NCBI GenBank assembly: GCA_963632935.1 | Contig: CAVGWA010000004.1 | Location: 2,576-66,575, forward strand | Length of the DNA: 64,000 bases | From: Oscillospiraceae bacterium | GTDB lineage: Bacteria > Bacillota_I > Bacilli_A > RF39 > UBA660 | Reading direction: 5' to 3' | Part shown: positions 1-64,000 of the stretch, in pieces | Position numbering within the stretch: the stretch's first letter is position 1 | How the letters are laid out: each line of letters opens with the position of its first letter | Translations under genes and position numbers: made by a program | Notes under the pieces: model-generated | The model's input: only the letters and a program-made list of their open reading frames with translations | Database searches by the model: none | Told to the model about the DNA's origin: nothing

Positions 1-1
1 A

Positions 2-559
2 AACTTAGACCTAACCGAAGAAGAATTAAAAATACTAAAACCATTTAACCTACTAACACTAAAACCAATCATATACGTCGCAAACATCAACGAAGACGAA
101 CTAAATAAAGAAAATAACTATGTCAAAACATTAAAACAATATGCTGAAAAAGAAAATGCATCAGTCGTCGTAATATGTGCTAAAATAGAAGCTGAATTAA
201 GTGAATTAGATGATGAAGATAAAAAAGAATTTCTTGCAGACTTAAATATCCAAGAAAGTGGACTAGACAAATTAATAAAAAGTTCTTATAAATTACTAGG
301 TTTATCAACATACCTAACAGCTGGTCCTGATGAAGTAAGAGCATGGACATACAAACAAGGGATGAAAGCCCCAGAATGTGCAGGAATAATTCATACCGAC
401 TTTGAAAGAGGATTTATAAAAGCAGAAATAATGAGCTTTAATGATCTTAAACAGTTGGGTAGTGAAACAAAAGTAAAAGAAGAAGGAAAATTAAGATTAG
501 AAGGAAAAGACTATATAATGCAAGACGGAGATATATGTCATTTTAGATTCAATGTATAA
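2..559 (+). CDS. ychF: Ribosome-binding ATPase YchF, C-terminal part (5' end outside window)
   Basis: Frame open from window edge to TAA 557-559. Reads NLDLTEEELKILKPFNLLTLKPIIYVANINEDE... and ends ...HTDFERGFIKAEIMSFNDL...GDICHFRFNV, the conserved YchF C-terminus. Confidence 0.9.
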   Translation, partial: NLDLTEEELKILKPFNLLTLKPIIYVANINEDELNKENNYVKTLKQYAEKENASVVVICAKIEAELSELDDEDKKEFLADLNIQESGLDKLIKSSYKLLGLSTYLTAGPDEVRAWTYKQGMKAPECAGIIHTDFERGFIKAEIMSFNDLKQLGSETKVKEEGKLRLEGKDYIMQDGDICHFRFNV

Positions 560-566
560 AAATTTT

Positions 567-597
567 AAAGTCAAAGAATAAAACTTTGATTTTTTTA
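567..597 (+). terminator. Rho-independent terminator after ychF
   Basis: TCAAAG (571-576) / CTTTGA (584-589) stem, 7-nt loop, followed by a T-run (590-596). Confidence 0.6.
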
Positions 598-652
598 ATA
601 AGAAATCAACAAATTGTTTAACCACAAAAATCATATGAAATTACAAAACCTA

Positions 653-681
653 TTTACTTTTAAACCACATTTTGTTATAAT
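653..681 (+). promoter_or_regulatory. Sigma-A-type promoter of the rpsF-ssb-rpsR operon
   Basis: TTTACT (653-658), 17-nt spacer, extended -10 TGtTATAAT (673-681). A ~60-nt leader with a small GAGTA/TACTC hairpin precedes the RBS AAGGAGGTGG. Confidence 0.5.
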
Positions 682-748
682 CATTAGCGAGTATTAATTT
701 ACTCCTTGCTTTCAAAAGAAAGCCATAAGACCATAAGGAGGTGGAAAA

Positions 749-1039
749 ATGAAAAACTATGAAATCATGTTTATCATAAGACCAACATTAAGTGAAGATG
801 AAGTTAAAAAAGTATCAAAAGATTTTTCAAACATCATCACAAACAATGGCGGTAAAATAACAAAAGAAGAAAACATGGGACAAAGAGAGTTAGCTTATGA
901 AATAAAAGATTTCAAAAGCGGTTACTACTTCGTTTTTGAAGTTGAAGCTAAAGATGACAAAGCTATTAAAGAATTCGACCGTTTAGCTCTTATCAACAAC
1001 GATATTGTTCGTCATTTAATTACTAAAGTAGAAGATTAA
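749..1039 (+). CDS. rpsF: 30S ribosomal protein S6
   Basis: MKNYEIMFIIRP... is typical of S6. Strong RBS AAGGAGGTGG. Canonical rpsF-ssb-rpsR order. Confidence 0.95.
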   Translation: MKNYEIMFIIRPTLSEDEVKKVSKDFSNIITNNGGKITKEENMGQRELAYEIKDFKSGYYFVFEVEAKDDKAIKEFDRLALINNDIVRHLITKVED

Positions 1040-1055
1040 GAAAAGAGGAAGTTGT

Positions 1056-1523
1056 ATGAATAGAGTATGCCTAGTAGGTAGAATAACAGCAAAACCTGAA
1101 TTAAGATATACAGGAAGTAACATTCCATATACTAGATTTAGCCTAGCTGTAAATAGAACTTTTAATAATGCCCAAGGAGAAAGAGAAGCAGATTTTATCA
1201 ATATTATTGTTTGGAGACGCCAAGCAGAAAATATAGTTAATTACCTTGATAAAGGTAGTCAAGTTTCAGTAGATGGAAGAATTCAAACAGGTAGTTATAC
1301 AGATAAAGATGGTAACAGACGTTACACAACTGATGTAGTTGCTGATAATATTCAATTTTTAGACTCACGTCGTAGTGCAGAACAAAGAACAAGTGCACCA
1401 ACACCTTATGACTATCAAGATGCACCTGCTCAAAGTGCACCACAAAATAATGTTGATGTAGCCGATGATCCTTTCGCAGATTTTGGGGATAATGTTTCAA
1501 TTGATGATAATTTCTTAGAATAG
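1056..1523 (+). CDS. ssb: Single-stranded DNA-binding protein
   Basis: [19 protein letters not shown]... OB-fold N-terminus. Acidic C-terminal tail ...[19 protein letters not shown]. Confidence 0.95.
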
Positions 1524-1533
1524 GAGGATAGTT

Positions 1534-1749
1534 ATGGCAGAATTTCGTAGAAGAAAAAGAAAAGTGTGTCAAATGTGTGCTGGTAAACATGTAAGTTACA
1601 AAGACGACACAGTAAAAAAATATGTTAGCCTAGATAAAGGTAAAATCTTACCAAGAAGAATGACTGGTGCTTGTGCAAAACACCAAAGATATATAGCTAA
1701 TGAAGTTAAAAAAGCTAGATTCATGGCTTTATTACCATTCGTTAAATAA
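1534..1749 (+). CDS. rpsR: 30S ribosomal protein S18
   Basis: [11 protein letters not shown]...[27 protein letters not shown] is the S18 signature. Confidence 0.95.
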
Positions 1750-1751
1750 TC

Positions 1752-1778
1752 ACTAAGTAAATTTACTTAGTTTTTTTT
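1752..1778 (+). terminator. Rho-independent terminator of the rpsF operon
   Basis: Palindrome ACTAAGTAAATTTACTTAGT followed by T8. Confidence 0.7.
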
Positions 1779-1870
1779 ACAAAAATTTAAAAAAATTTCA
1801 CTTTCTTGCAGGAAATCACTATCTTTACGTCGTATGTTAATAAATGAAGGGGCAAGAAAGGAATGATCAC

Positions 1871-2761
1871 ATGAAAAAAACTCTTTCACTTTTACTATTC
1901 TTATTTATGTTTATAACATGCCTAAAAACAACCTATGCACAAGAAGCAAAAATAAGTTATGTCAAACTCAATAATATCTATTATAATTTAAATATCAATG
2001 GAAATAATCAATCAAATGGTGTTACCATGTTCAAATTAGATGATAGAATAGCCTATTGTATAGAGCCAGGTGTAGAAATTAATCAAAAATACTATGATAT
2101 TTTACCAGACTGGAGTCAAATAAACTTCACCGATGAACAAAAAAAATACATAGAACTAATAGGTTATTATGGATATGAATATCCAAACCATAATACAGAT
2201 AACTATTATATAGCATCTCAAGAACTAATCTGGCAAGCAGTAAATAATAACATCAAAGTTTCATGGACAACACAAAAAAATAACAGTGGCAATCAAATAG
2301 ACATAACAAAAGAAAAAGAAGAAATATTATCATTAATAGAAAAACACAAACTAACCCCAAGCTTTATAGATAAACAAATAAAAGATGAAGTAGGAAAAAC
2401 GATCATATTAAAAGATGATAATAACGTTTTAGAAAACTACGAACTATCAGAAAGTAAATGTCATAACATAATAAAAAATGGTAATACATTAACCATAAAA
2501 TTAAACGAAAATCCATGCACAGAAGAACTACAATTAACAAAAAAATATTATGATACCTCATCGCTTCTAATATACACCAAAGCAAATTCACAAAAATTAG
2601 CCGCACTGAGAATAACATTTGATAAAACAGCATCATTTAAAATAACTAGTGAAAACAAACCGGAAGAAATAGAAGTGCCAAACACAGGATTTTATGACAT
2701 AACACAAATTATAAGTTCACTTTTAATAGGCACCGGATTTGTCTTACGCAAAATTAATTAA
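1871..2761 (+). CDS. Sortase-anchored surface protein with minimal Cys-Gln thioester (TED/TQXA-like) domain
   Basis: Signal peptide MKKTLSLLLFLFMFITCLKTTYA. RIAYCIEPG (Cys), GYYGYEYP, IASQELIWQAV (TQxAIW-like Gln motif). C-terminal sorting signal VPNTG + hydrophobic stretch + LRKIN. The ORF could also start at 1844. Confidence 0.65.
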   Translation: MKKTLSLLLFLFMFITCLKTTYAQEAKISYVKLNNIYYNLNINGNNQSNGVTMFKLDDRIAYCIEPGVEINQKYYDILPDWSQINFTDEQKKYIELIGYYGYEYPNHNTDNYYIASQELIWQAVNNNIKVSWTTQKNNSGNQIDITKEKEEILSLIEKHKLTPSFIDKQIKDEVGKTIILKDDNNVLENYELSESKCHNIIKNGNTLTIKLNENPCTEELQLTKKYYDTSSLLIYTKANSQKLAALRITFDKTASFKITSENKPEEIEVPNTGFYDITQIISSLLIGTGFVLRKIN

Positions 2762-3344
2762 AAAATTAAGTATAATTTTAATAATATTAGGAAATTACAG
2801 CTTATGTGCATATACGTTGAAAGAGGTAAGAAATTTAAAAGATTACACCCCAAAGGCGAAAATAAACATAAAACAAAATAAAAGTAAAGAAACTGTAAAA
2901 GAAGCAAAAGAACAAACGCAAAATCAAACAAAAAAGATTGAAATAAAAAAGAATTATTTAGGAACCCTGAATATTCCTAAAATAAATTTAAAAAGATACC
3001 TATATCCAATTGATTCTTATCAAAATAACGTCAATAAAAATGTAGAAATATTAAAACAATCAAATATGCCCGACATTACTAACGGCAATCTAATTCTAGC
3101 CGCACATAATGGAAATACTTCACTGGGACATTTTAAAAACATAAATCAATTAGAAAAAAATGACATCATTGAAATAAATTACAATAATGTAAATTACATC
3201 TACGAAGTAGATAGCACATATGAAGTTTTAAAAACGGGAAAAGTATCCATAAAAAGAGATAAGAATCAAAATACAATAACCCTTATTACTTGTAAAGGAA
3301 TAGATAAACAATTAGTAGTAATAGGTTATTTAAGGAACACCTAA
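2739..3344 (+). CDS. Sortase (cysteine transpeptidase)
   Basis: TTG start overlapping the adhesin 3' end by 23 nt. N-terminal membrane anchor. LILAAHNG (His), TLITCKG (Cys), VVIGYLR (Arg). Confidence 0.85.
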   Translation: MSYAKLIKKLSIILIILGNYSLCAYTLKEVRNLKDYTPKAKINIKQNKSKETVKEAKEQTQNQTKKIEIKKNYLGTLNIPKINLKRYLYPIDSYQNNVNKNVEILKQSNMPDITNGNLILAAHNGNTSLGHFKNINQLEKNDIIEINYNNVNYIYEVDSTYEVLKTGKVSIKRDKNQNTITLITCKGIDKQLVVIGYLRNT

Positions 3345-3519
3345 AAGATGTTCCAAATAAAAGAATAAAAAGACAACATACCACCAGTAAAAATCATTAC
3401 ACTAATTAAACACATCACGGATACACTTTCATTGTCTAAAAAAGTTATACTATCTATAGATAAATTCATCAAGAAGTAATAAACTTCTTTTTTATTTCGT
3501 ATAATTAATAGGTGATCAA

Positions 3520-4176
3520 ATGAAATATAAAATCATTTCATTATTCATATTTATATTATCCCTTTGCTTTTTTAACATAACCTTTGCCCAAACAAAATTG
3601 CCACTTCTATCAAAAGTAATCTACCTAGATAGTGGTCATGGTGGACCAGATAGTGGTGCTTACTACAAAAACGTAAGAGAATCAGATTTAAACCTAGAAA
3701 TAACAAAAAAAATAGAAAAAACATTAAAAGCCTCAGGAGCAACCGTATATCTAACACGATATGGCGATTATGACCTATCAGTAAACAACGCATGGAATAG
3801 AAAAAGAAGCGACCTATCAAGAAGAGCAAATATAATAAATAAATCAAACTGTGATCTATATCTATCAATCCATCTAAACGCTGAAGATTCACAAACCCTG
3901 CACGGTGCCGAAGCATATTATGACACTATCAATCCCGAAAACGAAAAAATAGCTAAAATTTTCCAAGAATACTTTAAAAAAAACTTAAATTCAAATAGAG
4001 AATATAAAGAAAATAGCACAAAATACCTCCAAAGAAGAGTAACTAGACCTGGCGTATTATTAGAAATAGGCTTCCTATCAAATCCATCAGAACGAGCCCT
4101 ACTTCAAAATGAAGTATATCAAAACAAACTAGCAAACACAATAAAAGATGCCAGCATAAAATATTTAAACAGTTAA
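3520..4176 (+). CDS. cwlD: Germination-specific N-acetylmuramoyl-L-alanine amidase (CwlD-like)
   Basis: Signal/anchor, then Amidase_3 motifs YLDSGHGGPDSGA, DLYLSIHLNA, LLEIGFLSN. Size and spore-gene context fit CwlD. Confidence 0.8.
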   Translation: MKYKIISLFIFILSLCFFNITFAQTKLPLLSKVIYLDSGHGGPDSGAYYKNVRESDLNLEITKKIEKTLKASGATVYLTRYGDYDLSVNNAWNRKRSDLSRRANIINKSNCDLYLSIHLNAEDSQTLHGAEAYYDTINPENEKIAKIFQEYFKKNLNSNREYKENSTKYLQRRVTRPGVLLEIGFLSNPSERALLQNEVYQNKLANTIKDASIKYLNS

Positions 4177-4240
4177 AATTTCACCAATTTATCATAAAAG
4201 CAAGTACCTTTTGTGCTATAATTATCATAGGTGAGAAGAA

Positions 4241-5173
4241 ATGACAGGAAAAATATTCAAAACACTTGATGAACAAGTTGATATTTTAGAAAAAAAAGGA
4301 CTAATAATTAAAGACAAAGGCTTAGCTAGGGAAATACTATTCAGAGAAAATTACTTCTTTATAAGTGGTTATCGTCATCTGTTTATGGTAAAATTCAATG
4401 ACAAAAAATTCATAACGGGAACAACATTTGAAGAACTATATGCAACATTCGTCTTTGATCGAGCAATTAGAAACACTTTTTTCAAAAACATATTAATTGT
4501 AGAAAACAATATCAAATCAATTATAAGTTATCAACTAAGTAAAAAATACGGTTTCAAAGAAAAAGAATATTTAGACCCTAAAAATTTTTCACCAGATGCC
4601 CTAAAATCAAGACAAGTATATGATGTATTAGATAAAGTAAAAAGGCAAATAAGAGTAAATGGACGTAAACATACCGCAACCATGCACTACATAGATAACT
4701 ATGGATACATCCCACTTTGGATATCCGTAAAAGTCCTATCATTTGGAATAATGGCCGAATTTTATAGCATTCTAAAAACAGAAGACAAAAACGAAATAGC
4801 TAAAGTTTATAACATCTCATCAGATAAACTTTCAGACTACCTAGTATTACTTTCAAACTTTAGAAACGTCTGTGCCCATGAAGACATATTATATGACCAT
4901 AGAACTCAAAGAACAGTGCCAGACACTAAATATCATGAATACCTGCAAATACCAAAAGGGCCAGATGGATATATATATGGAAAAAACGATTTATTTAGCT
5001 TAATAATTATTATGAAAGAAATGCTAAAACCAAAACAATTTGATCTATTAATTGAAGAAATAAAAAGAGAAGTTAATATATTAGATGAAAAAGTAGATAC
5101 CGTACCACTGGAAACCATACTAAACAAAATTGGCTTTCCAGGAAATTGGTATGAAATTAAAAATCTAGATTAG
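4241..5173 (+). CDS. Abi_2 family (AbiD/AbiF-like) abortive-infection-type protein
   Basis: Pattern typical of Abi-like proteins: LEKKGLII, ENYFFISGYRHLF, IPLWISVKVLSFG, NFRNVCAHED. Own extended -10 promoter TGcTATAAT about 20 nt upstream. Confidence 0.7.
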   Translation: MTGKIFKTLDEQVDILEKKGLIIKDKGLAREILFRENYFFISGYRHLFMVKFNDKKFITGTTFEELYATFVFDRAIRNTFFKNILIVENNIKSIISYQLSKKYGFKEKEYLDPKNFSPDALKSRQVYDVLDKVKRQIRVNGRKHTATMHYIDNYGYIPLWISVKVLSFGIMAEFYSILKTEDKNEIAKVYNISSDKLSDYLVLLSNFRNVCAHEDILYDHRTQRTVPDTKYHEYLQIPKGPDGYIYGKNDLFSLIIIMKEMLKPKQFDLLIEEIKREVNILDEKVDTVPLETILNKIGFPGNWYEIKNLD

Positions 5174-5183
5174 GAGGAATATA

Positions 5184-6251
5184 ATGCGAGAAAAAATAAT
5201 AAACATTGTAGTAATTATAATAGTACTTACAGCTGGAATATGTACTACACTATACTTCACACAAAACACATCAACAGAAACCTCAGTCAAAAAGAACGTA
5301 ACAATAACATCAAAAGATTCAATCAATGAATCAGTCCAAAAAGTATATGACTCAGTAGTAGTAGTAAATAACTATCAAAACGGACGCCTATCAGGATATG
5401 GTTCAGGATTTGTATACAAAAAAGACAGTAAATATGGTTACATCATGACCAATAATCACGTAGTAGATGGAGCCAGCGAAATAAAAATAACATTAACATC
5501 AGGTGATGAAATAGAAGCTAAAGTATTAGGAACAGATTCATACATGGATATAGCCGTAGTTAGAATAAGTGCCGATAAAGTATTAGGCGTAGCCGAAATA
5601 GGAGATAGCTCAAAATCAAAAGTAGGAGATACCGTATTTACAGTAGGAACCCCTGTTAGTACAGAATATGCAGGAACTGTTACAAAAGGAATAATATCAG
5701 GTGAAAATAGAGAAATAACAGTAACAAACAACGGTTCACAATACATGATGGAAGCAATTCAAATAGATGCCTCAATCAACCCAGGAAATAGTGGTGGACC
5801 ACTAGTAAACATAAACGGTGAAGTAATAGGAGTAAACTCAGTAAAACTAGTTGAAAGCTCAGTAGAAGGAATGGGATTTGCAATTCCAATTGAAGTAGCA
5901 ATGAGCCAAGTAGAAAAACTAGAAAAAGGTGAAGCAATTGAAAGGCCATTAATTGGTGTATCTCTTTATGATTTAGATAGTGCTTCATATTATAACTCAA
6001 GCCTAAAAACAGATGGAATAAAATCAGGAGTTATAGTAAACGAAGTTCAAAGTGGTAGTGATGCTGAATCTGCAGGTCTACAAAAAAATGACATAATAAC
6101 AAAAGTAGATGGAACAACTGTAAAAAGTTCCGCACATTTAAAATATCTACTTTATAAACATAACCTAGGAGACAGTATTAAACTAACAATCAGCCGAGAT
6201 GGAAAAGAAAAAGAGTTAACCTTAAAATTAACTCACAAAGTAGGAGACTAG
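5184..6251 (+). CDS. htrA: HtrA/DegP-family serine protease with PDZ domain
   Basis: N-terminal TM. Trypsin-like triad contexts TNNHVV, DIAVV, GNSGGPLV. C-terminal PDZ (GLQKNDIITKVDG). Confidence 0.9.
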   Translation: MREKIINIVVIIIVLTAGICTTLYFTQNTSTETSVKKNVTITSKDSINESVQKVYDSVVVVNNYQNGRLSGYGSGFVYKKDSKYGYIMTNNHVVDGASEIKITLTSGDEIEAKVLGTDSYMDIAVVRISADKVLGVAEIGDSSKSKVGDTVFTVGTPVSTEYAGTVTKGIISGENREITVTNNGSQYMMEAIQIDASINPGNSGGPLVNINGEVIGVNSVKLVESSVEGMGFAIPIEVAMSQVEKLEKGEAIERPLIGVSLYDLDSASYYNSSLKTDGIKSGVIVNEVQSGSDAESAGLQKNDIITKVDGTTVKSSAHLKYLLYKHNLGDSIKLTISRDGKEKELTLKLTHKVGD

Positions 6252-6266
6252 AAATAGTCTCTTTTA
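6244..6266. terminator. Bidirectional hairpin between convergent htrA and cwlJ
   Basis: GAGACTA (6244-6250) / TAGTCTC (6255-6261), GAAA loop, TTTT follows. Confidence 0.5.
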
Positions 6267-6692
6267 TCTTATTTCATTACATACGCCATCTTCAGGAACA
6301 TAAAAACAATGATTCTTATATCTACCACTATTATATTGACCCCACCAAGCCTCCTTACATCCTTCGCCTTCTTTAGGTGCATAAAACCATAAAGCATGAG
6401 TAGCCGGATAATAATATTCTCCCTTAATCACCCTATCAGCTAAACTCTTTTCTAAGCTAGTAGGATTACTAAAAAAAAGAGGAGAATCAACACCAGAAAA
6501 ACCACCAGGACTTTGATATATAACCTTAGTAATACTGTCCACATTCTTAAAAGTTAAACAATTAGCCAAAACCCTATTAACAACAACATTTCCAACCATC
6601 AGCATTCCTAAATCACCCTCACCAATAGCCTCAGCCCTCATCAATCTCGCAAGTAGCTCCTTTTCCTTAGTATTATACTTTATAACAGACAT
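6264..6692 (-). CDS. cwlJ: Spore cortex-lytic enzyme CwlJ (SleB/CwlJ Hydrolase_2 family)
   Basis: 142 aa like B. subtilis CwlJ. LLARLMRAEAIGEG..GMLMVGNVVVNRV, ...HCFYVP. Confidence 0.85.
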   Translation of the reverse strand: MSVIKYNTKEKELLARLMRAEAIGEGDLGMLMVGNVVVNRVLANCLTFKNVDSITKVIYQSPGGFSGVDSPLFFSNPTSLEKSLADRVIKGEYYYPATHALWFYAPKEGEGCKEAWWGQYNSGRYKNHCFYVPEDGVCNEIR

Positions 6693-6770
6693 TTAAATCA
6701 CCATCATATTATATGAAAGTTATTGAATAAGTTTAAATAATGTGATATAATCAACTTGTCTTACCAACAC

Positions 6771-6846
6771 AGGGGAATAGTTCAGTTGGTAGAACGTCGG
6801 TCTCCAAAACCGAATGTCGTGAGTTCAAGTCTTGCTTCCCCTGCCA
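6771..6846 (+). tRNA. trnW: tRNA-Trp (anticodon CCA)
   Basis: Acceptor stem AGGGGAA/TTCCCCT, D-loop AGTTGGTAGA, anticodon loop CTCCAAA, T-arm GTGAGTTCAAGTCTTGC, encoded 3' CCA. Confidence 0.9.
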
Positions 6847-6857
6847 TAAGAAAATGC

Positions 6858-6896
6858 CGAGTTTTTTTCTATAAATAAAGGAAAAGCTCGTTTTTT
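6858..6896 (+). terminator. Probable terminator after tRNA-Trp
   Basis: CGAGTTTTT / AAAAGCTCG stem (one G-U), long loop, followed by TTTTTT. Confidence 0.4.
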
Positions 6897-7016
6897 AATC
6901 TTACAAAACATTCACAGTAAAAAAATTAAAGTATCAAACACTTTTGCTTTTTATATTAACTCTTTTCTAAAAAATTTCACAAAAAGATGCTATAATGAAT
7001 TAAAGGAGGCAAAATA

Positions 7017-7535
7017 ATGGAAAAAGAAACTTCATTAAATGAAATAGTAAACAATAATTATCAAGAAAAAACAATTGTACAAATGAACGTTCCAATAAAA
7101 AAAATAGGACTTGCAAGCGACCACAGAGGATTCAAACTAAAACAAAAACTTACAAAATATTTAAATAAAATAGGATATACTGTTATCGACTATGGATGTG
7201 ATGATAAAAATTCACACGATTATCCAGAATATGGATTTAAATTAGGCAAAGCAGTAAGAGATGGACTAGTAGAAAAAGGAATTGCCATATGTGGTAGTGG
7301 AATTGGAATAAGCATAGCCTGCAACAAAATAGACAAAGTAAGATGTGCAAAAGTAAACAACATAAAAGAAACAAAATACACAAGACAAGATAACGATGCA
7401 AACATCATTGCTATAAATGGAAATATGCCATTATTCAGGGCCAAAGATATTACAGATGTGTTTTTAAAAACACCTTTTAGTAATCAAGAACGTCATAAAA
7501 AACGCATCGAAATGTTAGATAACTACAAAAACTAA
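7017..7535 (+). CDS. rpiB: Ribose-5-phosphate isomerase B (RpiB/LacAB family) with ~25 aa N-terminal extension
   Basis: IGLASDHRGFKLK, ICGSGIGISIACNK. Strong RBS AAAGGAGG. Extended -10 TGcTATAAT upstream. Confidence 0.85.
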   Translation: MEKETSLNEIVNNNYQEKTIVQMNVPIKKIGLASDHRGFKLKQKLTKYLNKIGYTVIDYGCDDKNSHDYPEYGFKLGKAVRDGLVEKGIAICGSGIGISIACNKIDKVRCAKVNNIKETKYTRQDNDANIIAINGNMPLFRAKDITDVFLKTPFSNQERHKKRIEMLDNYKN

Positions 7536-7732
7536 TGCAACTAAAAGGTCTTATATATATAGTAATGGTGATAATCACCATATGGTCTTTAGAAAGTCTA
7601 AATATTTCAGGCATATTTAAAAAAAACAGATATTATTCATCAAGAGTATTATATTTAATCATTAGTATGGCTTTATCGTATTTAGTAGTAAATTTTTTAT
7701 ATGATTTTTTCGTAAACACAAAATTCATTTAG
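7535..7732 (+). CDS. Small two-TM membrane protein (DUF1146/YwzB-like)
   Basis: TAATG overlap with rpiB. 65 aa with two hydrophobic helices. Position next to spoIID resembles ywzB. Confidence 0.45.
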   Translation: MQLKGLIYIVMVIITIWSLESLNISGIFKKNRYYSSRVLYLIISMALSYLVVNFLYDFFVNTKFI

Positions 7733-7746
7733 AAAGGAACTAAAAT

Positions 7747-8658
7747 ATGAAAAAGTTTATTATAATAACCATAATGATTAGTATAATACCTTTTTTATTT
7801 GCTAAAACATTTACAAAAAAAGATAACATAAAATTTAAATATATAACAAATAATATAATAAGAGTATTAGACGAAAAAACAGGACAAATCACAGAAATAC
7901 CATTTGAAGACTACATAAAAGGAGTCGTCGCAAGTGAAATGCCAACAACCTTTGAATTAGAAGCCCTAAAAGCCCAAGCAGTTGCTTCAAGAAGCTACGC
8001 AACATATCAAATGAATGGAAATAAAACAAAAGACTATGATGTTACCAACACAACAACAAACCAAGTATATAAAACAGAAAATCAGCTAAAACAAATATGG
8101 AAAGAAGAATATCCCGAAAAAATAAATAAAATAAAAAAAGCAGTAACCGAAACAGAAAACCAAATACTAACATATAATAACCAAGTAGTAAATGCCATGT
8201 TTTTCTCAACAAGTACTGGTGTAACCGAAAACAGTGAAGAAATATTTTCATCAAAAGTTCCGTATCTAAGAAGTGTATCAAGCAAATGGGATGAAGAATC
8301 TCCATCATATCAAGATACATATAAATTAACTTTAAATGATTTTTATAATAAACTATCATTACCATATAATCAAACAATAACAATAACAAATATAGAAAAA
8401 ACAACAACTGGAAGAACAAAAAAACTAAACATAAACGGACAAACAATAAATGGTAGAAAATTAGCTCAAAAACTAAGCCTTCGTTCAAACTACTTTGATA
8501 TAACTCAAAATGAAGAGAACATAACAATAACAACAAAAGGATTTGGCCATGGTGTTGGAATGAGCCAATACGGAGCAAACGGAATGGCCAAAGAAGGATA
8601 TAAATATGATCAAATATTAAAATATTACTATCAAAACACAGAAATAAAAAAAACATAG
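7747..8658 (+). CDS. spoIID: Stage II sporulation protein D (lytic transglycosylase)
   Basis: EALKAQAVASRSYA, NAMFFSTSTGVTENSEEIF, GFGHGVGMSQYGANGMA. Confidence 0.9.
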   Translation: MKKFIIITIMISIIPFLFAKTFTKKDNIKFKYITNNIIRVLDEKTGQITEIPFEDYIKGVVASEMPTTFELEALKAQAVASRSYATYQMNGNKTKDYDVTNTTTNQVYKTENQLKQIWKEEYPEKINKIKKAVTETENQILTYNNQVVNAMFFSTSTGVTENSEEIFSSKVPYLRSVSSKWDEESPSYQDTYKLTLNDFYNKLSLPYNQTITITNIEKTTTGRTKKLNINGQTINGRKLAQKLSLRSNYFDITQNEENITITTKGFGHGVGMSQYGANGMAKEGYKYDQILKYYYQNTEIKKT

Positions 8659-8703
8659 TATAAAAAAAACAAAACAATCCAAAATTATAGTAGAGGTGAA
8701 AAT

Positions 8704-9345
8704 ATGAAAAAAAAATTATCAAAACCAATACTATATGGATTAACCTTTAGTATGAGTGCTTTACTATTAGGAGGAATATATTACACAAGCAATAACAAAA
8801 CATTAAAACAAAATAATGAAAAAGAAGAACATGTATATGTATCAAAACTATTTAATACACCAGTAGAATCAGTAGTAAGTACAGAAAACGTAATAATTAA
8901 ACCTTATACTGACACATCAGTAAAAGAAATATCAACATATTATGATTATAAAGCAAAAGAAAAAGAACAAGAAAACTCAATAATAAACTATGATACAACA
9001 TACATTCAAAACAGTGGAATAACATATGGTGGAATTAACAATACCTTTGACGTTGTAAGCATACTAGAAGGAAAAGTAACAAGCGTAAAAGAAGACAAAT
9101 TAATGGGAAAAATAATCACGATTGAACATGATACAAATGTAATATCAACCTATAAAAGTCTAAGTGAAACAACAGTAAAAGAAGGCGATATAGTAGGACA
9201 AGGAACGGTAATTGGAAAAGCCGGGGAGTCCAATTTAGATAAAAATTTAGGTAAACATGTTCTATTTGAAATATCCGTTAATAATAATTATATAAATCCT
9301 AATAACTGTTTTAACAAAACATTAACCCAAATAAAAAGTGCATAA
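8704..9345 (+). CDS. spoIIQ: SpoIIQ-like membrane-anchored protein with degenerate LytM (M23) domain
   Basis: One N-terminal TM. M23-like core GKIITIEHDTNVISTYKSL..GDIVGQGTVIGKAGES..GKHVLFE, but the HxH motif reads HVL and no upstream HxxxD is evident. Conserved position after spoIID. Confidence 0.55.
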   Translation: MKKKLSKPILYGLTFSMSALLLGGIYYTSNNKTLKQNNEKEEHVYVSKLFNTPVESVVSTENVIIKPYTDTSVKEISTYYDYKAKEKEQENSIINYDTTYIQNSGITYGGINNTFDVVSILEGKVTSVKEDKLMGKIITIEHDTNVISTYKSLSETTVKEGDIVGQGTVIGKAGESNLDKNLGKHVLFEISVNNNYINPNNCFNKTLTQIKSA

Positions 9346-9412
9346 ACGTCACTACTCAGCCATTATATGAAAAAAATGACACAAATTTAATAAAATGAGT
9401 TATAATACTTAT

Positions 9413-9464
9413 AGCGAGATACGGCTATCCTAAACAATAGTTAAATAGTATCTCGCTTTTTTTA
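9413..9464 (+). terminator. Hairpin + T-run downstream of spoIIQ-like gene
   Basis: AGCGAGATAC (9413-9422) pairs with GTATCTCGCT (9448-9457), followed by T7. The inner loop has a small CTAT/ATAG helix. Confidence 0.5.
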
Positions 9465-9644
9465 ATTGTTTGATGATAAACAACTATTAATTTAGGGCAG
9501 TGATGCAAATGAGAAAATATAATAATGACATATATTCAATGTATGAAGAATATCAAAAGAACATTATTCTGATGTGACATATAATAATGATTTAAAAGCA
9601 CTAATTACAGCACTGGAAAATTATTATTCATTAAGTTATAATCT

Positions 9645-11673
9645 TAAGTTTGACAGTTGTGGAACATAAAAACTCTTACAAGCCCTTATAAATAAAGGGA
9701 AAAGTAAGAGTTTTTATGTTTCAAAAAAGTTGCGTACAACTTTATTTTTTTATTTGTATAAAAATTTTTTCAAAATTTTTATAATTTATTATTTCATAGT
9801 CTGTTCTAAAGCCAAAAACATCATGCAGATCATCGGTTAAATCTGTTCTGGTATAAGCCGGACAATATCCAGTCCCTTTTTCTTCAAACATTTTCATTTC
9901 TTTTAATTTTTCTATTATTTGCGTATTTGTATATTTATAATTTAATTTTTTTTCTAATATTCTATAAATTAATAGTGATATAAAACATGTTAGAAAGTGA
10001 GCTTTAATCCTATCTTCTCTCGATAAATGAACAGTTCCAGAATCGAAATCGGTTTTTAATATTCTAAACGATTCTTCTATTTCCCATCTGTTTTTAGAAA
10101 TTTTTAATATATCTTTTATCTCACCAGTTAAATTAGTTGTAATTCCATAATAGCCATCAAATTTTTCTTCTTCTTTAACTTTATCTTGATCAATAGAATA
10201 TGAATAATAATATTTTGCTTTATTATTTTCTTCATTAAGTGAATTAATATCATTAATTTTATTATTCTTAGTTTTTTTGCTTTCACTGACTTCTTCTTTT
10301 ATAAGTCTTCTGAAATCATTAGGATTAACACTTAATTTTATTTTTTCACCTTTATTTGTCAATCCTATTTTTTTATTTGCTCTTTCTATTTGACCATTTC
10401 TAACATTTCTTAAATAATCTCTATATTTAATTTGAAATGTAACTATTAAATCTTGAACAACGTGAGCTGTTTCTGTTTTAATTATCTTATAAAAAATTGT
10501 TTCATAATGGTTTTTAGATAATTCTTCATTATTTAATATTTCACTTAATTTATAAGTTTTACTTAAATCACCAACAATTCTCCAGTTGCCATCTTCAAAA
10601 ATTTCTTTTTGATATTCTTTTTTTAATTTTTTAATAGATTGTGTAATTACAAATGCTTTGCCATCTTTTATATTAAATTGTTTAATTTCATCTGTACACA
10701 TAGCAGCATCAGTACATATAATGGTTTTCTTATTATTTAAGGCAAAATCTTTTTCCATTTTTTCTTGTAAAGGTATTAAATGTTTTGTTTCATTTTCATT
10801 TCCTGGATATATATTCATGGCAATAGGTAAACCATTGCCATCCATAAATAATCCCATTCCAACTAATGGCTTAGCTTTACCATCTTTTCCTTTGCCAGAT
10901 TTTTGAAGTTCTGTTTCTTCATTTATATCAAAGTAATAATTAGTACAATCAAAATACATAATTCTAGTGTTTCTATCAATTACTGATTTACTGTTATTGT
11001 ATATTTCTTTTTGTATAAAATCTAATTCAGCATTTAGATAAGTTAAACCACGATATATATTTTCCAAATTATACTTAGGTGTTTCAATAAAATTTTTACT
11101 TAATTCATAAGTTTTAAGTTTTGATGAAGGATATATTATTCTTGAAAATACTAAATTAGATAATACTTCATTTAAATCAAACTCAAACTTGTATTTTTTA
11201 CTTATCTTTTTAACAGTTTTATCTATATTTAATGAATAATATATATTCTTTAAGAATAGGTATCCAACATTAAAATTATTAATAACATCTTTAGGTATTA
11301 ATTTATTTGAATATTTTTTTATAATAACTTCTTTTTCAATCATTGGTGGATGATTTTTAATATATTCATTTAAACAATTATTAAGATAAGTATTAGCATC
11401 GATTTTTTGTTCAGAAGCTAATAAAGTTACTTTATTTTCATTACCGATAGTGAGAAGCGTTTTTGTAGTTCTTTTTCCGTTTCTATAATAATCTTCAATA
11501 ATGGAATAATATTTAATATTTTTGGCGGTTGTTGTTCTTAATCTTACCATATAATCACATCCTGTAATACCATTATAACATTAGACGTAATTAGACGCAA
11601 GATAAAAAATGCAAAAAAAATAAGTATTTTCAATACTTGCCATGCTATTTTAGACCTACAACTGTCAAACTTA
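9645..11673 (-). mobile_element. IS1634-family insertion sequence (~2.03 kb)
   Basis: Perfect 16-bp terminal inverted repeats TAAGTTTGACAGTTGT (9645-9660) and ACAACTGTCAAACTTA (11658-11673) bracket one transposase ORF. No flanking direct repeat seen. Confidence 0.8.
9742..11550 (-). CDS. IS1634-family (IS4-superfamily DDE) transposase
   Basis: 602 aa. N-terminus MVRLRTTTAKNIKYYSIIEDYYRNGKRTTKTLLTIGN is typical of IS1634 transposases. DDE region ...YFDCTNYYF..., ...IICTDAAM..., ...RWEIEESFR. Confidence 0.85.
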   Translation of the reverse strand: MVRLRTTTAKNIKYYSIIEDYYRNGKRTTKTLLTIGNENKVTLLASEQKIDANTYLNNCLNEYIKNHPPMIEKEVIIKKYSNKLIPKDVINNFNVGYLFLKNIYYSLNIDKTVKKISKKYKFEFDLNEVLSNLVFSRIIYPSSKLKTYELSKNFIETPKYNLENIYRGLTYLNAELDFIQKEIYNNSKSVIDRNTRIMYFDCTNYYFDINEETELQKSGKGKDGKAKPLVGMGLFMDGNGLPIAMNIYPGNENETKHLIPLQEKMEKDFALNNKKTIICTDAAMCTDEIKQFNIKDGKAFVITQSIKKLKKEYQKEIFEDGNWRIVGDLSKTYKLSEILNNEELSKNHYETIFYKIIKTETAHVVQDLIVTFQIKYRDYLRNVRNGQIERANKKIGLTNKGEKIKLSVNPNDFRRLIKEEVSESKKTKNNKINDINSLNEENNKAKYYYSYSIDQDKVKEEEKFDGYYGITTNLTGEIKDILKISKNRWEIEESFRILKTDFDSGTVHLSREDRIKAHFLTCFISLLIYRILEKKLNYKYTNTQIIEKLKEMKMFEEKGTGYCPAYTRTDLTDDLHDVFGFRTDYEIINYKNFEKIFIQIKK

Positions 11674-11793
11674 GGGATGATACACTTGATAATTTATATG
11701 AAACAGTTATTAGTGATATAAACTTATCAGATAAAAAGTGTAGAACCTTGAATCAGTGCAGGAAATAGAGTATATTTATAATGGGTGATAAAT

Positions 11794-12261
11794 ATGGTAA
11801 TAACAATTAAAGAAGAAGGCTCAAGATTTGGAACGCGTGTTGGAGCAATTATCTATAATGAAGAAAAAACAAAAGTTCTTTTAGAAAATCAAGATAATGG
11901 AAGATATATGTTCCCTGGCGGTAGAATTGATGTTCACGAAGATAGTAATACTGCGATAGGTCGTGAATTAAAAGAAGAATTGGATTTGGAAACAGAACCA
12001 AAATTAAAGTATATAGTGGAAATGTTTTTAGATTCTCCAAAGACAAAATATCATGAAATCGGTTTATATTATTTATTAACTATTTCTGAAGATAAAGTTG
12101 CAAATAATTTTCATTCTTTAGATGGTGATGGTATATTTGAATGGGTTTCAATATCAGAGATAGAAAACTATAAAATTTTAGCAAAGCCAATAAAAAATAA
12201 GGTTGTTAATAATCAAATTGTTGATGATAAATTAGAGCATTTAATTTATAGGGAATATTAA
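11794..12261 (+). CDS. Nudix hydrolase
   Basis: Nudix box GGRIDVHEDSNTAIGRELKEELDL. RBS GGGTGA upstream of ATG 11794 (the ORF also opens at GTG 11785). Confidence 0.85.
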   Translation: MVITIKEEGSRFGTRVGAIIYNEEKTKVLLENQDNGRYMFPGGRIDVHEDSNTAIGRELKEELDLETEPKLKYIVEMFLDSPKTKYHEIGLYYLLTISEDKVANNFHSLDGDGIFEWVSISEIENYKILAKPIKNKVVNNQIVDDKLEHLIYREY

Positions 12262-12305
12262 TTATATTAAAATTCGATAAACCAAAAGTATAAACGGACT
12301 ATTGG

Positions 12306-13758
12306 GGTTCTTTGTCAAATAGTGTTGGTGAACAATAAATTTGATAAATGAATTGATATTATAGGGATGATGAAAGTCATCCCTTTATAATGCCTTTAAT
12401 TAAGAAAATACGAGATATAAAATGATCATATTTTTTATAACCAAAAGCAATTCTTTTAATGCATTTTATTAAATTATTAGTCCCCTCAATAATGCCATTA
12501 TTAATATCATATTTAAATGAATTTTCAATATATTTAATATTTTCTTTGTATAATTTTAATGCTTGTTTCATTTTTAAAGATAAATTTTTATTTTGGTTTA
12601 ATGTTATTGATTTAAATTTTTCAAAATTTTTATCTTTTAAAGAATTAATTAAACCTTGATAACATTCGTAAGTAGTTTTCAAAGTCTGATTTGTATTAAT
12701 CAAATATTGAACAATATCTTTTTGAGACATATCTTTACGAAAATGTTTAGAATATTGTTTTTCTTCAGATAAATCATTTTCATTTTTAACAATTAATTTC
12801 CAATAATCTTTTAATTTATTATAATTAGGATTATCTTTTTTACACAAGCTAACTCTAGTAGAATTTAATGCATTATAAGCTTGAATAACAATATGAAATC
12901 TATCAATAGATATATCAGCATTTTTAAATAATTTTTTAGCTAAGAAGATGTAACCAGAATAAAAGTCAATAGAAATATGTTTAACTTTATCGCGTTCTTG
13001 TTTGGAGTATCTTCTAAAATATTTTTCTAAATCTCTAGATTTTCTAGAATCATTTATATCAAATAAGTTACCATTGTCATTATTGGTAATAATAAAAGCC
13101 ATTTTACCTTTAGTATCTTTAGTAGCTTTAAATTCATCCCAATTCATTGATTTAGGCAAAGTGGGATGCCTTAAAACAGTATTAGATGATATCTCATTTA
13201 ATATACGGTCAATGACAGAAACAGAAACATCCATTCTTTTAGCAATATCTTTTTCAGATTGTTTTTCCATAAGTTCTAGTTTAATTTGTAAATTGGTGTT
13301 ATTAGAGATATTTTTATTCTTATTAACTAGGTTAGTTTCGGCAATAAATGTGTTATTACAATGCTTACAAAAGAAACGTTGTTTATGAAGAATTAATCTA
13401 GTTAAACAATTTCCTTGTTTAGGAATTTTAACAATACAATTTTTTCTAAAGCCCCATTTGATAATATCATCTGTAGATTGATTGATAATTCCACAATTTG
13501 GACAACGTTCAGGCATATAGGTCAAAATACCTTCAATTATCTTGTAAAATTTCCCTTTTATCAATTTTTCTTTACAATTAGTAATAATATGAATATTTTC
13601 ATCTTTAATATTTAGTAAATTTAGTATATAATTATTTGTAGACATAAGTTTATTCCTTTCAGTGTATTATTAACAATTACATTGTATCAAACTTATGTCT
13701 TTTTTTAATAAAAACAGTGTAGTGATTTACACTCACCAACACTATTTATAATACAACC
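12306..13758 (-). mobile_element. ISL3-family insertion sequence (~1.45 kb)
   Basis: Imperfect ~26-bp IRs: GGTTCTTTGTCAAATAGTGTTGGTGA (12306-12331) vs reverse complement of 13733-13758 (GGTTGTATTATAAATAGTGTTGGTGA). Only a short CTATT repeat is visible at the flanks. Confidence 0.8.
12377..13645 (-). CDS. ISL3-family transposase
   Basis: 422 aa. MSTNNYILNLLNIKDENIHI..., zinc-finger CPNCG...CKHC, DDE_Tnp_ISL3-like C-terminal region. Confidence 0.9.
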   Translation of the reverse strand: MSTNNYILNLLNIKDENIHIITNCKEKLIKGKFYKIIEGILTYMPERCPNCGIINQSTDDIIKWGFRKNCIVKIPKQGNCLTRLILHKQRFFCKHCNNTFIAETNLVNKNKNISNNTNLQIKLELMEKQSEKDIAKRMDVSVSVIDRILNEISSNTVLRHPTLPKSMNWDEFKATKDTKGKMAFIITNNDNGNLFDINDSRKSRDLEKYFRRYSKQERDKVKHISIDFYSGYIFLAKKLFKNADISIDRFHIVIQAYNALNSTRVSLCKKDNPNYNKLKDYWKLIVKNENDLSEEKQYSKHFRKDMSQKDIVQYLINTNQTLKTTYECYQGLINSLKDKNFEKFKSITLNQNKNLSLKMKQALKLYKENIKYIENSFKYDINNGIIEGTNNLIKCIKRIAFGYKKYDHFISRIFLIKGIIKG

Positions 13759-13763
13759 TATTA

Positions 13764-13786
13764 AAGTAGATATTTCTACTTTTTTA
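13764..13786 (+). terminator. Terminator, probably that of the Nudix gene, displaced by the ISL3 insertion
   Basis: AGTAGA / TCTACT stem followed by TTTTTT, starting 6 nt after the ISL3 right end. Confidence 0.5.
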
Positions 13787-13859
13787 ATTTTAGATAAAAT
13801 AATTAAATAAAAAAAATATCACCACATATTATATAATGTAAAAATCGAGGTGATTATAA

Positions 13860-14636
13860 TTGAAATACGAAAAAATAAAACAAAACATTAAATTACAAAA
13901 TGACTTAAGGCAAATTGGAATAGAAACAACAAATTTAAAACCATTAATGGGACCAACTGGTCCAAAAGGGGATATTGGACCAACAGGACCTCAAGGGATA
14001 ATGGGTCCAACAGGTTCAAAAGGAGATAACGGAATAAAAGGTGACATTGGTCCGACTGGACCCAAAGGAGAAAATGGAATAAAAGGGGATATAGGTCCGA
14101 CTGGACCCAAAGGAGAAACCGGTCCAAGAGGAATTGCAGGCCCAGTAGGCCCCGCTGGTTTAGAAGGAGACATCGGACCAACAGGACCAACAGGACCTGC
14201 TGGAACATTAGGACCTACATCGTATAGTGTAGTTGCCTTTGCTAGTTATCCAAATACTCAAAATACAGGAATAATCGATATGGGGTCAAGAAGAATAATA
14301 CCAGGTGTTACTGATATAATATCAATGCCTAATAATAATGATATAGTAATTAATAAAACAGGCGTTTATGAAATAGTAATGTGTGGAAGAATATCAGGAG
14401 TAACACAAATAGTTGGAGCATCATTTGCCTTAATAAATAAAGGCACAGGTGCAATTATAAATGATTTAGAATTTAAATTAGAAAAGGGAGAGACTAGCGA
14501 TATGGATTTTTCTGAAACTAATTTTGTTGATATAAATGCTGGAACAACATTACAAATAAAAACTACAACAACAGAAACAACTTCAAATATTAAATTTACA
14601 GAAATAAATTTATTAATTAAAAGATATAATATATAA
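13860..14636 (+). CDS. Collagen-triple-helix-repeat protein with C1q/TNF-like C-terminal domain (BclA-like spore-surface candidate)
   Basis: TTG start 7 nt after GAGGTGA. 30 aa N-domain, 30 uninterrupted G-X-Y triplets, then a ~138 aa beta-rich C-domain ([13 protein letters not shown]...). Confidence 0.85.
13950..14219 (+). repeat. Collagen-like G-X-Y coding repeat (30 triplets), including a tandem 45-bp duplication
   Basis: [16 protein letters not shown]... Units at 14022-14066 and 14067-14111 ([15 protein letters not shown] / [15 protein letters not shown]) are ~39/45 nt identical. Confidence 0.9.
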
Positions 14637-14668
14637 AAAAATTGGACATTAATTCCAATTTTTATATA
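14637..14668. terminator. Bidirectional terminator between convergent genes
   Basis: AAAAATTGGA ... TCCAATTTTT palindrome directly after the collagen-like gene stop, overlapping the stop of the minus-strand gene. Confidence 0.6.
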
Positions 14669-15110
14669 CATCATTAACACCTTTGTTATTATATTCATCT
14701 AAAATAGCTTTTTTAATCTTTTTATCCATACTTGATAAATAACCAGTAAATGTTTTTTTACCAATTATAATATAAGGCACACCAGATGCTTCTTCATTTA
14801 ATTTACTAGCCATTTTATTCATAAGATCATTATTTTCATCATCATTCCAAACCTCAAAACTATATATATTAAAATATGACTTATATTTATTATCTAAATT
14901 ATTAAAAAATAAGTTAAGTTCTTCACAATGTGGACATCCATCACCCCAAAATACATAAATATTAATTTTTTTATTATCAAATTTAATGTCAGATTCTTTT
15001 TGGCTTTTAAATGTAGTATTAGTTGTCTTTTTATTAGAAGCAAAAAAACAAACAATACCAATTAAAATAATAATAATTAAAACACTTATCCCATAAATAT
15101 ATTTTTTCAT
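14649..15110 (-). CDS. Membrane-anchored thioredoxin-fold thiol-disulfide oxidoreductase
   Basis: N-terminal TM (MKKYIYGISVLIIIILIGIV). CxxC active site WGDGCPHCEE. The ORF extends to 15149, but the MKKY start fits a signal-anchor. Confidence 0.7.
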   Translation of the reverse strand: MKKYIYGISVLIIIILIGIVCFFASNKKTTNTTFKSQKESDIKFDNKKINIYVFWGDGCPHCEELNLFFNNLDNKYKSYFNIYSFEVWNDDENNDLMNKMASKLNEEASGVPYIIIGKKTFTGYLSSMDKKIKKAILDEYNNKGVNDVYKNWN

Positions 15111-15218
15111 ACAACCAACTTCTTTCATAATACTTTTTAATTCTATCATTATATTTTATCACAGTCAATGGATAAATTTTGGAATGTTATGGTATAATAA
15201 ATAGGCGAGGGGATTTAT

Positions 15219-16049
15219 ATGAAAGAAATAATTATAGATACAATAATAGATAATTTAAAGCTTTTACCATTTCTATTTTTAGCTTTTTTAATAATTGAAT
15301 TTACTGAACACAAATTAACTCATAAAAATGAAAAAATTATTAGTAAAGCAGGTAGATTTGGGCCATTAATCGGTAGCCTTTTAGGTGCTATTCCACAATG
15401 TGGGTTTTCTGTTATGGCGACCAATTTATATGCCACTAGGATAATTACTTTAGGCACTTTAATATCAGTATATTTATCTACAAGTGATGAGATGCTTCCA
15501 ATATTAATAGCTGAAAAAGCTAATATTAATATAATATTAACATTAGTATTAATTAAAATTATTATTGGCTTTGTATCAGGTTTCTTCATTGATTTATTTA
15601 TAAAAGAAAAACATGAAAAACAATATGAAATATGCCCACGCGATCATTGTGATTGTGAACATGGCATAATAAAATCAGCTTTAAAACATACTTTAAAAAT
15701 ATTTATATTCATATTTGTATTTACTTTTATTTTAAATATTATCTTTCATTATGTAGGTGAAGATACCATAAAAAACATTCTTAATAAAAATACACTATTT
15801 ACGCCATTTATCTCTGGTATAATTGGGCTTATTCCAAATTGTGGTTCAAGCATTTTACTTACTGAATTATATTTATCCAATATTTTGCCGTTTTCAGCTG
15901 CTTTAACAGGACTTTTAGCCAATAGTGGGGTTGCTCTATTAGTTTTGTTTAAAAGCGATAAAAAGCTACGTGAATGCATTAAAATAGTTGGTATAATATA
16001 TTCGATAAGTGTAGTTAGTGGTTTCATATTAATGTGTTTTAGTTTATAA
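15219..16049 (+). CDS. Polytopic membrane protein, putative 10-TM metal exporter (ArsP_2-like)
   Basis: N-terminus IIDTIIDNLKLLPFLFLAFLIIEFTEHKL and internal repeat IPQCGFS / IPNCGSS resemble the 'putative manganese/heavy-metal exporter' family. Confidence 0.5.
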   Translation: MKEIIIDTIIDNLKLLPFLFLAFLIIEFTEHKLTHKNEKIISKAGRFGPLIGSLLGAIPQCGFSVMATNLYATRIITLGTLISVYLSTSDEMLPILIAEKANINIILTLVLIKIIIGFVSGFFIDLFIKEKHEKQYEICPRDHCDCEHGIIKSALKHTLKIFIFIFVFTFILNIIFHYVGEDTIKNILNKNTLFTPFISGIIGLIPNCGSSILLTELYLSNILPFSAALTGLLANSGVALLVLFKSDKKLRECIKIVGIIYSISVVSGFILMCFSL

Positions 16050-16073
16050 GGTATAGTGTTATACCTTTTTTCA
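16050..16073 (+). terminator. Rho-independent terminator
   Basis: GGTATA GTGT TATACC followed by TTTTTT. Confidence 0.55.
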
Positions 16074-16086
16074 TATGGTTAAATAG

Positions 16087-16815
16087 GTGAGTAATATGTT
16101 TTATTTTCCTTTTATTTTAAGTTTTATAGCAGGCATTTCAACCTTACTAGGTTCACTTGTTATTTTTACAAAAGGAAATAAAGATAAAATAATAAAATAT
16201 TCTTTAGCTTTTGCATCTGGGGTCATGTTTAGTGTATCAATATTTAATTTAATTTTTGAAAGTTTAATTCTAATTGATAGTAAATATAAATTTTTTTATT
16301 CTGCGTTTTTTATTACAATTGGATTAATTATTCCATGCATAATAGATAAATTATTTAAATGTAGTAATAAACTTTATAAAATTGGTATATTTTCCTTTTT
16401 AACAGTTATTGCTCATAATATTCCTGAAGGCATTATTACCTATTTAACATTAAATACTGATATAAAATTAGGTATAGCTATAACACTTGCTATTACAATA
16501 CATAATATGCCAGAAGGTATAAGTATAGCTATTCCAATATATTATTCTTCTAAAAGTAAACTAAAAGCCATATTATTAACATTTATAGCAGGTATATCTG
16601 AATTTTTTGGTGCAATAATAGCTTGCTTGTTTTTTAAAAATATTTCTATTAATATTATTGGTTTTTTATTTTCTATAGTTGCTGGTATTATGTCATATAT
16701 GTCTATTTTAGAATTATTACCAAATGCTTTAAATTATAAAGAAAAAAAGAAAACATTAATTTTCTTTATAATTGGATTTATTTTTATGTATTTAAATCAT
16801 CTTTTAATAAAATAG
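16087..16815 (+). CDS. zupT: ZIP-family zinc transporter (ZupT-like)
   Basis: Duplicated HNIPEGI / HNMPEGI motifs and 8-TM layout. GTG 16087 or ATG 16096 start. Confidence 0.8.
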   Translation: MSNMFYFPFILSFIAGISTLLGSLVIFTKGNKDKIIKYSLAFASGVMFSVSIFNLIFESLILIDSKYKFFYSAFFITIGLIIPCIIDKLFKCSNKLYKIGIFSFLTVIAHNIPEGIITYLTLNTDIKLGIAITLAITIHNMPEGISIAIPIYYSSKSKLKAILLTFIAGISEFFGAIIACLFFKNISINIIGFLFSIVAGIMSYMSILELLPNALNYKEKKKTLIFFIIGFIFMYLNHLLIK

Positions 16816-16819
16816 GGGA

Positions 16820-17290
16820 TTAATAAATAATTTTATCATCAATATTTTTAAATTTATCAAATAATTTAATAGTTTCTTCCCTATCTATTTGTTTAAAATT
16901 TACAATTTTATTATTATATAAATTATTAAATAAAGAATATATCATATCATCCTTAAACCCTATATTAGCAGCATCTTCTTTATTATTTCCATAATATATT
17001 GTCCTAATATTAGCCCAAATAATAGCTGATAAACACATAGGACATGGGAAACATGTAGTATATATTTGACAGCCTGATAGGTCATGTGTGTTTAATATAT
17101 TACAAGCATCTCTAATAGCTGATATTTCTGCATGAGCAGTCGGATCATTATTAATTAAAACATTATTTTTACCAGTAGCAATAATTTGATTATCTTTAAC
17201 AATCACAGCTCCAAATGGACCACCATCTTTAAATTTATTATTATAGTTTTTTTCTGCCTCTTTATTAGCAGCGTACATATATTTATTCAT
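16820..17290 (-). CDS. guaD: Guanine deaminase (CDA-fold, GuaD-like)
   Basis: 156 aa. GGPFGAVIVKDNQIIATGKNNV..DPTAHAEISAIRDAC and PCPMC closely resemble B. subtilis GuaD. Confidence 0.75.
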   Translation of the reverse strand: MNKYMYAANKEAEKNYNNKFKDGGPFGAVIVKDNQIIATGKNNVLINNDPTAHAEISAIRDACNILNTHDLSGCQIYTTCFPCPMCLSAIIWANIRTIYYGNNKEDAANIGFKDDMIYSLFNNLYNNKIVNFKQIDREETIKLFDKFKNIDDKIIY

Positions 17291-17315
17291 ATTAAAACCT
17301 CACTTTAAAATAAAA

Positions 17316-17345
17316 GAATAAACCATAATAAATTTATTCTATCTA
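17316..17345 (-). terminator. Terminator after the HTH gene
   Basis: AGAATAAA / TTTATTCT stem. On the minus strand it is followed by TTTTATTTT. Confidence 0.5.
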
Positions 17346-17374
17346 TACAAGTTAACATAATATATATTATCGGA

Positions 17375-18160
17375 TTATCCGTTATTAGATTTTCTTGACT
17401 GAATTTCATCAATTTTATACATTATTTCAGCAACATTTTCTTCATTAACTTCAGTATAACCAAGTTCTTTCATAGCTTGTACTTTTGCTGAATTTATTTC
17501 TAATGTTCTGCTCATTTTATCTTCTAATTTGTGTTCAATTTGAGCGACAAAACGTTTATGTGTTTCTGCAATTCTTGCCTTGCTAGAAGTTCCAGCATGG
17601 TATAAATTTAAAGCTGAAAAAAAGATACTTTCAAATACAAATTGTTCTGTTTCATCATAAACAAACTCATAAGGCTTTGTAAATCCTCCAACTTTAGATA
17701 CATAGGCTAAAATATATTTTAATTCTTTCATGCTTTCCATTGACTGTAAAAAATGATATAAATATAAAATAGAATTATAACCATCTTCATCTTTTTCATC
17801 TTCTAAACGCTCTTTTAATTCATCAACAATATTATGCATAAGTTCTTTTTGCTTATTATTTAAACCGCTGAATATAGCATTATTATCTGACACATTACTT
17901 TTAGTAGTATTTTCAAATAAACTATTAATCCTAGTTTCAACATCCATAATATAATCTGTATCAACTTTAATAGTATTAAGTTCTTCAGCAGATTTAATTC
18001 CTAAAATATTAAGCAAAATAACTTTTTTGTCTTTTGGCCATTTATTAATATCATCAAGTTCTAAATAATTATAAATCATTTGTCTAGATACACCTAAACA
18101 TTTAGCAAGTTTTACTTTAGAAATTCCTAATTCTCTTAAAATGTCATTTAATCTTTCCAT
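17375..18160 (-). CDS. XRE-type HTH protein with uncharacterised ~190 aa C-terminal domain
   Basis: N-terminal HTH LGISKVKLAKCLGVSRQMIYNYL. Upstream TTGACT-17-TAAAAT promoter and RBS GGAGGG. The rest is unrecognised. Confidence 0.6.
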   Translation of the reverse strand: MERLNDILRELGISKVKLAKCLGVSRQMIYNYLELDDINKWPKDKKVILLNILGIKSAEELNTIKVDTDYIMDVETRINSLFENTTKSNVSDNNAIFSGLNNKQKELMHNIVDELKERLEDEKDEDGYNSILYLYHFLQSMESMKELKYILAYVSKVGGFTKPYEFVYDETEQFVFESIFFSALNLYHAGTSSKARIAETHKRFVAQIEHKLEDKMSRTLEINSAKVQAMKELGYTEVNEENVAEIMYKIDEIQSRKSNNG

Positions 18161-18250
18161 AAATTTCGTAACCCTCCTACTATTAATATTTTAACCTACT
18201 ACCCTATCAAAGTCAAGACAAATGTAAAATTATGTATAACACAATAATTA

Positions 18251-19786
18251 TTATTTTTTCTTACTAAACTGAATATTGTCAGAAATATAATTGTTATAAT
18301 AATTAGATTTTTCTTTTAATCCGTTGTTAAATTTTTCAAACCCTATTTTTTCTGTTAATGTTTTTTTATTAGAAAATAAATTGGTACCAAGACCTAATTG
18401 ATCTCCATTAATTTTAAAACCAAGAGACGCTAAAATAGTTGGATAATAATCAAATGAAGTAAACTCACGATTACTTGTATTTTTACTTATAACCCTAGAA
18501 TTAATAAATGTATTATAAATTTTTCTTTTATAATTACTATTATCATACATTTGTTCCAAGTTTTTCTGCATAGATAAATGATCACCAATAATAACGATCG
18601 TTGTATTTTTATAAAAATCTTGTTCTTTTATCCAATTAATAAATTCATAAAGCATACTATCAGTACATGAATAACTATTCAAATATTTTTCATCATATTT
18701 TTCCTTACAACTTTTATCAACATACCCATCAGTAAAGTGTGTATCAGCCGTTAATATAGTAAAATTAAAAGGCTTATTTTTTTTAGATATACGTGTTAAT
18801 TGTTTTTTAGAAAAATTATATAATTTACTATCTTCATAACCCCACCATTCAAAATAGTTTTTATCAATCCACTTTTTATTAATTGCATAACCATAATCAT
18901 ATATATCATAATTTCCGTGCTGAGAAAAATATAAACTTCTACCACCAAACGTTGACATTGAACCAAGCATAAAATAATTGCTATATCCGTTATTTTTTAA
19001 AACTTCACCTAAACTATAAGCCCCAGGTAAATAACTTCCATTATAATCCCAATAAAGATTACCGTCAGCACTACCAATTTTTAATGGAATTCCAGATGAT
19101 GAAGCAACAATACCAGCAATAGTCCAACTAGCACCATATGCCATTGTAGCACCACCAATTTTATTATTATTACTAAAATTAATGTTTTCTTTGGCGAGAT
19201 TTTCTAAATTTGGAATAACACTTTCATTAAAATTACCACCGTTTTCATTTGATAATAATGATGTTTCTAAAGATTCAACATAAATTAAAATTAAATTATT
19301 TTTTTCTTTTGGCGCTTCAATATTAACATTTTTAGGCGAAACATAATATTTATCAAAGAAATGATTATCTTTAACAGCTAAATAGTCAATAAAACCAATA
19401 TTAAAAAATATAGTAAAAATTAAAATTAAAAATAATAATGAATATAAAATTATCCTATTAAGACGCCTAGGACAAGTTAAATTAAATTGAATTTTTTTAT
19501 TTTTAAATTTCAAATTACAAATAACATTATATTTTTTAATCTTATTTATAAAATATAAAAGATATATAAATAAATTTAAACACAAAAACCTAGGTAATAC
19601 ATAAATAAATCCATCTTTTATAACATCATATCCTGTACCCGTAGCTGTTTGCATACTATAAATAAGTTGTTCAAACGAAACATCAGAAAAATCTTTTTTA
19701 ATATAAAATGATAATATAGTTAATAAAAATAATATTTCGAAAATAACAGCAAATATTATTTTATCGACGTTTTTTCTTTTTTTCAT
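18251..19786 (-). CDS. LtaS/MdoB-family sulfatase-fold phosphoglycerol transferase
   Basis: Three N-terminal TMs, then an extracytoplasmic domain with LILIYVESLETS, GASWTIAGIV, FTILTADTHF, IVIIGDHLS. Confidence 0.8.
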   Translation of the reverse strand: MKKRKNVDKIIFAVIFEILFLLTILSFYIKKDFSDVSFEQLIYSMQTATGTGYDVIKDGFIYVLPRFLCLNLFIYLLYFINKIKKYNVICNLKFKNKKIQFNLTCPRRLNRIILYSLLFLILIFTIFFNIGFIDYLAVKDNHFFDKYYVSPKNVNIEAPKEKNNLILIYVESLETSLLSNENGGNFNESVIPNLENLAKENINFSNNNKIGGATMAYGASWTIAGIVASSSGIPLKIGSADGNLYWDYNGSYLPGAYSLGEVLKNNGYSNYFMLGSMSTFGGRSLYFSQHGNYDIYDYGYAINKKWIDKNYFEWWGYEDSKLYNFSKKQLTRISKKNKPFNFTILTADTHFTDGYVDKSCKEKYDEKYLNSYSCTDSMLYEFINWIKEQDFYKNTTIVIIGDHLSMQKNLEQMYDNSNYKRKIYNTFINSRVISKNTSNREFTSFDYYPTILASLGFKINGDQLGLGTNLFSNKKTLTEKIGFEKFNNGLKEKSNYYNNYISDNIQFSKKK

Positions 19787-20102
19787 TTACTTTTTTATAA
19801 ACAATATCAATTGAAAGATTTTTCTGAAAATACATAATTATTAAAACAATAAAAATATTGATGATAATTGACATAATCATAAATTTACTAAATAATATTG
19901 GTTTATCATCAATACTATTAAATAAACCAGATTCAACACCAAATAATATTTTAGAAAGTACTGCATTAAAGCAACTTGATAAACCTAATAAAATAAAATA
20001 ATAATAAATTGTATTTTTTAAACTTAACCCCTTATTTAAATAATCCAATAATTTAGTAGCAATTAAACTAGGAATTAGAATTGCTATTAAACCATACAAC
20101 AT
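19761..20102 (-). CDS. Three-TM membrane protein, possibly the detached N-terminus of the LtaS-family gene
   Basis: 113 aa, hydrophobic. Overlaps the next ORF by 26 nt across an A7-G-A6 tract (coding strand). Confidence 0.4.
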   Translation of the reverse strand: MLYGLIAILIPSLIATKLLDYLNKGLSLKNTIYYYFILLGLSSCFNAVLSKILFGVESGLFNSIDDKPILFSKFMIMSIIINIFIVLIIMYFQKNLSIDIVYKKVNEKKKKRR

Positions 20103-20106
20103 AAAA

Positions 20107-21192
20107 TCACCTGCTTTTAAAAACTTCTTTTATAATTCCGCCACCTAAACATTCTTCTTTATTATAAAATACGCACGCTTGACCTTCTGTTACAGCTTTA
20201 ATTCCTTGTGGATATTTAACTAAAACATTACCATTTTCTAATATTTCGGTATATACTTCATTATCTTTTTGTCTATACCTAAATTTTGCTGTACATTTTT
20301 TAGGAAGTTCGTCTAGTAAATTAACCGCTTCAATAATAGCACTATAACTTAATAAATATTTATTTTCATCACCCATAGCAACATATAAAATATTTTTTTC
20401 TAAATCTTTTTTACAAACAAATAATCTTTCCTTACTACCACCTATATTTAATCCCCTTCGTTGTCCAACTGTATAATACATTAAGCCTATATGTTTTCCT
20501 AAAACTTCATTTGTATCAATATTTACAATATTACCTGGATTATTAGGTAAATAATTTTCTAAAAATTTTTTAAAATTTCTTTCACCTATAAAACATATAC
20601 CAGTTGAATCTTTTTTATCTGCTGTAATTAAATCATATTCATGGGCTATTTTTCTAACTTCTGTTTTATTTAACTCTCCTACTGGAAATAAAACCTTTTC
20701 AAATTGTTTTTTAGTAACTTGTGATAAAAAATAAGACTGATCTTTATTTTCATCATCACCGCGGTATAATTTTCCATCTTTTATTTTAGCATAATGTCCA
20801 GTTGCAATATAATCTGCTCCTAATTTAATAGCTTCTTTTAAGAACATATCAAATTTAATATACTTGTTGCACATAATATCTGGATTAGGCGTTCTTCCTT
20901 TTTTTAATTCATCTAAAAAATAAGTAAAAACATAATCCCAATATTCTTTAACAAAATCTACTCTTTTTAAAGGTATTCCTATTTTTTCACATACTTTTAA
21001 TGCATCATTATAATCTTTCTCTTGAGGGCATATATCGTTTAAATCATTAGGATTACCTAAAAAATCATTATTAATTGTACTATCCCAGTTTCTCATAAAA
21101 AGCCCAATAACTTCATAGCCTTGATTTTTTAATAAAATAGCTGCAACACTGCTATCTACACCACCACTCATACCAACTACAACTTTTTTCAT
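20107..21192 (-). CDS. mnmA: tRNA 2-thiouridine(34) synthase MnmA
   Basis: PP-loop [15 protein letters not shown], ...CNKYIKF..., ...DSTGICFIG... Confidence 0.95.
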
Positions 21193-21249
21193 GCATACCA
21201 CTCTTTTCTTTTTAATATTATAACAAAAAAATAGTTATAAAAGCTATCT

Positions 21250-21876
21250 TTATATAACATTATTTAAAATTTTAAGTAAATAAGGCATACAATATACTTC
21301 ATATAATGTGCTTATAGACAAAATGATTAAAGAAAACATTAATATAAAATTATATCTTTGAAAAATATTTTTAAAATCAAATGAAGTTTTTTTCATAAAA
21401 CTATTTATTAATTTATAAGATAAAACTAAAGCATAAGACGATATTAGAATGTATATCATCATGTTAATTACATGATGTGGAACTATATATATAAATGAAA
21501 GTATAATACCTTTAAATTTAAAATTAATAATAATAGAGGCTAAAGAAAATCCTAAAGAAAAAGATTTAACAAATAAAATTAATATTATAAAAATAAAACC
21601 AATAACTGATATTCCTAATAGCCAAATTAATAATCCAATACCTAACGTAAAAACTAATGTATTGGTTAAAGTTATACCATAATTTAATTTTGATGAATTT
21701 ATACTATTTAAAAAATCATTTAAATAATTAGTTACTATTTGTTTATCACTACTATTTAAAAATGTAACAAATATACTTCCACTAGCTAATCCTACAGCCA
21801 CAATAACAGCTAAAAACACAAATAAATTTTTATTAATGCGAATATTGTTTTTAATAATGTTCATATATTTTTTCAT
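21250..21876 (-). CDS. spoIIM: Stage II sporulation protein M-like membrane protein (DUF95)
   Basis: 208 aa, five TMs. N-terminal layout (NIRINKNLFVFLAVIVAVGLASGSIF) and size fit SpoIIM. Confidence 0.55.
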   Translation of the reverse strand: MKKYMNIIKNNIRINKNLFVFLAVIVAVGLASGSIFVTFLNSSDKQIVTNYLNDFLNSINSSKLNYGITLTNTLVFTLGIGLLIWLLGISVIGFIFIILILFVKSFSLGFSLASIIINFKFKGIILSFIYIVPHHVINMMIYILISSYALVLSYKLINSFMKKTSFDFKNIFQRYNFILMFSLIILSISTLYEVYCMPYLLKILNNVI

Positions 21877-21966
21877 ATTTTATCCCTCATCAAATTATAC
21901 TCTTTTGAATAAAAAATATTCCAAAATATAAGAAAATATATTATAATTAAAAGCGAGGTGAAAAAT

Positions 21967-22056
21967 ATGAATCCTAAAGTACAAAAAATTGCCGTTTGGA
22001 TTATGCTTATCGGTATTATTGCCTTTTTTATAGCCGGTCTATTTGTATACGTATAA
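21967..22056 (+). CDS. 29-aa single-TM peptide (below ORF-track cutoff)
   Basis: MNPKVQKIAVWIMLIGIIAFFIAGLFVYV. RBS GAGGTGA 7 nt upstream, TATAAT upstream, terminator immediately downstream. Confidence 0.5.
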   Translation: MNPKVQKIAVWIMLIGIIAFFIAGLFVYV

Positions 22057-22080
22057 AACGCTCAATTAAGAGCGTTTTTA
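22056..22080. terminator. Bidirectional terminator
   Basis: AAAACGCTC AATTAA GAGCGTTTTT. Confidence 0.65.
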
Positions 22081-22953
22081 ATATTTTATACAGTCATTTA
22101 TAATATAATCAATAATTTTTTCATTAGTTTCCTTAATATAATGAATACCATCATCAGATTTAAATTTTAATTCATCATAAGCATTACAATAATAAATATT
22201 TTCTTCTTTAGAATTATTTATTTTTTTTATAATTTCTTTATTAAATTCTTCTATTTTTTTATTTGTTCTTGTATTATACTTTTGTGTCTCATTTAATCTT
22301 TTTTCAAATATTGGATTAATAGATAAAACATATAAATTTATTTTTGAATTATATTGAGCCAATTTTTCATATTCATCAAAATACTCATCAGCTCTTTTTT
22401 TAATATCTATATCATCATTTAAATCATTCACACCCATATTTACAACAATATTATATTTATCATAATTACCATTCTTTAAAATTTTATATGCCCTAGGTAA
22501 AGCTTCATCATGAAACCAAGTATATTTCATTGCACTTTTAGCAATAAAATCAAAATTTCCCGGCTTAATTAAATTTTCATCGTCTTCCATCAATTCCATT
22601 CTAGAATCGCCAATAATTAATACCCTATTGTTATTTAAATAATTTGTTTCATTTTCAATACTTTTATAAAATATATTAGAAGCACTTCCATAGTATTTAC
22701 ACGCACAATTTTTAACAGATGAACTATAAATAAGCCATATAAACATAAAAACTAAAAAACCAACAAATACTAAGCTAAAAAACATAATTATAATTTTAAT
22801 ATAAATTTTATTTTTTATTTTTTCTAATATATTATCATTTTTAATTAAAAAACATAATCCTATTAAAAAAACAAGTACAAAAAAACAGCAAAGATCAAAA
22901 AAACTCGTATGTACAAATGTAAAAATTATGTCTTCATCACAAATTTTAAGCAC
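22078..22953 (-). CDS. Membrane-anchored SGNH/GDSL hydrolase
   Basis: N-terminal TMs, then VLIIGDSRM (block I Ser), GVNDL (block III), DDGIHY (block V Asp/His). GTG start after GGTGA. Confidence 0.7.
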   Translation of the reverse strand: MLKICDEDIIFTFVHTSFFDLCCFFVLVFLIGLCFLIKNDNILEKIKNKIYIKIIIMFFSLVFVGFLVFMFIWLIYSSSVKNCACKYYGSASNIFYKSIENETNYLNNNRVLIIGDSRMELMEDDENLIKPGNFDFIAKSAMKYTWFHDEALPRAYKILKNGNYDKYNIVVNMGVNDLNDDIDIKKRADEYFDEYEKLAQYNSKINLYVLSINPIFEKRLNETQKYNTRTNKKIEEFNKEIIKKINNSKEENIYYCNAYDELKFKSDDGIHYIKETNEKIIDYIINDCIKY

Positions 22954-23088
22954 AGTTAATCACCACAAACTATATTATCACATCTAAAATATATGTCAAA
23001 TAAAATTACCATAAAATTCTACTTTTATATTAAAAAAATAAATTCATAATAATAATGTAGTCTGATTTTAAAAAAAGGAGATGATTAT

Positions 23089-24081
23089 TTGTTTTATAAA
23101 AAAATTAAACAGGCTATCTTCTTATTTCTTTTAACATTTGTTATTATACCCATAAATGCATTTGCGTATTCAGATAGAATAATTGCAGGTGGACAAAACA
23201 TTGGTATTTCACTTAATTCAAAAGGTGTATTAATTGTGGGAACATATGAAGTAAATAATACTTCTATAGCTTCAAACGCAGGCTTAAAAGCTGGTGATAG
23301 TATAATAAAAATAAATGATAACCAGATAAATTCTATTAATGAAATGGCGACTCAGATAAACAATAGTAAAGATAATGAAGTTAAAATAACTTATTTGCAT
23401 AATAATAAGGAAAAACAAACAACACTAAAACTTTATAAAGATGAAAATGGAATTTATAAAACTGGGCTTTATGTTAAAGATAGTATCACAGGTATTGGAA
23501 CACTTACCTTTATTGATCCAAATACAAAAAAATTTGGAGCACTAGGTCATGAAATTCAAGAACAAACAACTGGCAAAATATTTGAAATAAAAGATGGTAA
23601 AATATTTCCATCTAAAGTAACAGGTGTTATACCAAGTTCTGATGGAAATCCTGGTGAGAAAAAAGCTGAATATAATAAAAATGAAAAAACTGGTGAAATT
23701 GAAGAGAATACAACTCAAGGAATATTTGGCAATTACACTGACAAAATTAAAAATAGTAAAACTTATAAAGTAGCAAAACCCAGTGAAATAAAAACTGGTA
23801 GTGCGAAAATATTAACAGTCTTAAGTGGCGATGTTGTTAAAGAATATGAAATAAATATTACCCAAATCAATACCGAAAAACAAAAAAATAAAAATTTTAT
23901 ATTTGAGATTACTGATAAAGATTTATTAAGTCAAACGAATGGTATAATTCAAGGAATGAGTGGCTCCCCTATTATTCAAGGTGATAATATCATAGGTGCG
24001 GTTACCCATGTTATTGTTGAAAATCCCCATAAGGGATATGGTATATTTATAACAAATATGTTGGAAGAAACAGAAAAATAA
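23089..24081 (+). CDS. spoIVB: SpoIVB signalling serine peptidase (S55) with PDZ domain
   Basis: GGQNIGISLNSKGVLIVG, PDZ (AGLKAGDSIIKIND), GIGTLTFIDPNTKKFGALGH, GMSGSPII. TTG start after AAGGAG. Confidence 0.9.
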   Translation: MFYKKIKQAIFLFLLTFVIIPINAFAYSDRIIAGGQNIGISLNSKGVLIVGTYEVNNTSIASNAGLKAGDSIIKINDNQINSINEMATQINNSKDNEVKITYLHNNKEKQTTLKLYKDENGIYKTGLYVKDSITGIGTLTFIDPNTKKFGALGHEIQEQTTGKIFEIKDGKIFPSKVTGVIPSSDGNPGEKKAEYNKNEKTGEIEENTTQGIFGNYTDKIKNSKTYKVAKPSEIKTGSAKILTVLSGDVVKEYEINITQINTEKQKNKNFIFEITDKDLLSQTNGIIQGMSGSPIIQGDNIIGAVTHVIVENPHKGYGIFITNMLEETEK

Positions 24082-24102
24082 GAGAATTATCTCTTATTTT
24101 TT
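24080..24102. terminator. Bidirectional hairpin between spoIVB and the acyltransferase gene
   Basis: AAGAGA ATTA TCTCTT followed by ATTTTTT. Confidence 0.5.
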
Positions 24103-25156
24103 AAAATATCTTTTTAAATATAGGTATTTTTCGTATTAAATAAAATAATATATCTAATATAATAAAAACTATAATAACATTTAAAAATGCCCCTATAAAC
24201 GAATTAAATACATATATCTTGTTTATAATAGAAAAATCATGAATAATTCCTATCAAAGGAACATGAAATAAATAAATACCAAATACAGAACTACTAGATA
24301 TGGTTATAAATTTTTCAAATTTCCATTTCTTTTTATTATCTAAATAATATTTAAATATTACAAATAAACACATTGATGAAATAGCAACAGGTAGATATGA
24401 AAATTCTAATAGAAAATCATTATAATCTCCTGTTGTCTTATAACAGCAAAATAAGTAACAAGCATTAATAATATTAGTAATTATAAAAGTAATTATACAT
24501 ATATAATTTTCTTTTCTATTAATCTTTTTTTTATTTATATAATGTCCAAAAACAAAATAACCTACAGCAATAGAAAACATGGTTGTTACAAGTCTATTAT
24601 TAAATCCTAGGCTATAACTTATATTTCCTTTAAATAATATATAAATTATTGAACCACTAAATGATGGAATAAATTCCATAAAACTTGCCATAATTACAAA
24701 AAGTAAAATAAACATTTTATAATCTTTTTCTTTAAAACCCTTAATCATTTCTTGTAAAAATGGTAAAACAATATATAAACCTATAAGCATATAAATATAC
24801 CATCCCCAATATGGTATATAATTATAATTCCCACCAGACCATATATAGAAAATAATTTTTAACGGATTTTTCTTGTAAAATATACAAAAGAAAATACAAG
24901 AAATTATATAAGCAATAAAAACTCTTACTATTCTTTTTGTAAATACTTCCTTATAACTAGTTTTTCTATTTAAAAGAAGTGCTCCTGATGCCATTATAAA
25001 AAGTGGCACAGCAACTTTACAAATAGAAAATAAAGTTAATTTCATAAATATACCTAAATTACTAGAAGGCATTACATACATATGTGTATGATTGTAAATT
25101 ACAAATAATATAGCAAGAATTTTTAAAGCATCTAAATAAAGTATTCTATTTTTCAT
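24101..25156 (-). CDS. Acyltransferase family 3 (AT3) membrane O-acyltransferase
   Basis: 351 aa, ~10 TM. N-terminal RILYLDALKILAILFVIYNHT is typical of Acyl_transf_3. Confidence 0.8.
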   Translation of the reverse strand: MKNRILYLDALKILAILFVIYNHTHMYVMPSSNLGIFMKLTLFSICKVAVPLFIMASGALLLNRKTSYKEVFTKRIVRVFIAYIISCIFFCIFYKKNPLKIIFYIWSGGNYNYIPYWGWYIYMLIGLYIVLPFLQEMIKGFKEKDYKMFILLFVIMASFMEFIPSFSGSIIYILFKGNISYSLGFNNRLVTTMFSIAVGYFVFGHYINKKKINRKENYICIITFIITNIINACYLFCCYKTTGDYNDFLLEFSYLPVAISSMCLFVIFKYYLDNKKKWKFEKFITISSSSVFGIYLFHVPLIGIIHDFSIINKIYVFNSFIGAFLNVIIVFIILDILFYLIRKIPIFKKIF

Positions 25157-26093
25157 TTAAATCTTTTTCAGTTTCTGCAGTTATATAAATTGGTCTTGCT
25201 TTAACTTCTAGGTAAGCTTTTGATAAATACTGTCCAATAATACCAGTACATAAAAGTTGTACGCCACCTATGAAAAACATTATACATGCCATACTTGGCC
25301 ATCCACTTGTAGGATCACCATATGTTAATGTTCTAACAATAATTAAAATTATTAACACAAAAGCTATAAAGCAAAATAATATACCCATAACAGAAGCTAT
25401 TGAAAGTGGTACGGTAGAAAAAGCCACAATACTTTCTAAGGAATACAAAAACAATTTAAAAAATGACCATTTTGTAGTTCCTGCAGCTCTTTCAATATTT
25501 TCATATTCAAGCCATTTTGTCTTATATCCAACCCATGAAAATATACCTTTAGAAAAACGATTATATTCTTTTAAAGATAAAACAGAATCTACCATTTGTC
25601 TTGTCATTAATCTAAAATCGCGTGCTCCATCTACTATTTCAGTTTTTGAAATTTTATTGATTAATTTATAATACATTCTCGCAAAAAAGCTTCTAATTGG
25701 AGGTTCTCCTTTTCTTGTTACTCTCCTTGTTGCTACACTATCATATTCTTTTGTTTCTAATATATCATACATTTCTTTTAAAAGTGCTGGTGGGTCTTGT
25801 AAATCTGCATCCATTATAGCTGCATAATCACCAGTAGACGCTTCTAGTCCAGCATACATTGCTGCTTCTTTTCCAAAATTTCTTGAAAATGAAACATATC
25901 TAACTTGTTTATCTTTTTTAGCAAGTTCTCGCATTAATTCTAATGTTTTATCCTTACTTCCATCATTAACAAATATGATTTCAAAATTTGCCTCTTTATT
26001 AAATTCTTTTTCTACTTTTTTTACTTCTTCATAAAATATTTTTATCACTTCTTGTTCATTATAACACGGAACAATTAAAGATATTTTTTTCAT
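25146..26093 (-). CDS. GT2 polyprenyl-phosphate sugar synthase (GtrB/CsbB/DPM1-like)
   Basis: ISLIVPCYNE..., VNDGSKD, DADLQDPP, plus two C-terminal TMs as in GtrB-type enzymes. Confidence 0.85.
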   Translation of the reverse strand: MKKISLIVPCYNEQEVIKIFYEEVKKVEKEFNKEANFEIIFVNDGSKDKTLELMRELAKKDKQVRYVSFSRNFGKEAAMYAGLEASTGDYAAIMDADLQDPPALLKEMYDILETKEYDSVATRRVTRKGEPPIRSFFARMYYKLINKISKTEIVDGARDFRLMTRQMVDSVLSLKEYNRFSKGIFSWVGYKTKWLEYENIERAAGTTKWSFFKLFLYSLESIVAFSTVPLSIASVMGILFCFIAFVLIILIIVRTLTYGDPTSGWPSMACIMFFIGGVQLLCTGIIGQYLSKAYLEVKARPIYITAETEKDLNEK

Positions 26094-26132
26094 TATCTCA
26101 CCTCTACACTAATATTATCATATTTTATATAT

Positions 26133-27566
26133 TTATTCTACACTTTTAATCACAATATCATCTGGAAGATTATAATAATCTTTAAATGCAGCATAAGCCC
26201 AATAATCTTTATCAAGTGGATTATTAGCATCCACATGAAATCTGTCAAATGGTGCCTTTATTATTTTTGTCTCAAGCACCTTACTTTTACCACTTTGTAC
26301 ATTTTTAATTGATATATCTCTTTGCCTTTTTACATATCCAACATAACTATAACCATATACTTCAAATGATATTGAAAATATAAATAATATTATTAATATA
26401 TATTTTAACAAATTAATATTTTCTTTTTGATAAAATAAATTATACATTGTAAAACATGCAATAATTAAATTAAAATGAAAATTCAACCTACCTGCTTCAA
26501 ATTCATTTGTAATTATTAACGAATAAGATAAAGCATAAACACAAATTAAAATTGGAATTAAATTATAATCTTTATTTTTATAAAATATATAGCTTTGATA
26601 TAGAAATAAAACAATTCCTATAATTAAATAAACATAATTATTTTTTGTAAGTGTGCATAAATACAAAATTATTATAATTAAATAAGGTTTAAATAATTTA
26701 TCCTTTTTTATAAAATAACCAATAGATAAAATTAAAAATACTGGAAATAAATTATATAAGTCTAGCGAAAATAAATTTTTAGAAATAATGCCAAGTGCAA
26801 GTAATGGATCAACACCACTACTCATCCTTCCTTGTGTAGAAGGAGCCAGATAAATAAACATAAATCCCATTATAGAAAATATTAATAAAATAATATATTT
26901 TAATGTAATGTTTTTTTCTTTTAAAATTACTTTTTTTAGTATATAATCTGTTATTACTAATATAATTGTAAATATAGCTAAAGCTTCACATATCATAGAT
27001 AAAATAAAACATAAAAATAAAGTTAATTTATATTTAGAGGTTAATCCATATTTTAAATAATAAATAATAAAACAAATCATTATTAAAAATACCAAAACAT
27101 AATTAACAGACCCTGCAACCCAATATACTAAATATTTATAATTATACATCATTAAAAATGAAATAATTGATCCTATAATTAAATAAATATTATTTATTTT
27201 TGTTTTAGATATTGTTTTAATAAAATATGCCATACATATAATACATAAAACAATTACAAGAGGATTTAATATAGACCATAAATTTTTATCATATATTAAT
27301 AAAAATTGAACAATTGAGTGCAGAAAAATTCTAGCATTTATATGAGAATAATCAAATATTTGATTACTTATAACTTCTTTTATATTAGTAATTCTTCTTC
27401 CTGCTCTAAAAAAAAGTGAATAAGGTAGATCATCATTTAAAATCATAGTTTGAAAATGACAATATATTAAAATCAAAAGAAAACAAAATAATAAACAAAA
27501 AGCTTTTTTATTATTTTTTATTATTTCTTTTAATAATATAGTTTTTTCTTTTATTAATTCTTTCAT
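26133..27566 (-). CDS. Polytopic membrane protein, GT-C-like candidate (paralog of 31736-33205)
   Basis: 477 aa, >10 TM. Acidic first-loop motif LNDDLPY. Shares YW..G.VNY and AP.T..R blocks with 31736-33205. Confidence 0.45.
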   Translation of the reverse strand: MKELIKEKTILLKEIIKNNKKAFCLLFCFLLILIYCHFQTMILNDDLPYSLFFRAGRRITNIKEVISNQIFDYSHINARIFLHSIVQFLLIYDKNLWSILNPLVIVLCIICMAYFIKTISKTKINNIYLIIGSIISFLMMYNYKYLVYWVAGSVNYVLVFLIMICFIIYYLKYGLTSKYKLTLFLCFILSMICEALAIFTIILVITDYILKKVILKEKNITLKYIILLIFSIMGFMFIYLAPSTQGRMSSGVDPLLALGIISKNLFSLDLYNLFPVFLILSIGYFIKKDKLFKPYLIIIILYLCTLTKNNYVYLIIGIVLFLYQSYIFYKNKDYNLIPILICVYALSYSLIITNEFEAGRLNFHFNLIIACFTMYNLFYQKENINLLKYILIILFIFSISFEVYGYSYVGYVKRQRDISIKNVQSGKSKVLETKIIKAPFDRFHVDANNPLDKDYWAYAAFKDYYNLPDDIVIKSVE

Positions 27567-27575
27567 ATATATCTC

Positions 27576-28535
27576 CTAGCTATTTTTATATAAATTATAT
27601 ACTATCATTTGTGTAAATGAATTAAAATGTTTCATATAAAATGATGAAAAACCACTTTTTAAATATTTATTTTTTTTATAATTTGGAAAATTATTATTAA
27701 CATTTTCTGTAGCTTTTTCACAAGCTATTTTATATTCTTTTTTATTCAAATGAGCAGCTGCTTTAATAAATGTTTTATATAAATATCTAACATAACAATA
27801 TTCTAATTCACTATAATATTCATCATAAAAATTATTATCTTTATAAAACTTTACAATACCATTAAAATTATCGATATAATCATATATTTTTTTATTATAT
27901 GTTTTACTAATAGTTCCTTTTCTTTGAACATAATTAATAAGTGGCATTTTAACTACCGCTATATTTTTAATATAAGGAAATAGTCTATATAAAAACTCTA
28001 CATCTTCATACCATACATTTTTTTTAAATAAAACTTTGTCAAATAATTCTTTTTTATAAATTTTATTCCATGCAGTTGGGTAGATATCTATCATCTGTTT
28101 TTTAATTTCTTCTTTATCATTTAAATCTTTTAAAACTTTAGAAGATATTTCTTTAGTATAATTACCATAATCTAATCTAACATCACATACAGCAACATCA
28201 AAATCTTTTGATATAGCTTTTTCATATAAATTTTTAAACATATCTAAATCCACATAATCATCACTATCAACAAAACCAATATAATTACTATTACATTTTT
28301 TAATCCCATAATTTCTTGCATCTGATAATCCACCATTTTCTTTATCAAAACAAAATACTTTTTTAGGATAACTTTTAACATATTTTTCAATTATATTCTT
28401 ACTATTATCATTACTTCCATCATTTACAACAATTATTTCAATATCACTTAATGTTTGATAAACTAAACTATCCAAACATCTTTCTAAATATTTTTCTGTA
28501 TTATAAACAGGAACTACTATACTTACTTTTGGCAT
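27576..28535 (-). CDS. GT2 glycosyltransferase
   Basis: VSIVVPVYNTEKYLERCLDSL, VNDGSNDNS, GFVDSDDYV. Confidence 0.85.
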   Translation of the reverse strand: MPKVSIVVPVYNTEKYLERCLDSLVYQTLSDIEIIVVNDGSNDNSKNIIEKYVKSYPKKVFCFDKENGGLSDARNYGIKKCNSNYIGFVDSDDYVDLDMFKNLYEKAISKDFDVAVCDVRLDYGNYTKEISSKVLKDLNDKEEIKKQMIDIYPTAWNKIYKKELFDKVLFKKNVWYEDVEFLYRLFPYIKNIAVVKMPLINYVQRKGTISKTYNKKIYDYIDNFNGIVKFYKDNNFYDEYYSELEYCYVRYLYKTFIKAAAHLNKKEYKIACEKATENVNNNFPNYKKNKYLKSGFSSFYMKHFNSFTQMIVYNLYKNS

Positions 28536-28543
28536 ATCATCAC

Positions 28544-29491
28544 CTACCCTTTAAGTTTGCTTATTGATTTTAATAATTTATAATGTTTATGATATGTTAA
28601 ATAGCATATTAATTTAAATTTAAAACTTTTATTTTTATAATATTTATTGTTTTTAAAATTTTTATATTTTGAATTAATAATATCATTACATTTTTCTAAA
28701 TGTTTTTTACCATCTTTAAATACACTAAATCTTAATCCCGCACTATAAAGTAAGTGCTCAACATTTAAATATTGTAATTCTTCATAATATTCATCATATT
28801 TATTATTTTTAATAAATCTATCTTCTAATGAATTTAAAACTGCAAATATATCTAATAATTTATTATTAAATCTATTTTGATTCATTATAGATCCGTTTCT
28901 TTGATAATAATAATATAAATAATTATCTATTGAAGAAATTTTATTTGTTTTTAAAACTAAAGAAGGAATAAACTCTAAATCTTCATATAAAATTCCCTTT
29001 TTAAATTTAAATTCATCATCAAATAATTCTCTTTTAAAAATTTTATTACAAGCCATAGGAAATGCTATCATAAACTTTTTATAATCATCTATTTTTTGAT
29101 TAATACATGGCACAATTTTACCATCATCCCAAATTTTATTAAAATTAAATGATACAATATCATACCCTTTAACTACTTCATTATATAAAATTTCTAAGGT
29201 GTTTTTTTCTATATAATCATCACTATCAATAAATAAAACATATTCCCCTTTAGCTTTACTTAATCCATAATTTCTTGCATCTGATAGTCCTCCATTTTTT
29301 TTTATAAAACCATAAACTAAATTAGGATATTTTTTTTCATATTTTTCAATTATTTTTTGGCTATTATCAGGTGAACCATCATTAATACATAATATTTCAT
29401 AATCTTCAAATGTTTGATTAACTAAGCTATCTAAACATTTTTCTAAATAATCTTCTACATTATATATTGGAACAATAATACTAATTTTCAT
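28544..29491 (-). CDS. GT2 glycosyltransferase
   Basis: MKISIIVPIYNVEDYLEKCLDSL, INDGSPDNS, LFIDSDDYI. RBS GGAGA upstream of ATG 29491 (the ORF opens at 29521). Confidence 0.85.
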   Translation of the reverse strand: MKISIIVPIYNVEDYLEKCLDSLVNQTFEDYEILCINDGSPDNSQKIIEKYEKKYPNLVYGFIKKNGGLSDARNYGLSKAKGEYVLFIDSDDYIEKNTLEILYNEVVKGYDIVSFNFNKIWDDGKIVPCINQKIDDYKKFMIAFPMACNKIFKRELFDDEFKFKKGILYEDLEFIPSLVLKTNKISSIDNYLYYYYQRNGSIMNQNRFNNKLLDIFAVLNSLEDRFIKNNKYDEYYEELQYLNVEHLLYSAGLRFSVFKDGKKHLEKCNDIINSKYKNFKNNKYYKNKSFKFKLICYLTYHKHYKLLKSISKLKG

Positions 29492-30650
29492 CATTTTTCT
29501 CCATTTCTTTAAATAAATCAATCCACTTATTTATAATATTTTCAATTAAAAAATTATTTGAATATTCTTTACAATTATTAGAAAACTTCTTTAATGTATC
29601 TTCATCATTCATTAAATACATAAGTTTTTCTTTATATAACTTTTTATCATTTTGTTTAATAACATAACCAGTTTTATCTTTTAAAACTTCTTCATTAATA
29701 GATTCTCCATGATTAAATGTCACCGTTGGTATGCCGCATGTTGTAGACTCTATTATACTCATAGAAAATCCTTCAAATATTGAAGTATTTAAATTAATAG
29801 AACTATTCAACAAAACCTCTTTAGGATTATCAGTAACACCTTTATAATTAATTTGATTATTATTATCTATTATTTTTTTACTTTCTAAATCAAATTCACC
29901 TAATCCATAAATATCAAACGACCAATTTTTAAAACTTTCATCTTTAAAAATATCATTAACCATTTCAATCATTAAATTAATTCTTTTATTGTAATTTTCA
30001 ATACGAGTAATTACGACAATTTTTTTATTTTGAATAACATTAGCTTTCTTTTCACAATCAAATCTTACTGGGTTATATATACAAAAATTTTTATTAAAAC
30101 CACTTTTTAAAGCTTTATTTAAAGCTGCCTTACTTAACCAAATATAACCATATATTTTACCATTATATTTTTTTAAAACATTAAAATTATCTTTTGCTTC
30201 ATTTAAAAAATCAAATGACGCATGATGTTCATATAATGTTTTTGACAAATATTCATTTGGAATTCCATATAAAGTTTGATAATGAGAAGCTATTATATAA
30301 TCAGGTTTATTTAAAATAATATACTCTTTTAATTTTTTAAAATCATTTTTTAACTTTAAATGTGATTTAAAATATTTAAATATATTCTTAAAAAAAGAAA
30401 TTAAATTTAATTTTTTAAGTGGCATTATAACATCTTTTTTTCTCATTAAATTCCATGAATCATTATTAATAATATCTAATTTAATATTCTTATCACACTT
30501 TAATTTTTTACCTAAACTATTTCTAATAGATAAAATACTAACATCATAACCTTTTTTCACTAAAGCCTCAGCTACCGATTTATTAACATACCAAACGCCA
30601 CCTAAAGCATTTTCATTTTGTAAAAATAATACCTTTTTCATATTAACCAC
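29481..30650 (-). CDS. GT4/GT1-type (GT-B fold) glycosyltransferase
   Basis: 389 aa. C-terminal half ...NTSIFEGFSMSIIESTTCGIPTV... is the E-x7-E-type GT4 motif. Confidence 0.8.
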   Translation of the reverse strand: MVNMKKVLFLQNENALGGVWYVNKSVAEALVKKGYDVSILSIRNSLGKKLKCDKNIKLDIINNDSWNLMRKKDVIMPLKKLNLISFFKNIFKYFKSHLKLKNDFKKLKEYIILNKPDYIIASHYQTLYGIPNEYLSKTLYEHHASFDFLNEAKDNFNVLKKYNGKIYGYIWLSKAALNKALKSGFNKNFCIYNPVRFDCEKKANVIQNKKIVVITRIENYNKRINLMIEMVNDIFKDESFKNWSFDIYGLGEFDLESKKIIDNNNQINYKGVTDNPKEVLLNSSINLNTSIFEGFSMSIIESTTCGIPTVTFNHGESINEEVLKDKTGYVIKQNDKKLYKEKLMYLMNDEDTLKKFSNNCKEYSNNFLIENIINKWIDLFKEMEKNDEN

Positions 30651-31130
30651 CTAATTATTTTCTATATAATTTTCTATATGTTTTATAAAATTTTTAGTAT
30701 TACTAACATACTTTTTAGGCTTAAATTTTTTTACCTTTTTTAAAAGCTCATCTAACCTATCAAAATCATCTAAAGCAAGTAAATAACCTTTTTTAGAAAA
30801 ATCGCTAATTATTTGTAATTGATGATCATTAGTGTGCTCACCAAATTCTTTTAACCTAGCTGCAGCAATTACTTTTTTTCCATTTTTAATTCCATTTAAT
30901 ATACTCGCAACTCCTCCATGAGTAATTAAAATATCACAATCCTTAACTAATTTATCAAACTTTTCATATTCAATTAATTCATATATTTTCATATCTTTAC
31001 TTTCAAATTTAGTATAACCAGCTTGAACAATAACCTCATCTTTTATATTCCCATTATCTATTTGTTTTTGAACTGCTTCAAGTAATCTAGTAAAAGGTTT
31101 GTCTTGAGTTCCTAACGTAACTAAAATCAT
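30651..31130 (-). CDS. Alg13-like / Cps14G-PssE-type glycosyltransferase subunit (Glyco_tran_28_C)
   Basis: MILVTLGTQDKPFTRLL..., ...ITHGGVASIL... Confidence 0.8.
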   Translation of the reverse strand: MILVTLGTQDKPFTRLLEAVQKQIDNGNIKDEVIVQAGYTKFESKDMKIYELIEYEKFDKLVKDCDILITHGGVASILNGIKNGKKVIAAARLKEFGEHTNDHQLQIISDFSKKGYLLALDDFDRLDELLKKVKKFKPKKYVSNTKNFIKHIENYIENN

Positions 31131-31141
31131 AAAATCTCTCC

Positions 31142-31615
31142 TTAAAAAATACCACCAAAATATTTAGCTTTTGGATAAAGTTTAAGCATACTTTCCCACT
31201 GCACAATAAATAAATCAGCAAATTTATAAACTAATTTACCTGTAATTGTTTTTGTCGTCATATTAGCAAATGTTTCAATAAATATAATTTTACATCCAAA
31301 TATTTTACCTATGCAGCACATAGGACCAGCAACATGAGCTCCAGTTGAAACAATGTACTTAGGTCTAAATTTAATAAAAATAAATAAACACAAAAAACAA
31401 TTTATTAATAATTTAAACGGATAAACTAATTTATGATCTTTAGAACCAAATACCAAAAAATCAATTTTATTTCCATATTGTTTTTTTAATTTTACATTAT
31501 TATCTGTCTTTTCTGTAACAATGTAATAATCATATTTTTTAAATAGTGGTTTTAACTGCATAAGTTCAACAAAATGTCCACCTGTACTTGATATAAACAT
31601 AACTTTTTTCTTCAT
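31142..31615 (-). CDS. Alg14-like / Cps14F-PssD-type membrane-associated GT subunit
   Basis: KVMFISSTGGHFVELMQL...; size and pairing with the Alg13-like gene. Confidence 0.8.
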   Translation of the reverse strand: MKKKVMFISSTGGHFVELMQLKPLFKKYDYYIVTEKTDNNVKLKKQYGNKIDFLVFGSKDHKLVYPFKLLINCFLCLFIFIKFRPKYIVSTGAHVAGPMCCIGKIFGCKIIFIETFANMTTKTITGKLVYKFADLFIVQWESMLKLYPKAKYFGGIF

Positions 31616-31619
31616 TTAC

Positions 31620-31708
31620 CTCACCTAACTACTCTAAGTATATCATGTATACTTTAAGATGTAAATTAAAGAAAAGAAAAGAAACAAAACTATTATAGTT
31701 TTATTTCT
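31620..31708 (-). promoter_or_regulatory. Internal terminator-promoter-leader cassette, copy A
   Basis: Minus strand: hairpin (31681-31707) + T-rich run, -35 TTTACA (31660-31665), 17 nt, extended -10 TGaTATACT (31637-31645), short leader with AGGTGAGG RBS. Blocks repeated at 34859-34923. Confidence 0.55.
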
Positions 31709-31735
31709 ATACTTATGTAATTAATCATATATATT

Positions 31736-33205
31736 TTATTCTTGCTTAATACCTACTACTTTTTTGTTATAATATTGATTTATAGCACTGTTTTCACATG
31801 AATTTTCATCAGTTATTTCGCAAAGATCTATACCATATAATAATTCTGGTTTAGCCTCGTATGGTTTAACTATAACTTTATCTAAACTTTTATTTTCTAA
31901 TAATCTAATTCTATCATAACTTTGATCACTAAATTTTTTAGCCGTTCCAGTTCTTATTTCATTAAATGCTTCCAAAGAAGTACTGAAAAAATAAAAGTTA
32001 TTTCCTATAATGCCAATAAATATAATACAAACAATTGAAATGATTCCAACTTTTAATTTATCAAATTTCTTAATTTTTATAATTTTTTTATCTTTTAAAT
32101 ATTTTATTAATAATAATATATTAAATATTAATAATACTGCGAAAGTAAAATACAAAACATTAAGAACTCTTCCTGCTCCATAGCCCCCTAATACATAATA
32201 AGGCACGCACATCATTGCCGCAATAAGTAAATATGAAATGAATGGTATTAATAGCAAATGCTTTGAATAATTAAATTTTAAATCTTTTATATCATCCCAA
32301 ATTAAACAGATTAATAGTACTATCATTAATATTAAAGAAATTGAAATCCATTCACTAAATAATTCAAATGATTTTAAAAATGTAGTATAAATTGTATTAA
32401 ATACTCCCTGTTTACATTGTGCGAGTGCGGCTGCTCTAACTTTAGTTCCTGGAGAACTTATATTAATTAGAAAACCTAAAATTTCAAATAATAAAGGTAT
32501 TGTTAATAATCTTTGTTTCTTTTTTATGAAAGATAATATACAAAAAACAGTTCCAATTATAATACCAGCAAAAGCTGTTACATGATTGCCCCCTGATAAA
32601 GAAAAGCTTGCGAAAGATAATAAAATTAACAATATTGGCTTTTTTTTATTAAAACAGAAATAAGCTAAATATCCAGAAAAAACAATTAATAATAAAGACC
32701 AAAAGAAAGCATAATTAACTGCCCCATTAAACCAATATAAGGCTTCTCTACCAGATGGTGCTGTTTCGATTAAAAAGAATTCTAAAATAAATGATATAAA
32801 TAATTTGAATTTTAAACTTTTATCTTTCTTTAAAATATATTTATATATAGTATTAATAAATATATATATTCCTATAAATATAGAAATCAATAGAAAAAAT
32901 GTTGTTGTAGAATAAAATTTTTCACCAAATATCGCTGGCTGTAATGATAGCAAAAAAGCAGATGAATAAAGGCCTTGCCAAGTATACATAAAATCATATG
33001 ATGTCTTAAACGCCTCTTTAATCAAATTAAATGTTCCACAACCATTTTTAATACACTGATATGTATTAATTGAATAAGCATAATCATCAAAATTTGGATG
33101 ATTATAAAAAGCTAATAAAATTATTGGAATCAAAAATATACATATTAGTATAAAACATACTAAATTAAAATTAATTTTTTTTCTCATAAAAATCCTCACT
33201 AACAA
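31736..33205 (-). CDS. Polytopic membrane protein, GT-C-like candidate (paralog of 26133-27566)
   Basis: 489 aa, >10 TM. First-loop HPNFDDYAY. YWFNGAVNYAFF and SSPGTKVR blocks shared with 26133-27566. Confidence 0.45.
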   Translation of the reverse strand: MLVRIFMRKKINFNLVCFILICIFLIPIILLAFYNHPNFDDYAYSINTYQCIKNGCGTFNLIKEAFKTSYDFMYTWQGLYSSAFLLSLQPAIFGEKFYSTTTFFLLISIFIGIYIFINTIYKYILKKDKSLKFKLFISFILEFFLIETAPSGREALYWFNGAVNYAFFWSLLLIVFSGYLAYFCFNKKKPILLILLSFASFSLSGGNHVTAFAGIIIGTVFCILSFIKKKQRLLTIPLLFEILGFLINISSPGTKVRAAALAQCKQGVFNTIYTTFLKSFELFSEWISISLILMIVLLICLIWDDIKDLKFNYSKHLLLIPFISYLLIAAMMCVPYYVLGGYGAGRVLNVLYFTFAVLLIFNILLLIKYLKDKKIIKIKKFDKLKVGIISIVCIIFIGIIGNNFYFFSTSLEAFNEIRTGTAKKFSDQSYDRIRLLENKSLDKVIVKPYEAKPELLYGIDLCEITDENSCENSAINQYYNKKVVGIKQE

Positions 33206-33214
33206 TATTATATA

Positions 33215-34852
33215 TTATTTTTTATAACAGGAATAATAATTTTTAAATAATTTACATTGAAACCCTTTAAATTTAACCTCAGAATATTCATCTAAGCCTA
33301 TAACATAAGAATAATTATTATCAACATCCTTTGGAAAATTAAATTTAATAGTAGAAAAATTATCATTTTCTTTATATTCATAAGGTGATATTTTTAGTTC
33401 ATTTGCAGTCCATAAATTACCTGCTTGTCCCATATTATCTGTAATATATATTTTTTTAGAATGACTATATGCATCTTTTATGGCTAATGTATAACCATTA
33501 TCGAAAGAAGCTAAAGCATAATTAGAATAATCATTAAAATAGAAATAACTGAAGTATAAAAAAGCAGCTAAATATATTGAAATGATTATAAACCAATAAT
33601 CTTTTATATATTCGCAAATCTTTCTTATACCTAATGCTAAAAAGATAACTAAAATTATATATATTGAATTTAAATGATTAATATATAAATAACCATTTAT
33701 TACAAATAGCATTGGTATAAATGTTCCAATAAACAAAAGATAAATATACATATATTGATTAAATTTCTTCTTTTTAACTTCAATCAGTGCCTTTTTTGAA
33801 ATTACTAATAATCCTAAAATTACCAATGGAATTGAAAATAAATATAAAGTTCCAAATTTAGGCTCAGCATTGTAATACACTGGATCATTTTGTAATAAAT
33901 GAAATACATTTTTTATATTATTAATAACAACTGATAATGAAAGAGAAACTTCAGACGCCCTATCATTACCCAATTTTAATATAGAAAAATATGGAGTAAT
34001 AATTTCAGGTAAAACTTTTATTTGAACTAATACACTTAATATTAATGGAATTGCAAGTAAAACTAATGGAATCACAAAACAAATAATTTGTTTTATATTT
34101 ATTTTTTTAGTATATAGTAAATATAAAAGTACAAGCAATAAACAAACAGGAAGAATTATGTAAGATAGTGCATACGAATATAATGTTAAACCAAATAATA
34201 ATCCAGATATTATATATTTAGAATTTTTTTCTTCTTTTATTGCTTTTAATAAACTATAACTTGACATTGAAAACATTCCTAACATCAAATTACAGTCTAG
34301 TGCAAACCTTGATGCTAATATAAAATACGGACATATTGTTATTAAAAATGCTACTAATAATCCAAATTTTTTATTTATAAGTTCTTTTCCTAATAAATAA
34401 CCAAATATTAATGTAATAAATCCAAATACAACCGAAGGAATTCTTAAAATAAATAAATTATATCCAAATATTTTTATTAACAATGCAGCAAAATAAGTAT
34501 ACATTGCACTTTGACCATTTCCAAAATTTAAAAAATATATAGGATATGGATTTAAATATCTATCTACACCATATTTAGCAATGCTATATGCATTATAGCC
34601 AACTGAAGCCTCATCAATATGCACTCCAAAAGGAATACTACTTAACATATATAATCTAGTTAACAAAAATGTTATTACTATTCCAATAAAAATTAAATTG
34701 TGTTTATTTTCAATAAACTTTTTAAGATTATTACTAATTAAATTAATTTGTTTATTTATCTTTTTTTTATTGTTTTTATAATACTTGTATATTACCAACA
34801 TAGATAATATGCTCATCATTATTAAAACTATTTTAGAATATTTTATATACAT
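33215..34852 (-). CDS. ArnT/PMT_2-like GT-C glycosyltransferase
   Basis: 545 aa polytopic. First-loop FGVHIDEASVGYNAYSI resembles the DE/DxD loop-1 motif of ArnT/PMT-type enzymes. Confidence 0.65.
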   Translation of the reverse strand: MYIKYSKIVLIMMSILSMLVIYKYYKNNKKKINKQINLISNNLKKFIENKHNLIFIGIVITFLLTRLYMLSSIPFGVHIDEASVGYNAYSIAKYGVDRYLNPYPIYFLNFGNGQSAMYTYFAALLIKIFGYNLFILRIPSVVFGFITLIFGYLLGKELINKKFGLLVAFLITICPYFILASRFALDCNLMLGMFSMSSYSLLKAIKEEKNSKYIISGLLFGLTLYSYALSYIILPVCLLLVLLYLLYTKKINIKQIICFVIPLVLLAIPLILSVLVQIKVLPEIITPYFSILKLGNDRASEVSLSLSVVINNIKNVFHLLQNDPVYYNAEPKFGTLYLFSIPLVILGLLVISKKALIEVKKKKFNQYMYIYLLFIGTFIPMLFVINGYLYINHLNSIYIILVIFLALGIRKICEYIKDYWFIIISIYLAAFLYFSYFYFNDYSNYALASFDNGYTLAIKDAYSHSKKIYITDNMGQAGNLWTANELKISPYEYKENDNFSTIKFNFPKDVDNNYSYVIGLDEYSEVKFKGFQCKLFKNYYSCYKK

Positions 34853-34858
34853 AATTCT

Positions 34859-34923
34859 CTCACCTAACTACACCAAGTATATCATATAAATAAAAGAAAC
34901 AAAACCATTATAGTTTTATTTCT
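34859..34923 (-). promoter_or_regulatory. Internal terminator-promoter-leader cassette, copy B
   Basis: 34859-34885 is 25/27 identical to 31620-31646. 34892-34923 is 31/32 identical to 31677-31708. Extended -10 TGaTATACT at 34876-34884 (minus). Confidence 0.55.
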
Positions 34924-36625
34924 TTGTTTTAATTAAATATTGTCTGCCGAAATAAGTTAATATTAATATACACATAACACCTTTTGTTATAAATGCTATT
35001 TTATATGCATTTGTTCCAACATATTTAACAGTATACGTATCGTTTTTATTTACTTTAATTGAAATAAATCCATATTTATCTTCAGTATATTTTATTTTTT
35101 TACCATTACTATCTGTAATTTCATAACCTAAATAATAAAGTCTAGGTAATTCTAATGTTGCATTATCTTTTATATTAGTTACTTTAAATTTCATATTAGG
35201 AACATTATTAGATAATATTTTTACATTAGTTTCACCTTTCTTAACTAACACTTTATGATTCCTGTTTTTTAAATAATTAAGATTTTTATAAGCGTTGTCT
35301 GAATAATGTTCACGTGTTGTATCATAATAATTAAAATTGGAACTTAAATTTTGAATATTTACAACAAATTTATCTAAATTTTGTTTAACAAATAACATTA
35401 AAAATCCAACAATAATAATCATAGCAATTTTGATGTATTTCTTTTTAAATAATTCTAAATAAGAATCTAATCCCTCTGCTGCAAATAAACAAAAAGCAAA
35501 ACCAATAAATGTTGAAAGTCTCCATACAAATTGAATGCTGAATAAAATTTCTGGTAAATGTGGCCAAAAATATGGGACAGTTTCAAAAATTAAAGATACT
35601 ATTCCAAATATAAGAATTACTATCATATATTTTCTACGTTCACTTGGTATTTTTTTAGTAAAAAGTCTATGTAGTGCAGCTACAAAAAATACAATAATAA
35701 TATAATTAAAATTTGCATATAAATTCCCACCCAAATTACCAGTGTTATATATATATGGAATTATATAACCTTGAATTGGCATGTACCACATATTTTCTAC
35801 TGTCATTGTTCTTTCTTCTGTAAATGCAACATAACTACCAAATAGTTTGTGTTCAATCATAGGAATGGTAAAAGTTGATGTGAAAATTAATATTATAATT
35901 GTTGCAATCATAAATGCTATTAAATTTTTCCTTTTAAATACATCTTTTATAAAGAAAAGTAAAAATACTATTAAAAATATTGTAAACCATACAGCCATAA
36001 CTAAATGTGAATACATAAGTCCAATGTAACCTAATGTAAAAAATAGATAAAACATTTTTTTATTATTTTCTTTTAATAAATACCAGATGCCTAAAAATAT
36101 TAATGGTATAAAGATAAAGACAAAGGTTTCATTGATAGCACATCTGATTACAATATCAACATAAACATAATTATATGTCATGTAAAACAGGCTAGCTATT
36201 AAACCTTTTTTCTTATCACTAAATATCTTACACCCTAATACATACATAGATAGTCCTATAAAGAAAAATGTTATTAATTGAAGTAAAACTGATGTCACTA
36301 ATAATCCTTTCCCAAATATAGCTACTATTTTATAAATTATAGCCCCTACTATATGAGGAAGCGCGGGATAAAAAAAGCCCATTCCAAATCCAAAATTATA
36401 TGACATATCTGGAAAAATTTTAGCAAACATTGATCCTGGCAAATAATCTGCATATGTTTTTATACTAGCAATGTGAAATAAAAAATCATCACCCATATGA
36501 AATTTTCCTAATAATTCCGGACAAACTGATAAAACAGAAAACAAAAAAATAATCAAAATTGGAAAATATTTCCAATTAATTAAATCCTTGCATTTTTGTT
36601 TAACCTTATTAAATAATTTTTTCAT
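34916..36625 (-). CDS. Polytopic membrane protein with large C-terminal extracytoplasmic domain, GT-C-like candidate
   Basis: 569 aa. First-loop GKFHMGDDFLFHIAS. ~12 TM, then a ~150 aa soluble tail and a terminal TM. Confidence 0.45.
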   Translation of the reverse strand: MKKLFNKVKQKCKDLINWKYFPILIIFLFSVLSVCPELLGKFHMGDDFLFHIASIKTYADYLPGSMFAKIFPDMSYNFGFGMGFFYPALPHIVGAIIYKIVAIFGKGLLVTSVLLQLITFFFIGLSMYVLGCKIFSDKKKGLIASLFYMTYNYVYVDIVIRCAINETFVFIFIPLIFLGIWYLLKENNKKMFYLFFTLGYIGLMYSHLVMAVWFTIFLIVFLLFFIKDVFKRKNLIAFMIATIIILIFTSTFTIPMIEHKLFGSYVAFTEERTMTVENMWYMPIQGYIIPYIYNTGNLGGNLYANFNYIIIVFFVAALHRLFTKKIPSERRKYMIVILIFGIVSLIFETVPYFWPHLPEILFSIQFVWRLSTFIGFAFCLFAAEGLDSYLELFKKKYIKIAMIIIVGFLMLFVKQNLDKFVVNIQNLSSNFNYYDTTREHYSDNAYKNLNYLKNRNHKVLVKKGETNVKILSNNVPNMKFKVTNIKDNATLELPRLYYLGYEITDSNGKKIKYTEDKYGFISIKVNKNDTYTVKYVGTNAYKIAFITKGVMCILILTYFGRQYLIKTKK

Positions 36626-36635
36626 ACAAAGCTCC

Positions 36636-38099
36636 TTAATATATTAATAAATACATATTGTTTTTATCTACAATAATTTGTTTTTTCTCATTAAATTCTT
36701 TATAATCTTTACCTTTGAAATATTTATTATAATCATCTTTTTTCATTGGAATAAATTTGTATTCATCCCCGATATAAGCAGGAAATGCACATTGCACTGA
36801 CCAATTGACTGCCGTTAATCTAATATTTACACCATTCGCATTTCCAAAATTATAATAATAATCACTATTTGTATCTTTAGCAAAATAAACATTTTTAATT
36901 TTTTCTTTATGCTTTGTATTATAGTAATCTATGTAAGATTTAACTTTATTTATATATGCCATATCTTCTTTATACCTTTTTAAATTTATCATAGAATTTT
37001 GTCTAAACAAATAAAATGTAAATAGTCCAAATAGACAAATAATTATAAATATAAAATATGTATAATATTTATTTTCATTATAATACATAAGTGCATATAT
37101 TACAAGTACACTTGGTACTATAGCACACGTCATTGTCATTCTAGCTGCTGAATAATTTGAAGATGAATTCATAAATAAATTAGGAATATATGGAGATAAT
37201 GTGCAAGATAAAATAAGAATTGTAAGTAAAATTAATTTTTTATATTCTTTTTCTTTTATAACTTGATAAAGAATAAATCCTAATAAAATAATACATATTA
37301 AATAATAATATTTATTATTAATAAATCCATAAAATGTTTTAAAAGTTTGTGGTATTAAATCTTTAAAAATTGTAACTAAATTTGAAATAATATTTATACT
37401 ACCTATTTTACTTATTGTCTGTTTACTAATTAAACTTACTAATTTAATAATAATTAAAGTAAATACAAAAGCAAGACCATATATAATAAATGAAATTAAT
37501 ATTTTTTTAATTATTTCTTTTGTATCATTTTCTTTATCTAAAATAATCATTAAAATTAAAATTGGAAATAAAAAGCAAGCTATACCTTGATAACAAGATA
37601 CAGAAATTATCATATATAAAAGAGATAATAAATAATTTTTTGTGCCACCTAAATTTATTTTATCAGCACACAATATTATAAAATAAAATCCTAAATAAAT
37701 TATGAAGCTTCCATCAATAGTAATTAATTCAATTGAAAGAAAATTATAAAAGATTAAAAATATTGATGTTAACAGTGTTAATTTTTTAATTTTTGTATTT
37801 AATTTTAATTTATCATTAAAAATGTAATATAACCTGCACACCACAAGTGCTAAAGCTAAGGATGTTAAAAATGATGATACAAAGCTTAATGAATAAAATG
37901 GCAATTTTATTAATGAAAATATATAAGATATCAAAGCTGAAAATATTCTACCATTTTGTAAAAACCAAAATGCAGTTTGACTATAACCATTATAAATTGT
38001 GCAGTAACTTTCTAAAGAATGACTACTAACAAATGTAGGATATATGAATATGACTCCAACACTAAATACACATAAGAAAAATAATATTTTATTTTTCAT
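36636..38099 (-). CDS. Polytopic membrane protein (GtrII/GtrC-like candidate)
   Basis: 487 aa, ~11 TM + C-terminal soluble domain. No motif recognised with confidence. Confidence 0.4.
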   Translation of the reverse strand: MKNKILFFLCVFSVGVIFIYPTFVSSHSLESYCTIYNGYSQTAFWFLQNGRIFSALISYIFSLIKLPFYSLSFVSSFLTSLALALVVCRLYYIFNDKLKLNTKIKKLTLLTSIFLIFYNFLSIELITIDGSFIIYLGFYFIILCADKINLGGTKNYLLSLLYMIISVSCYQGIACFLFPILILMIILDKENDTKEIIKKILISFIIYGLAFVFTLIIIKLVSLISKQTISKIGSINIISNLVTIFKDLIPQTFKTFYGFINNKYYYLICIILLGFILYQVIKEKEYKKLILLTILILSCTLSPYIPNLFMNSSSNYSAARMTMTCAIVPSVLVIYALMYYNENKYYTYFIFIIICLFGLFTFYLFRQNSMINLKRYKEDMAYINKVKSYIDYYNTKHKEKIKNVYFAKDTNSDYYYNFGNANGVNIRLTAVNWSVQCAFPAYIGDEYKFIPMKKDDYNKYFKGKDYKEFNEKKQIIVDKNNMYLLIY

Positions 38100-39597
38100 T
38101 CAAATCACTCCTTTTATAAATAGTTATATTAAGAAAAGCTAATGTAAATACTAAATACATCATAGGACTTACCCATCCAAATACATGACCAGATAAATAC
38201 GCAATAGAAAGGCCTAAAACAGTACTCATAAACCCTAAAATAACACTATATCTTAAGTTATTTTTAATATTTTTTAAAACATTAATAGCTAAATAAATTA
38301 ATAATATAAAATAAGGTCCCATTGAAATAGTCATTCCAACAATTCCAAATAAATAATATTGATATACATAATCACGTTCTATGTCCATAAAATTAAGGGT
38401 ATATCCTAGTCCAAAGTAAGTATCTAATTTATTGTTATTTCTTTCTTTAACTCTTGCAATAATATCAGCTTTCATTATTCTACTATTATTATTTAAAGAT
38501 TTATCTCTACTAGCCATTTGAAGCCAAAATTCAGTATCACTTGAAAATGGATACATTTTTAAATAAGCTTCATTTATCAAATATTCATCTTTATATTTTT
38601 CAAATATTTTATTAATACTTTTTTTATCTTTTTTATCAACTTTACTTAACAAAGAATATGCGTCAGAATTTTTAACAGAAAAATCCGGTGTTCCTTCACT
38701 AATTCTACTAATCATAAATGGTGATATTGTCATAAATGCAGATAAAATTAAAGTAAATATTGGCATGTATTTTTCAAAATAAGGTTTTCTTTTTTCTTTT
38801 TTTAATAAAACTAAAGCAATATAAATTACTAAAGATGTAATACTTATAATCACACTTCCATAAGCAGCTGTCCTTGTTCCAAGTAAAATCATTGCTAAAA
38901 ATTGAGATATAAATAATATTAAATTTTTTCTAGTTGGATTTTTATAAAATATATATATATTTATTGGCATAAGCATAAACATAGTAGCTGATAGTTCATT
39001 TGCTGAATCAAACCAACCACGAGATGTTAATTGTCTAAAATCACCTGAAAATAAGAAATAATCAAATATATTATGAGATATAAAATTCTTAGTAGAACTA
39101 TATGAAATAAATGATAATTTTAAAATATTTAAAACTATAATAAAACCTGATATAATTCCAATTACTATTTTAGCTATTTTCAAATAATATTCTTTATTAA
39201 ATAAATCTTTGTTATTACATAAAACATATAAAAGCATAAGTGGTAAAACATAAACTCTTAAAATATAAAAGGTTTCAGTAATTAAATTAAAATTAGCTTT
39301 AGGAAATATTGTTTTATCAAATGTTATGATATGTTTATAATGCAAAATTATATATATAAATACTAAAACTAAATATAATATTAAAAATAAGATATTTTTC
39401 TTTTTACTTTTCCATAATTTAATTATTGTAATTAATAAGGCAAAACCTATTAAAAAAATATTAACAAGTTCTATAAAACTAATTCCAAGTACCTCAAAAT
39501 GTCTAAATGAGGTTGTTCTTAACATATCTAAAAAAGGAAGTTGAATTAATAATATTGATATGAATAATTTTATAATTTTATCTTTTGTAATTTGCAC
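38089..39597 (-). CDS. O-antigen polymerase/ligase-like (Wzy_C-type) membrane protein
   Basis: 502 aa polytopic. ...ILLGTRTAAYGSVII... resembles the Wzy_C/O-antigen-ligase loop region. Confidence 0.5.
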   Translation of the reverse strand: MQITKDKIIKLFISILLIQLPFLDMLRTTSFRHFEVLGISFIELVNIFLIGFALLITIIKLWKSKKKNILFLILYLVLVFIYIILHYKHIITFDKTIFPKANFNLITETFYILRVYVLPLMLLYVLCNNKDLFNKEYYLKIAKIVIGIISGFIIVLNILKLSFISYSSTKNFISHNIFDYFLFSGDFRQLTSRGWFDSANELSATMFMLMPINIYIFYKNPTRKNLILFISQFLAMILLGTRTAAYGSVIISITSLVIYIALVLLKKEKRKPYFEKYMPIFTLILSAFMTISPFMISRISEGTPDFSVKNSDAYSLLSKVDKKDKKSINKIFEKYKDEYLINEAYLKMYPFSSDTEFWLQMASRDKSLNNNSRIMKADIIARVKERNNNKLDTYFGLGYTLNFMDIERDYVYQYYLFGIVGMTISMGPYFILLIYLAINVLKNIKNNLRYSVILGFMSTVLGLSIAYLSGHVFGWVSPMMYLVFTLAFLNITIYKRSDLNEK

Positions 39598-39601
39598 ACT
39601 C

Positions 39602-40537
39602 TCACCTCTTTATTCGCTGAATGAAACTAATTGTTTTATATTTTTTAAAATAAAATAGTTTCATTAAAATTTTTTCTTTTAAACTTAATTTTTTTACATA
39701 TTTATTATTATACCATAAAGGAAATTTTTCTTTAATAAAATCACTGATTTTATCAATTTGATCATATTTTTTAAATCTATAAAAATTTAAAGACCCTAAA
39801 TATAAAAAATGAAAGCAAATTAAATATTCTAATTCTTGATTATAACCACATCCTATTAAATTATCATATAAATAATTTGTAGCTTTAAAAATATCTTCAT
39901 ATTTTTTTTTATATACTTCACTTCTCATAGTTGATACTTCACTTTGAACATAATGAACAAATGCATCATTACAATAATATAATTTTGGATTATATTTTAT
40001 TAATGTAGGAATTGAAGCATAATCCTCATACATTATTCCTTCTGGAAAAGAAAAATTATTTTCAATTAAAAAACTTTTTTTATAAAATTTATTCCAAGGA
40101 CAAGTATCAAATTTCCAATAATCTGCATTAATAATATTACCAGCTATTCCATCAAATAATTTTACATAATTATCTTGATCTTCTTTTGTATAATAATAAT
40201 CTGAAAGAATAATATCATTATCAGATGTACATTCATTTAATTTTTCAAACATATTTAAATCTACATAATCATCACTATCTATAAATGATATATATTCGCC
40301 TTTTGCTTTTGATAAGCCTAAGTTACGAGCAGATGCTTGACCACCATTTTCTTTTTTTAAATAAATAATTCTTTTATCTTTTAAATATTGTTTTATTATA
40401 TCTTCACTATTATCTGTAGAGCCATCATTGACTAAAATAATTTCAATATTTTTAAATGTTTGATTAACTAATCTATCTAAACATTTTTTTAAATATTTTT
40501 CTGAATTATATATTGGAACAATTACACTAAATTTCAT
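39602..40537 (-). CDS. GT2 glycosyltransferase
   Basis: MKFSVIVPIYNSEKYLKKCLDRL, VNDGSTDNS, SFIDSDDYV. Confidence 0.85.
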   Translation of the reverse strand: MKFSVIVPIYNSEKYLKKCLDRLVNQTFKNIEIILVNDGSTDNSEDIIKQYLKDKRIIYLKKENGGQASARNLGLSKAKGEYISFIDSDDYVDLNMFEKLNECTSDNDIILSDYYYTKEDQDNYVKLFDGIAGNIINADYWKFDTCPWNKFYKKSFLIENNFSFPEGIMYEDYASIPTLIKYNPKLYYCNDAFVHYVQSEVSTMRSEVYKKKYEDIFKATNYLYDNLIGCGYNQELEYLICFHFLYLGSLNFYRFKKYDQIDKISDFIKEKFPLWYNNKYVKKLSLKEKILMKLFYFKKYKTISFIQRIKR

Positions 40538-41349
40538 AATTCCCTCCTATATTCATCAAGCATATCTAATAGTTTTTTATCTACATTTATATCAACTTTA
40601 CGGCAAAAGAAATTATCACTTTCAACTATTTTATTAAAATCTTTTTTCATTAAAATATCAGGGTTTCCTTTATTAAAACCTTTTTTATGACTTGACCAAT
40701 CTATATAATATTTATTATCATCTACTATAGTATCTTTAAATTTTGAATTATATAAAACTGTTTGAATAAAAACTTCGTCTATGCATGAAGTATATTTAAT
40801 TTTTTTATTAAATTCATCATTATATTTTTTAACTATATATTTAACTGCATCTTGATTTAACATCCACCAAACGCTTCCCCAACATGGAACCATATTTTCA
40901 AATATATTTTTTCTTTTTATTAATTTAACAGAAATTTTATCTAAATATTTATTTTTAAATCTATATTTTAAATATCTATTTTTTGTGCTTTCATCTTCAA
41001 TTTTACCAATTGTTATATAATTTTTTTCTTTATTTGAATTTAAAAACTGAACAACATCAGAAATTGGTTTTACTAAATAATCTTGCTCACTCATAAGAAT
41101 AAAATGAGTATAGTCTTTATTATTTAATATATAATTCAAACTATATATAATTGCATCAACCATAGATGAATCGCCCCAACCAATATCAAATCTTTTATCA
41201 ATCAACTTAATATCCTTAAAATTATTTTGATTAAAGTCTGCTTTTTTATCAGCATGCATAAATATATCAACATTATCATTTTTCAAAGTATCAATTAATC
41301 TTCTTACTTGATTAAAATTTTTATGAGCTAAGATAAGAACCGCTATCAT
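40534..41349 (-). CDS. GT14 (Core-2/I-branching enzyme family) glycosyltransferase
   Basis: MIAVLILAHKNFNQVRRLIDTLKNDNVDIFMHADKK... is the typical 'Branch' domain N-terminus. 4-nt overlaps on both sides. Confidence 0.7.
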   Translation of the reverse strand: MIAVLILAHKNFNQVRRLIDTLKNDNVDIFMHADKKADFNQNNFKDIKLIDKRFDIGWGDSSMVDAIIYSLNYILNNKDYTHFILMSEQDYLVKPISDVVQFLNSNKEKNYITIGKIEDESTKNRYLKYRFKNKYLDKISVKLIKRKNIFENMVPCWGSVWWMLNQDAVKYIVKKYNDEFNKKIKYTSCIDEVFIQTVLYNSKFKDTIVDDNKYYIDWSSHKKGFNKGNPDILMKKDFNKIVESDNFFCRKVDINVDKKLLDMLDEYRREL

Positions 41350-42233
41350 TTAGACTCCCCCTTAATATAGTTATATAATTTATCTATTATTTTTTTATCA
41401 GTTTTAGTTGAAAATTTTCTAGCAAATAAATATTTACTATTTATAAGTTCATCAAAATCTTCACTTTTAAAAATATAAGGCTCGCCTCTATTCCAATCAA
41501 TATATCTCACAATTGACATATAATCATCATCTTTTTTTAAATATAAATTATTATAAAACTTACTATTATAAACTAATGTTTGAACAAACAATTCATCAGA
41601 GCAATAACTATATTTAAAATGTCTTTTTATAAATTTTTCATTTGAAATGATATAACTAGCTAAATCATTTGTTATACTGAACCAATTGGCTCCTTTTCTT
41701 ATATTTAAATCTTTACATCTATTTATTTTTAATTTTTTTTGAAATTTGATTAAATGAAAATGAAGAGAGTTATAAATTCTTGCTATTATTCCATTATTTC
41801 TAAATTTTGAGGTAAATAGATGATAATATCTTATTCTATCTATCGTTTCATCTTTAACTTTATCATAATAATCAAAATGAACAAATTCGCATCCTTTATT
41901 TTCATTAAAAAAAGCATGAATTTCATCTTGATTTTTTAATGGCATGTCTATCCCACTTATTAAATGATAATATGCATATTTATTACTATAAGCCATTTTT
42001 AAAAGTGATAATTCACATTTAATTTGCATGTATGTTCCCCATCTTACATCTAATCTTGGAGTAAAATATAAATTGCTTTTTTTGACAATTTTTTTAAAAT
42101 AATCAAAATCAAAATCTTTCCATTTTTTATCAATATGAATATATATATCATTTCTTTCGTCATCGATTAATTTTAATTGTTTTTCTAATATGTAAGGTTC
42201 ATTATGAGCAATGACTAAATATGCATGTTTCAT
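41346..42233 (-). CDS. GT14 (Core-2/I-branching enzyme family) glycosyltransferase, second copy
   Basis: MKHAYLVIAHNEPYILEKQLKLIDDERNDIYIHIDKK..., ...CSDELFVQTLVYNS... parallels ...CIDEVFIQTVLYNS... in the neighbour. Confidence 0.7.
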   Translation of the reverse strand: MKHAYLVIAHNEPYILEKQLKLIDDERNDIYIHIDKKWKDFDFDYFKKIVKKSNLYFTPRLDVRWGTYMQIKCELSLLKMAYSNKYAYYHLISGIDMPLKNQDEIHAFFNENKGCEFVHFDYYDKVKDETIDRIRYYHLFTSKFRNNGIIARIYNSLHFHLIKFQKKLKINRCKDLNIRKGANWFSITNDLASYIISNEKFIKRHFKYSYCSDELFVQTLVYNSKFYNNLYLKKDDDYMSIVRYIDWNRGEPYIFKSEDFDELINSKYLFARKFSTKTDKKIIDKLYNYIKGESK

Positions 42234-42237
42234 GAAA

Positions 42238-43779
42238 CTACGCTCTCTTTCTTATTTTATTAAATAGAAATGTAAATCTATTTTTCGCACTTTGAAATTC
42301 ATCAGTATTTTTATATATTAAAATTATTAATAATGTTGGAATAATTAATGATAAACTAAAATTAATAATAACTTGCATTAATGAATTTACATGTATAAAA
42401 TTAGTAATTAAATAAATAATTAATCCAGATATTACTAAAACTACGGTTTGTTTAAAAAACGATTTAAAATAAATACTTATTTCTTTATCCAAAACGTGTT
42501 TAAAAATAACAACTGGTTTTATAATTAAAGGAAGTAAATAACTAATTAGTGTTCCAAGTAAAATACCTGGCAAACCTAAAAATTTAACTAAAATTATACT
42601 TAACGATAAATTTAATGTAGCTTCTAATATTGGAACATATTTATCATATTTATATACTCCAGCTGCTGATTGTACAATTATAGGAACTTGATTTATTCCA
42701 ACTAAATAATAATTAATCATGATTAATAAAACAACAGTAAAATCTAAAACATATTTACTACCAAATACTAATTTTATAAAAGGATTTAGTGTAAATAATA
42801 AACATATTGTAGAAACTCCGTATAAACAGTATGTTATAAAATCCATTTCTTTAAACACATCAAATCTTTTTTCCTTATCTCCCTCAGCAATTAAATTTCC
42901 AAATGAAGCTGTAACATTACTTACAAATGTATATATAAAATTACTTATAGTACTATGTATTAAAACATAATTAGAATAAATACCGACTGTAACAATTCCT
43001 ATATATTTTGAAATTACAATATTATCAGTGGCTGTTAATACATAATTACCTATTTTATGAAGCATTAAGGCTTTTATATTAGTTTTTATTTCATTTAAAT
43101 CTTCTTTTTCTAATTTTTTAGCTTTATTTATTTCTTTTAAATATGGATAGCATTTATTTATATAATTATTTACTAAAATATTTTCAAGAAAAACACAAGC
43201 AGTTTGAACTAATAAATATAATATATAATTTTTAAATAATAATAATATAATAATTTGACCTACAGTCATTATAAAATTAGAAAATATTAAATAAGGAGTT
43301 ATTTTATAATTTTTTTGATCTGCAGTAATCAACGTTCTTTTATATGAAAATAAATAACCTATTACCATGTTTGCTAGAAAAATTAAATAAATTATATTTA
43401 AATTTTCAATGCCTGATGTATCTTTAATAAACCATGGTAAAAATGGCAATAATATTAAACCAGATACTAATACAACTAAGGCAATGACTCTATAGGCAAT
43501 TTTATAAAATTTCATTAAGCTTTTGCATTCTTCTATATCATTACTTGCTAGCGGTTTATATAAACTATAATTTATGGCTGTACCTATCCCTAATTCAGCT
43601 AAAGCAAGAATTCCAAGTACATTTGATAAAAGCCCATTTACGCCTAAATAAACATCATTTAATACCTTAACAAATATAATTCTAGAAACAAATCTTAATA
43701 AATTTAAAATTAAACTATTAGCAAAGTTTCCTAAAGCATTTTTTATTGAATTTAACGTTCTCAAATAATCACCAACCAA
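42238..43779 (-). CDS. wzx: MOP-superfamily polysaccharide flippase (Wzx-like)
   Basis: ~14 TM. N-terminus ...NSIKNALGNFANSLILNLLRFVSRIIFVKVL is typical of Wzx/PST. The real start is possibly TTG 43764, after GGTGA. Confidence 0.8.
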   Translation of the reverse strand: MVGDYLRTLNSIKNALGNFANSLILNLLRFVSRIIFVKVLNDVYLGVNGLLSNVLGILALAELGIGTAINYSLYKPLASNDIEECKSLMKFYKIAYRVIALVVLVSGLILLPFLPWFIKDTSGIENLNIIYLIFLANMVIGYLFSYKRTLITADQKNYKITPYLIFSNFIMTVGQIIILLLFKNYILYLLVQTACVFLENILVNNYINKCYPYLKEINKAKKLEKEDLNEIKTNIKALMLHKIGNYVLTATDNIVISKYIGIVTVGIYSNYVLIHSTISNFIYTFVSNVTASFGNLIAEGDKEKRFDVFKEMDFITYCLYGVSTICLLFTLNPFIKLVFGSKYVLDFTVVLLIMINYYLVGINQVPIIVQSAAGVYKYDKYVPILEATLNLSLSIILVKFLGLPGILLGTLISYLLPLIIKPVVIFKHVLDKEISIYFKSFFKQTVVLVISGLIIYLITNFIHVNSLMQVIINFSLSLIIPTLLIILIYKNTDEFQSAKNRFTFLFNKIRKRA

Positions 43780-43924
43780 TTCTACATATAAGTATATCAG
43801 ATTTTTAATTAAATTAATAGTAAAATAAAATTCTAAATAAGATACATAAATTTTTAAATTTTAAAAATTGTTCTAATTTTTACCTTTATAATTTCAAATT
43901 GATAACTAAAAAAATTGATAATTT

Positions 43925-44383
43925 TTATATCAATTTTTTATCTTTTAAATATTGTAAAAAACCTTTACAACCTTCGGTAATTTCATTATAAGTCATTTCA
44001 AAATTACGTGAATACCAAGGATCTATAATATCTTTTGGAATATTTGTAAAATCTAATAATTTATATATTTTATCTTTTCTACCAGTTATTCTTTTTATAT
44101 TTTCTACATTTGAATTTTCCATGCCTATTATAAAATCATAATTATTATAATCTTCAGGCATCAATCTTACTGCTTTTCTTTTGTCATATTTGATATTTTT
44201 TTCATCCAATATTTCTTTAGCACATCTATACATATCATTTCCTATTTCTTCATAGCTTGTAGCTGATGAATTTATAATAAATTTATTTTCAAGGTTCTGT
44301 TTTTTAACCATATCTTTTAATATAAATTCCGCCATTGGAGATCTACAAATATTTCCTAGACATACAAACATTACTTTAATCAT
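43925..44383 (-). CDS. Low-molecular-weight protein tyrosine (or arsenate-reductase-fold) phosphatase
   Basis: P-loop MFVCLGNICRSPMAE. DPW/DPY-type Asp loop IIDPWY. RBS GGAGGT 7 nt before ATG 44383. Confidence 0.9.
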   Translation of the reverse strand: MIKVMFVCLGNICRSPMAEFILKDMVKKQNLENKFIINSSATSYEEIGNDMYRCAKEILDEKNIKYDKRKAVRLMPEDYNNYDFIIGMENSNVENIKRITGRKDKIYKLLDFTNIPKDIIDPWYSRNFEMTYNEITEGCKGFLQYLKDKKLI

Positions 44384-44546
44384 TGTTTTTACCTCCATAA
44401 TATTAATATAAACTAAGTATAATTTTTTATTAAAAAATAAATTATTCTTTAGTCATAATTGTTATCCATTAAATTAATAATAAATAAACAATACCAATAA
44501 TAACAACCAAAAATAAAATTATATCTAAAAAAAAGGTAATTAAAGT

Positions 44547-45938
44547 TTAATTATTAACATGCTGGGTCACCATTGGTGTTTCAATTTTAATTTTAGAAAA
44601 TGTATAACCATTATTTTTACCATATTTAATAATGTTTCTTAAAGCATCTCTTGTATAAGGCTTAATATCATGCATTAAAACTACATTACTTCTTTTTTTA
44701 CTTAAATATTTAATTACATTATTATATACACCAGAAGATGATGTAGTACTACCAGCATCGCCTGAAGATATATTCCAATCATAATATCTATATCCCTTAT
44801 TTACAACATCCTTAGTTAATGTTGTCATAATACCATTAGAATATTTTCTAGATACTGTATTAGATGAACCTCCAGGAAATCTAATTATTTTAGATTCATA
44901 TCCCGTTATTCTTTTTACTCTATCTTGAACTTGTTTTAAATCATTGTAATAACTATTTACTGAATTATATACAGTTGCATAATTATGTGAAGCAGTATGA
45001 AGTGCAACTGTATGACCTTCATCATATTCTCTTTTAATTAATTCATCTGGCCCATTATTTGTTACAAAAAATGTTGCTAAAACATTTTCTTCTTTTAAAA
45101 TATCTAATATTACATTCGTTATTCCTGCTTGTGGACCATCATCAAAAGTTAAAAATATTGTGCCTGCTCCCCATCCTGATGAAGCATAATTTGGTTTAGA
45201 TATAACATTTACCGTTCTTTCTTCTTTTGTTTCATTGCCTGATTCATCTTTAACATAATATGTTATTTTATATGTACCATTTTTACTTGTATCAACACTA
45301 CCAGATGTAACAACATTTTTAGTAATATCTTCATCACAATTATCACTTGCAGTAAATCCAGAATCAGTCCAAGTAGAATTTGTATATATTGTTTCTTCTT
45401 TATTTCCTTTTAAAGCAATTATAGGAGCAGTTTTATCTTCATTAGTTATTGTTCTAGTTATTTTAAAACTACTATTTGAAGAATCTTTAACTGAATAAAT
45501 TATTTTATTTTCTTCCTTTTTAATTTTCACGTTTTTAGTAATATCACCATCATAATTATCAGTTGCTTTATAACCTTCTTCATTATATTTTTTATTTGGA
45601 CATAAAATTGTATTTTTTTCACCATTTAAAATTATCTTAGGTTTTTCTTTATCAACTAAATTTATTTTTCTTACACTTTTAAATATAATGCCATTAATTT
45701 TTACTTGATAAATTATATTATAATTGCCTAATTTTTTATAATTTATTTTATTTATTTTTTTAACTTTTTTAGTATAATCTTTACCAAATCTTGTTACTTT
45801 ATAGCCAGGTTCTTTATATTTTTTTCCATATTCTAAAGTATATGTACTACCATTTTTTAATTTGAATTTAGCTGGCCATAGAAAAAATATTAATAAAAAT
45901 AATAAAATAATTATAGATAAAATATACTTCTTTTTCAT
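44547..45938 (-). CDS. Polysaccharide deacetylase (NodB domain) with N-terminal Ig-like (DUF5011-type) repeats
   Basis: Signal-anchor. Repeated ...GY.A.DN.DGDITKNV... modules. NodB motifs TFDDGP, HTASH, RFPGG. Confidence 0.85.
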   Translation of the reverse strand: MKKKYILSIIILLFLLIFFLWPAKFKLKNGSTYTLEYGKKYKEPGYKVTRFGKDYTKKVKKINKINYKKLGNYNIIYQVKINGIIFKSVRKINLVDKEKPKIILNGEKNTILCPNKKYNEEGYKATDNYDGDITKNVKIKKEENKIIYSVKDSSNSSFKITRTITNEDKTAPIIALKGNKEETIYTNSTWTDSGFTASDNCDEDITKNVVTSGSVDTSKNGTYKITYYVKDESGNETKEERTVNVISKPNYASSGWGAGTIFLTFDDGPQAGITNVILDILKEENVLATFFVTNNGPDELIKREYDEGHTVALHTASHNYATVYNSVNSYYNDLKQVQDRVKRITGYESKIIRFPGGSSNTVSRKYSNGIMTTLTKDVVNKGYRYYDWNISSGDAGSTTSSSGVYNNVIKYLSKKRSNVVLMHDIKPYTRDALRNIIKYGKNNGYTFSKIKIETPMVTQHVNN

Positions 45939-45941
45939 TTT

Positions 45942-46556
45942 CTACCTCATTTGATATTCTCTTGACTGTCTTAAAGAATATTTACATCCACAATAGTCTT
46001 GACGATATAAGTTATATTTTCTAGCAAGTTCATTACTTCTTTTATATCCTTCTTTTTTCTTAAAATCGGAATACAGATACTTAATTTTATACTTTTCTTC
46101 CAATATTTTTCCTATTTTATTTAATTTTTGACTATCTTTATAAGGACTTACAGATAAAGTTGTTGTGAAATAATCAAAATTATTTTCTAAAGCAATTTGT
46201 GCGGTTTTTTCTAATCTTAAATAATAACATTTACTGCACCTTTTGCCTCCTTCTTTTTCATCTTCTAATCCTTTTGAAATATTTTCAAAATCTTTAGAAT
46301 TATATCCAATTTCCATTATTCTAACGTCAAAATTCATTTTGTTTATTATTTTTTTTTGAACTTCCAATCTTTTTATATATTCTTCATATGGATATGTGTT
46401 TGGATTGTAATATAAAACTGTAATATTAAAAAATGGATATAGTCTTTCTAAAACAGAACTACTACAAACACCACAGCACGCATGAAGTAATAAATTAGAC
46501 TTACCATTTAAATTAGATATTATGTTTTCCATAATTAAATTATAATTTGTTTTCAT
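45942..46556 (-). CDS. queH: Epoxyqueuosine reductase QueH (DUF208)
   Basis: LLLHACCGVCSS..., ...RCSKCY..., ...YCGC.. Cys clusters typical of QueH. Own extended -10 (TGaTATAAT) after the pilD terminator. Confidence 0.85.
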   Translation of the reverse strand: MKTNYNLIMENIISNLNGKSNLLLHACCGVCSSSVLERLYPFFNITVLYYNPNTYPYEEYIKRLEVQKKIINKMNFDVRIMEIGYNSKDFENISKGLEDEKEGGKRCSKCYYLRLEKTAQIALENNFDYFTTTLSVSPYKDSQKLNKIGKILEEKYKIKYLYSDFKKKEGYKRSNELARKYNLYRQDYCGCKYSLRQSREYQMR

Positions 46557-46598
46557 ACAACCAATTCCTTTTAAAATATTATATCACTTTCTTTACAC

Positions 46599-46622
46599 AA
46601 TAAAAATCCCTGAATCGGGATT
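46599..46622 (-). terminator. Terminator after pilD
   Basis: Minus strand AATCCC GATTCA GGGATT followed by TTTTATT. Overlaps the pilD stop codon. Confidence 0.6.
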
Positions 46623-47391
46623 ATTTATATAAATTAATAATAGTATTTACATCCACATGCATAAGTAATAATATTACACCACCAAGTGCTAGAAAAGGTC
46701 CAAATGGAATAACATGATCATTTTTCTTATATAAAATTAAAAGTGCGATTGGAAGGCCGAATAAAGAACCTACAAATATAGATAAAATGGCAATAGGATA
46801 AGATAAAACCATTCCAAATAAAAACATTAATTTTATATCGCCACCACCCATAGATTCTTTTTTAAAAATAAAATCACCAAATTTTTTTATTAAAAACATA
46901 GTAATAAAAGATAATAAGCCATCTAAAATAGCACTAATTCCAGCATTAAATCCATTTATACAAACTATTTCAATTAATAAAATAATTGCAAAAAAGATTA
47001 AAACCTCATCAGAAATTATTAAATAATGATAATCACTTACAACAATAATTATTATCATTGAAATAAAAGTTAATACAATAATAATTTTTAAATCTAATCC
47101 AAACGAAATATAAGAAAGTACAAAAAGCACACCAGTTAATCCTTCAAATATTGGATAAAATAAAGATATTTTTTCTTTACAATTTTTACATCTACCTTTT
47201 TGCAAAATATAAGATAAAATTGGAATTAATTCTAAAAATGATAATTTGTGATTACAATTTGGACAATGAGAAGATGGATATACAATAGATTCACCTTTAG
47301 GTAATCTATATCCTACAACATTGTAAAAGGAACCAAGAATAGCTCCTAAAATGAATAAACTTATACAAATGACTAGCGTCATATAATTCAC
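46621..47391 (-). CDS. pilD: Prepilin peptidase (A24 family, PilD/ComC)
   Basis: N-terminal Cys pairs CPNCNHKL...CKNCKEK. Aspartyl-protease region ...GGGDIKLM... 8-TM layout. Confidence 0.85.
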   Translation of the reverse strand: MNYMTLVICISLFILGAILGSFYNVVGYRLPKGESIVYPSSHCPNCNHKLSFLELIPILSYILQKGRCKNCKEKISLFYPIFEGLTGVLFVLSYISFGLDLKIIIVLTFISMIIIIVVSDYHYLIISDEVLIFFAIILLIEIVCINGFNAGISAILDGLLSFITMFLIKKFGDFIFKKESMGGGDIKLMFLFGMVLSYPIAILSIFVGSLFGLPIALLILYKKNDHVIPFGPFLALGGVILLLMHVDVNTIINLYK

Positions 47392-47396
47392 CTACT

Positions 47397-49130
47397 TTAA
47401 GCTTGAATTTGACCATACATTGAGAACATAGGTACAACAATTGACAAAACAATGACACCAACCATGACAGTTAATAAAATTATTAAAGTTGGTTCAACAA
47501 AGGTTTTAATTCTTGTAACAGAATTTCTATGCAAATCTTGATAGTACACCGATACTTTTTGCATCATTTCAGGTAATTGACCAGTTTTTTCACCAGTAAC
47601 AATCATTTCATAAGCTGGAATTGGAAAACACCATCTATCCTTAAAAGCTTCAGAAATTGGCCTACCTTTAGCAATATTATTAATAGCTTCATAAATCATT
47701 GATTTATATATTTCATTATTTGTTACTTTATCTAATATTTCCATACTATCGGTAATAAATACATTATGTGATAGTAAGGAAGCAAATGTCTTAGTAAACG
47801 TCGTTACTTCATTATAAATCATTACATCGCCAAATACAGGTAAGTGCATAAGTAACCATTGTATAGCCGTTTTGAACGTTTTAACATTTTTATATAAATA
47901 AATAAACAATATTAAAATTATAACTATAGATATAGCAATATAAACAATATATTTTTGTAAAAATTGACTTAACCCAAGTACAGCTAAAGTAATACCTGGT
48001 ATTTTAGCATTATCCATTGAATTATATATTTCAACAAACTTAGGTACAACATAAAGCATAATAAACGTTCCAACACCTATAGCAATAACAAAAATAATTG
48101 TTGGATACATCATCGCAGTAATCATTGCTTTTCTTGTTTCCTCTATTTCAGAAAAATATTCTTCCATATCATCTAATGTTTCAGGAAGTTCACCAGTCAT
48201 TTCAGCTGTTTTTACCATATTAATCAAAATACTCGGAAAAGCATTGCCTTGCTTTTCTAAAGCTTCACTAAAACTTCTACCAGTAGATAAATCATAATTT
48301 AAAGTTTTTAAAATACGTTTATACTTTTTATTTTTAAATTGCTTTATCATAATTTTTACTGCTTGAGATAATGGAATACCAACTTTCAAATAAGTAGAAA
48401 CTTGAGCTAAAAAGAAAATCAAATCGCCGGTTTTAAACTTATCATTAGAACCTCCACGACTTCCATACATTGTATTTATCCACTTATTTGTTCTAATACT
48501 ATAAACTATATTACCTTGACTTTTTAAAAACGAATGAACTTCAACCTTAGAAAAAGCAGCAAAATAAGCTTTTTCAATCTTACCCTCTGGAGTTCTTATG
48601 ACATATTCATAAGTTTGCTTTTCACTACTTTTTTCAGCATCAGGTCCATCAAAATTAATAGACAATTCTTCAGCATTCTGATATTTATCTTTTTTACCAC
48701 CAATTTGAAAATTTAACAATTTTTTTAAACCACTAGAAGAAGAAAAATATTTATCATTAGAAACATCATTTTTTTCATCATCCGTTTTTTTCTCCAATAA
48801 TGAACTATCAGCAATATAATCTCCTAATCTTTTTTGAGACAATTTTTCATCTTTTTCGTTCAATTTTTTTCTTCGTTTTTCCTCTTGTTCAATTCTTTTA
48901 GATTGTTCTTTTTTATATTCAGCCAATAATATATCTGTCTTTTTAGAAGAACCTTGAGTCTTCTTTACTTCAGAAACAGTCTTTTTTTCTTTTTTTTCAA
49001 ATAACCTAATAATCATCATCGGAAATGCAATTATACCTAAAAAAACATATTTTATAAAGCTTATTAATACATTAAAAATTGTTACAATGCCATGATAAAT
49101 ATAAATACATGGTGAAAAAAATATTTTCAT
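47397..49130 (-). CDS. GspF/PilC-family type IV pilus / competence pseudopilus platform protein with ~170 aa N-terminal extension
   Basis: Two T2SSF repeats (...LSTGRSFSEALEK...; ...NNIAKGRPISEAFKD...). Preceded by an extra TM hairpin and a K/E-rich linker. Confidence 0.8.
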   Translation of the reverse strand: MKIFFSPCIYIYHGIVTIFNVLISFIKYVFLGIIAFPMMIIRLFEKKEKKTVSEVKKTQGSSKKTDILLAEYKKEQSKRIEQEEKRRKKLNEKDEKLSQKRLGDYIADSSLLEKKTDDEKNDVSNDKYFSSSSGLKKLLNFQIGGKKDKYQNAEELSINFDGPDAEKSSEKQTYEYVIRTPEGKIEKAYFAAFSKVEVHSFLKSQGNIVYSIRTNKWINTMYGSRGGSNDKFKTGDLIFFLAQVSTYLKVGIPLSQAVKIMIKQFKNKKYKRILKTLNYDLSTGRSFSEALEKQGNAFPSILINMVKTAEMTGELPETLDDMEEYFSEIEETRKAMITAMMYPTIIFVIAIGVGTFIMLYVVPKFVEIYNSMDNAKIPGITLAVLGLSQFLQKYIVYIAISIVIILILFIYLYKNVKTFKTAIQWLLMHLPVFGDVMIYNEVTTFTKTFASLLSHNVFITDSMEILDKVTNNEIYKSMIYEAINNIAKGRPISEAFKDRWCFPIPAYEMIVTGEKTGQLPEMMQKVSVYYQDLHRNSVTRIKTFVEPTLIILLTVMVGVIVLSIVVPMFSMYGQIQA

Positions 49131-49237
49131 TTGACACCTTCCTATTCTTTTAAACTAGAACAATTATAACATATTATTCCTTAAAATTAAACTTTTTTTC
49201 AAATAATTCATATAATATTTTAAAGGAGGCTTTAAAC

Positions 49238-49573
49238 ATGAATTATTATAATCCATATTACTATATGATGCCAACTAGTAATAGTGGCTTACTTGGAAAT
49301 ATTTTAAAAGGTATTAATTGGAATAATATCTTAAACGGTGCACAAAGAACTTTAAATTTAGTTAATCAAACTATTCCCCTTGTTAAACAAGCATCACCCA
49401 TGGTTAAAAATGCTAAAACTATGTTTAAAGTAATGAACGAATTTAAAAAAATAGATACATCAAAAGTTGATAATAAAACAGTAGAAACACATAACAAAGC
49501 AATGGAAACAAGTACTAAAGAAAAAGAAACCATTAAAATTAATAATTCCAATGGTCCTACATTCTTTATATAA
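49238..49573 (+). CDS. YqfQ-like protein
   Basis: ...LLGNILKGINWNNILNGAQRTLNLVNQTIPLVKQASPMVKNAKTMFKVMNEFKK resembles the YqfQ family core. RBS AAAGGAGG. Confidence 0.45.
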   Translation: MNYYNPYYYMMPTSNSGLLGNILKGINWNNILNGAQRTLNLVNQTIPLVKQASPMVKNAKTMFKVMNEFKKIDTSKVDNKTVETHNKAMETSTKEKETIKINNSNGPTFFI

Positions 49574-49582
49574 AAGAATTTC

Positions 49583-49846
49583 TCATAATTGTTTTAACAA
49601 TTGTTTTTCTCTTATTTTCATTTTTTTTGTTTCAGCTAGCTTTTTAGAAAATGCTGTCGCTGCAACTGTACTTCCCAAAAAACCAATAACAAAAGTTTTA
49701 GAATTCGATGTAACAAAACCATGAACAAGTGCTACTACACCTGCACAAATAAAAACTTTTGCAATTTCTTTTTTTGCTTCACTATTTTCAATTTCTTCTT
49801 CTACCATAAATATTTTATTTCTAATCAATGCTTTTTCACTATACAT
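49583..49846 (-). CDS. Hypothetical 87-aa protein with central hydrophobic hairpin
   Basis: ORF only. Overlaps the trmK stop by 8 nt (ATGTATAG). Confidence 0.3.
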   Translation of the reverse strand: MYSEKALIRNKIFMVEEEIENSEAKKEIAKVFICAGVVALVHGFVTSNSKTFVIGFLGSTVAATAFSKKLAETKKMKIREKQLLKQL

Positions 49847-50300
49847 TTTTCATACCTCCATATTTTGCATATATAATATTATAAGTTTTTCCATCACTAA
49901 TTATAAGTTCTTTTTCAATGTTGTAATTTTTACTTTTTAAAAAATTTTTTAACATTAAAATATTAGTATGACTTGATAAAATTAAATCATTTTTAATATT
50001 TTTATCTAATATTTTTATTATATTTTTTGTTCCCATACCGCTAATAATAATTATTTCATCATTTAAATTAATATTTTTTAAGCCATCATTTTGAATAGCT
50101 GTAATATTAGCATTATATATTTCCGCATTTTTACGTGCCGTTTGTGTGCAGCAGTAAGATTTATCAATAGCTAAACATGTACAGTTTTTATATAAATTTA
50201 AATATATATCTAAATATGCATGATCACTACCAACATCGATAATATTACTACCAGGTTGCACTAAATCACTAATGGCTTTCAGTCTTTTTGATAATTTCAT
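49839..50300 (-). CDS. trmK: tRNA (adenine22-N1)-methyltransferase TrmK, short form (catalytic domain only)
   Basis: MKLSKRLKAISDLVQPGSNIIDVGSDHAYLDIYL...; conserved position downstream of sigA. Confidence 0.8.
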   Translation of the reverse strand: MKLSKRLKAISDLVQPGSNIIDVGSDHAYLDIYLNLYKNCTCLAIDKSYCCTQTARKNAEIYNANITAIQNDGLKNINLNDEIIIISGMGTKNIIKILDKNIKNDLILSSHTNILMLKNFLKSKNYNIEKELIISDGKTYNIIYAKYGGMKNV

Positions 50301-51371
50301 TTAGTCACCTAGATAATCTTTTAATTTTCTACTTCTAGATGGATGTCTTAATTTTCTTAAAGCTTTTGCTTCTATTTGTCTTATACGTTCACGCGTAACA
50401 CCAAATAATTGACCTACTTCTTCTAAAGTTCTAGGGCGGCCATCTTCAAGGCCAAATCTTAAACGTATTACTTTTTCTTCTCTTTCTGTTAAAGTAAGTA
50501 ACACTTCAGATATTTCATCTTTTAATAATTCATTAATTGCAAAATCTTCTGGGCTCATATTAGTTTCATCTGGAATAAAATCGCCTAAATGTGAATCATC
50601 TTCTTCGCCAATTGGAATTTCTAAACTAACAGGTTCTTGAGATATTTTATATATATCTCTAATTTTTTCTACAGTTGTTCCCATTTTTTTAGAAAGTTCT
50701 TCCTCTGTTGGTTCCCTATTTAATTCCAATGTTAATTGTCTTTCAACGCGAGCTAATTTATTAATGGTTTCAACCATGTGAACAGGAACACGAATTGTTC
50801 TTGCTTGATCTGCTATAGCTCTTGTTATTGCTTGCCTAATCCACCAAGTTGCATATGTTGAAAATTTATATCCTTTTGTTACATCAAATTTTTCAACAGC
50901 TTTCATTAAACCAATATTACCTTCTTGAATTAAATCTAAAAATAACATTCCACGGCCAACATATCTTTTAGCAATAGATACAACTAATCTTAAGTTAGCT
51001 TCAGCAAGTGTTGCTTTAGCTTGTTCATCACCTTCAGCTATTCTATCTGCAAGTTCTAATTCTTCTTCTGTTGTTAATAATTTAATTTGTCCTATTTCTT
51101 TTAAATACATTCTAACAGGATCATTGATAGTTAAATCTTTTGTTAAAAGCTCTGTAGAAGTCGACGTAGTATCATCATCTTCCTCATTTTCAGATACAAC
51201 ATTAATGTTATTTTCACTTAAAGCATTATATAATTCATCTAATGAATCAGCATCTAAATCTAAATTTTTTAATTTTTCTGCTAATTCTTCATAAGTAATA
51301 CTTCCTTTTTTCTTTCCTAATTCTATTAATTCTTTCTTTCTTTCTTCAAAAGTTTTTATTTCTCCAAACAT
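50301..51371 (-). CDS. sigA: Primary RNA polymerase sigma factor SigA/RpoD
   Basis: Regions 1.2-4.2 recognisable: [68 protein letters not shown]. Confidence 0.97.
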
Positions 51372-51374
51372 TTT

Positions 51375-53090
51375 CTACACTCCTTTTTTTAAATTAACTA
51401 TTTTTTCAGCTACCTCAGCTTGTTTTATTGGATCAGTTAATTCATTCATTCTACCCGTTAATCTTTTTATTTCTTCCCTAATATTATAATCTTGTATAAC
51501 ATTAATATAATCTTCAATTTCTTCTAATTTATAAGTTTCTTTGTGATTAGTTTTATTAATTTTATTGATTGTTTCCATAATATCTGAATCACATTCAACA
51601 TAATCAATAAAATCAGCTTCATTTATAAATCCAAAATTCTTATAAAAAGCACTTATTTCCCGAGCAATCATACGATATTCCTTAGTTGGAACATAAGTGA
51701 CTTTTTTATTATACATCTTAATTACTTCTTCACTTTTAAGCATAAAATAAACAAGTGAACTTTCAGCCTGTTCATATTTATCTATATTAGTTAATGATTT
51801 AACTTCTTCTTTTATAATTTTAGGCTTATCTATTAAATGCCTTTTAATTAAATCTTCTTCAATATTCATTTCTAAAGCAACTTTTTTAATAGTTAAATCT
51901 TTCAGAATATCATCATCAATTTTGTCTAACTCTTCAATTACTTCTTTAATATATTTAGCTTGATCAACACTGCTTGTTAAATTTTTACCCGTTTTAAGAT
52001 ATGATATTTTAAAATCCATGACATTTATAGGATTATCTATTTTTCTTTGAAAAGCTTCTTTACCATATTTTTTTATATATTCATCAGGATCTAAATTTTC
52101 TTCTAGTCTAATTACTTTAGGCGTAACTCCTATTTTTAAAAGCTCATTCGCACAAGACATAGTTGCTTTTGCTCCTGCTTCATCGCCGTCAAAACAAAGT
52201 ATGATATCTTTAGCCATTTTTTTAATTAAATGAGCTTGATATGTAGTAACAGCAGTTCCCATGGTTGCGACAACATTTTTTATATCAACCGTATATGCTC
52301 TTATTACATCCATAAAGCCTTCCATAATTATAACTTGGTTTTTTCTTCGAGCTATATCCTTAGCTTTATGATAATTATATAGAAGTTCACCTTTTTTAAA
52401 TATTTCAGTTTCCCTTGTATTAAAATATTTCGCACTATCTTCTCTATTATAAATTCTACCACTATATGCGACGGGATTGCCTACTAAATCATAAAGTGGA
52501 AACATAATTCTATCATAAAATAAATCATAATAACTATTTTCTTTTTTACCAATAAGTCCACTATTTAAAATATCATTTTCAGCAAATTTTTTATCTAAAA
52601 TATTTGATAAAGTATTTTTTTTTAAAGCAAGGCCAATTTGAAATTCCTTAATTACATCTTCATTAATATCACGGCCTAAAAGATATTCTTTTGCCTGTTT
52701 TCCTAAAGAAGTATTTAAATTATTAATATATATTTTTAAACTCAAATCATATATATCATTCAATGGACTTTTTATTTGCTTTTTAGATTTTTGATTAATA
52801 TCTACTTTAATACCACCTATATCGGCAATTTTTTTAACAGCTTCAATAAATGAAACATTTTCATAATCCATAATGAATTTAAATACATTTCCAGTCGCAC
52901 CACAAGAGAAACATTTATATATTTGTTTTGAAATGCTAACACTCATACTAGGATTTGTATCATCATGGAAAGGACAAACACCAAAATAATTTTTACCTTT
53001 CGGGGTTAAAGAAATGTATGAAGAAATTACATCAACTATATTAACACTATTTCTGATTTCATTTATTTTTTCTGGACTAAGTGAATTCAT
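51375..53090 (-). CDS. dnaG: DNA primase DnaG
   Basis: Zn-ribbon CPFHDDTNPSMSVS..YKCFSCGATGN. TOPRIM EGFMDV...DGDEAG. RBS GGAGGGG before ATG 53090. Confidence 0.95.
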   Translation of the reverse strand: MNSLSPEKINEIRNSVNIVDVISSYISLTPKGKNYFGVCPFHDDTNPSMSVSISKQIYKCFSCGATGNVFKFIMDYENVSFIEAVKKIADIGGIKVDINQKSKKQIKSPLNDIYDLSLKIYINNLNTSLGKQAKEYLLGRDINEDVIKEFQIGLALKKNTLSNILDKKFAENDILNSGLIGKKENSYYDLFYDRIMFPLYDLVGNPVAYSGRIYNREDSAKYFNTRETEIFKKGELLYNYHKAKDIARRKNQVIIMEGFMDVIRAYTVDIKNVVATMGTAVTTYQAHLIKKMAKDIILCFDGDEAGAKATMSCANELLKIGVTPKVIRLEENLDPDEYIKKYGKEAFQRKIDNPINVMDFKISYLKTGKNLTSSVDQAKYIKEVIEELDKIDDDILKDLTIKKVALEMNIEEDLIKRHLIDKPKIIKEEVKSLTNIDKYEQAESSLVYFMLKSEEVIKMYNKKVTYVPTKEYRMIAREISAFYKNFGFINEADFIDYVECDSDIMETINKINKTNHKETYKLEEIEDYINVIQDYNIREEIKRLTGRMNELTDPIKQAEVAEKIVNLKKGV

Positions 53091-53204
53091 ACAATAATAC
53101 CCCTCCATATATTAATATACGTTTTTTTTTGCCGATTTCCTTTTTTTTTTGAAAAAAAATTACATTTTTTATCATTTTTTTACTGGTTTTGTCATTTTTG
53201 CTTT

Positions 53205-53513
53205 TTAAAAAAATAAATTCATTATTTTTTTATAATAATTTTTGTCACTTTTGATAGTTAAATAAGCTTGCCTTTCAGTACATAAATTATAAATTAAATC
53301 TCCAGGAATATAAAAATTATATTTATCATTTTTATTTAATCCTATTTTATTTTTAGTAATTACTTCTTCAATATATGGTTCTGATGCATCACCTATTTTA
53401 ATAACAATATTATTTGTTTTAAATAATCTAACAATTTTAAACAAATAAAGTTTGGAGGCTTTCCTTTTTGTTTCAATCATTTCAATTGGTATAGTTGCAT
53501 ATTGTGTCTTCAT
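53205..53513 (-). CDS. Hypothetical 102-aa protein
   Basis: RBS GGAGG and near-consensus promoter upstream. No family recognised. Confidence 0.4.
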   Translation of the reverse strand: MKTQYATIPIEMIETKRKASKLYLFKIVRLFKTNNIVIKIGDASEPYIEEVITKNKIGLNKNDKYNFYIPGDLIYNLCTERQAYLTIKSDKNYYKKIMNLFF

Positions 53514-53539
53514 ATAGTTACCTCCGCCATTGCCAACTT

Positions 53540-53567
53540 ATTATATCTTGGATTTAATTTTTGTCAA
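53540..53567 (-). promoter_or_regulatory. Near-consensus sigma-A promoter of the 102-aa gene
   Basis: Minus strand TTGACA (53562-53567), 16-nt spacer, TATAAT (53540-53545). The -35 abuts the left 28-bp repeat of the IS. Confidence 0.55.
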
Positions 53568-53594
53568 TTAATTTTTAAATATTTTTTAAAGTTA
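53567..53594. repeat. 28-bp direct repeat, left copy (target-site duplication)
   Basis: ATTAATTTTTAAATATTTTTTAAAGTTA, identical to 55295-55322. Confidence 0.85.
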
Positions 53595-53678
53595 TATGAT
53601 TAACTTGTGATAATGTCTTAAGTGTTATCTTTCGAAAATGTCCTACGAAATGATATAATAGTCCACCGAGGTGGAAAT

Positions 53679-55082
53679 ATGAGAAAGGTTGAATTAAGAA
53701 TGAAAGAAAAAGAAAAATATAACGTTATTAAAGAATTAGTTGATCATAATGGAAACAAAAGCCGAGCTGCTTTAAAACTCGGTATATCTAAAAGACAAAT
53801 CAATCGTCTTATTAACAAATATAAGGAGAAAGGTAAAGCTGGCTTTGTTCACGGAAATAGAACTCGTAAGCCATCTAATGCTTTAGATAACACAATCTCC
53901 GAAGATATTATAACACTTTATAAGACAAAATACTATGATTTTAATTTTAATCATTTTAAGGATTTTTTGAAAAAGGATGAAATGATTGATGTTTCTTACA
54001 ATTTTATTTATAAAACTTTAACTAAAGTAGGTATTTTATCCCCTAAAGCTAGAAGGAAGACTAAACGCAAATACGCCAAAGAAAAACTACTTAAGGAAAA
54101 GAAGATTAATATGGCTATGTCTGATGAACAGATTGAATCTATTATAAGTCACGAAGTAGCTTTAGAGGACTCTCATCCTAGAGGTGAAAAGCCTAAATAC
54201 TTTGGTGAAATTATTGAACAAGATGGTTCTATACATATGTGGTTTGGAGAAATTAAAACTTGTTTACATTTAGCCATTGATAAGGCTACTTCTATTATCG
54301 TTGGTGCTTATTTCGATAAACAAGAAACATTAAATGGTTATTATCATGTATTTTATCAAATATTAACTAATTATGGTATTCCATATAAGTTCCTTACAGA
54401 TAACAGAACAGTATTTAATTATATGTCTTTAAATCCTAATAAAAGGACTAGCGACAAAGATGTTTTAACTCAATATGGGTATGCTTGTAAACAGCTTGGC
54501 GTAGATTTAGAAACAACCTCTGTATCACAAGCTAAAGGTCTTATAGAAAGAACTAACGGTACTTTTCAAGGTTGTTTAGTTCAGGAACTTAGACTACATA
54601 ATATTACTACCATTGAAGATGCGAATGATTATTTAATTAATGTTTTTGTACCATATTTTAATGAAAAGTTCGCTTTAGATTATAAAAAGTTTCAATCAGT
54701 ATTTGAAACTTCTCCTAGTGAAGAAAAAATCAATTATACTCTTGCAGTTTTAACTCCTAGAAAGATTGATAATGGTAATTCTATTAAATACAATAATACT
54801 TATTACCAACCTTATTTAGATGATGAATTAAAGTGTTTTAAGCCTAAAACTGAATGTTTAGTTATCAAAGCTTTTAATGGAAATTTATTAGTAACCATTG
54901 ATGAAAAAGTATATAATCTTAAAAAGCTTTTGAGAAATGAAAAGTATTCTAAACAATTTGATATTATTCCAGAAAAAACTGAAAAGAAAAAAACATTTAA
55001 CCCTAAAATGAATTTGAATTGGAATGTTGGTGAATTTAAATATCAAATTAAAAGAGCTCATAAAGAGCAACAATTCGCTTAA
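53679..55082 (+). CDS. ISNCY-family (IS1202-group) DDE transposase
   Basis: MRKVELRMKEKEKYNVIKELVDHNGNKSRAALKLGISKRQINRLINKYKEKGKAGFVHGNRTRKP is the typical HTH N-terminus. rve-like core ...IEQDGSIH..., ...FLTDNRTVF..., ...QAKGLIERTNG... RBS GAGGTGG. Confidence 0.85.
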   Translation: MRKVELRMKEKEKYNVIKELVDHNGNKSRAALKLGISKRQINRLINKYKEKGKAGFVHGNRTRKPSNALDNTISEDIITLYKTKYYDFNFNHFKDFLKKDEMIDVSYNFIYKTLTKVGILSPKARRKTKRKYAKEKLLKEKKINMAMSDEQIESIISHEVALEDSHPRGEKPKYFGEIIEQDGSIHMWFGEIKTCLHLAIDKATSIIVGAYFDKQETLNGYYHVFYQILTNYGIPYKFLTDNRTVFNYMSLNPNKRTSDKDVLTQYGYACKQLGVDLETTSVSQAKGLIERTNGTFQGCLVQELRLHNITTIEDANDYLINVFVPYFNEKFALDYKKFQSVFETSPSEEKINYTLAVLTPRKIDNGNSIKYNNTYYQPYLDDELKCFKPKTECLVIKAFNGNLLVTIDEKVYNLKKLLRNEKYSKQFDIIPEKTEKKKTFNPKMNLNWNVGEFKYQIKRAHKEQQFA

Positions 55083-55097
55083 GAAAGGAGTATTTAT

Positions 55098-55262
55098 ATG
55101 TCTGACAGTATTAATGAAATTAAACTCAATAATGATGATACTTATTTAATCGTTAAACAAATTATTAAACTTTTATATCTCGTCATTGAAGATAACAAAC
55201 GTATACAATCTGAATTAATTTTATTGATTGAAAATTATCCTGATTTTTCCGTTAATGTTTAA
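55098..55262 (+). CDS. 54-aa ORF inside the IS (possible accessory protein)
   Basis: MSDSINEIKLNNDDTYLIVKQIIKLLYLVIEDNKRIQSELILLIENYPDFSVNV. RBS AAAGGAG 7 nt upstream. Ends 10 nt before the right IR. Confidence 0.4.
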   Translation: MSDSINEIKLNNDDTYLIVKQIIKLLYLVIEDNKRIQSELILLIENYPDFSVNV

Positions 55263-55294
55263 TTTTTTTCGGGACATTTTCCAAAGTTATTGAC

Positions 55295-55322
55295 ATTAAT
55301 TTTTAAATATTTTTTAAAGTTA
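55295..55322. repeat. 28-bp direct repeat, right copy (target-site duplication)
   Basis: Identical to 53567-53594. Confidence 0.85.
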
Positions 55323-55336
55323 ATTTATATGTATAT

Positions 55337-55360
55337 TTAAAAAGCCTAGTAAAACTAGGC
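55337..55360 (-). terminator. Rho-independent terminator (distal of a tandem pair)
   Basis: Minus strand GCCTAGT TTT ACTAGGC followed by TTTTT. Confidence 0.7.
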
Positions 55361-55366
55361 AATCTA

Positions 55367-55389
55367 TATAAAACGCTAACGCATTAGCG
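55367..55389 (-). terminator. Rho-independent terminator (proximal of a tandem pair)
   Basis: Minus strand CGCTAA TGCG TTAGCG followed by TTTTATAT. Confidence 0.55.
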
Positions 55390-55575
55390 GACAGGTGAAG
55401 CTTCTTTAATTTTGTGGGGGTGCATCAATAATAGTATATCCGTTTAAATAAAATTATATGCATTTTTTTGAAAAACGTTTTTCAATAATAATATATTCTT
55501 ATTTATTTTATTAGTATATTAAATAAAACTATATTTAGTAAATTTAGTTACAATTAATATAAATACATTTATTTT

Positions 55576-57618
55576 CTAAGGTTTACAAGTATAAACATTA
55601 TAATCATTTTTACTTAAATTAATTTTTATACTGCCATCTAAATCTGTTCTATAAATTTTACTATTTTTTAAAATATCTAAAACTTCTTTCCTAGGGTGAT
55701 GATACATATTATTTTTACCAACACTAATTAAACTATATTTAGAATTAATTTTATTGATAAATTCTTTACTACTACTTGTATTTGATCCATGATGACCAAC
55801 TTTAAGAAAATCAATATTTCCTAAATCATATTTTTTTAATATATCATATTCTTTTTCTTTACTAGCATCACCCATAAATAAAAATTTTTTATTATTATAA
55901 TTCAAGTAAATAACTGAACTATTAGTATTTTCATCATTATAAATAGTTGTATTTAAGAATTTTAATGTATAATTATCAATATTTAATTCATTAATGCATG
56001 AAAAATACTTAATATTTTTCTTATCTAATACTTTAATTAATTTATTTTCTAAGTCATTAAACTTGCCACAATTAAATATTACATTTTCTATTTTTAATGC
56101 ATCAGCTAAATTAATTGCCTCACCTATATGGTCATAATCACCATGAGTTATAATTAAATAATTTATTTTATCTATTCCTTCGGATTTTAAATATAAAGAT
56201 GTAATATTTTTTGTAATGTTATAACTACTAAAAATCAAACCGCCTGTATCTATTAAAATATTTTTATTATTATGTTTTAATAATATACTATCTCCTTGTT
56301 TAACATCAATTACAGTAACAAAAGAAGATGGAATAATATTATTTATATTGTGATGTAAAAACAAAAGAGAAAAAAAGATAATTATAGCTAATTTGTTTTT
56401 TTGATAAAGATATAATGTTATTGTAATAATAATATAATACAAAATTATAAATATAATATTTATATGACATAATGTAATATTTAAAAAAGTGATTTTTGAA
56501 AAAAACAATGACGCATTTTCTAAAAGGGTTATACTTTTTAAAAGTAATATATCAAAAGGTTTTATAAAAAAAGTTAAAATAGCAATTAAATAAATTATCA
56601 TCATTAAAGGTGCGAAATATAAATTTATTAATGGTGATAAAATATTTAATGAAAAAAAATTATTAATTAATATTACTGATGAAGATAAAAACGCAATTGC
56701 TGACATATTTAATGTTTTTGAAAAATATGATTTTTGTGAATTTATTATTTTTTTAAATAAAATTAAATAAAACGAAACAGTAAATGATAAAATAAATCCT
56801 AAGTTATAAATATAATAAGGGTTTATTAAAATTAATATGTCAAAGGTTAATAGTAATATATATATTGTTTTAATTTTTATATTTAAAATTTTATTTAAAG
56901 AAAGTAAATTAAAAAATGTTACAGCTCTTAATATTGATGGTGAAGAGCTTGAGATAAATAAATAAAATTGTAAAAATATACTCGCACTAATTAAAGAAAC
57001 ATTTTTAGATAAAAATTTACTTAAAATAAATTTTATAATTGATGCAAATAATGTTATTTGAAAACCTGATATTGCGAGTAAATGACTTATCCCATTTATT
57101 CGATAACTTTCAGTAATATCATTTTCTATATCCTTGCTATCCCCTAGAATTAACGCTTGCAAATATGCTTTTGATTTATATTTGCTTATATGTTTATAAA
57201 TTTTATTTTTAATTTTATAAATAAAAGATACTCTACTATTTAAAGTTTGTATTTCATCAGCTTTTAAAATGTAATGAATTTTTTCAGATAAAAGATATTT
57301 TCTGTAATTAAATAAATAAAAGTTTGTATTATTATTTGGTTTATTAAGCACACCAGTTGCTTTAATTTTTATTCCTAATTTACAAGGAAAATAATCATAA
57401 TAATTTATCAAAATATTTTCTTTTGCTTTTATTTTAATAACTGTTTTATCTTTTGAATATTTACAGCTATAAACTATTCCATTAACCGATTTTTCTTCAC
57501 CAGTATATAAACTTTTATCTTTATAAATTAAAATAAGTATTAAACTTAAAAATGTAATAATTAAAATTAATATTTTATACAGTGATATTATTTTTGATTT
57601 TTTCAAATGCACTATCAC
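55576..57618 (-). CDS. comEC: DNA internalisation competence protein ComEC/Rec2
   Basis: 680 aa. Competence domain (...ESYRINGISHLLAISGFQ...), polytopic core, C-terminal metallo-beta-lactamase domain (...ITHGDYDHIG..., ...VGHHGS...). Confidence 0.9.
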   Translation of the reverse strand: MIVHLKKSKIISLYKILILIITFLSLILILIYKDKSLYTGEEKSVNGIVYSCKYSKDKTVIKIKAKENILINYYDYFPCKLGIKIKATGVLNKPNNNTNFYLFNYRKYLLSEKIHYILKADEIQTLNSRVSFIYKIKNKIYKHISKYKSKAYLQALILGDSKDIENDITESYRINGISHLLAISGFQITLFASIIKFILSKFLSKNVSLISASIFLQFYLFISSSSPSILRAVTFFNLLSLNKILNIKIKTIYILLLTFDILILINPYYIYNLGFILSFTVSFYLILFKKIINSQKSYFSKTLNMSAIAFLSSSVILINNFFSLNILSPLINLYFAPLMMIIYLIAILTFFIKPFDILLLKSITLLENASLFFSKITFLNITLCHINIIFIILYYIIITITLYLYQKNKLAIIIFFSLLFLHHNINNIIPSSFVTVIDVKQGDSILLKHNNKNILIDTGGLIFSSYNITKNITSLYLKSEGIDKINYLIITHGDYDHIGEAINLADALKIENVIFNCGKFNDLENKLIKVLDKKNIKYFSCINELNIDNYTLKFLNTTIYNDENTNSSVIYLNYNNKKFLFMGDASKEKEYDILKKYDLGNIDFLKVGHHGSNTSSSKEFINKINSKYSLISVGKNNMYHHPRKEVLDILKNSKIYRTDLDGSIKINLSKNDYNVYTCKP

Positions 57619-58243
57619 CTATTCCAGATACATTTTTTATATCTTCTATTTTTTCAAATTTGCCATTACTTTCTCGGTATTCAATAATAGCTTGAGCTTT
57701 TGTTTCACCAATTCCATTTAAAGTTTGAAGTGTTTGCTGATCCGCTGTATTTATATTAACTAATTGGCTTTTAGTATTATCAGAATTTTCTAAATTACTT
57801 TTTTCATCTTTTTTATCAATACATGCATTATTATAATTAGGACAGGATGTTTGATTAGTATTCATTTTTCTAATTTCTTCTTTTGAATATACAATTATAA
57901 CCATTTCATCTTCTAATTTTTTACTTAAATTTATATTGCTTGTATCACTTTTGTTTGTTAATCCTCCTGCTTGATTAATAACATCCATAACTGTATTTTG
58001 AACTGTTGTTTCATAGACACCTGGATTATTTACTTGACCCTTAACATCCACTAATATTTTTTTTATTTCTTCTTTAGATTGTTTCTTTTCCTGAGTTTTT
58101 TTCTCTTTATTATCCCCTTTAATACTAATATCTTCTTTTACGTCTTCTTTTGTTTCATAATTAGTTTCAATAATAATAAACGCAGAAAATAAAATAAAAA
58201 CGAATATTATGATTTTTCCTTTATGTCTCATTAAAAAATCCAT
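57575..58243 (-). CDS. comEA: Competence protein ComEA (membrane-anchored HhH DNA receptor)
   Basis: N-terminal TM, SLBB-like region (VDVKGQVNNPGVYE), C-terminal tandem helix-hairpin-helix NINTADQQTLQTLNGIGETKAQAIIEYR...VSGIGDSAFEKI. Confidence 0.85.
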   Translation of the reverse strand: MDFLMRHKGKIIIFVFILFSAFIIIETNYETKEDVKEDISIKGDNKEKKTQEKKQSKEEIKKILVDVKGQVNNPGVYETTVQNTVMDVINQAGGLTNKSDTSNINLSKKLEDEMVIIVYSKEEIRKMNTNQTSCPNYNNACIDKKDEKSNLENSDNTKSQLVNINTADQQTLQTLNGIGETKAQAIIEYRESNGKFEKIEDIKNVSGIGDSAFEKIKNNITV

Positions 58244-58319
58244 ATTTCTCCTTTCTACCTCTCATTTATTAACATACAACATTTTTAGTTAATTTCCTGC
58301 TTAAAATAGAAAAAAATCC

Positions 58320-59489
58320 TTATTTAGGAATTTTTATCGTTTTATTTTTAGATTCTATACAAACCCTTTGAACAATTGATAATGATGAAATTAAAGAAAG
58401 AACAAAACTACCACCATAACTTAAAAATGGTAATGGAACACCTGTTAATGGAATTAGTCCAAACATTCCACCTAAGTTTACAAATATATGAATAAATATA
58501 TAACTTGCAATACCAACACACATATATCTACCTCTTAATGTAGAAGAATTTGATCCGATTACGCAAATGCGATATAAAATAATAGCATAAAGTATAAAAA
58601 TAAATATTGTTTTTAAACCATTTTCTTCTGCAATTATGGCGAATACTGAATCAGTATGTGGTTCTGGAATATAAGAATATTTTTGTTTACTTTTTCCAAG
58701 ACCAAGTCCAAAAAAGCCGCCATCATTTATTGCAATATAACTGTTACATACTTGATACCCTCCACTTTCATAATTACCACATGGATCTAAAAATGAAGTA
58801 AAACGGCTAATACGTGCACTGTTTAAAATATGTCCCTGAATTAAATATATAAATAAAAGTACAAAAATGCACAAGAAAAACATTAATAAAAATGTTTTTA
58901 TTTTATCTTTTTTTAAAATTGGGCTTGTAAGAAACATCATACCCATTATGAATAATGTTATAAGTAATGTTCCAAAATCCTTTTGCAGAATAATAGTTGC
59001 AGGAATTATAGTTGATATTAGTAATATACTGCCAATTGTATCGTAATGTTTAATGTCAACTGTTCTTAATTTTCTATAGTTTTTTTCAAATAAAAGTGCT
59101 AGCATAGCTATTAAAATTGGTTTAGAAAATTCACTTGGTTGAAGTTTAATTACTTTTAAGTCAATCCAGTTTTTAGAACCACTTAATTCATCAAAAGTTA
59201 ATGCCCACAAATTTAAAAATATAACAATTATAAACATTGCAGGAATTATTATTTTGTAATATTTTGTATCTGTTTTAATAATTATAGAGCCTATTATAGA
59301 ACCTATTATAATGAAAATAAGTTGTCTAAAAAAATAATAATATATTGATACATCATAATTAACAACTGCGGCTCTTGATGAGGCTGTAACTATGTTTAAA
59401 AGGCCACCAATAAATAATATTGTTGTTGTAATTAATAGTACTTTATCAAGGTTTTTTATAGCACCAATCAATGATTGTTTTTTCTGCAT
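58320..59489 (-). CDS. SEDS-family peptidoglycan polymerase (FtsW/RodA/SpoVE)
   Basis: ...NWIDLKVIKLQPSEFSKP..., ...PEPHTDSVFA..., ...GLIPLTGVPLPFLSYGGSF... RBS GGAGGTGGGG before ATG 59489. The upstream part of the track ORF (to 59654) is a read-through artefact. Confidence 0.85.
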   Translation of the reverse strand: MQKKQSLIGAIKNLDKVLLITTTILFIGGLLNIVTASSRAAVVNYDVSIYYYFFRQLIFIIIGSIIGSIIIKTDTKYYKIIIPAMFIIVIFLNLWALTFDELSGSKNWIDLKVIKLQPSEFSKPILIAMLALLFEKNYRKLRTVDIKHYDTIGSILLISTIIPATIILQKDFGTLLITLFIMGMMFLTSPILKKDKIKTFLLMFFLCIFVLLFIYLIQGHILNSARISRFTSFLDPCGNYESGGYQVCNSYIAINDGGFFGLGLGKSKQKYSYIPEPHTDSVFAIIAEENGLKTIFIFILYAIILYRICVIGSNSSTLRGRYMCVGIASYIFIHIFVNLGGMFGLIPLTGVPLPFLSYGGSFVLSLISSLSIVQRVCIESKNKTIKIPK

Positions 59490-59630
59490 AGCCCCACCTC
59501 CTACTTTATATAATAATAGCATATTATTTTTTATTTTTCTATAATTATAATTTAAAAAAATATAATTAGGTATTTTTAATATACGTTTTTTTACTGATGA
59601 ATAAACTATTATTAGATAGGAGGCATAAAT

Positions 59631-59786
59631 ATGTATTATTATGGCGGATATCAAGGCTACGGCTGTGGCACACCTTATGGCACTAATTATGGAGGATATG
59701 GAACTGGCTATGGTGCAGCTATTATATTAGTATTATTTATTCTACTTGTAATAATTATTGGTGCGAGAGCATTTGGTAGCAATTAA
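59631..59786 (+). CDS. YjcZ-family small sporulation protein (51 aa, below ORF-track cutoff)
   Basis: MYYYGGYQGYGCGTPYGTNYGGYGTGYGAAIILVLFILLVIIIGARAFGSN: a G/Y-rich head + (F)AxxxVLFILLxIxG tail. RBS TAGGAGG. Terminator follows. Confidence 0.6.
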   Translation: MYYYGGYQGYGCGTPYGTNYGGYGTGYGAAIILVLFILLVIIIGARAFGSN

Positions 59787-59808
59787 AGGATATTATTATC
59801 CTTTTTTC
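59786..59808 (+). terminator. Rho-independent terminator after the yjcZ-like gene
   Basis: AAGGATA TTAT TATCCTT running into TTTTTT. Confidence 0.65.
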
Positions 59809-59913
59809 TTTACATTTAATATTTATAAGGTTATAATATGAATGCTTTTAAAAGATAATTTTTTTATCTTGTTTTATATTAATTATGGTAAAATAGTATA
59901 TGGAGGTAGTGTT

Positions 59914-60462
59914 ATGTTTAAACCTTTAAATATTTTAGATGAAAAACATAAAGTTTTAAGACAAAAAAGTTTAGAAGTTAAATTACCTTTGTCTAAAGAT
60001 GATAAAAAAATAATAGAACAAATCATTAAACATTTAACTTATAGTCAAATAGAAAAATATGCGGAAAAATATGATTTAAGACCTGGCATGGGTCTTGCTT
60101 TTCCGCAGCTTGGAATACTTAAAAGAATTATTGTTTTGGTATATGAATATGAAGAAGGAAAATTTGAAAATTATGTTTTAATTAATCCAAAAATTATTAG
60201 TCACTCTGAAGAGATGGTTGCTTTAGAAACTGGTGAAGGATGTTTAAGTGTTAATCGTGAAGTAGAAGGTCATGTTCCAAGATATGCTAGAATAACTATT
60301 ACTGGTTATGATCCCGATGGAAATAAAATAAGTATCCGAGCTCGAGAAGATTTATCGGTTGCCTTTCAACATGAAGTTGATCATTTGAATGGAATTTTAT
60401 TTTTTGATAGAATAGACAAAAATAAACCATTTTTTAGTGAAAATGAAATCAGATTAATTTAG
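59914..60462 (+). CDS. def: Peptide deformylase
   Basis: GMGLAFPQLG, EGCLSV, HEVDHLNG motifs. RBS GGAGGT before ATG 59914. Confidence 0.9.
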   Translation: MFKPLNILDEKHKVLRQKSLEVKLPLSKDDKKIIEQIIKHLTYSQIEKYAEKYDLRPGMGLAFPQLGILKRIIVLVYEYEEGKFENYVLINPKIISHSEEMVALETGEGCLSVNREVEGHVPRYARITITGYDPDGNKISIRAREDLSVAFQHEVDHLNGILFFDRIDKNKPFFSENEIRLI

Positions 60463-60474
60463 GGAGGACAGAAT

Positions 60475-62205
60475 ATGAAAAAAATAATTATTAAATATGT
60501 TGTTTTAATTATTATAACTTTTGGTATTTCTATTTGTATCTATAATCATATAGAAATTAATAAACCAGTTGATACTGAAAGTGATTTATTATCTTTACAA
60601 AGTCAAAAAGAAAAACAATATTTAAACAATACTAACTATACAGTTGATAGTCCAAATGTTATATTAAATCCCTATGGTAACTCACCTTTATCTGCTTTAA
60701 TAGTTTTTCAAACTAAAGATTTAACAACTACTACAATAACTGTAAAAGGCAAAGATGGTGCGGATGATTTAACTCATACATTTACGCCTGCTAAAGTTCA
60801 CATATTACCTATTTATGGTTTATATGCAGGATATGAAAATAAAGTAATTATTAGTGTAAGCGGAGTAAGTAAAGAAATAACAATTAAAACTGACGAATTA
60901 CCAAATGATTTTGCTAAAGTAACTGATTTAAATAACAATGAATTTAAAACTGACGAATTTTATTTTACAACTCCAGAAGATACTGGTTATACATCAGCCT
61001 ATGATTCAAATGGTGAAGTTAGATGGTATTTAGTCGGAGATTATAAATGGGACATTCAAAGGCTTAACAATGGACATATTTTATTAAGTAGTGATAAAAC
61101 TTTAAAAAAATCATATAGTGTTGGTTTAATTGAAATGGATTTACTTGGAAAAATATATTATGAATATGCAATTCCTGGTGGTTATCACCATGATGTGTTT
61201 GAACTTAATAATGGTAATTTACTTTTGGCTTCTAATAAACAAGGTAGTGATACTTATGAAGACTATGCTGTAGAAATAGATAGGGCTACAGGAAAAATTA
61301 CTAAAGAAATTGATTTATCTCAAATACTTCCTGGTAAAAAGAAAAATAATTGGTTTAAAATGAATTCAATTAATTATGATATTAATACAAATTCAATTAC
61401 AGTGTCAGGATATAATAATAATATGATTGTTAATTTAGATTATTCTAATTTAGATATTAACTGGATAATAACTGATGAAGATAAAATTGATAAAGAATAT
61501 AAACAATATTTGCTTAAAAAAGATGGTGATGTAGATTATCCTAATAAACCAGAATCAATTAATTTGCTTAATGATAATTCAATGATGCTAGTAATTAGCA
61601 AAAATGGTAAAAAACATTTAATAACATATAAAATAGATTATTCTAATCGTAGTTTTAAGCAAACAAAGGATTATTCTTTAAATAGTGATGATAGTACTTA
61701 TTTAGAAGTTTTAAATGATAATAATTATATTGTTACTCAAGATCATACAATTTATGAAATTCAAGATGATGAAGAAGTTATCAGCATGAATGTTAATTCA
61801 TCACTATATAATACTAAAAAAATGGCACTGTATGCTAATGACATATATACTGGTGTACAAGGTGTAAGACTTGGTAGTTTGGGCGAATCAAAAACTACAG
61901 ATAATCATATTTTGTTGGGTTCTAAGGTTGATAATACTATATTAAAAAAATATAATATTTCCCTTTATAAGGATGTATTTGGGCTTAAAGTTAAAGGAAC
62001 ATTTAAGGCAAATGATGATGTACAAATAATTTTGGATAATGTTTTAGATAAAAAAACATATAATTTAACTGTTAAAGATAATTCCAATAAAAAAATAAAA
62101 GTTTCAAGATATATCAGCGAAGATGGCATTACTGGAAAATATTATTTATATATGCGCATTAATGATAAAATTTATAAATTGCAAAAATACGTCATATTTT
62201 ATTAA
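60475..62205 (+). CDS. Arylsulfotransferase (ASST)-like beta-propeller protein, membrane-anchored
   Basis: N-terminal TM. ...VILNPYGNSPLSALIVFQT... N-domain and ...GGYHHDVFELNNGNLL... (catalytic His region) resemble ASST family proteins. Confidence 0.6.
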   Translation: MKKIIIKYVVLIIITFGISICIYNHIEINKPVDTESDLLSLQSQKEKQYLNNTNYTVDSPNVILNPYGNSPLSALIVFQTKDLTTTTITVKGKDGADDLTHTFTPAKVHILPIYGLYAGYENKVIISVSGVSKEITIKTDELPNDFAKVTDLNNNEFKTDEFYFTTPEDTGYTSAYDSNGEVRWYLVGDYKWDIQRLNNGHILLSSDKTLKKSYSVGLIEMDLLGKIYYEYAIPGGYHHDVFELNNGNLLLASNKQGSDTYEDYAVEIDRATGKITKEIDLSQILPGKKKNNWFKMNSINYDINTNSITVSGYNNNMIVNLDYSNLDINWIITDEDKIDKEYKQYLLKKDGDVDYPNKPESINLLNDNSMMLVISKNGKKHLITYKIDYSNRSFKQTKDYSLNSDDSTYLEVLNDNNYIVTQDHTIYEIQDDEEVISMNVNSSLYNTKKMALYANDIYTGVQGVRLGSLGESKTTDNHILLGSKVDNTILKKYNISLYKDVFGLKVKGTFKANDDVQIILDNVLDKKTYNLTVKDNSNKKIKVSRYISEDGITGKYYLYMRINDKIYKLQKYVIFY

Positions 62206-62230
62206 AGAGCTGTAAATTAATACAGCTCTT
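62205..62230. terminator. Bidirectional terminator between convergent genes
   Basis: AAGAGCTGTA AATTAA TACAGCTCTT. Confidence 0.7.
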
Positions 62231-62242
62231 TAATATTACTCA

Positions 62243-63838
62243 TTACTCATATTTTTCTAAATATTCATCGTATGTCATTTGCTTATCAATATATGTTCCA
62301 TCCTCATTAATTAATATTAATCTATTTGCAAGTGTTGAGATGAGTTCTGTGTCAAATGTGGCAAATACAATTGGACCATCAAATTTATTTAAACCATTAT
62401 TTAACGAAGTGATCGATTCAATATCTAAATGGTTTGTTGGCTCATCTAATAACAAAACGTTACCCTTATTTAACATCATTTTGGCAAACATACACCTTAC
62501 TTTTTCACCACCAGATAATACATTTACTTTTTTCAAAGCTTCTTCTGATGAAAATAACATTCTTCCTAAAAAGCCTCTAACAAAGCTATCATCCTTATTT
62601 TCAGAAAATTTTCTTAACCATTCTACTAAGTCCGTATCTTCTTTAAAATATTTATCATGATTCTTTGGAAAATAAGAAGTTAATACAGTAGAACCAAATT
62701 TAACTTCACCACTATCAGGCATTTTTTCACCTGCTAAAATTTGAAGTAATGTTGTTTTAGCAATTTCATTTTCTCCAATCAAAGCTATTCTATCGTCTTT
62801 TTTAATATTAAGATTTAAATTTCTTATTACCGTTTTATTATCAATAGTAACATTAACGTTACTTAATGTAATAATTTCTTTTCCTAATCTTTTTTCATAA
62901 TCAAAATTAATATAAGGATATTTTCTAGTAGAAGGTTTTAATTCATCCAAAGTTATCTTTTCAAGTAATTTTTTTCTTGATGTTGCTTGTTTTGATTTAG
63001 AAGCATTGGCTGAAAATCTTGCAATAAATGATTGCAATTCCTTTATTTTTTCTTCTTTTTTCTTATTAGATTGTTTTATTTGCTTTTGCATAAGTTCATT
63101 AGATTTATACCAAAAATCATAGTTACCTATTGTGATTTGAATTCTTTCTCTATCAATATCAACCATATGAGTACAAACTTTATTTAAAAAATGTCTATCA
63201 TGAGATACTAAAATAATAGTTCCATTAAAATCTAATAAAAAATCTTCAAGCCATATTTTACTTTTAATATCTAGTCCATTGGTTGGTTCATCTAATAGTA
63301 ATATATCTGGCTTTCCAAATAAAGCTTGAGCTAATAATACTTTTACTTTATCTTTATCTTTTAAAATTTCCATTTTTTTATCATATAAGTCCATATTAAG
63401 ACCAAGACCAGATAATAATATAGCAGCATCGCTCTCTGCTTCCCATCCATTTAAAGAAGCAAATTCATCTTCTAATTTGGCTACTTTAATACCGTCTTCA
63501 TTCGTGAAATTTTCTTTCATATATAAAATTTCTTTTTCTTTCATAATTTTATATAATCTATCATTACCCATTATGACAGTATCAATTACAGTATAATCAT
63601 TATATATATTATGATTTTGTTTTAAATAAGAAATACGTTCATCTTTACCTTTAATAACTTCACCTTTTGTACTATCAATTTGACCCATTAATATTTTTAA
63701 AAAAGTAGATTTTCCTGCACCATTTGCACCTATTACACCATAACAATTACCAGATGAAAATTCTAAATTAACATCATCAAATAATACTCTTTTACCATAA
63801 CGGACGCACAAATTATTTACTTTTAACATATTTATCAC
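62243..63838 (-). CDS. ABC-F family ATPase (two ABC cassettes, no TM domain)
   Basis: Walker A GANGAGKST and GENEIAKTT, signatures LSGG.., Walker B LLLDEPTN twice, with a charged inter-domain linker (QKQIKQSNKKKEEKIKELQ). Confidence 0.85.
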   Translation of the reverse strand: MINMLKVNNLCVRYGKRVLFDDVNLEFSSGNCYGVIGANGAGKSTFLKILMGQIDSTKGEVIKGKDERISYLKQNHNIYNDYTVIDTVIMGNDRLYKIMKEKEILYMKENFTNEDGIKVAKLEDEFASLNGWEAESDAAILLSGLGLNMDLYDKKMEILKDKDKVKVLLAQALFGKPDILLLDEPTNGLDIKSKIWLEDFLLDFNGTIILVSHDRHFLNKVCTHMVDIDRERIQITIGNYDFWYKSNELMQKQIKQSNKKKEEKIKELQSFIARFSANASKSKQATSRKKLLEKITLDELKPSTRKYPYINFDYEKRLGKEIITLSNVNVTIDNKTVIRNLNLNIKKDDRIALIGENEIAKTTLLQILAGEKMPDSGEVKFGSTVLTSYFPKNHDKYFKEDTDLVEWLRKFSENKDDSFVRGFLGRMLFSSEEALKKVNVLSGGEKVRCMFAKMMLNKGNVLLLDEPTNHLDIESITSLNNGLNKFDGPIVFATFDTELISTLANRLILINEDGTYIDKQMTYDEYLEKYE

Positions 63839-63864
63839 CTTTTTAATTATACATGAAAGTATTT

Positions 63865-64000
63865 TTATTTTAAAGCCTTAACATATTTTTTACAATTATT
63901 TTCATCGAAATATACTAAATTATTATTTTCTAAATATTTTTCAAAATCATTATATGGGTAAATTTCTAAAAGTTTTTCTTTATCAATGTTAAATTTTTTT
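63865..64000 (-). CDS. 3' end of an unidentified gene (5' part outside window)
   Basis: Open frame to the window edge, ending ...YPYNDFEKYLENNNLVYFDENNCKKYVKALK*. Confidence 0.3.
   Translation of the reverse strand, partial: KKFNIDKEKLLEIYPYNDFEKYLENNNLVYFDENNCKKYVKALK

Follow-up and report, generated by a model that had tools for sequence, protein, structure and literature searches.

The segment at 24101-44398 of the window (the whole 64-kb stretch of DNA analysed) is an operon of about 20 kb for a cell-surface polysaccharide, from an uncultured low-GC gut Bacillota bacterium. Our best reading is that it combines ordinary repeat-unit assembly of the Wzx/Wzy type with a set of GT-C transferases that is unusually large and varies between strains, as a scaled-up form of a known Gram-positive mechanism.

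An earlier note, made from the sequence alone, had described 18 packed minus-strand genes here, and the ORF listing reproduced these coordinates, with 18 consecutive, tightly packed ORFs. The gene overlaps reported at 25146/25156, 38089/38099, 40534/40537 and 41346/41349 are exact; that at 29481/29491 depends on the start chosen for the GT2 gene at 28544-29521. Pfam confirmed all the families that had been named, and only the GT2 tally was off, as three soluble enzymes and the GtrB-like one make four, not four plus GtrB. The operon encodes a Wzx flippase, two GT14, three soluble GT2 and one GT4 enzyme, a split PssD/PssE (Cps14F/G) transferase, a GtrB-type synthase, an AT3 acyltransferase, a low-molecular-weight protein tyrosine phosphatase (LMW-PTP) and six polytopic proteins, all on the minus strand. 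The minus-strand run goes on upstream as far as 49130 with unrelated genes. The site of the locus, beside spoIVB, is conserved across a clade of MAGs from uncultured gut 'Bacilli', and its neighbours also include the housekeeping genes mnmA, queH, sigA and dnaG. An LtaS/OpgB-like sulfatase-domain protein (18251-19786) is a conserved neighbour as well, and the window also encodes a collagen-like protein (13860-14636) and a sortase/TED adhesin.

We propose 24101-43779 as the core of the locus, leaving out the LMW-PTP (43925..44398; Pfam LMWPc 9e-32), whose membership is doubtful. It is separated from wzx by 145 bp, the largest gene-free gap within the locus, and the 64-kb window holds no kinase partner for it. 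The gene is kept in the relatives L003/L068, and another relative, L066, carries PMT_2/GH25 in its place, so that the phosphatase did not hold up as a stable member of the locus.

The conserved locus begins with the Wzx-type (MOP) flippase (42238..43779; Pfam Polysacc_synt 1.3e-8, NCBIfam WZX_like 1.8e-9), which has about 12 transmembrane (TM) segments and 79-96% identity to the copies of relatives. It is followed by a cytoplasmic GT14 glycosyltransferase with a Branch domain (41346..42233; Pfam Branch 4.5e-23) and a second GT14 with the same domain (40534..41349; 9.4e-25), the latter missing in L066 and L010. The soluble GT2 enzymes, all matching Pfam Glycos_transf_2, are GT2c (39602..40537; 1.4e-36; motif DSDD), in whose translation a C-terminal TM segment was not found, GT2b (28544..29521; 1.5e-38) and GT2a (27576..28535; 7e-37), the last with 62-76% identity in most clade relatives. 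A GT4 enzyme lies at 29481..30650 (Pfam Glycos_transf_1 2.4e-21). The split glycosyltransferase consists of a PssD/Cps14F-family half, an Alg14-like membrane anchor (31142..31615; NCBIfam PssD 175.3 bits, cut-off 110; Pfam Alg14 9e-16), and a PssE/Cps14G-family catalytic half, which is Alg13-like (30651..31130; NCBIfam PssE 134.7 bits, cut-off 120; Pfam Glyco_tran_28_C 3e-12), both exceeding NCBI's curated cut-offs. A single membrane protein of the locus (38089..39597) belongs to the Wzy/O-antigen-ligase superfamily (Pfam O-antigen_lig PF13425 1.9e-43, residues 10-493); it has about 11 TM segments and a 119-aa loop, and it would be the repeat-unit polymerase rather than a ligase. The last gene encodes an AT3 membrane acyltransferase (24101..25156; Pfam Acyl_transf_3 3.3e-32), with a probable role in O-acetylation of the glycan.

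The polyprenyl-phosphate-sugar synthase that the earlier note had predicted is a true GtrB-type enzyme, probably a hexose (or HexNAc) synthase, the sole one in the locus (25146..26093). It matches Synechocystis sll0501 (PDB 5EKP), which we take to be GtrB, over its full length at 8e-73, and ArnC at 1e-36, and it has C-terminal TM segments. Its DADLQ is consistent with DxDxQ, the hallmark motif of polyisoprenyl-phosphate glycosyltransferases (PMC10821137). Complete relatives have one highly conserved GtrB each and 2-5 GT-C genes; GtrB identity among relatives is 83-87% at the amino acid level, similar to housekeeping proteins (MnmA 86-88%), and that of the GT-C proteins falls to 39-50%. Of 58 loci, 21 have GtrB at most 3 kb from the YfhO-like gene, mostly as its immediate neighbour. 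A GtrA-type flippase is absent from the 64-kb window.

All six polytopic proteins had been considered GT-C/Wzy-like; Pfam places five in GT-C families and leaves the PF13425 protein as the only one of Wzy/O-antigen-ligase type. The five are a GtrII (Glucos_trans_II) protein (36636..38099; PF14264 3.1e-16, 59.9 bits, cut-off 30), a YfhO-like protein with HMGDDFLFH in its first loop (34916..36625; Pfam YfhO 5e-8), an ArnT/PMT-like PMT_2 protein with GVHIDEAS (33215..34852; Pfam PMT_2 2.9e-14) and two GT-C-like proteins of family DUF6056/GT_STM0557_N (PF19528), the latter name taken from a Salmonella gene. The DUF6056 copies, at 31736..33205 (4.7e-17; motif HPNFDDYAY) and 26133..27566 (3.2e-34; motif LNDDLPY), share 23% identity. 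The four acidic motifs recorded earlier are all present, and hydropathy and positive-inside analysis puts them directly after TM1, on the outside; they come after a K/R-rich N-terminus or, in PMT_2, after a K/R-rich loop. The AF2 model of the YfhO-like protein (pLDDT 90.2) shows a GT-C fold, since every one of its 23 Foldseek matches at E <= 0.001 among solved structures is a GT-C enzyme, STT3, PglB, AftA, AftD, DPY19 and AglB among them. D47 and H51 are invariant across 39 YfhO-like sequences. For the DUF6056 protein at 26133..27566 (AF2 pLDDT 91), D45/D46 are invariant across 40 homologues and hhalign matches its profile to that of YfhO (E 6.3e-5), bringing the DD motifs into line; Foldseek similarity to GT-C structures is weak and not significant (ArnT E 0.41, STT3 prob 0.82).

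The GT-C genes behave as optional cassettes: strains gain, lose, inactivate and exchange them. Strain L002 (99.4% DNA identity) lacks PMT_2 and the DUF6056 gene at 31736..33205, and a 113-bp deletion (window 37490-37602) breaks its GtrII gene. The segment missing in L002 is exactly the one bracketed by two copies of an intergenic module (window 31709-34887): copy 1, with a hairpin and RBS, lies upstream of the PssD-like gene (31620..31708) and its direct repeat, copy 2, lies downstream of the YfhO-like gene (34859..34923), at 90-94% identity; the window has just these two copies, with 0 expected by chance. L003/L068 lacks PMT_2 alone, and L068 has three DUF6056 genes. YfhO-like genes stand in tandem in L066, where PMT_2 lies upstream of wzx; PMT_2 has another position in L004 too. 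The YfhO-like allele diverges between strains, also at 99.4% DNA identity (87% and 78% aa identity, versus 95-100% for its neighbours). Being optional and movable, the GT-C genes look like decorators, not core steps.

We lean towards a Wzx/Wzy heteropolysaccharide that is primed by an unlinked transferase and decorated outside, in a strain-specific way, by GtrB and modular GT-C enzymes, in two layers. In the first, up to eight transferases would assemble a lipid-linked repeat unit on the cytoplasmic face, probably with the PssD/PssE-type split enzyme acting early and the three GT2, the GT4 and the two GT14 enzymes following; Wzx would flip the unit, and the single Wzy/O-antigen-ligase-family protein would polymerise it. 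Genes elsewhere in the genome would provide the phosphoglycosyl transferase that starts the unit and would furnish the sugar nucleotides. In the second, on the outer face, the GtrB-type GT2 would load undecaprenyl phosphate with one sugar, possibly a hexose or HexNAc, and the flipped C55-P-sugar would be the one donor for all five GT-C enzymes, each putting a side-branch at its own position or on its own putative acceptor, with AT3 supplying O-acyl groups. Against this scheme stand the missing GtrA-type flippase and the ratio of one donor synthase to five GT-C enzymes. Turnover of the cassettes would vary the glycan at the cell surface; pressure from phages or host immunity is a plausible driver. 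Elaboration on the outer face from a lipid-monophosphate sugar, as first suggested, remains sensible given five GT-C-type proteins, a true GtrB-type synthase and no priming transferase in the locus.

This last absence bears on how the glycan is started. Within the 64-kb window, the Pfam scan took in all ORFs of 100 aa or more that are not nested (8 ORFs were treated as spurious, and omitted, because they are nested in or cross longer ones) and gave no match to Bac_transf (PF02397), Glycos_transf_4 (PF00953), Wzz, BY-kinase, LCP ligase or nucleotide-sugar enzymes. The reported lack of priming, nucleotide-sugar and Wzz/BY-kinase genes thus extends beyond the locus, no priming transferase turned up inside it, and its gaps, at 145 bp or less, are too short for a hidden gene. 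The priming gene is absent from the complete loci of relatives too. This would be accounted for by a dual-chain pathway of the lactococcal PSP type, in which the GtrB-like enzyme itself takes the first step, undecaprenyl monophosphate-sugar carries the repeat unit during its assembly, Wzx flips the unit before polymerisation, and one GT-C moves the product to a separately made backbone as others branch it, with no need for a diphosphate-forming primer. GtrB is single-copy, always present in complete relatives and better conserved than any other gene here, recalling the conserved WpsA/B, Wzx and GT-C WpsJ core of lactococci, for which initiation on C55-P was demonstrated in vitro (PMC10821137). 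Yet the GT2 here is a GtrB-type enzyme anchored in the membrane, whereas the WpsA/GacI type is soluble and has a small partner protein, for which no ORF is present; GtrB lies outside the polysaccharide locus in L008 and L018 and was not seen in the covered part of L013, L020 and L007; and the window holds no backbone genes of the rhamnan type. Cps14F/G, moreover, act on Glc-PP-Und. Known substrates of PssD/PssE-family enzymes include diphosphate-linked ones (PMC9961541), and Wzy/ligase-type enzymes take diphosphate-linked donors (PMC10920833), which argues for a diphosphate-forming primer somewhere in the genome. We consider the monophosphate route quite improbable and assume that the priming transferase of the Wzx/Wzy pathway is encoded elsewhere. 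The weight previously put on its absence is not supported: the PssD/PssE family matched here is named after Rhizobium pssD/pssE, and there the priming transferase PssA lies outside the Pss-I gene cluster (PMC9961541).

The GT-C enzymes might instead act on other acceptors, a glycerophosphate or LTA-like polymer or Ser/Thr-rich membrane or surface proteins, their operon position reflecting co-regulation only. LTA and WTA are glycosylated by YfhO- and PMT_2-type enzymes in Bacillus, Listeria and Staphylococcus (PMC8035078), and GtrB/YfhO-type pairs O-glycosylate disordered Ser/Thr-rich regions in streptococci (PMC12041528). The collagen-like protein and the sortase/TED adhesin encoded in the window also speak for this reading, although the locus itself has no adhesin gene. 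Among NCBIfam models the GtrB-like protein scores best with PgfS, from the protein-glycosylation operon of S. mutans, but its 318.8 bits fall short of the equivalog cut-off of 500 and a PgfE-like epimerase is absent. In L008 and L018 GtrB adjoins the LtaS/OpgB-like gene, as does YfhO in L008, which hints at a different acceptor, at least for that pair. Here the GT-C genes are interleaved with cytoplasmic transferase genes in two or three fixed operon slots and vary together with the polysaccharide genes, so that a shared product is the simplest explanation and separate acceptors are unlikely. A spore-surface glycan (exosporium or crust) is suggested by the clade-wide adjacency to spoIVB-GDSL-spoIIM and the nearby BclA-type collagen-like protein; the locus is, however, convergent with spoIVB and not co-transcribed with it, its neighbours also include ordinary housekeeping genes, and a Wzx/Wzy and GT-C architecture is not known from any characterised spore-glycan locus, all of which makes this idea very hard to credit.

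Elaboration of a glycan on the outer face is not the unusual logic for a Firmicute that had been supposed, as multi-component transmembrane glycosylation is well documented there: a GT-A C55-P-sugar synthase, a flippase and a GT-C decorate LTA, WTA and complex wall polysaccharides in Bacillus, Listeria, Staphylococcus, Lactococcus and Streptococcus (PMC8035078), for lactococcal PSP, synthesis begins on C55-P and a GT-C carries out the attachment (PMC10821137), and YfhO-type GT-Cs also O-glycosylate proteins (PMC12041528). What is unusual here is only quantitative, namely the gain and loss of GT-C genes among strains and one GtrB for five GT-C enzymes in one operon, whereas characterised systems mostly have one for one (PMC8035078, Table 1).

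Eighteen consecutive minus-strand ORFs, separated by gaps of at most 145 bp and with several stop/start codon overlaps in the ORF listing, make up the locus (24101-44398), whose G+C content is 19-25% against 22-31% in the flanks of this AT-rich window. Pfam and NCBIfam assignments give, in the direction of transcription, an LMW-PTP (43925-44398), a Wzx protein (42238-43779), two GT14 'Branch' proteins, a soluble GT2 and the PF13425 protein (38089-39597), followed by GtrII (36636-38099), YfhO-like (34916-36625), PMT_2 (33215-34852) and DUF6056 (DUF6056b, 31736-33205) proteins and by the PssD/Cps14F and PssE/Cps14G halves of a split transferase. The order ends with a GT4, two soluble GT2s, a second DUF6056 protein (DUF6056a, 26133-27566), a GtrB-type GT2 (25146-26093) and an AT3 acyltransferase (24101-25156). 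An earlier note, made from the sequence alone, had named the right families and genes, with the exception that it counted the GtrB-like enzyme a second time among the GT2s.

Housekeeping and sporulation genes flank the locus. Its downstream side has spoIVB, a membrane-anchored GDSL/SGNH protein, spoIIM, mnmA and an LtaS/OpgB-like sulfatase-domain protein; on the upstream side are a deacetylase, queH, pilus genes, sigA and dnaG. Promoter and terminator scans in this AT-rich DNA returned sites no more numerous than in shuffled sequence and are therefore uninformative on transcription units, and an Rfam scan of the window gave a tRNA at 6771-6843 as its sole match. Two genes at the upstream edge were rejected as locus members: the LMW-PTP, which does not occur in L066, a fully covered related locus, and the Ig-domain polysaccharide deacetylase (44547-45938), which is unmatched in any relative's locus. 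In L003/L068, another relative, DUF7788 and AAA ATPase genes lie upstream of the LMW-PTP. A prepilin peptidase and a PilC/T2SS-F protein (type IV pilus genes, 46621-49130) stand on the same strand 2-5 kb upstream of the locus; no tie between them and the glycan locus was found, and the upstream neighbours of the relatives differ.

Among the six polytopic proteins, one belongs to the Wzy/ligase superfamily (PF13425 O-antigen_lig, 1.9e-43, a family that includes polymerases and ligases alike), and the other five fall into four other families, PMT_2, YfhO, Glucos_trans_II and DUF6056, which we take to be GT-C families. The PMT_2 and GtrII proteins score above the Pfam cut-offs, and PF19528, the family of the two DUF6056 proteins, is labelled 'GT_STM0557_N' in a newer Pfam release, STM0557 being a GtrC-type O-antigen glucosyltransferase of Salmonella. 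We aligned 39 homologues of the YfhO-like protein and compared its structure model (pLDDT 90.2) with solved structures by Foldseek; all 23 matches with E <= 0.001 were GT-C enzymes (STT3, PglB, AftA, AftD, DPY19, AglB). This fold is combined with an extracytoplasmic acidic motif after TM1, in which D47 is invariant. DUF6056a was also modelled well (pLDDT 91.3), with Foldseek matches that were not significant (best ArnT, E 0.41; STT3, probability 0.82, TM 0.40), so its putative GT-C status rests on Pfam and on a profile-profile alignment with the YfhO family (hhalign E 6.3e-5, probability 64%, 295 columns), in which NDDLPY is aligned on GDDxxFH. When the solved-structure database was searched by sequence, DUF6056a, the PMT_2 protein and the YfhO profile gave no usable match, and the PF13425 protein gave no match. 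The acidic residues that the earlier note had singled out proved to be invariant in their families (D47/H51 in YfhO-like proteins, D45/D46 in DUF6056). The motifs lie directly after the first membrane helix, preceded by a K/R-rich cytoplasmic N-terminus (in PMT_2 by a K/R-rich cytoplasmic loop), and it is just past the first membrane helix that GT-C catalytic residues are expected (PMC8035078).

Two side observations concern the YfhO-like family. L066 carries tandem YfhO-like paralogues (8281-10020 and 10001-11716; the extra gene encodes 579 aa), and in the upstream copy SGSD replaces GDD, with the first Asp gone and the invariant second Asp retained. Near full-length homologues with 27-31% identity are encoded by MAGs of Candidatus Saccharibacteria/Nanosyncoccus obtained from ruminant and human samples (L028, L032, L035, L038, L042, L044 and L057), in four of the seven (L028, L032, L038 and L044) with opposite-strand GT2 genes alongside.

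The putative donor synthase is the GT2 at 25146-26093, which matches over its whole length (residues 3-307) Synechocystis sll0501 (PDB 5EKP, 8e-73), known as GtrB, and also matches ArnC (1e-36). It has C-terminal TM segments, as a membrane-anchored polyprenyl-phosphate sugar synthase does, and carries DADLQ, consistent with the DxDxQ motif that marks polyisoprenyl-phosphate glycosyltransferases (PMC10821137). Membrane segments are lacking from the three remaining GT2s, whose motif is DSDD, and we therefore count in the locus a single lipid-monophosphate-sugar synthase, with five candidate enzymes to use its product. In 21 of 58 loci, the YfhO-like gene has a GtrB orthologue no more than 3 kb away, mostly directly adjacent. 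Amino-acid identity of GtrB in the relatives is 83-87%, compared with 86-88% for MnmA; conservation of PssD/E and Wzx is intermediate, and the GT-Cs drop to 39-50%.

Wzx is a MOP-family flippase with about 12 TM segments (Polysacc_synt 1.3e-8, WZX_like 1.8e-9), and the PssD and PssE genes, 11 bp apart, encode halves that both score above the NCBIfam equivalog cut-offs (175.3 bits with a cut-off of 110, and 134.7 bits with a cut-off of 120). The donors of Wzy/ligase-type enzymes are described as diphosphate-linked (PMC10920833). One complete relative of 1.34 Mb has, in L013 (1214-3607), a single 797-aa protein that joins the PF13425 Wzy/ligase-like domain to a GT4 domain at its C-terminus.

Several functions were searched for by a Pfam scan of the 64-kb window that took in all non-nested ORFs of 100 aa or more and left out eight ORFs lying inside or across longer ones. 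Among the scanned ORFs there was no initiating phosphoglycosyl transferase of WbaP/CpsE or WecA/TagO type (PF02397, PF00953), no sugar-nucleotide enzyme, no LCP ligase, no GtrA-family flippase and no Wzz or BY-kinase domain; the LMW-PTP is without partner in the window. The initiating enzyme was absent as well from the complete loci L066 and L068 and from the unassigned ORFs of relatives, and a priming transferase was found in none of the loci L066, L068, L004, L009, L010, L013 and L020. A priming gene hidden in small or unannotated ORFs was rejected in view of the short gaps of the locus. The single Wzx could be the flippase for the C55-P-sugar.

The exact YfhO-like protein occurs in one NCBI contig (68.6 kb) and in a 10.9-kb Logan contig, the latter 100% identical to the window. 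With the YfhO alignment as query, a scan of species-representative genomes gave 64 loci. The close relatives are MAGs of uncultured gut 'Bacilli' and one of Candidatus Coprosoma; two relatives (OZ007025.1 and OZ007038.1) are complete chromosomes, of 1.34 and 1.54 Mb. Throughout the clade the polysaccharide locus occupies the same site, with a convergent end at spoIVB. L066 runs from GH25 lysin and PMT_2 genes upstream of wzx through Wzx, GT14, GT2, PF13425, GtrII, two YfhO-like proteins, PssD, PssE, GT4, two GT2s, DUF6056, GtrB and AT3 to spoIVB; L068 runs through LMW-PTP, Wzx, two GT14s, GT2, PF13425, GtrII, YfhO, DUF6056, PssD, PssE, GT4, two GT2s, two DUF6056 proteins, GtrB and AT3. The skeleton is common to both of these fully covered relatives, each with exactly one GtrB. 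GT-C numbers vary elsewhere: five in L004, two each in L009 and L010, and one or two in L013 and L020.

Strain-level variation is seen in L002, a locus 99.4% identical in DNA to the window with three exceptions: window positions 31709-34887 (PMT_2 and DUF6056b) are missing, 113 bp of GtrII (37490-37602) are gone so that the ORF is split, and the YfhO region is at 94% identity. In the window, the 3.2-kb PMT_2/DUF6056b indel is bracketed by two intergenic modules (31620-31708 and 34859-34923) of about 65-90 bp, 90-94% identical and the sole copies in the window, each with a small hairpin (palindrome AAAACTATAATAGTTTT) and an RBS (AGTTAGGTGAG). An exchange between the two copies would produce precisely the gene order of L002, and the duplicated module has the look of a site at which recombination removes or adds cassettes. 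In L003/L068, only PMT_2 is missing. These differences indicate that the GT-C genes are optional, being singly gained, lost or disrupted while the rest of the backbone stays constant. L003 itself (CAVDHX010000059.1), with 91.5% DNA identity to the window's locus, sits in a bin titled Sphaerochaetaceae, probably a binning error given its low-GC Bacillota gene content. Stealth-family (hexose-1-phosphoryl transferase-like) genes lie inside the locus in L004 (5378-6376) and L020 (4266-5270), and the L013 locus has a UDP-glucose dehydrogenase, suggesting that some versions of the glycan are probably phosphodiester-linked or uronic-acid-containing.

We put at slightly better than even the chance that the locus encodes two coupled systems, a Wzx/Wzy heteropolysaccharide pathway and a GtrB/GT-C decoration on the outer face. 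The first would make a heteropolysaccharide of Wzx/Wzy type, with the gene for the initiating transferase elsewhere in the genome; in the second, a single GtrB-made undecaprenyl-phosphate sugar would feed several GT-Cs outside the membrane, with differing acceptor specificities. Decorators that set a strain-specific glycan would fit the cassette-like optionality of the GT-C genes and the housekeeping-like conservation of GtrB. The main rival borrows the logic of the lactococcal PSP, where the repeat unit is started by a monophosphate-sugar synthase and the completed chain is attached by a GT-C (PMC10821137); transferred to this locus, the GtrB product would start the repeat unit, a GT-C would join the finished chain to another polymer, and a PP-forming primer would become unnecessary. 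The cwps cluster of Lactococcus lactis/cremoris is alike in being a strain-variable operon with cytoplasmic GTs, a Wzx-type flippase, a GT2 polyprenyl-monophosphate-sugar synthase and outside GT-Cs, and in having a variable region without a PP-forming primer. That region comprises WpsA/B, WpsC-F, the Wzx WpsG, WpsH/I and the GT-C WpsJ (PSP), with decoration by CsdAB, CsdCD and CsdEF/CflA, and lactococcal glycan diversity is linked to phage specificity (PMC10821137, PMC8035078). In contrast, the GT2 here is of the membrane-anchored GtrB type and without a WpsB/GacJ-like partner: a soluble WpsA/GacI-type GT2 with a small WpsB/GacJ-type activator was not found in the locus, where the GT2 has its own TM segments and gaps of no more than 145 bp leave no room for a small partner ORF. 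Furthermore, five GT-Cs and one synthase share an operon with a PF13425 Wzy-like protein and PssD/E, and rhamnan genes are not nearby. The Csd systems of lactococci are 1:1 pairs encoded away from the cwps cluster. The PSP logic would be a poorer fit with PssD/E and the Wzy-type enzymes, and also with the related loci L008 and L018, whose GtrB is outside the locus beside the LtaS/OpgB-like gene.

A second rival, overlapping in part, is that some of the GT-Cs may have LTA-like polymers or Ser/Thr-rich proteins as acceptors, an activity for which YfhO-type enzymes of Bacillus, Listeria and streptococci set the example (PMC8035078, PMC12041528). We consider improbable two more far-reaching schemes, in which either the GT-Cs would jointly build an extended branched outer-face oligo- or polysaccharide from one undecaprenyl-phosphate sugar, or the GtrB product would be the true primer of the whole polymer (an all-monophosphate-lipid pathway with a GT-C ligase). 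The precedent for the former is mycobacterial and corynebacterial arabinan/mannan (Emb, AftA-D, decaprenyl-P-arabinose), which is alike in its many GT-Cs, one polyprenyl-monophosphate sugar donor and outside branches, and AftA and AftD are among the structural matches of the YfhO-like protein; yet these genes belong to another phylum and polymer and lie outside a Wzx/Wzy operon, and the GT-Cs here may be single-sugar decorators and not polymer builders. Under either scheme, if true, a reduced-genome gut Bacillota lineage would have this cassette-programmable product as its dominant surface glycan.

The three- or multi-component transmembrane glycosylation systems of Firmicutes (CsbB-GtcA-YfhO, GtlA/GtlB, GacI-J-K-L, GtsABC) likewise pair a GtrB/CsbB-type GT-A with a YfhO/PMT_2-type GT-C bearing an extracytoplasmic acidic motif, and in many related loci GtrB stands directly beside the YfhO-like gene. 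Unlike the locus, they usually stand alone and not inside a Wzx/Wzy operon, and the characterised ones have mostly one GT-A per GT-C (1:2 in Listeria 4b); the window gave no gene for a GtrA/GtcA flippase. The protein O-glycosylation operon PgfS-PgfM1-PgfE-PgfM2 of S. mutans also differs, as the GtrB-like protein scores 318.8 bits for PgfS (NCBIfam), below the equivalog cut-off of 500, and no epimerase or adhesin gene lies within 24101-44398. The enterobacterial gtrABC serotype-conversion module of the O-antigen, typically carried by prophages (Salmonella STM0557-type GtrC, Shigella GtrII), is matched by the two PF19528 proteins, one GtrII (PF14264) and one GtrB, and by optional, exchangeable transferases that alter a surface glycan after export; here, by contrast, GtrA is lacking and several GtrC-type genes share one GtrB within a biosynthesis operon. 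No phage genes adjoin the locus, and a prophage origin of the cassettes was dropped, the phage collection giving two weak partial matches to DUF6056b (24-27% identity). With Rhizobium leguminosarum Pss-I EPS and S. pneumoniae cps14, the locus shares the PssD/PssE (Cps14F/G) split transferase and, on the proposed reading, Wzx/Wzy-type assembly; both of those loci have chain-length or export components, and we know of no GT-C decorators or GtrB in them. In Rhizobium, the priming enzyme PssA is encoded outside the cluster (PMC9961541).

The earlier note had called this logic unusual for a Firmicute, a claim that fails because Firmicutes have documented cases of each component and of the logic as a whole. 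Three features are uncommon: one donor synthase for five GT-Cs, set against characterised systems that are mostly 1:1 (PMC8035078, Table 1); GT-Cs in fixed slots of a Wzx/Wzy operon; and GT-C turnover between near-identical strains. Such a locus, with DUF6056 or with combined YfhO/GT-C/Wzx/Wzy clusters, was not described in the open-access literature searched. The current picture of Gram-positive glycan assembly is unchanged, with multi-component transmembrane glycosylation extended to a new lineage and a higher transferase:donor ratio. If our reading is right, an uncultured gut lineage with genomes of ~1.3-1.5 Mb (two complete relatives) spends about 20 kb on one surface-glycan operon, in which GT-C gene swaps would reprogram the fine structure of the glycan on the outer face. 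The locus would then be a compact natural case of one lipid-phosphate sugar donor feeding several acceptor-specific GT-Cs, and its GT-C cassette content a strain marker with which phage host range or immune recognition could be compared in metagenomes.

The LtaS/OpgB-like sulfatase-domain membrane protein (18251-19786) matches NCBIfam phosphoglycerol transferase I (7.7e-56), and its gene overlaps a preceding membrane ORF of 113 aa (19761-20102) without a Pfam match at E <= 0.01. The sulfatase gene is kept beside mnmA in all clade relatives, with small unassigned ORFs (118-150 aa) before it, and is directly adjoined by GtrB in L008 and L018 and by YfhO too in L008, which hints at glycosylation of a glycerophosphate polymer. 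In most clade relatives, the fast-evolving GDSL/SGNH protein (22078-22953, 35-48% identity) lies between spoIVB and spoIIM, and it could be an extracytoplasmic partner of the SGNH-less AT3. At 9.5 kb from the locus, a BclA/exosporium-type protein with collagen repeats (13860-14636; GPT/GxK triplets) and a globular C-terminal domain could conceivably be a glycoprotein acceptor. Two transposase genes (9742-11550 and 12377-13645; DDE_Tnp_1; ISL3 family, 3.5e-44) lie between sporulation/cell-wall genes and the collagen-like gene. The stretches 1844-3344 and 4241-5173 encode a thioester-domain (TED) surface protein with an adjoining sortase and, 0.9 kb beyond and past an amidase gene, an Abi_2 abortive-infection protein.
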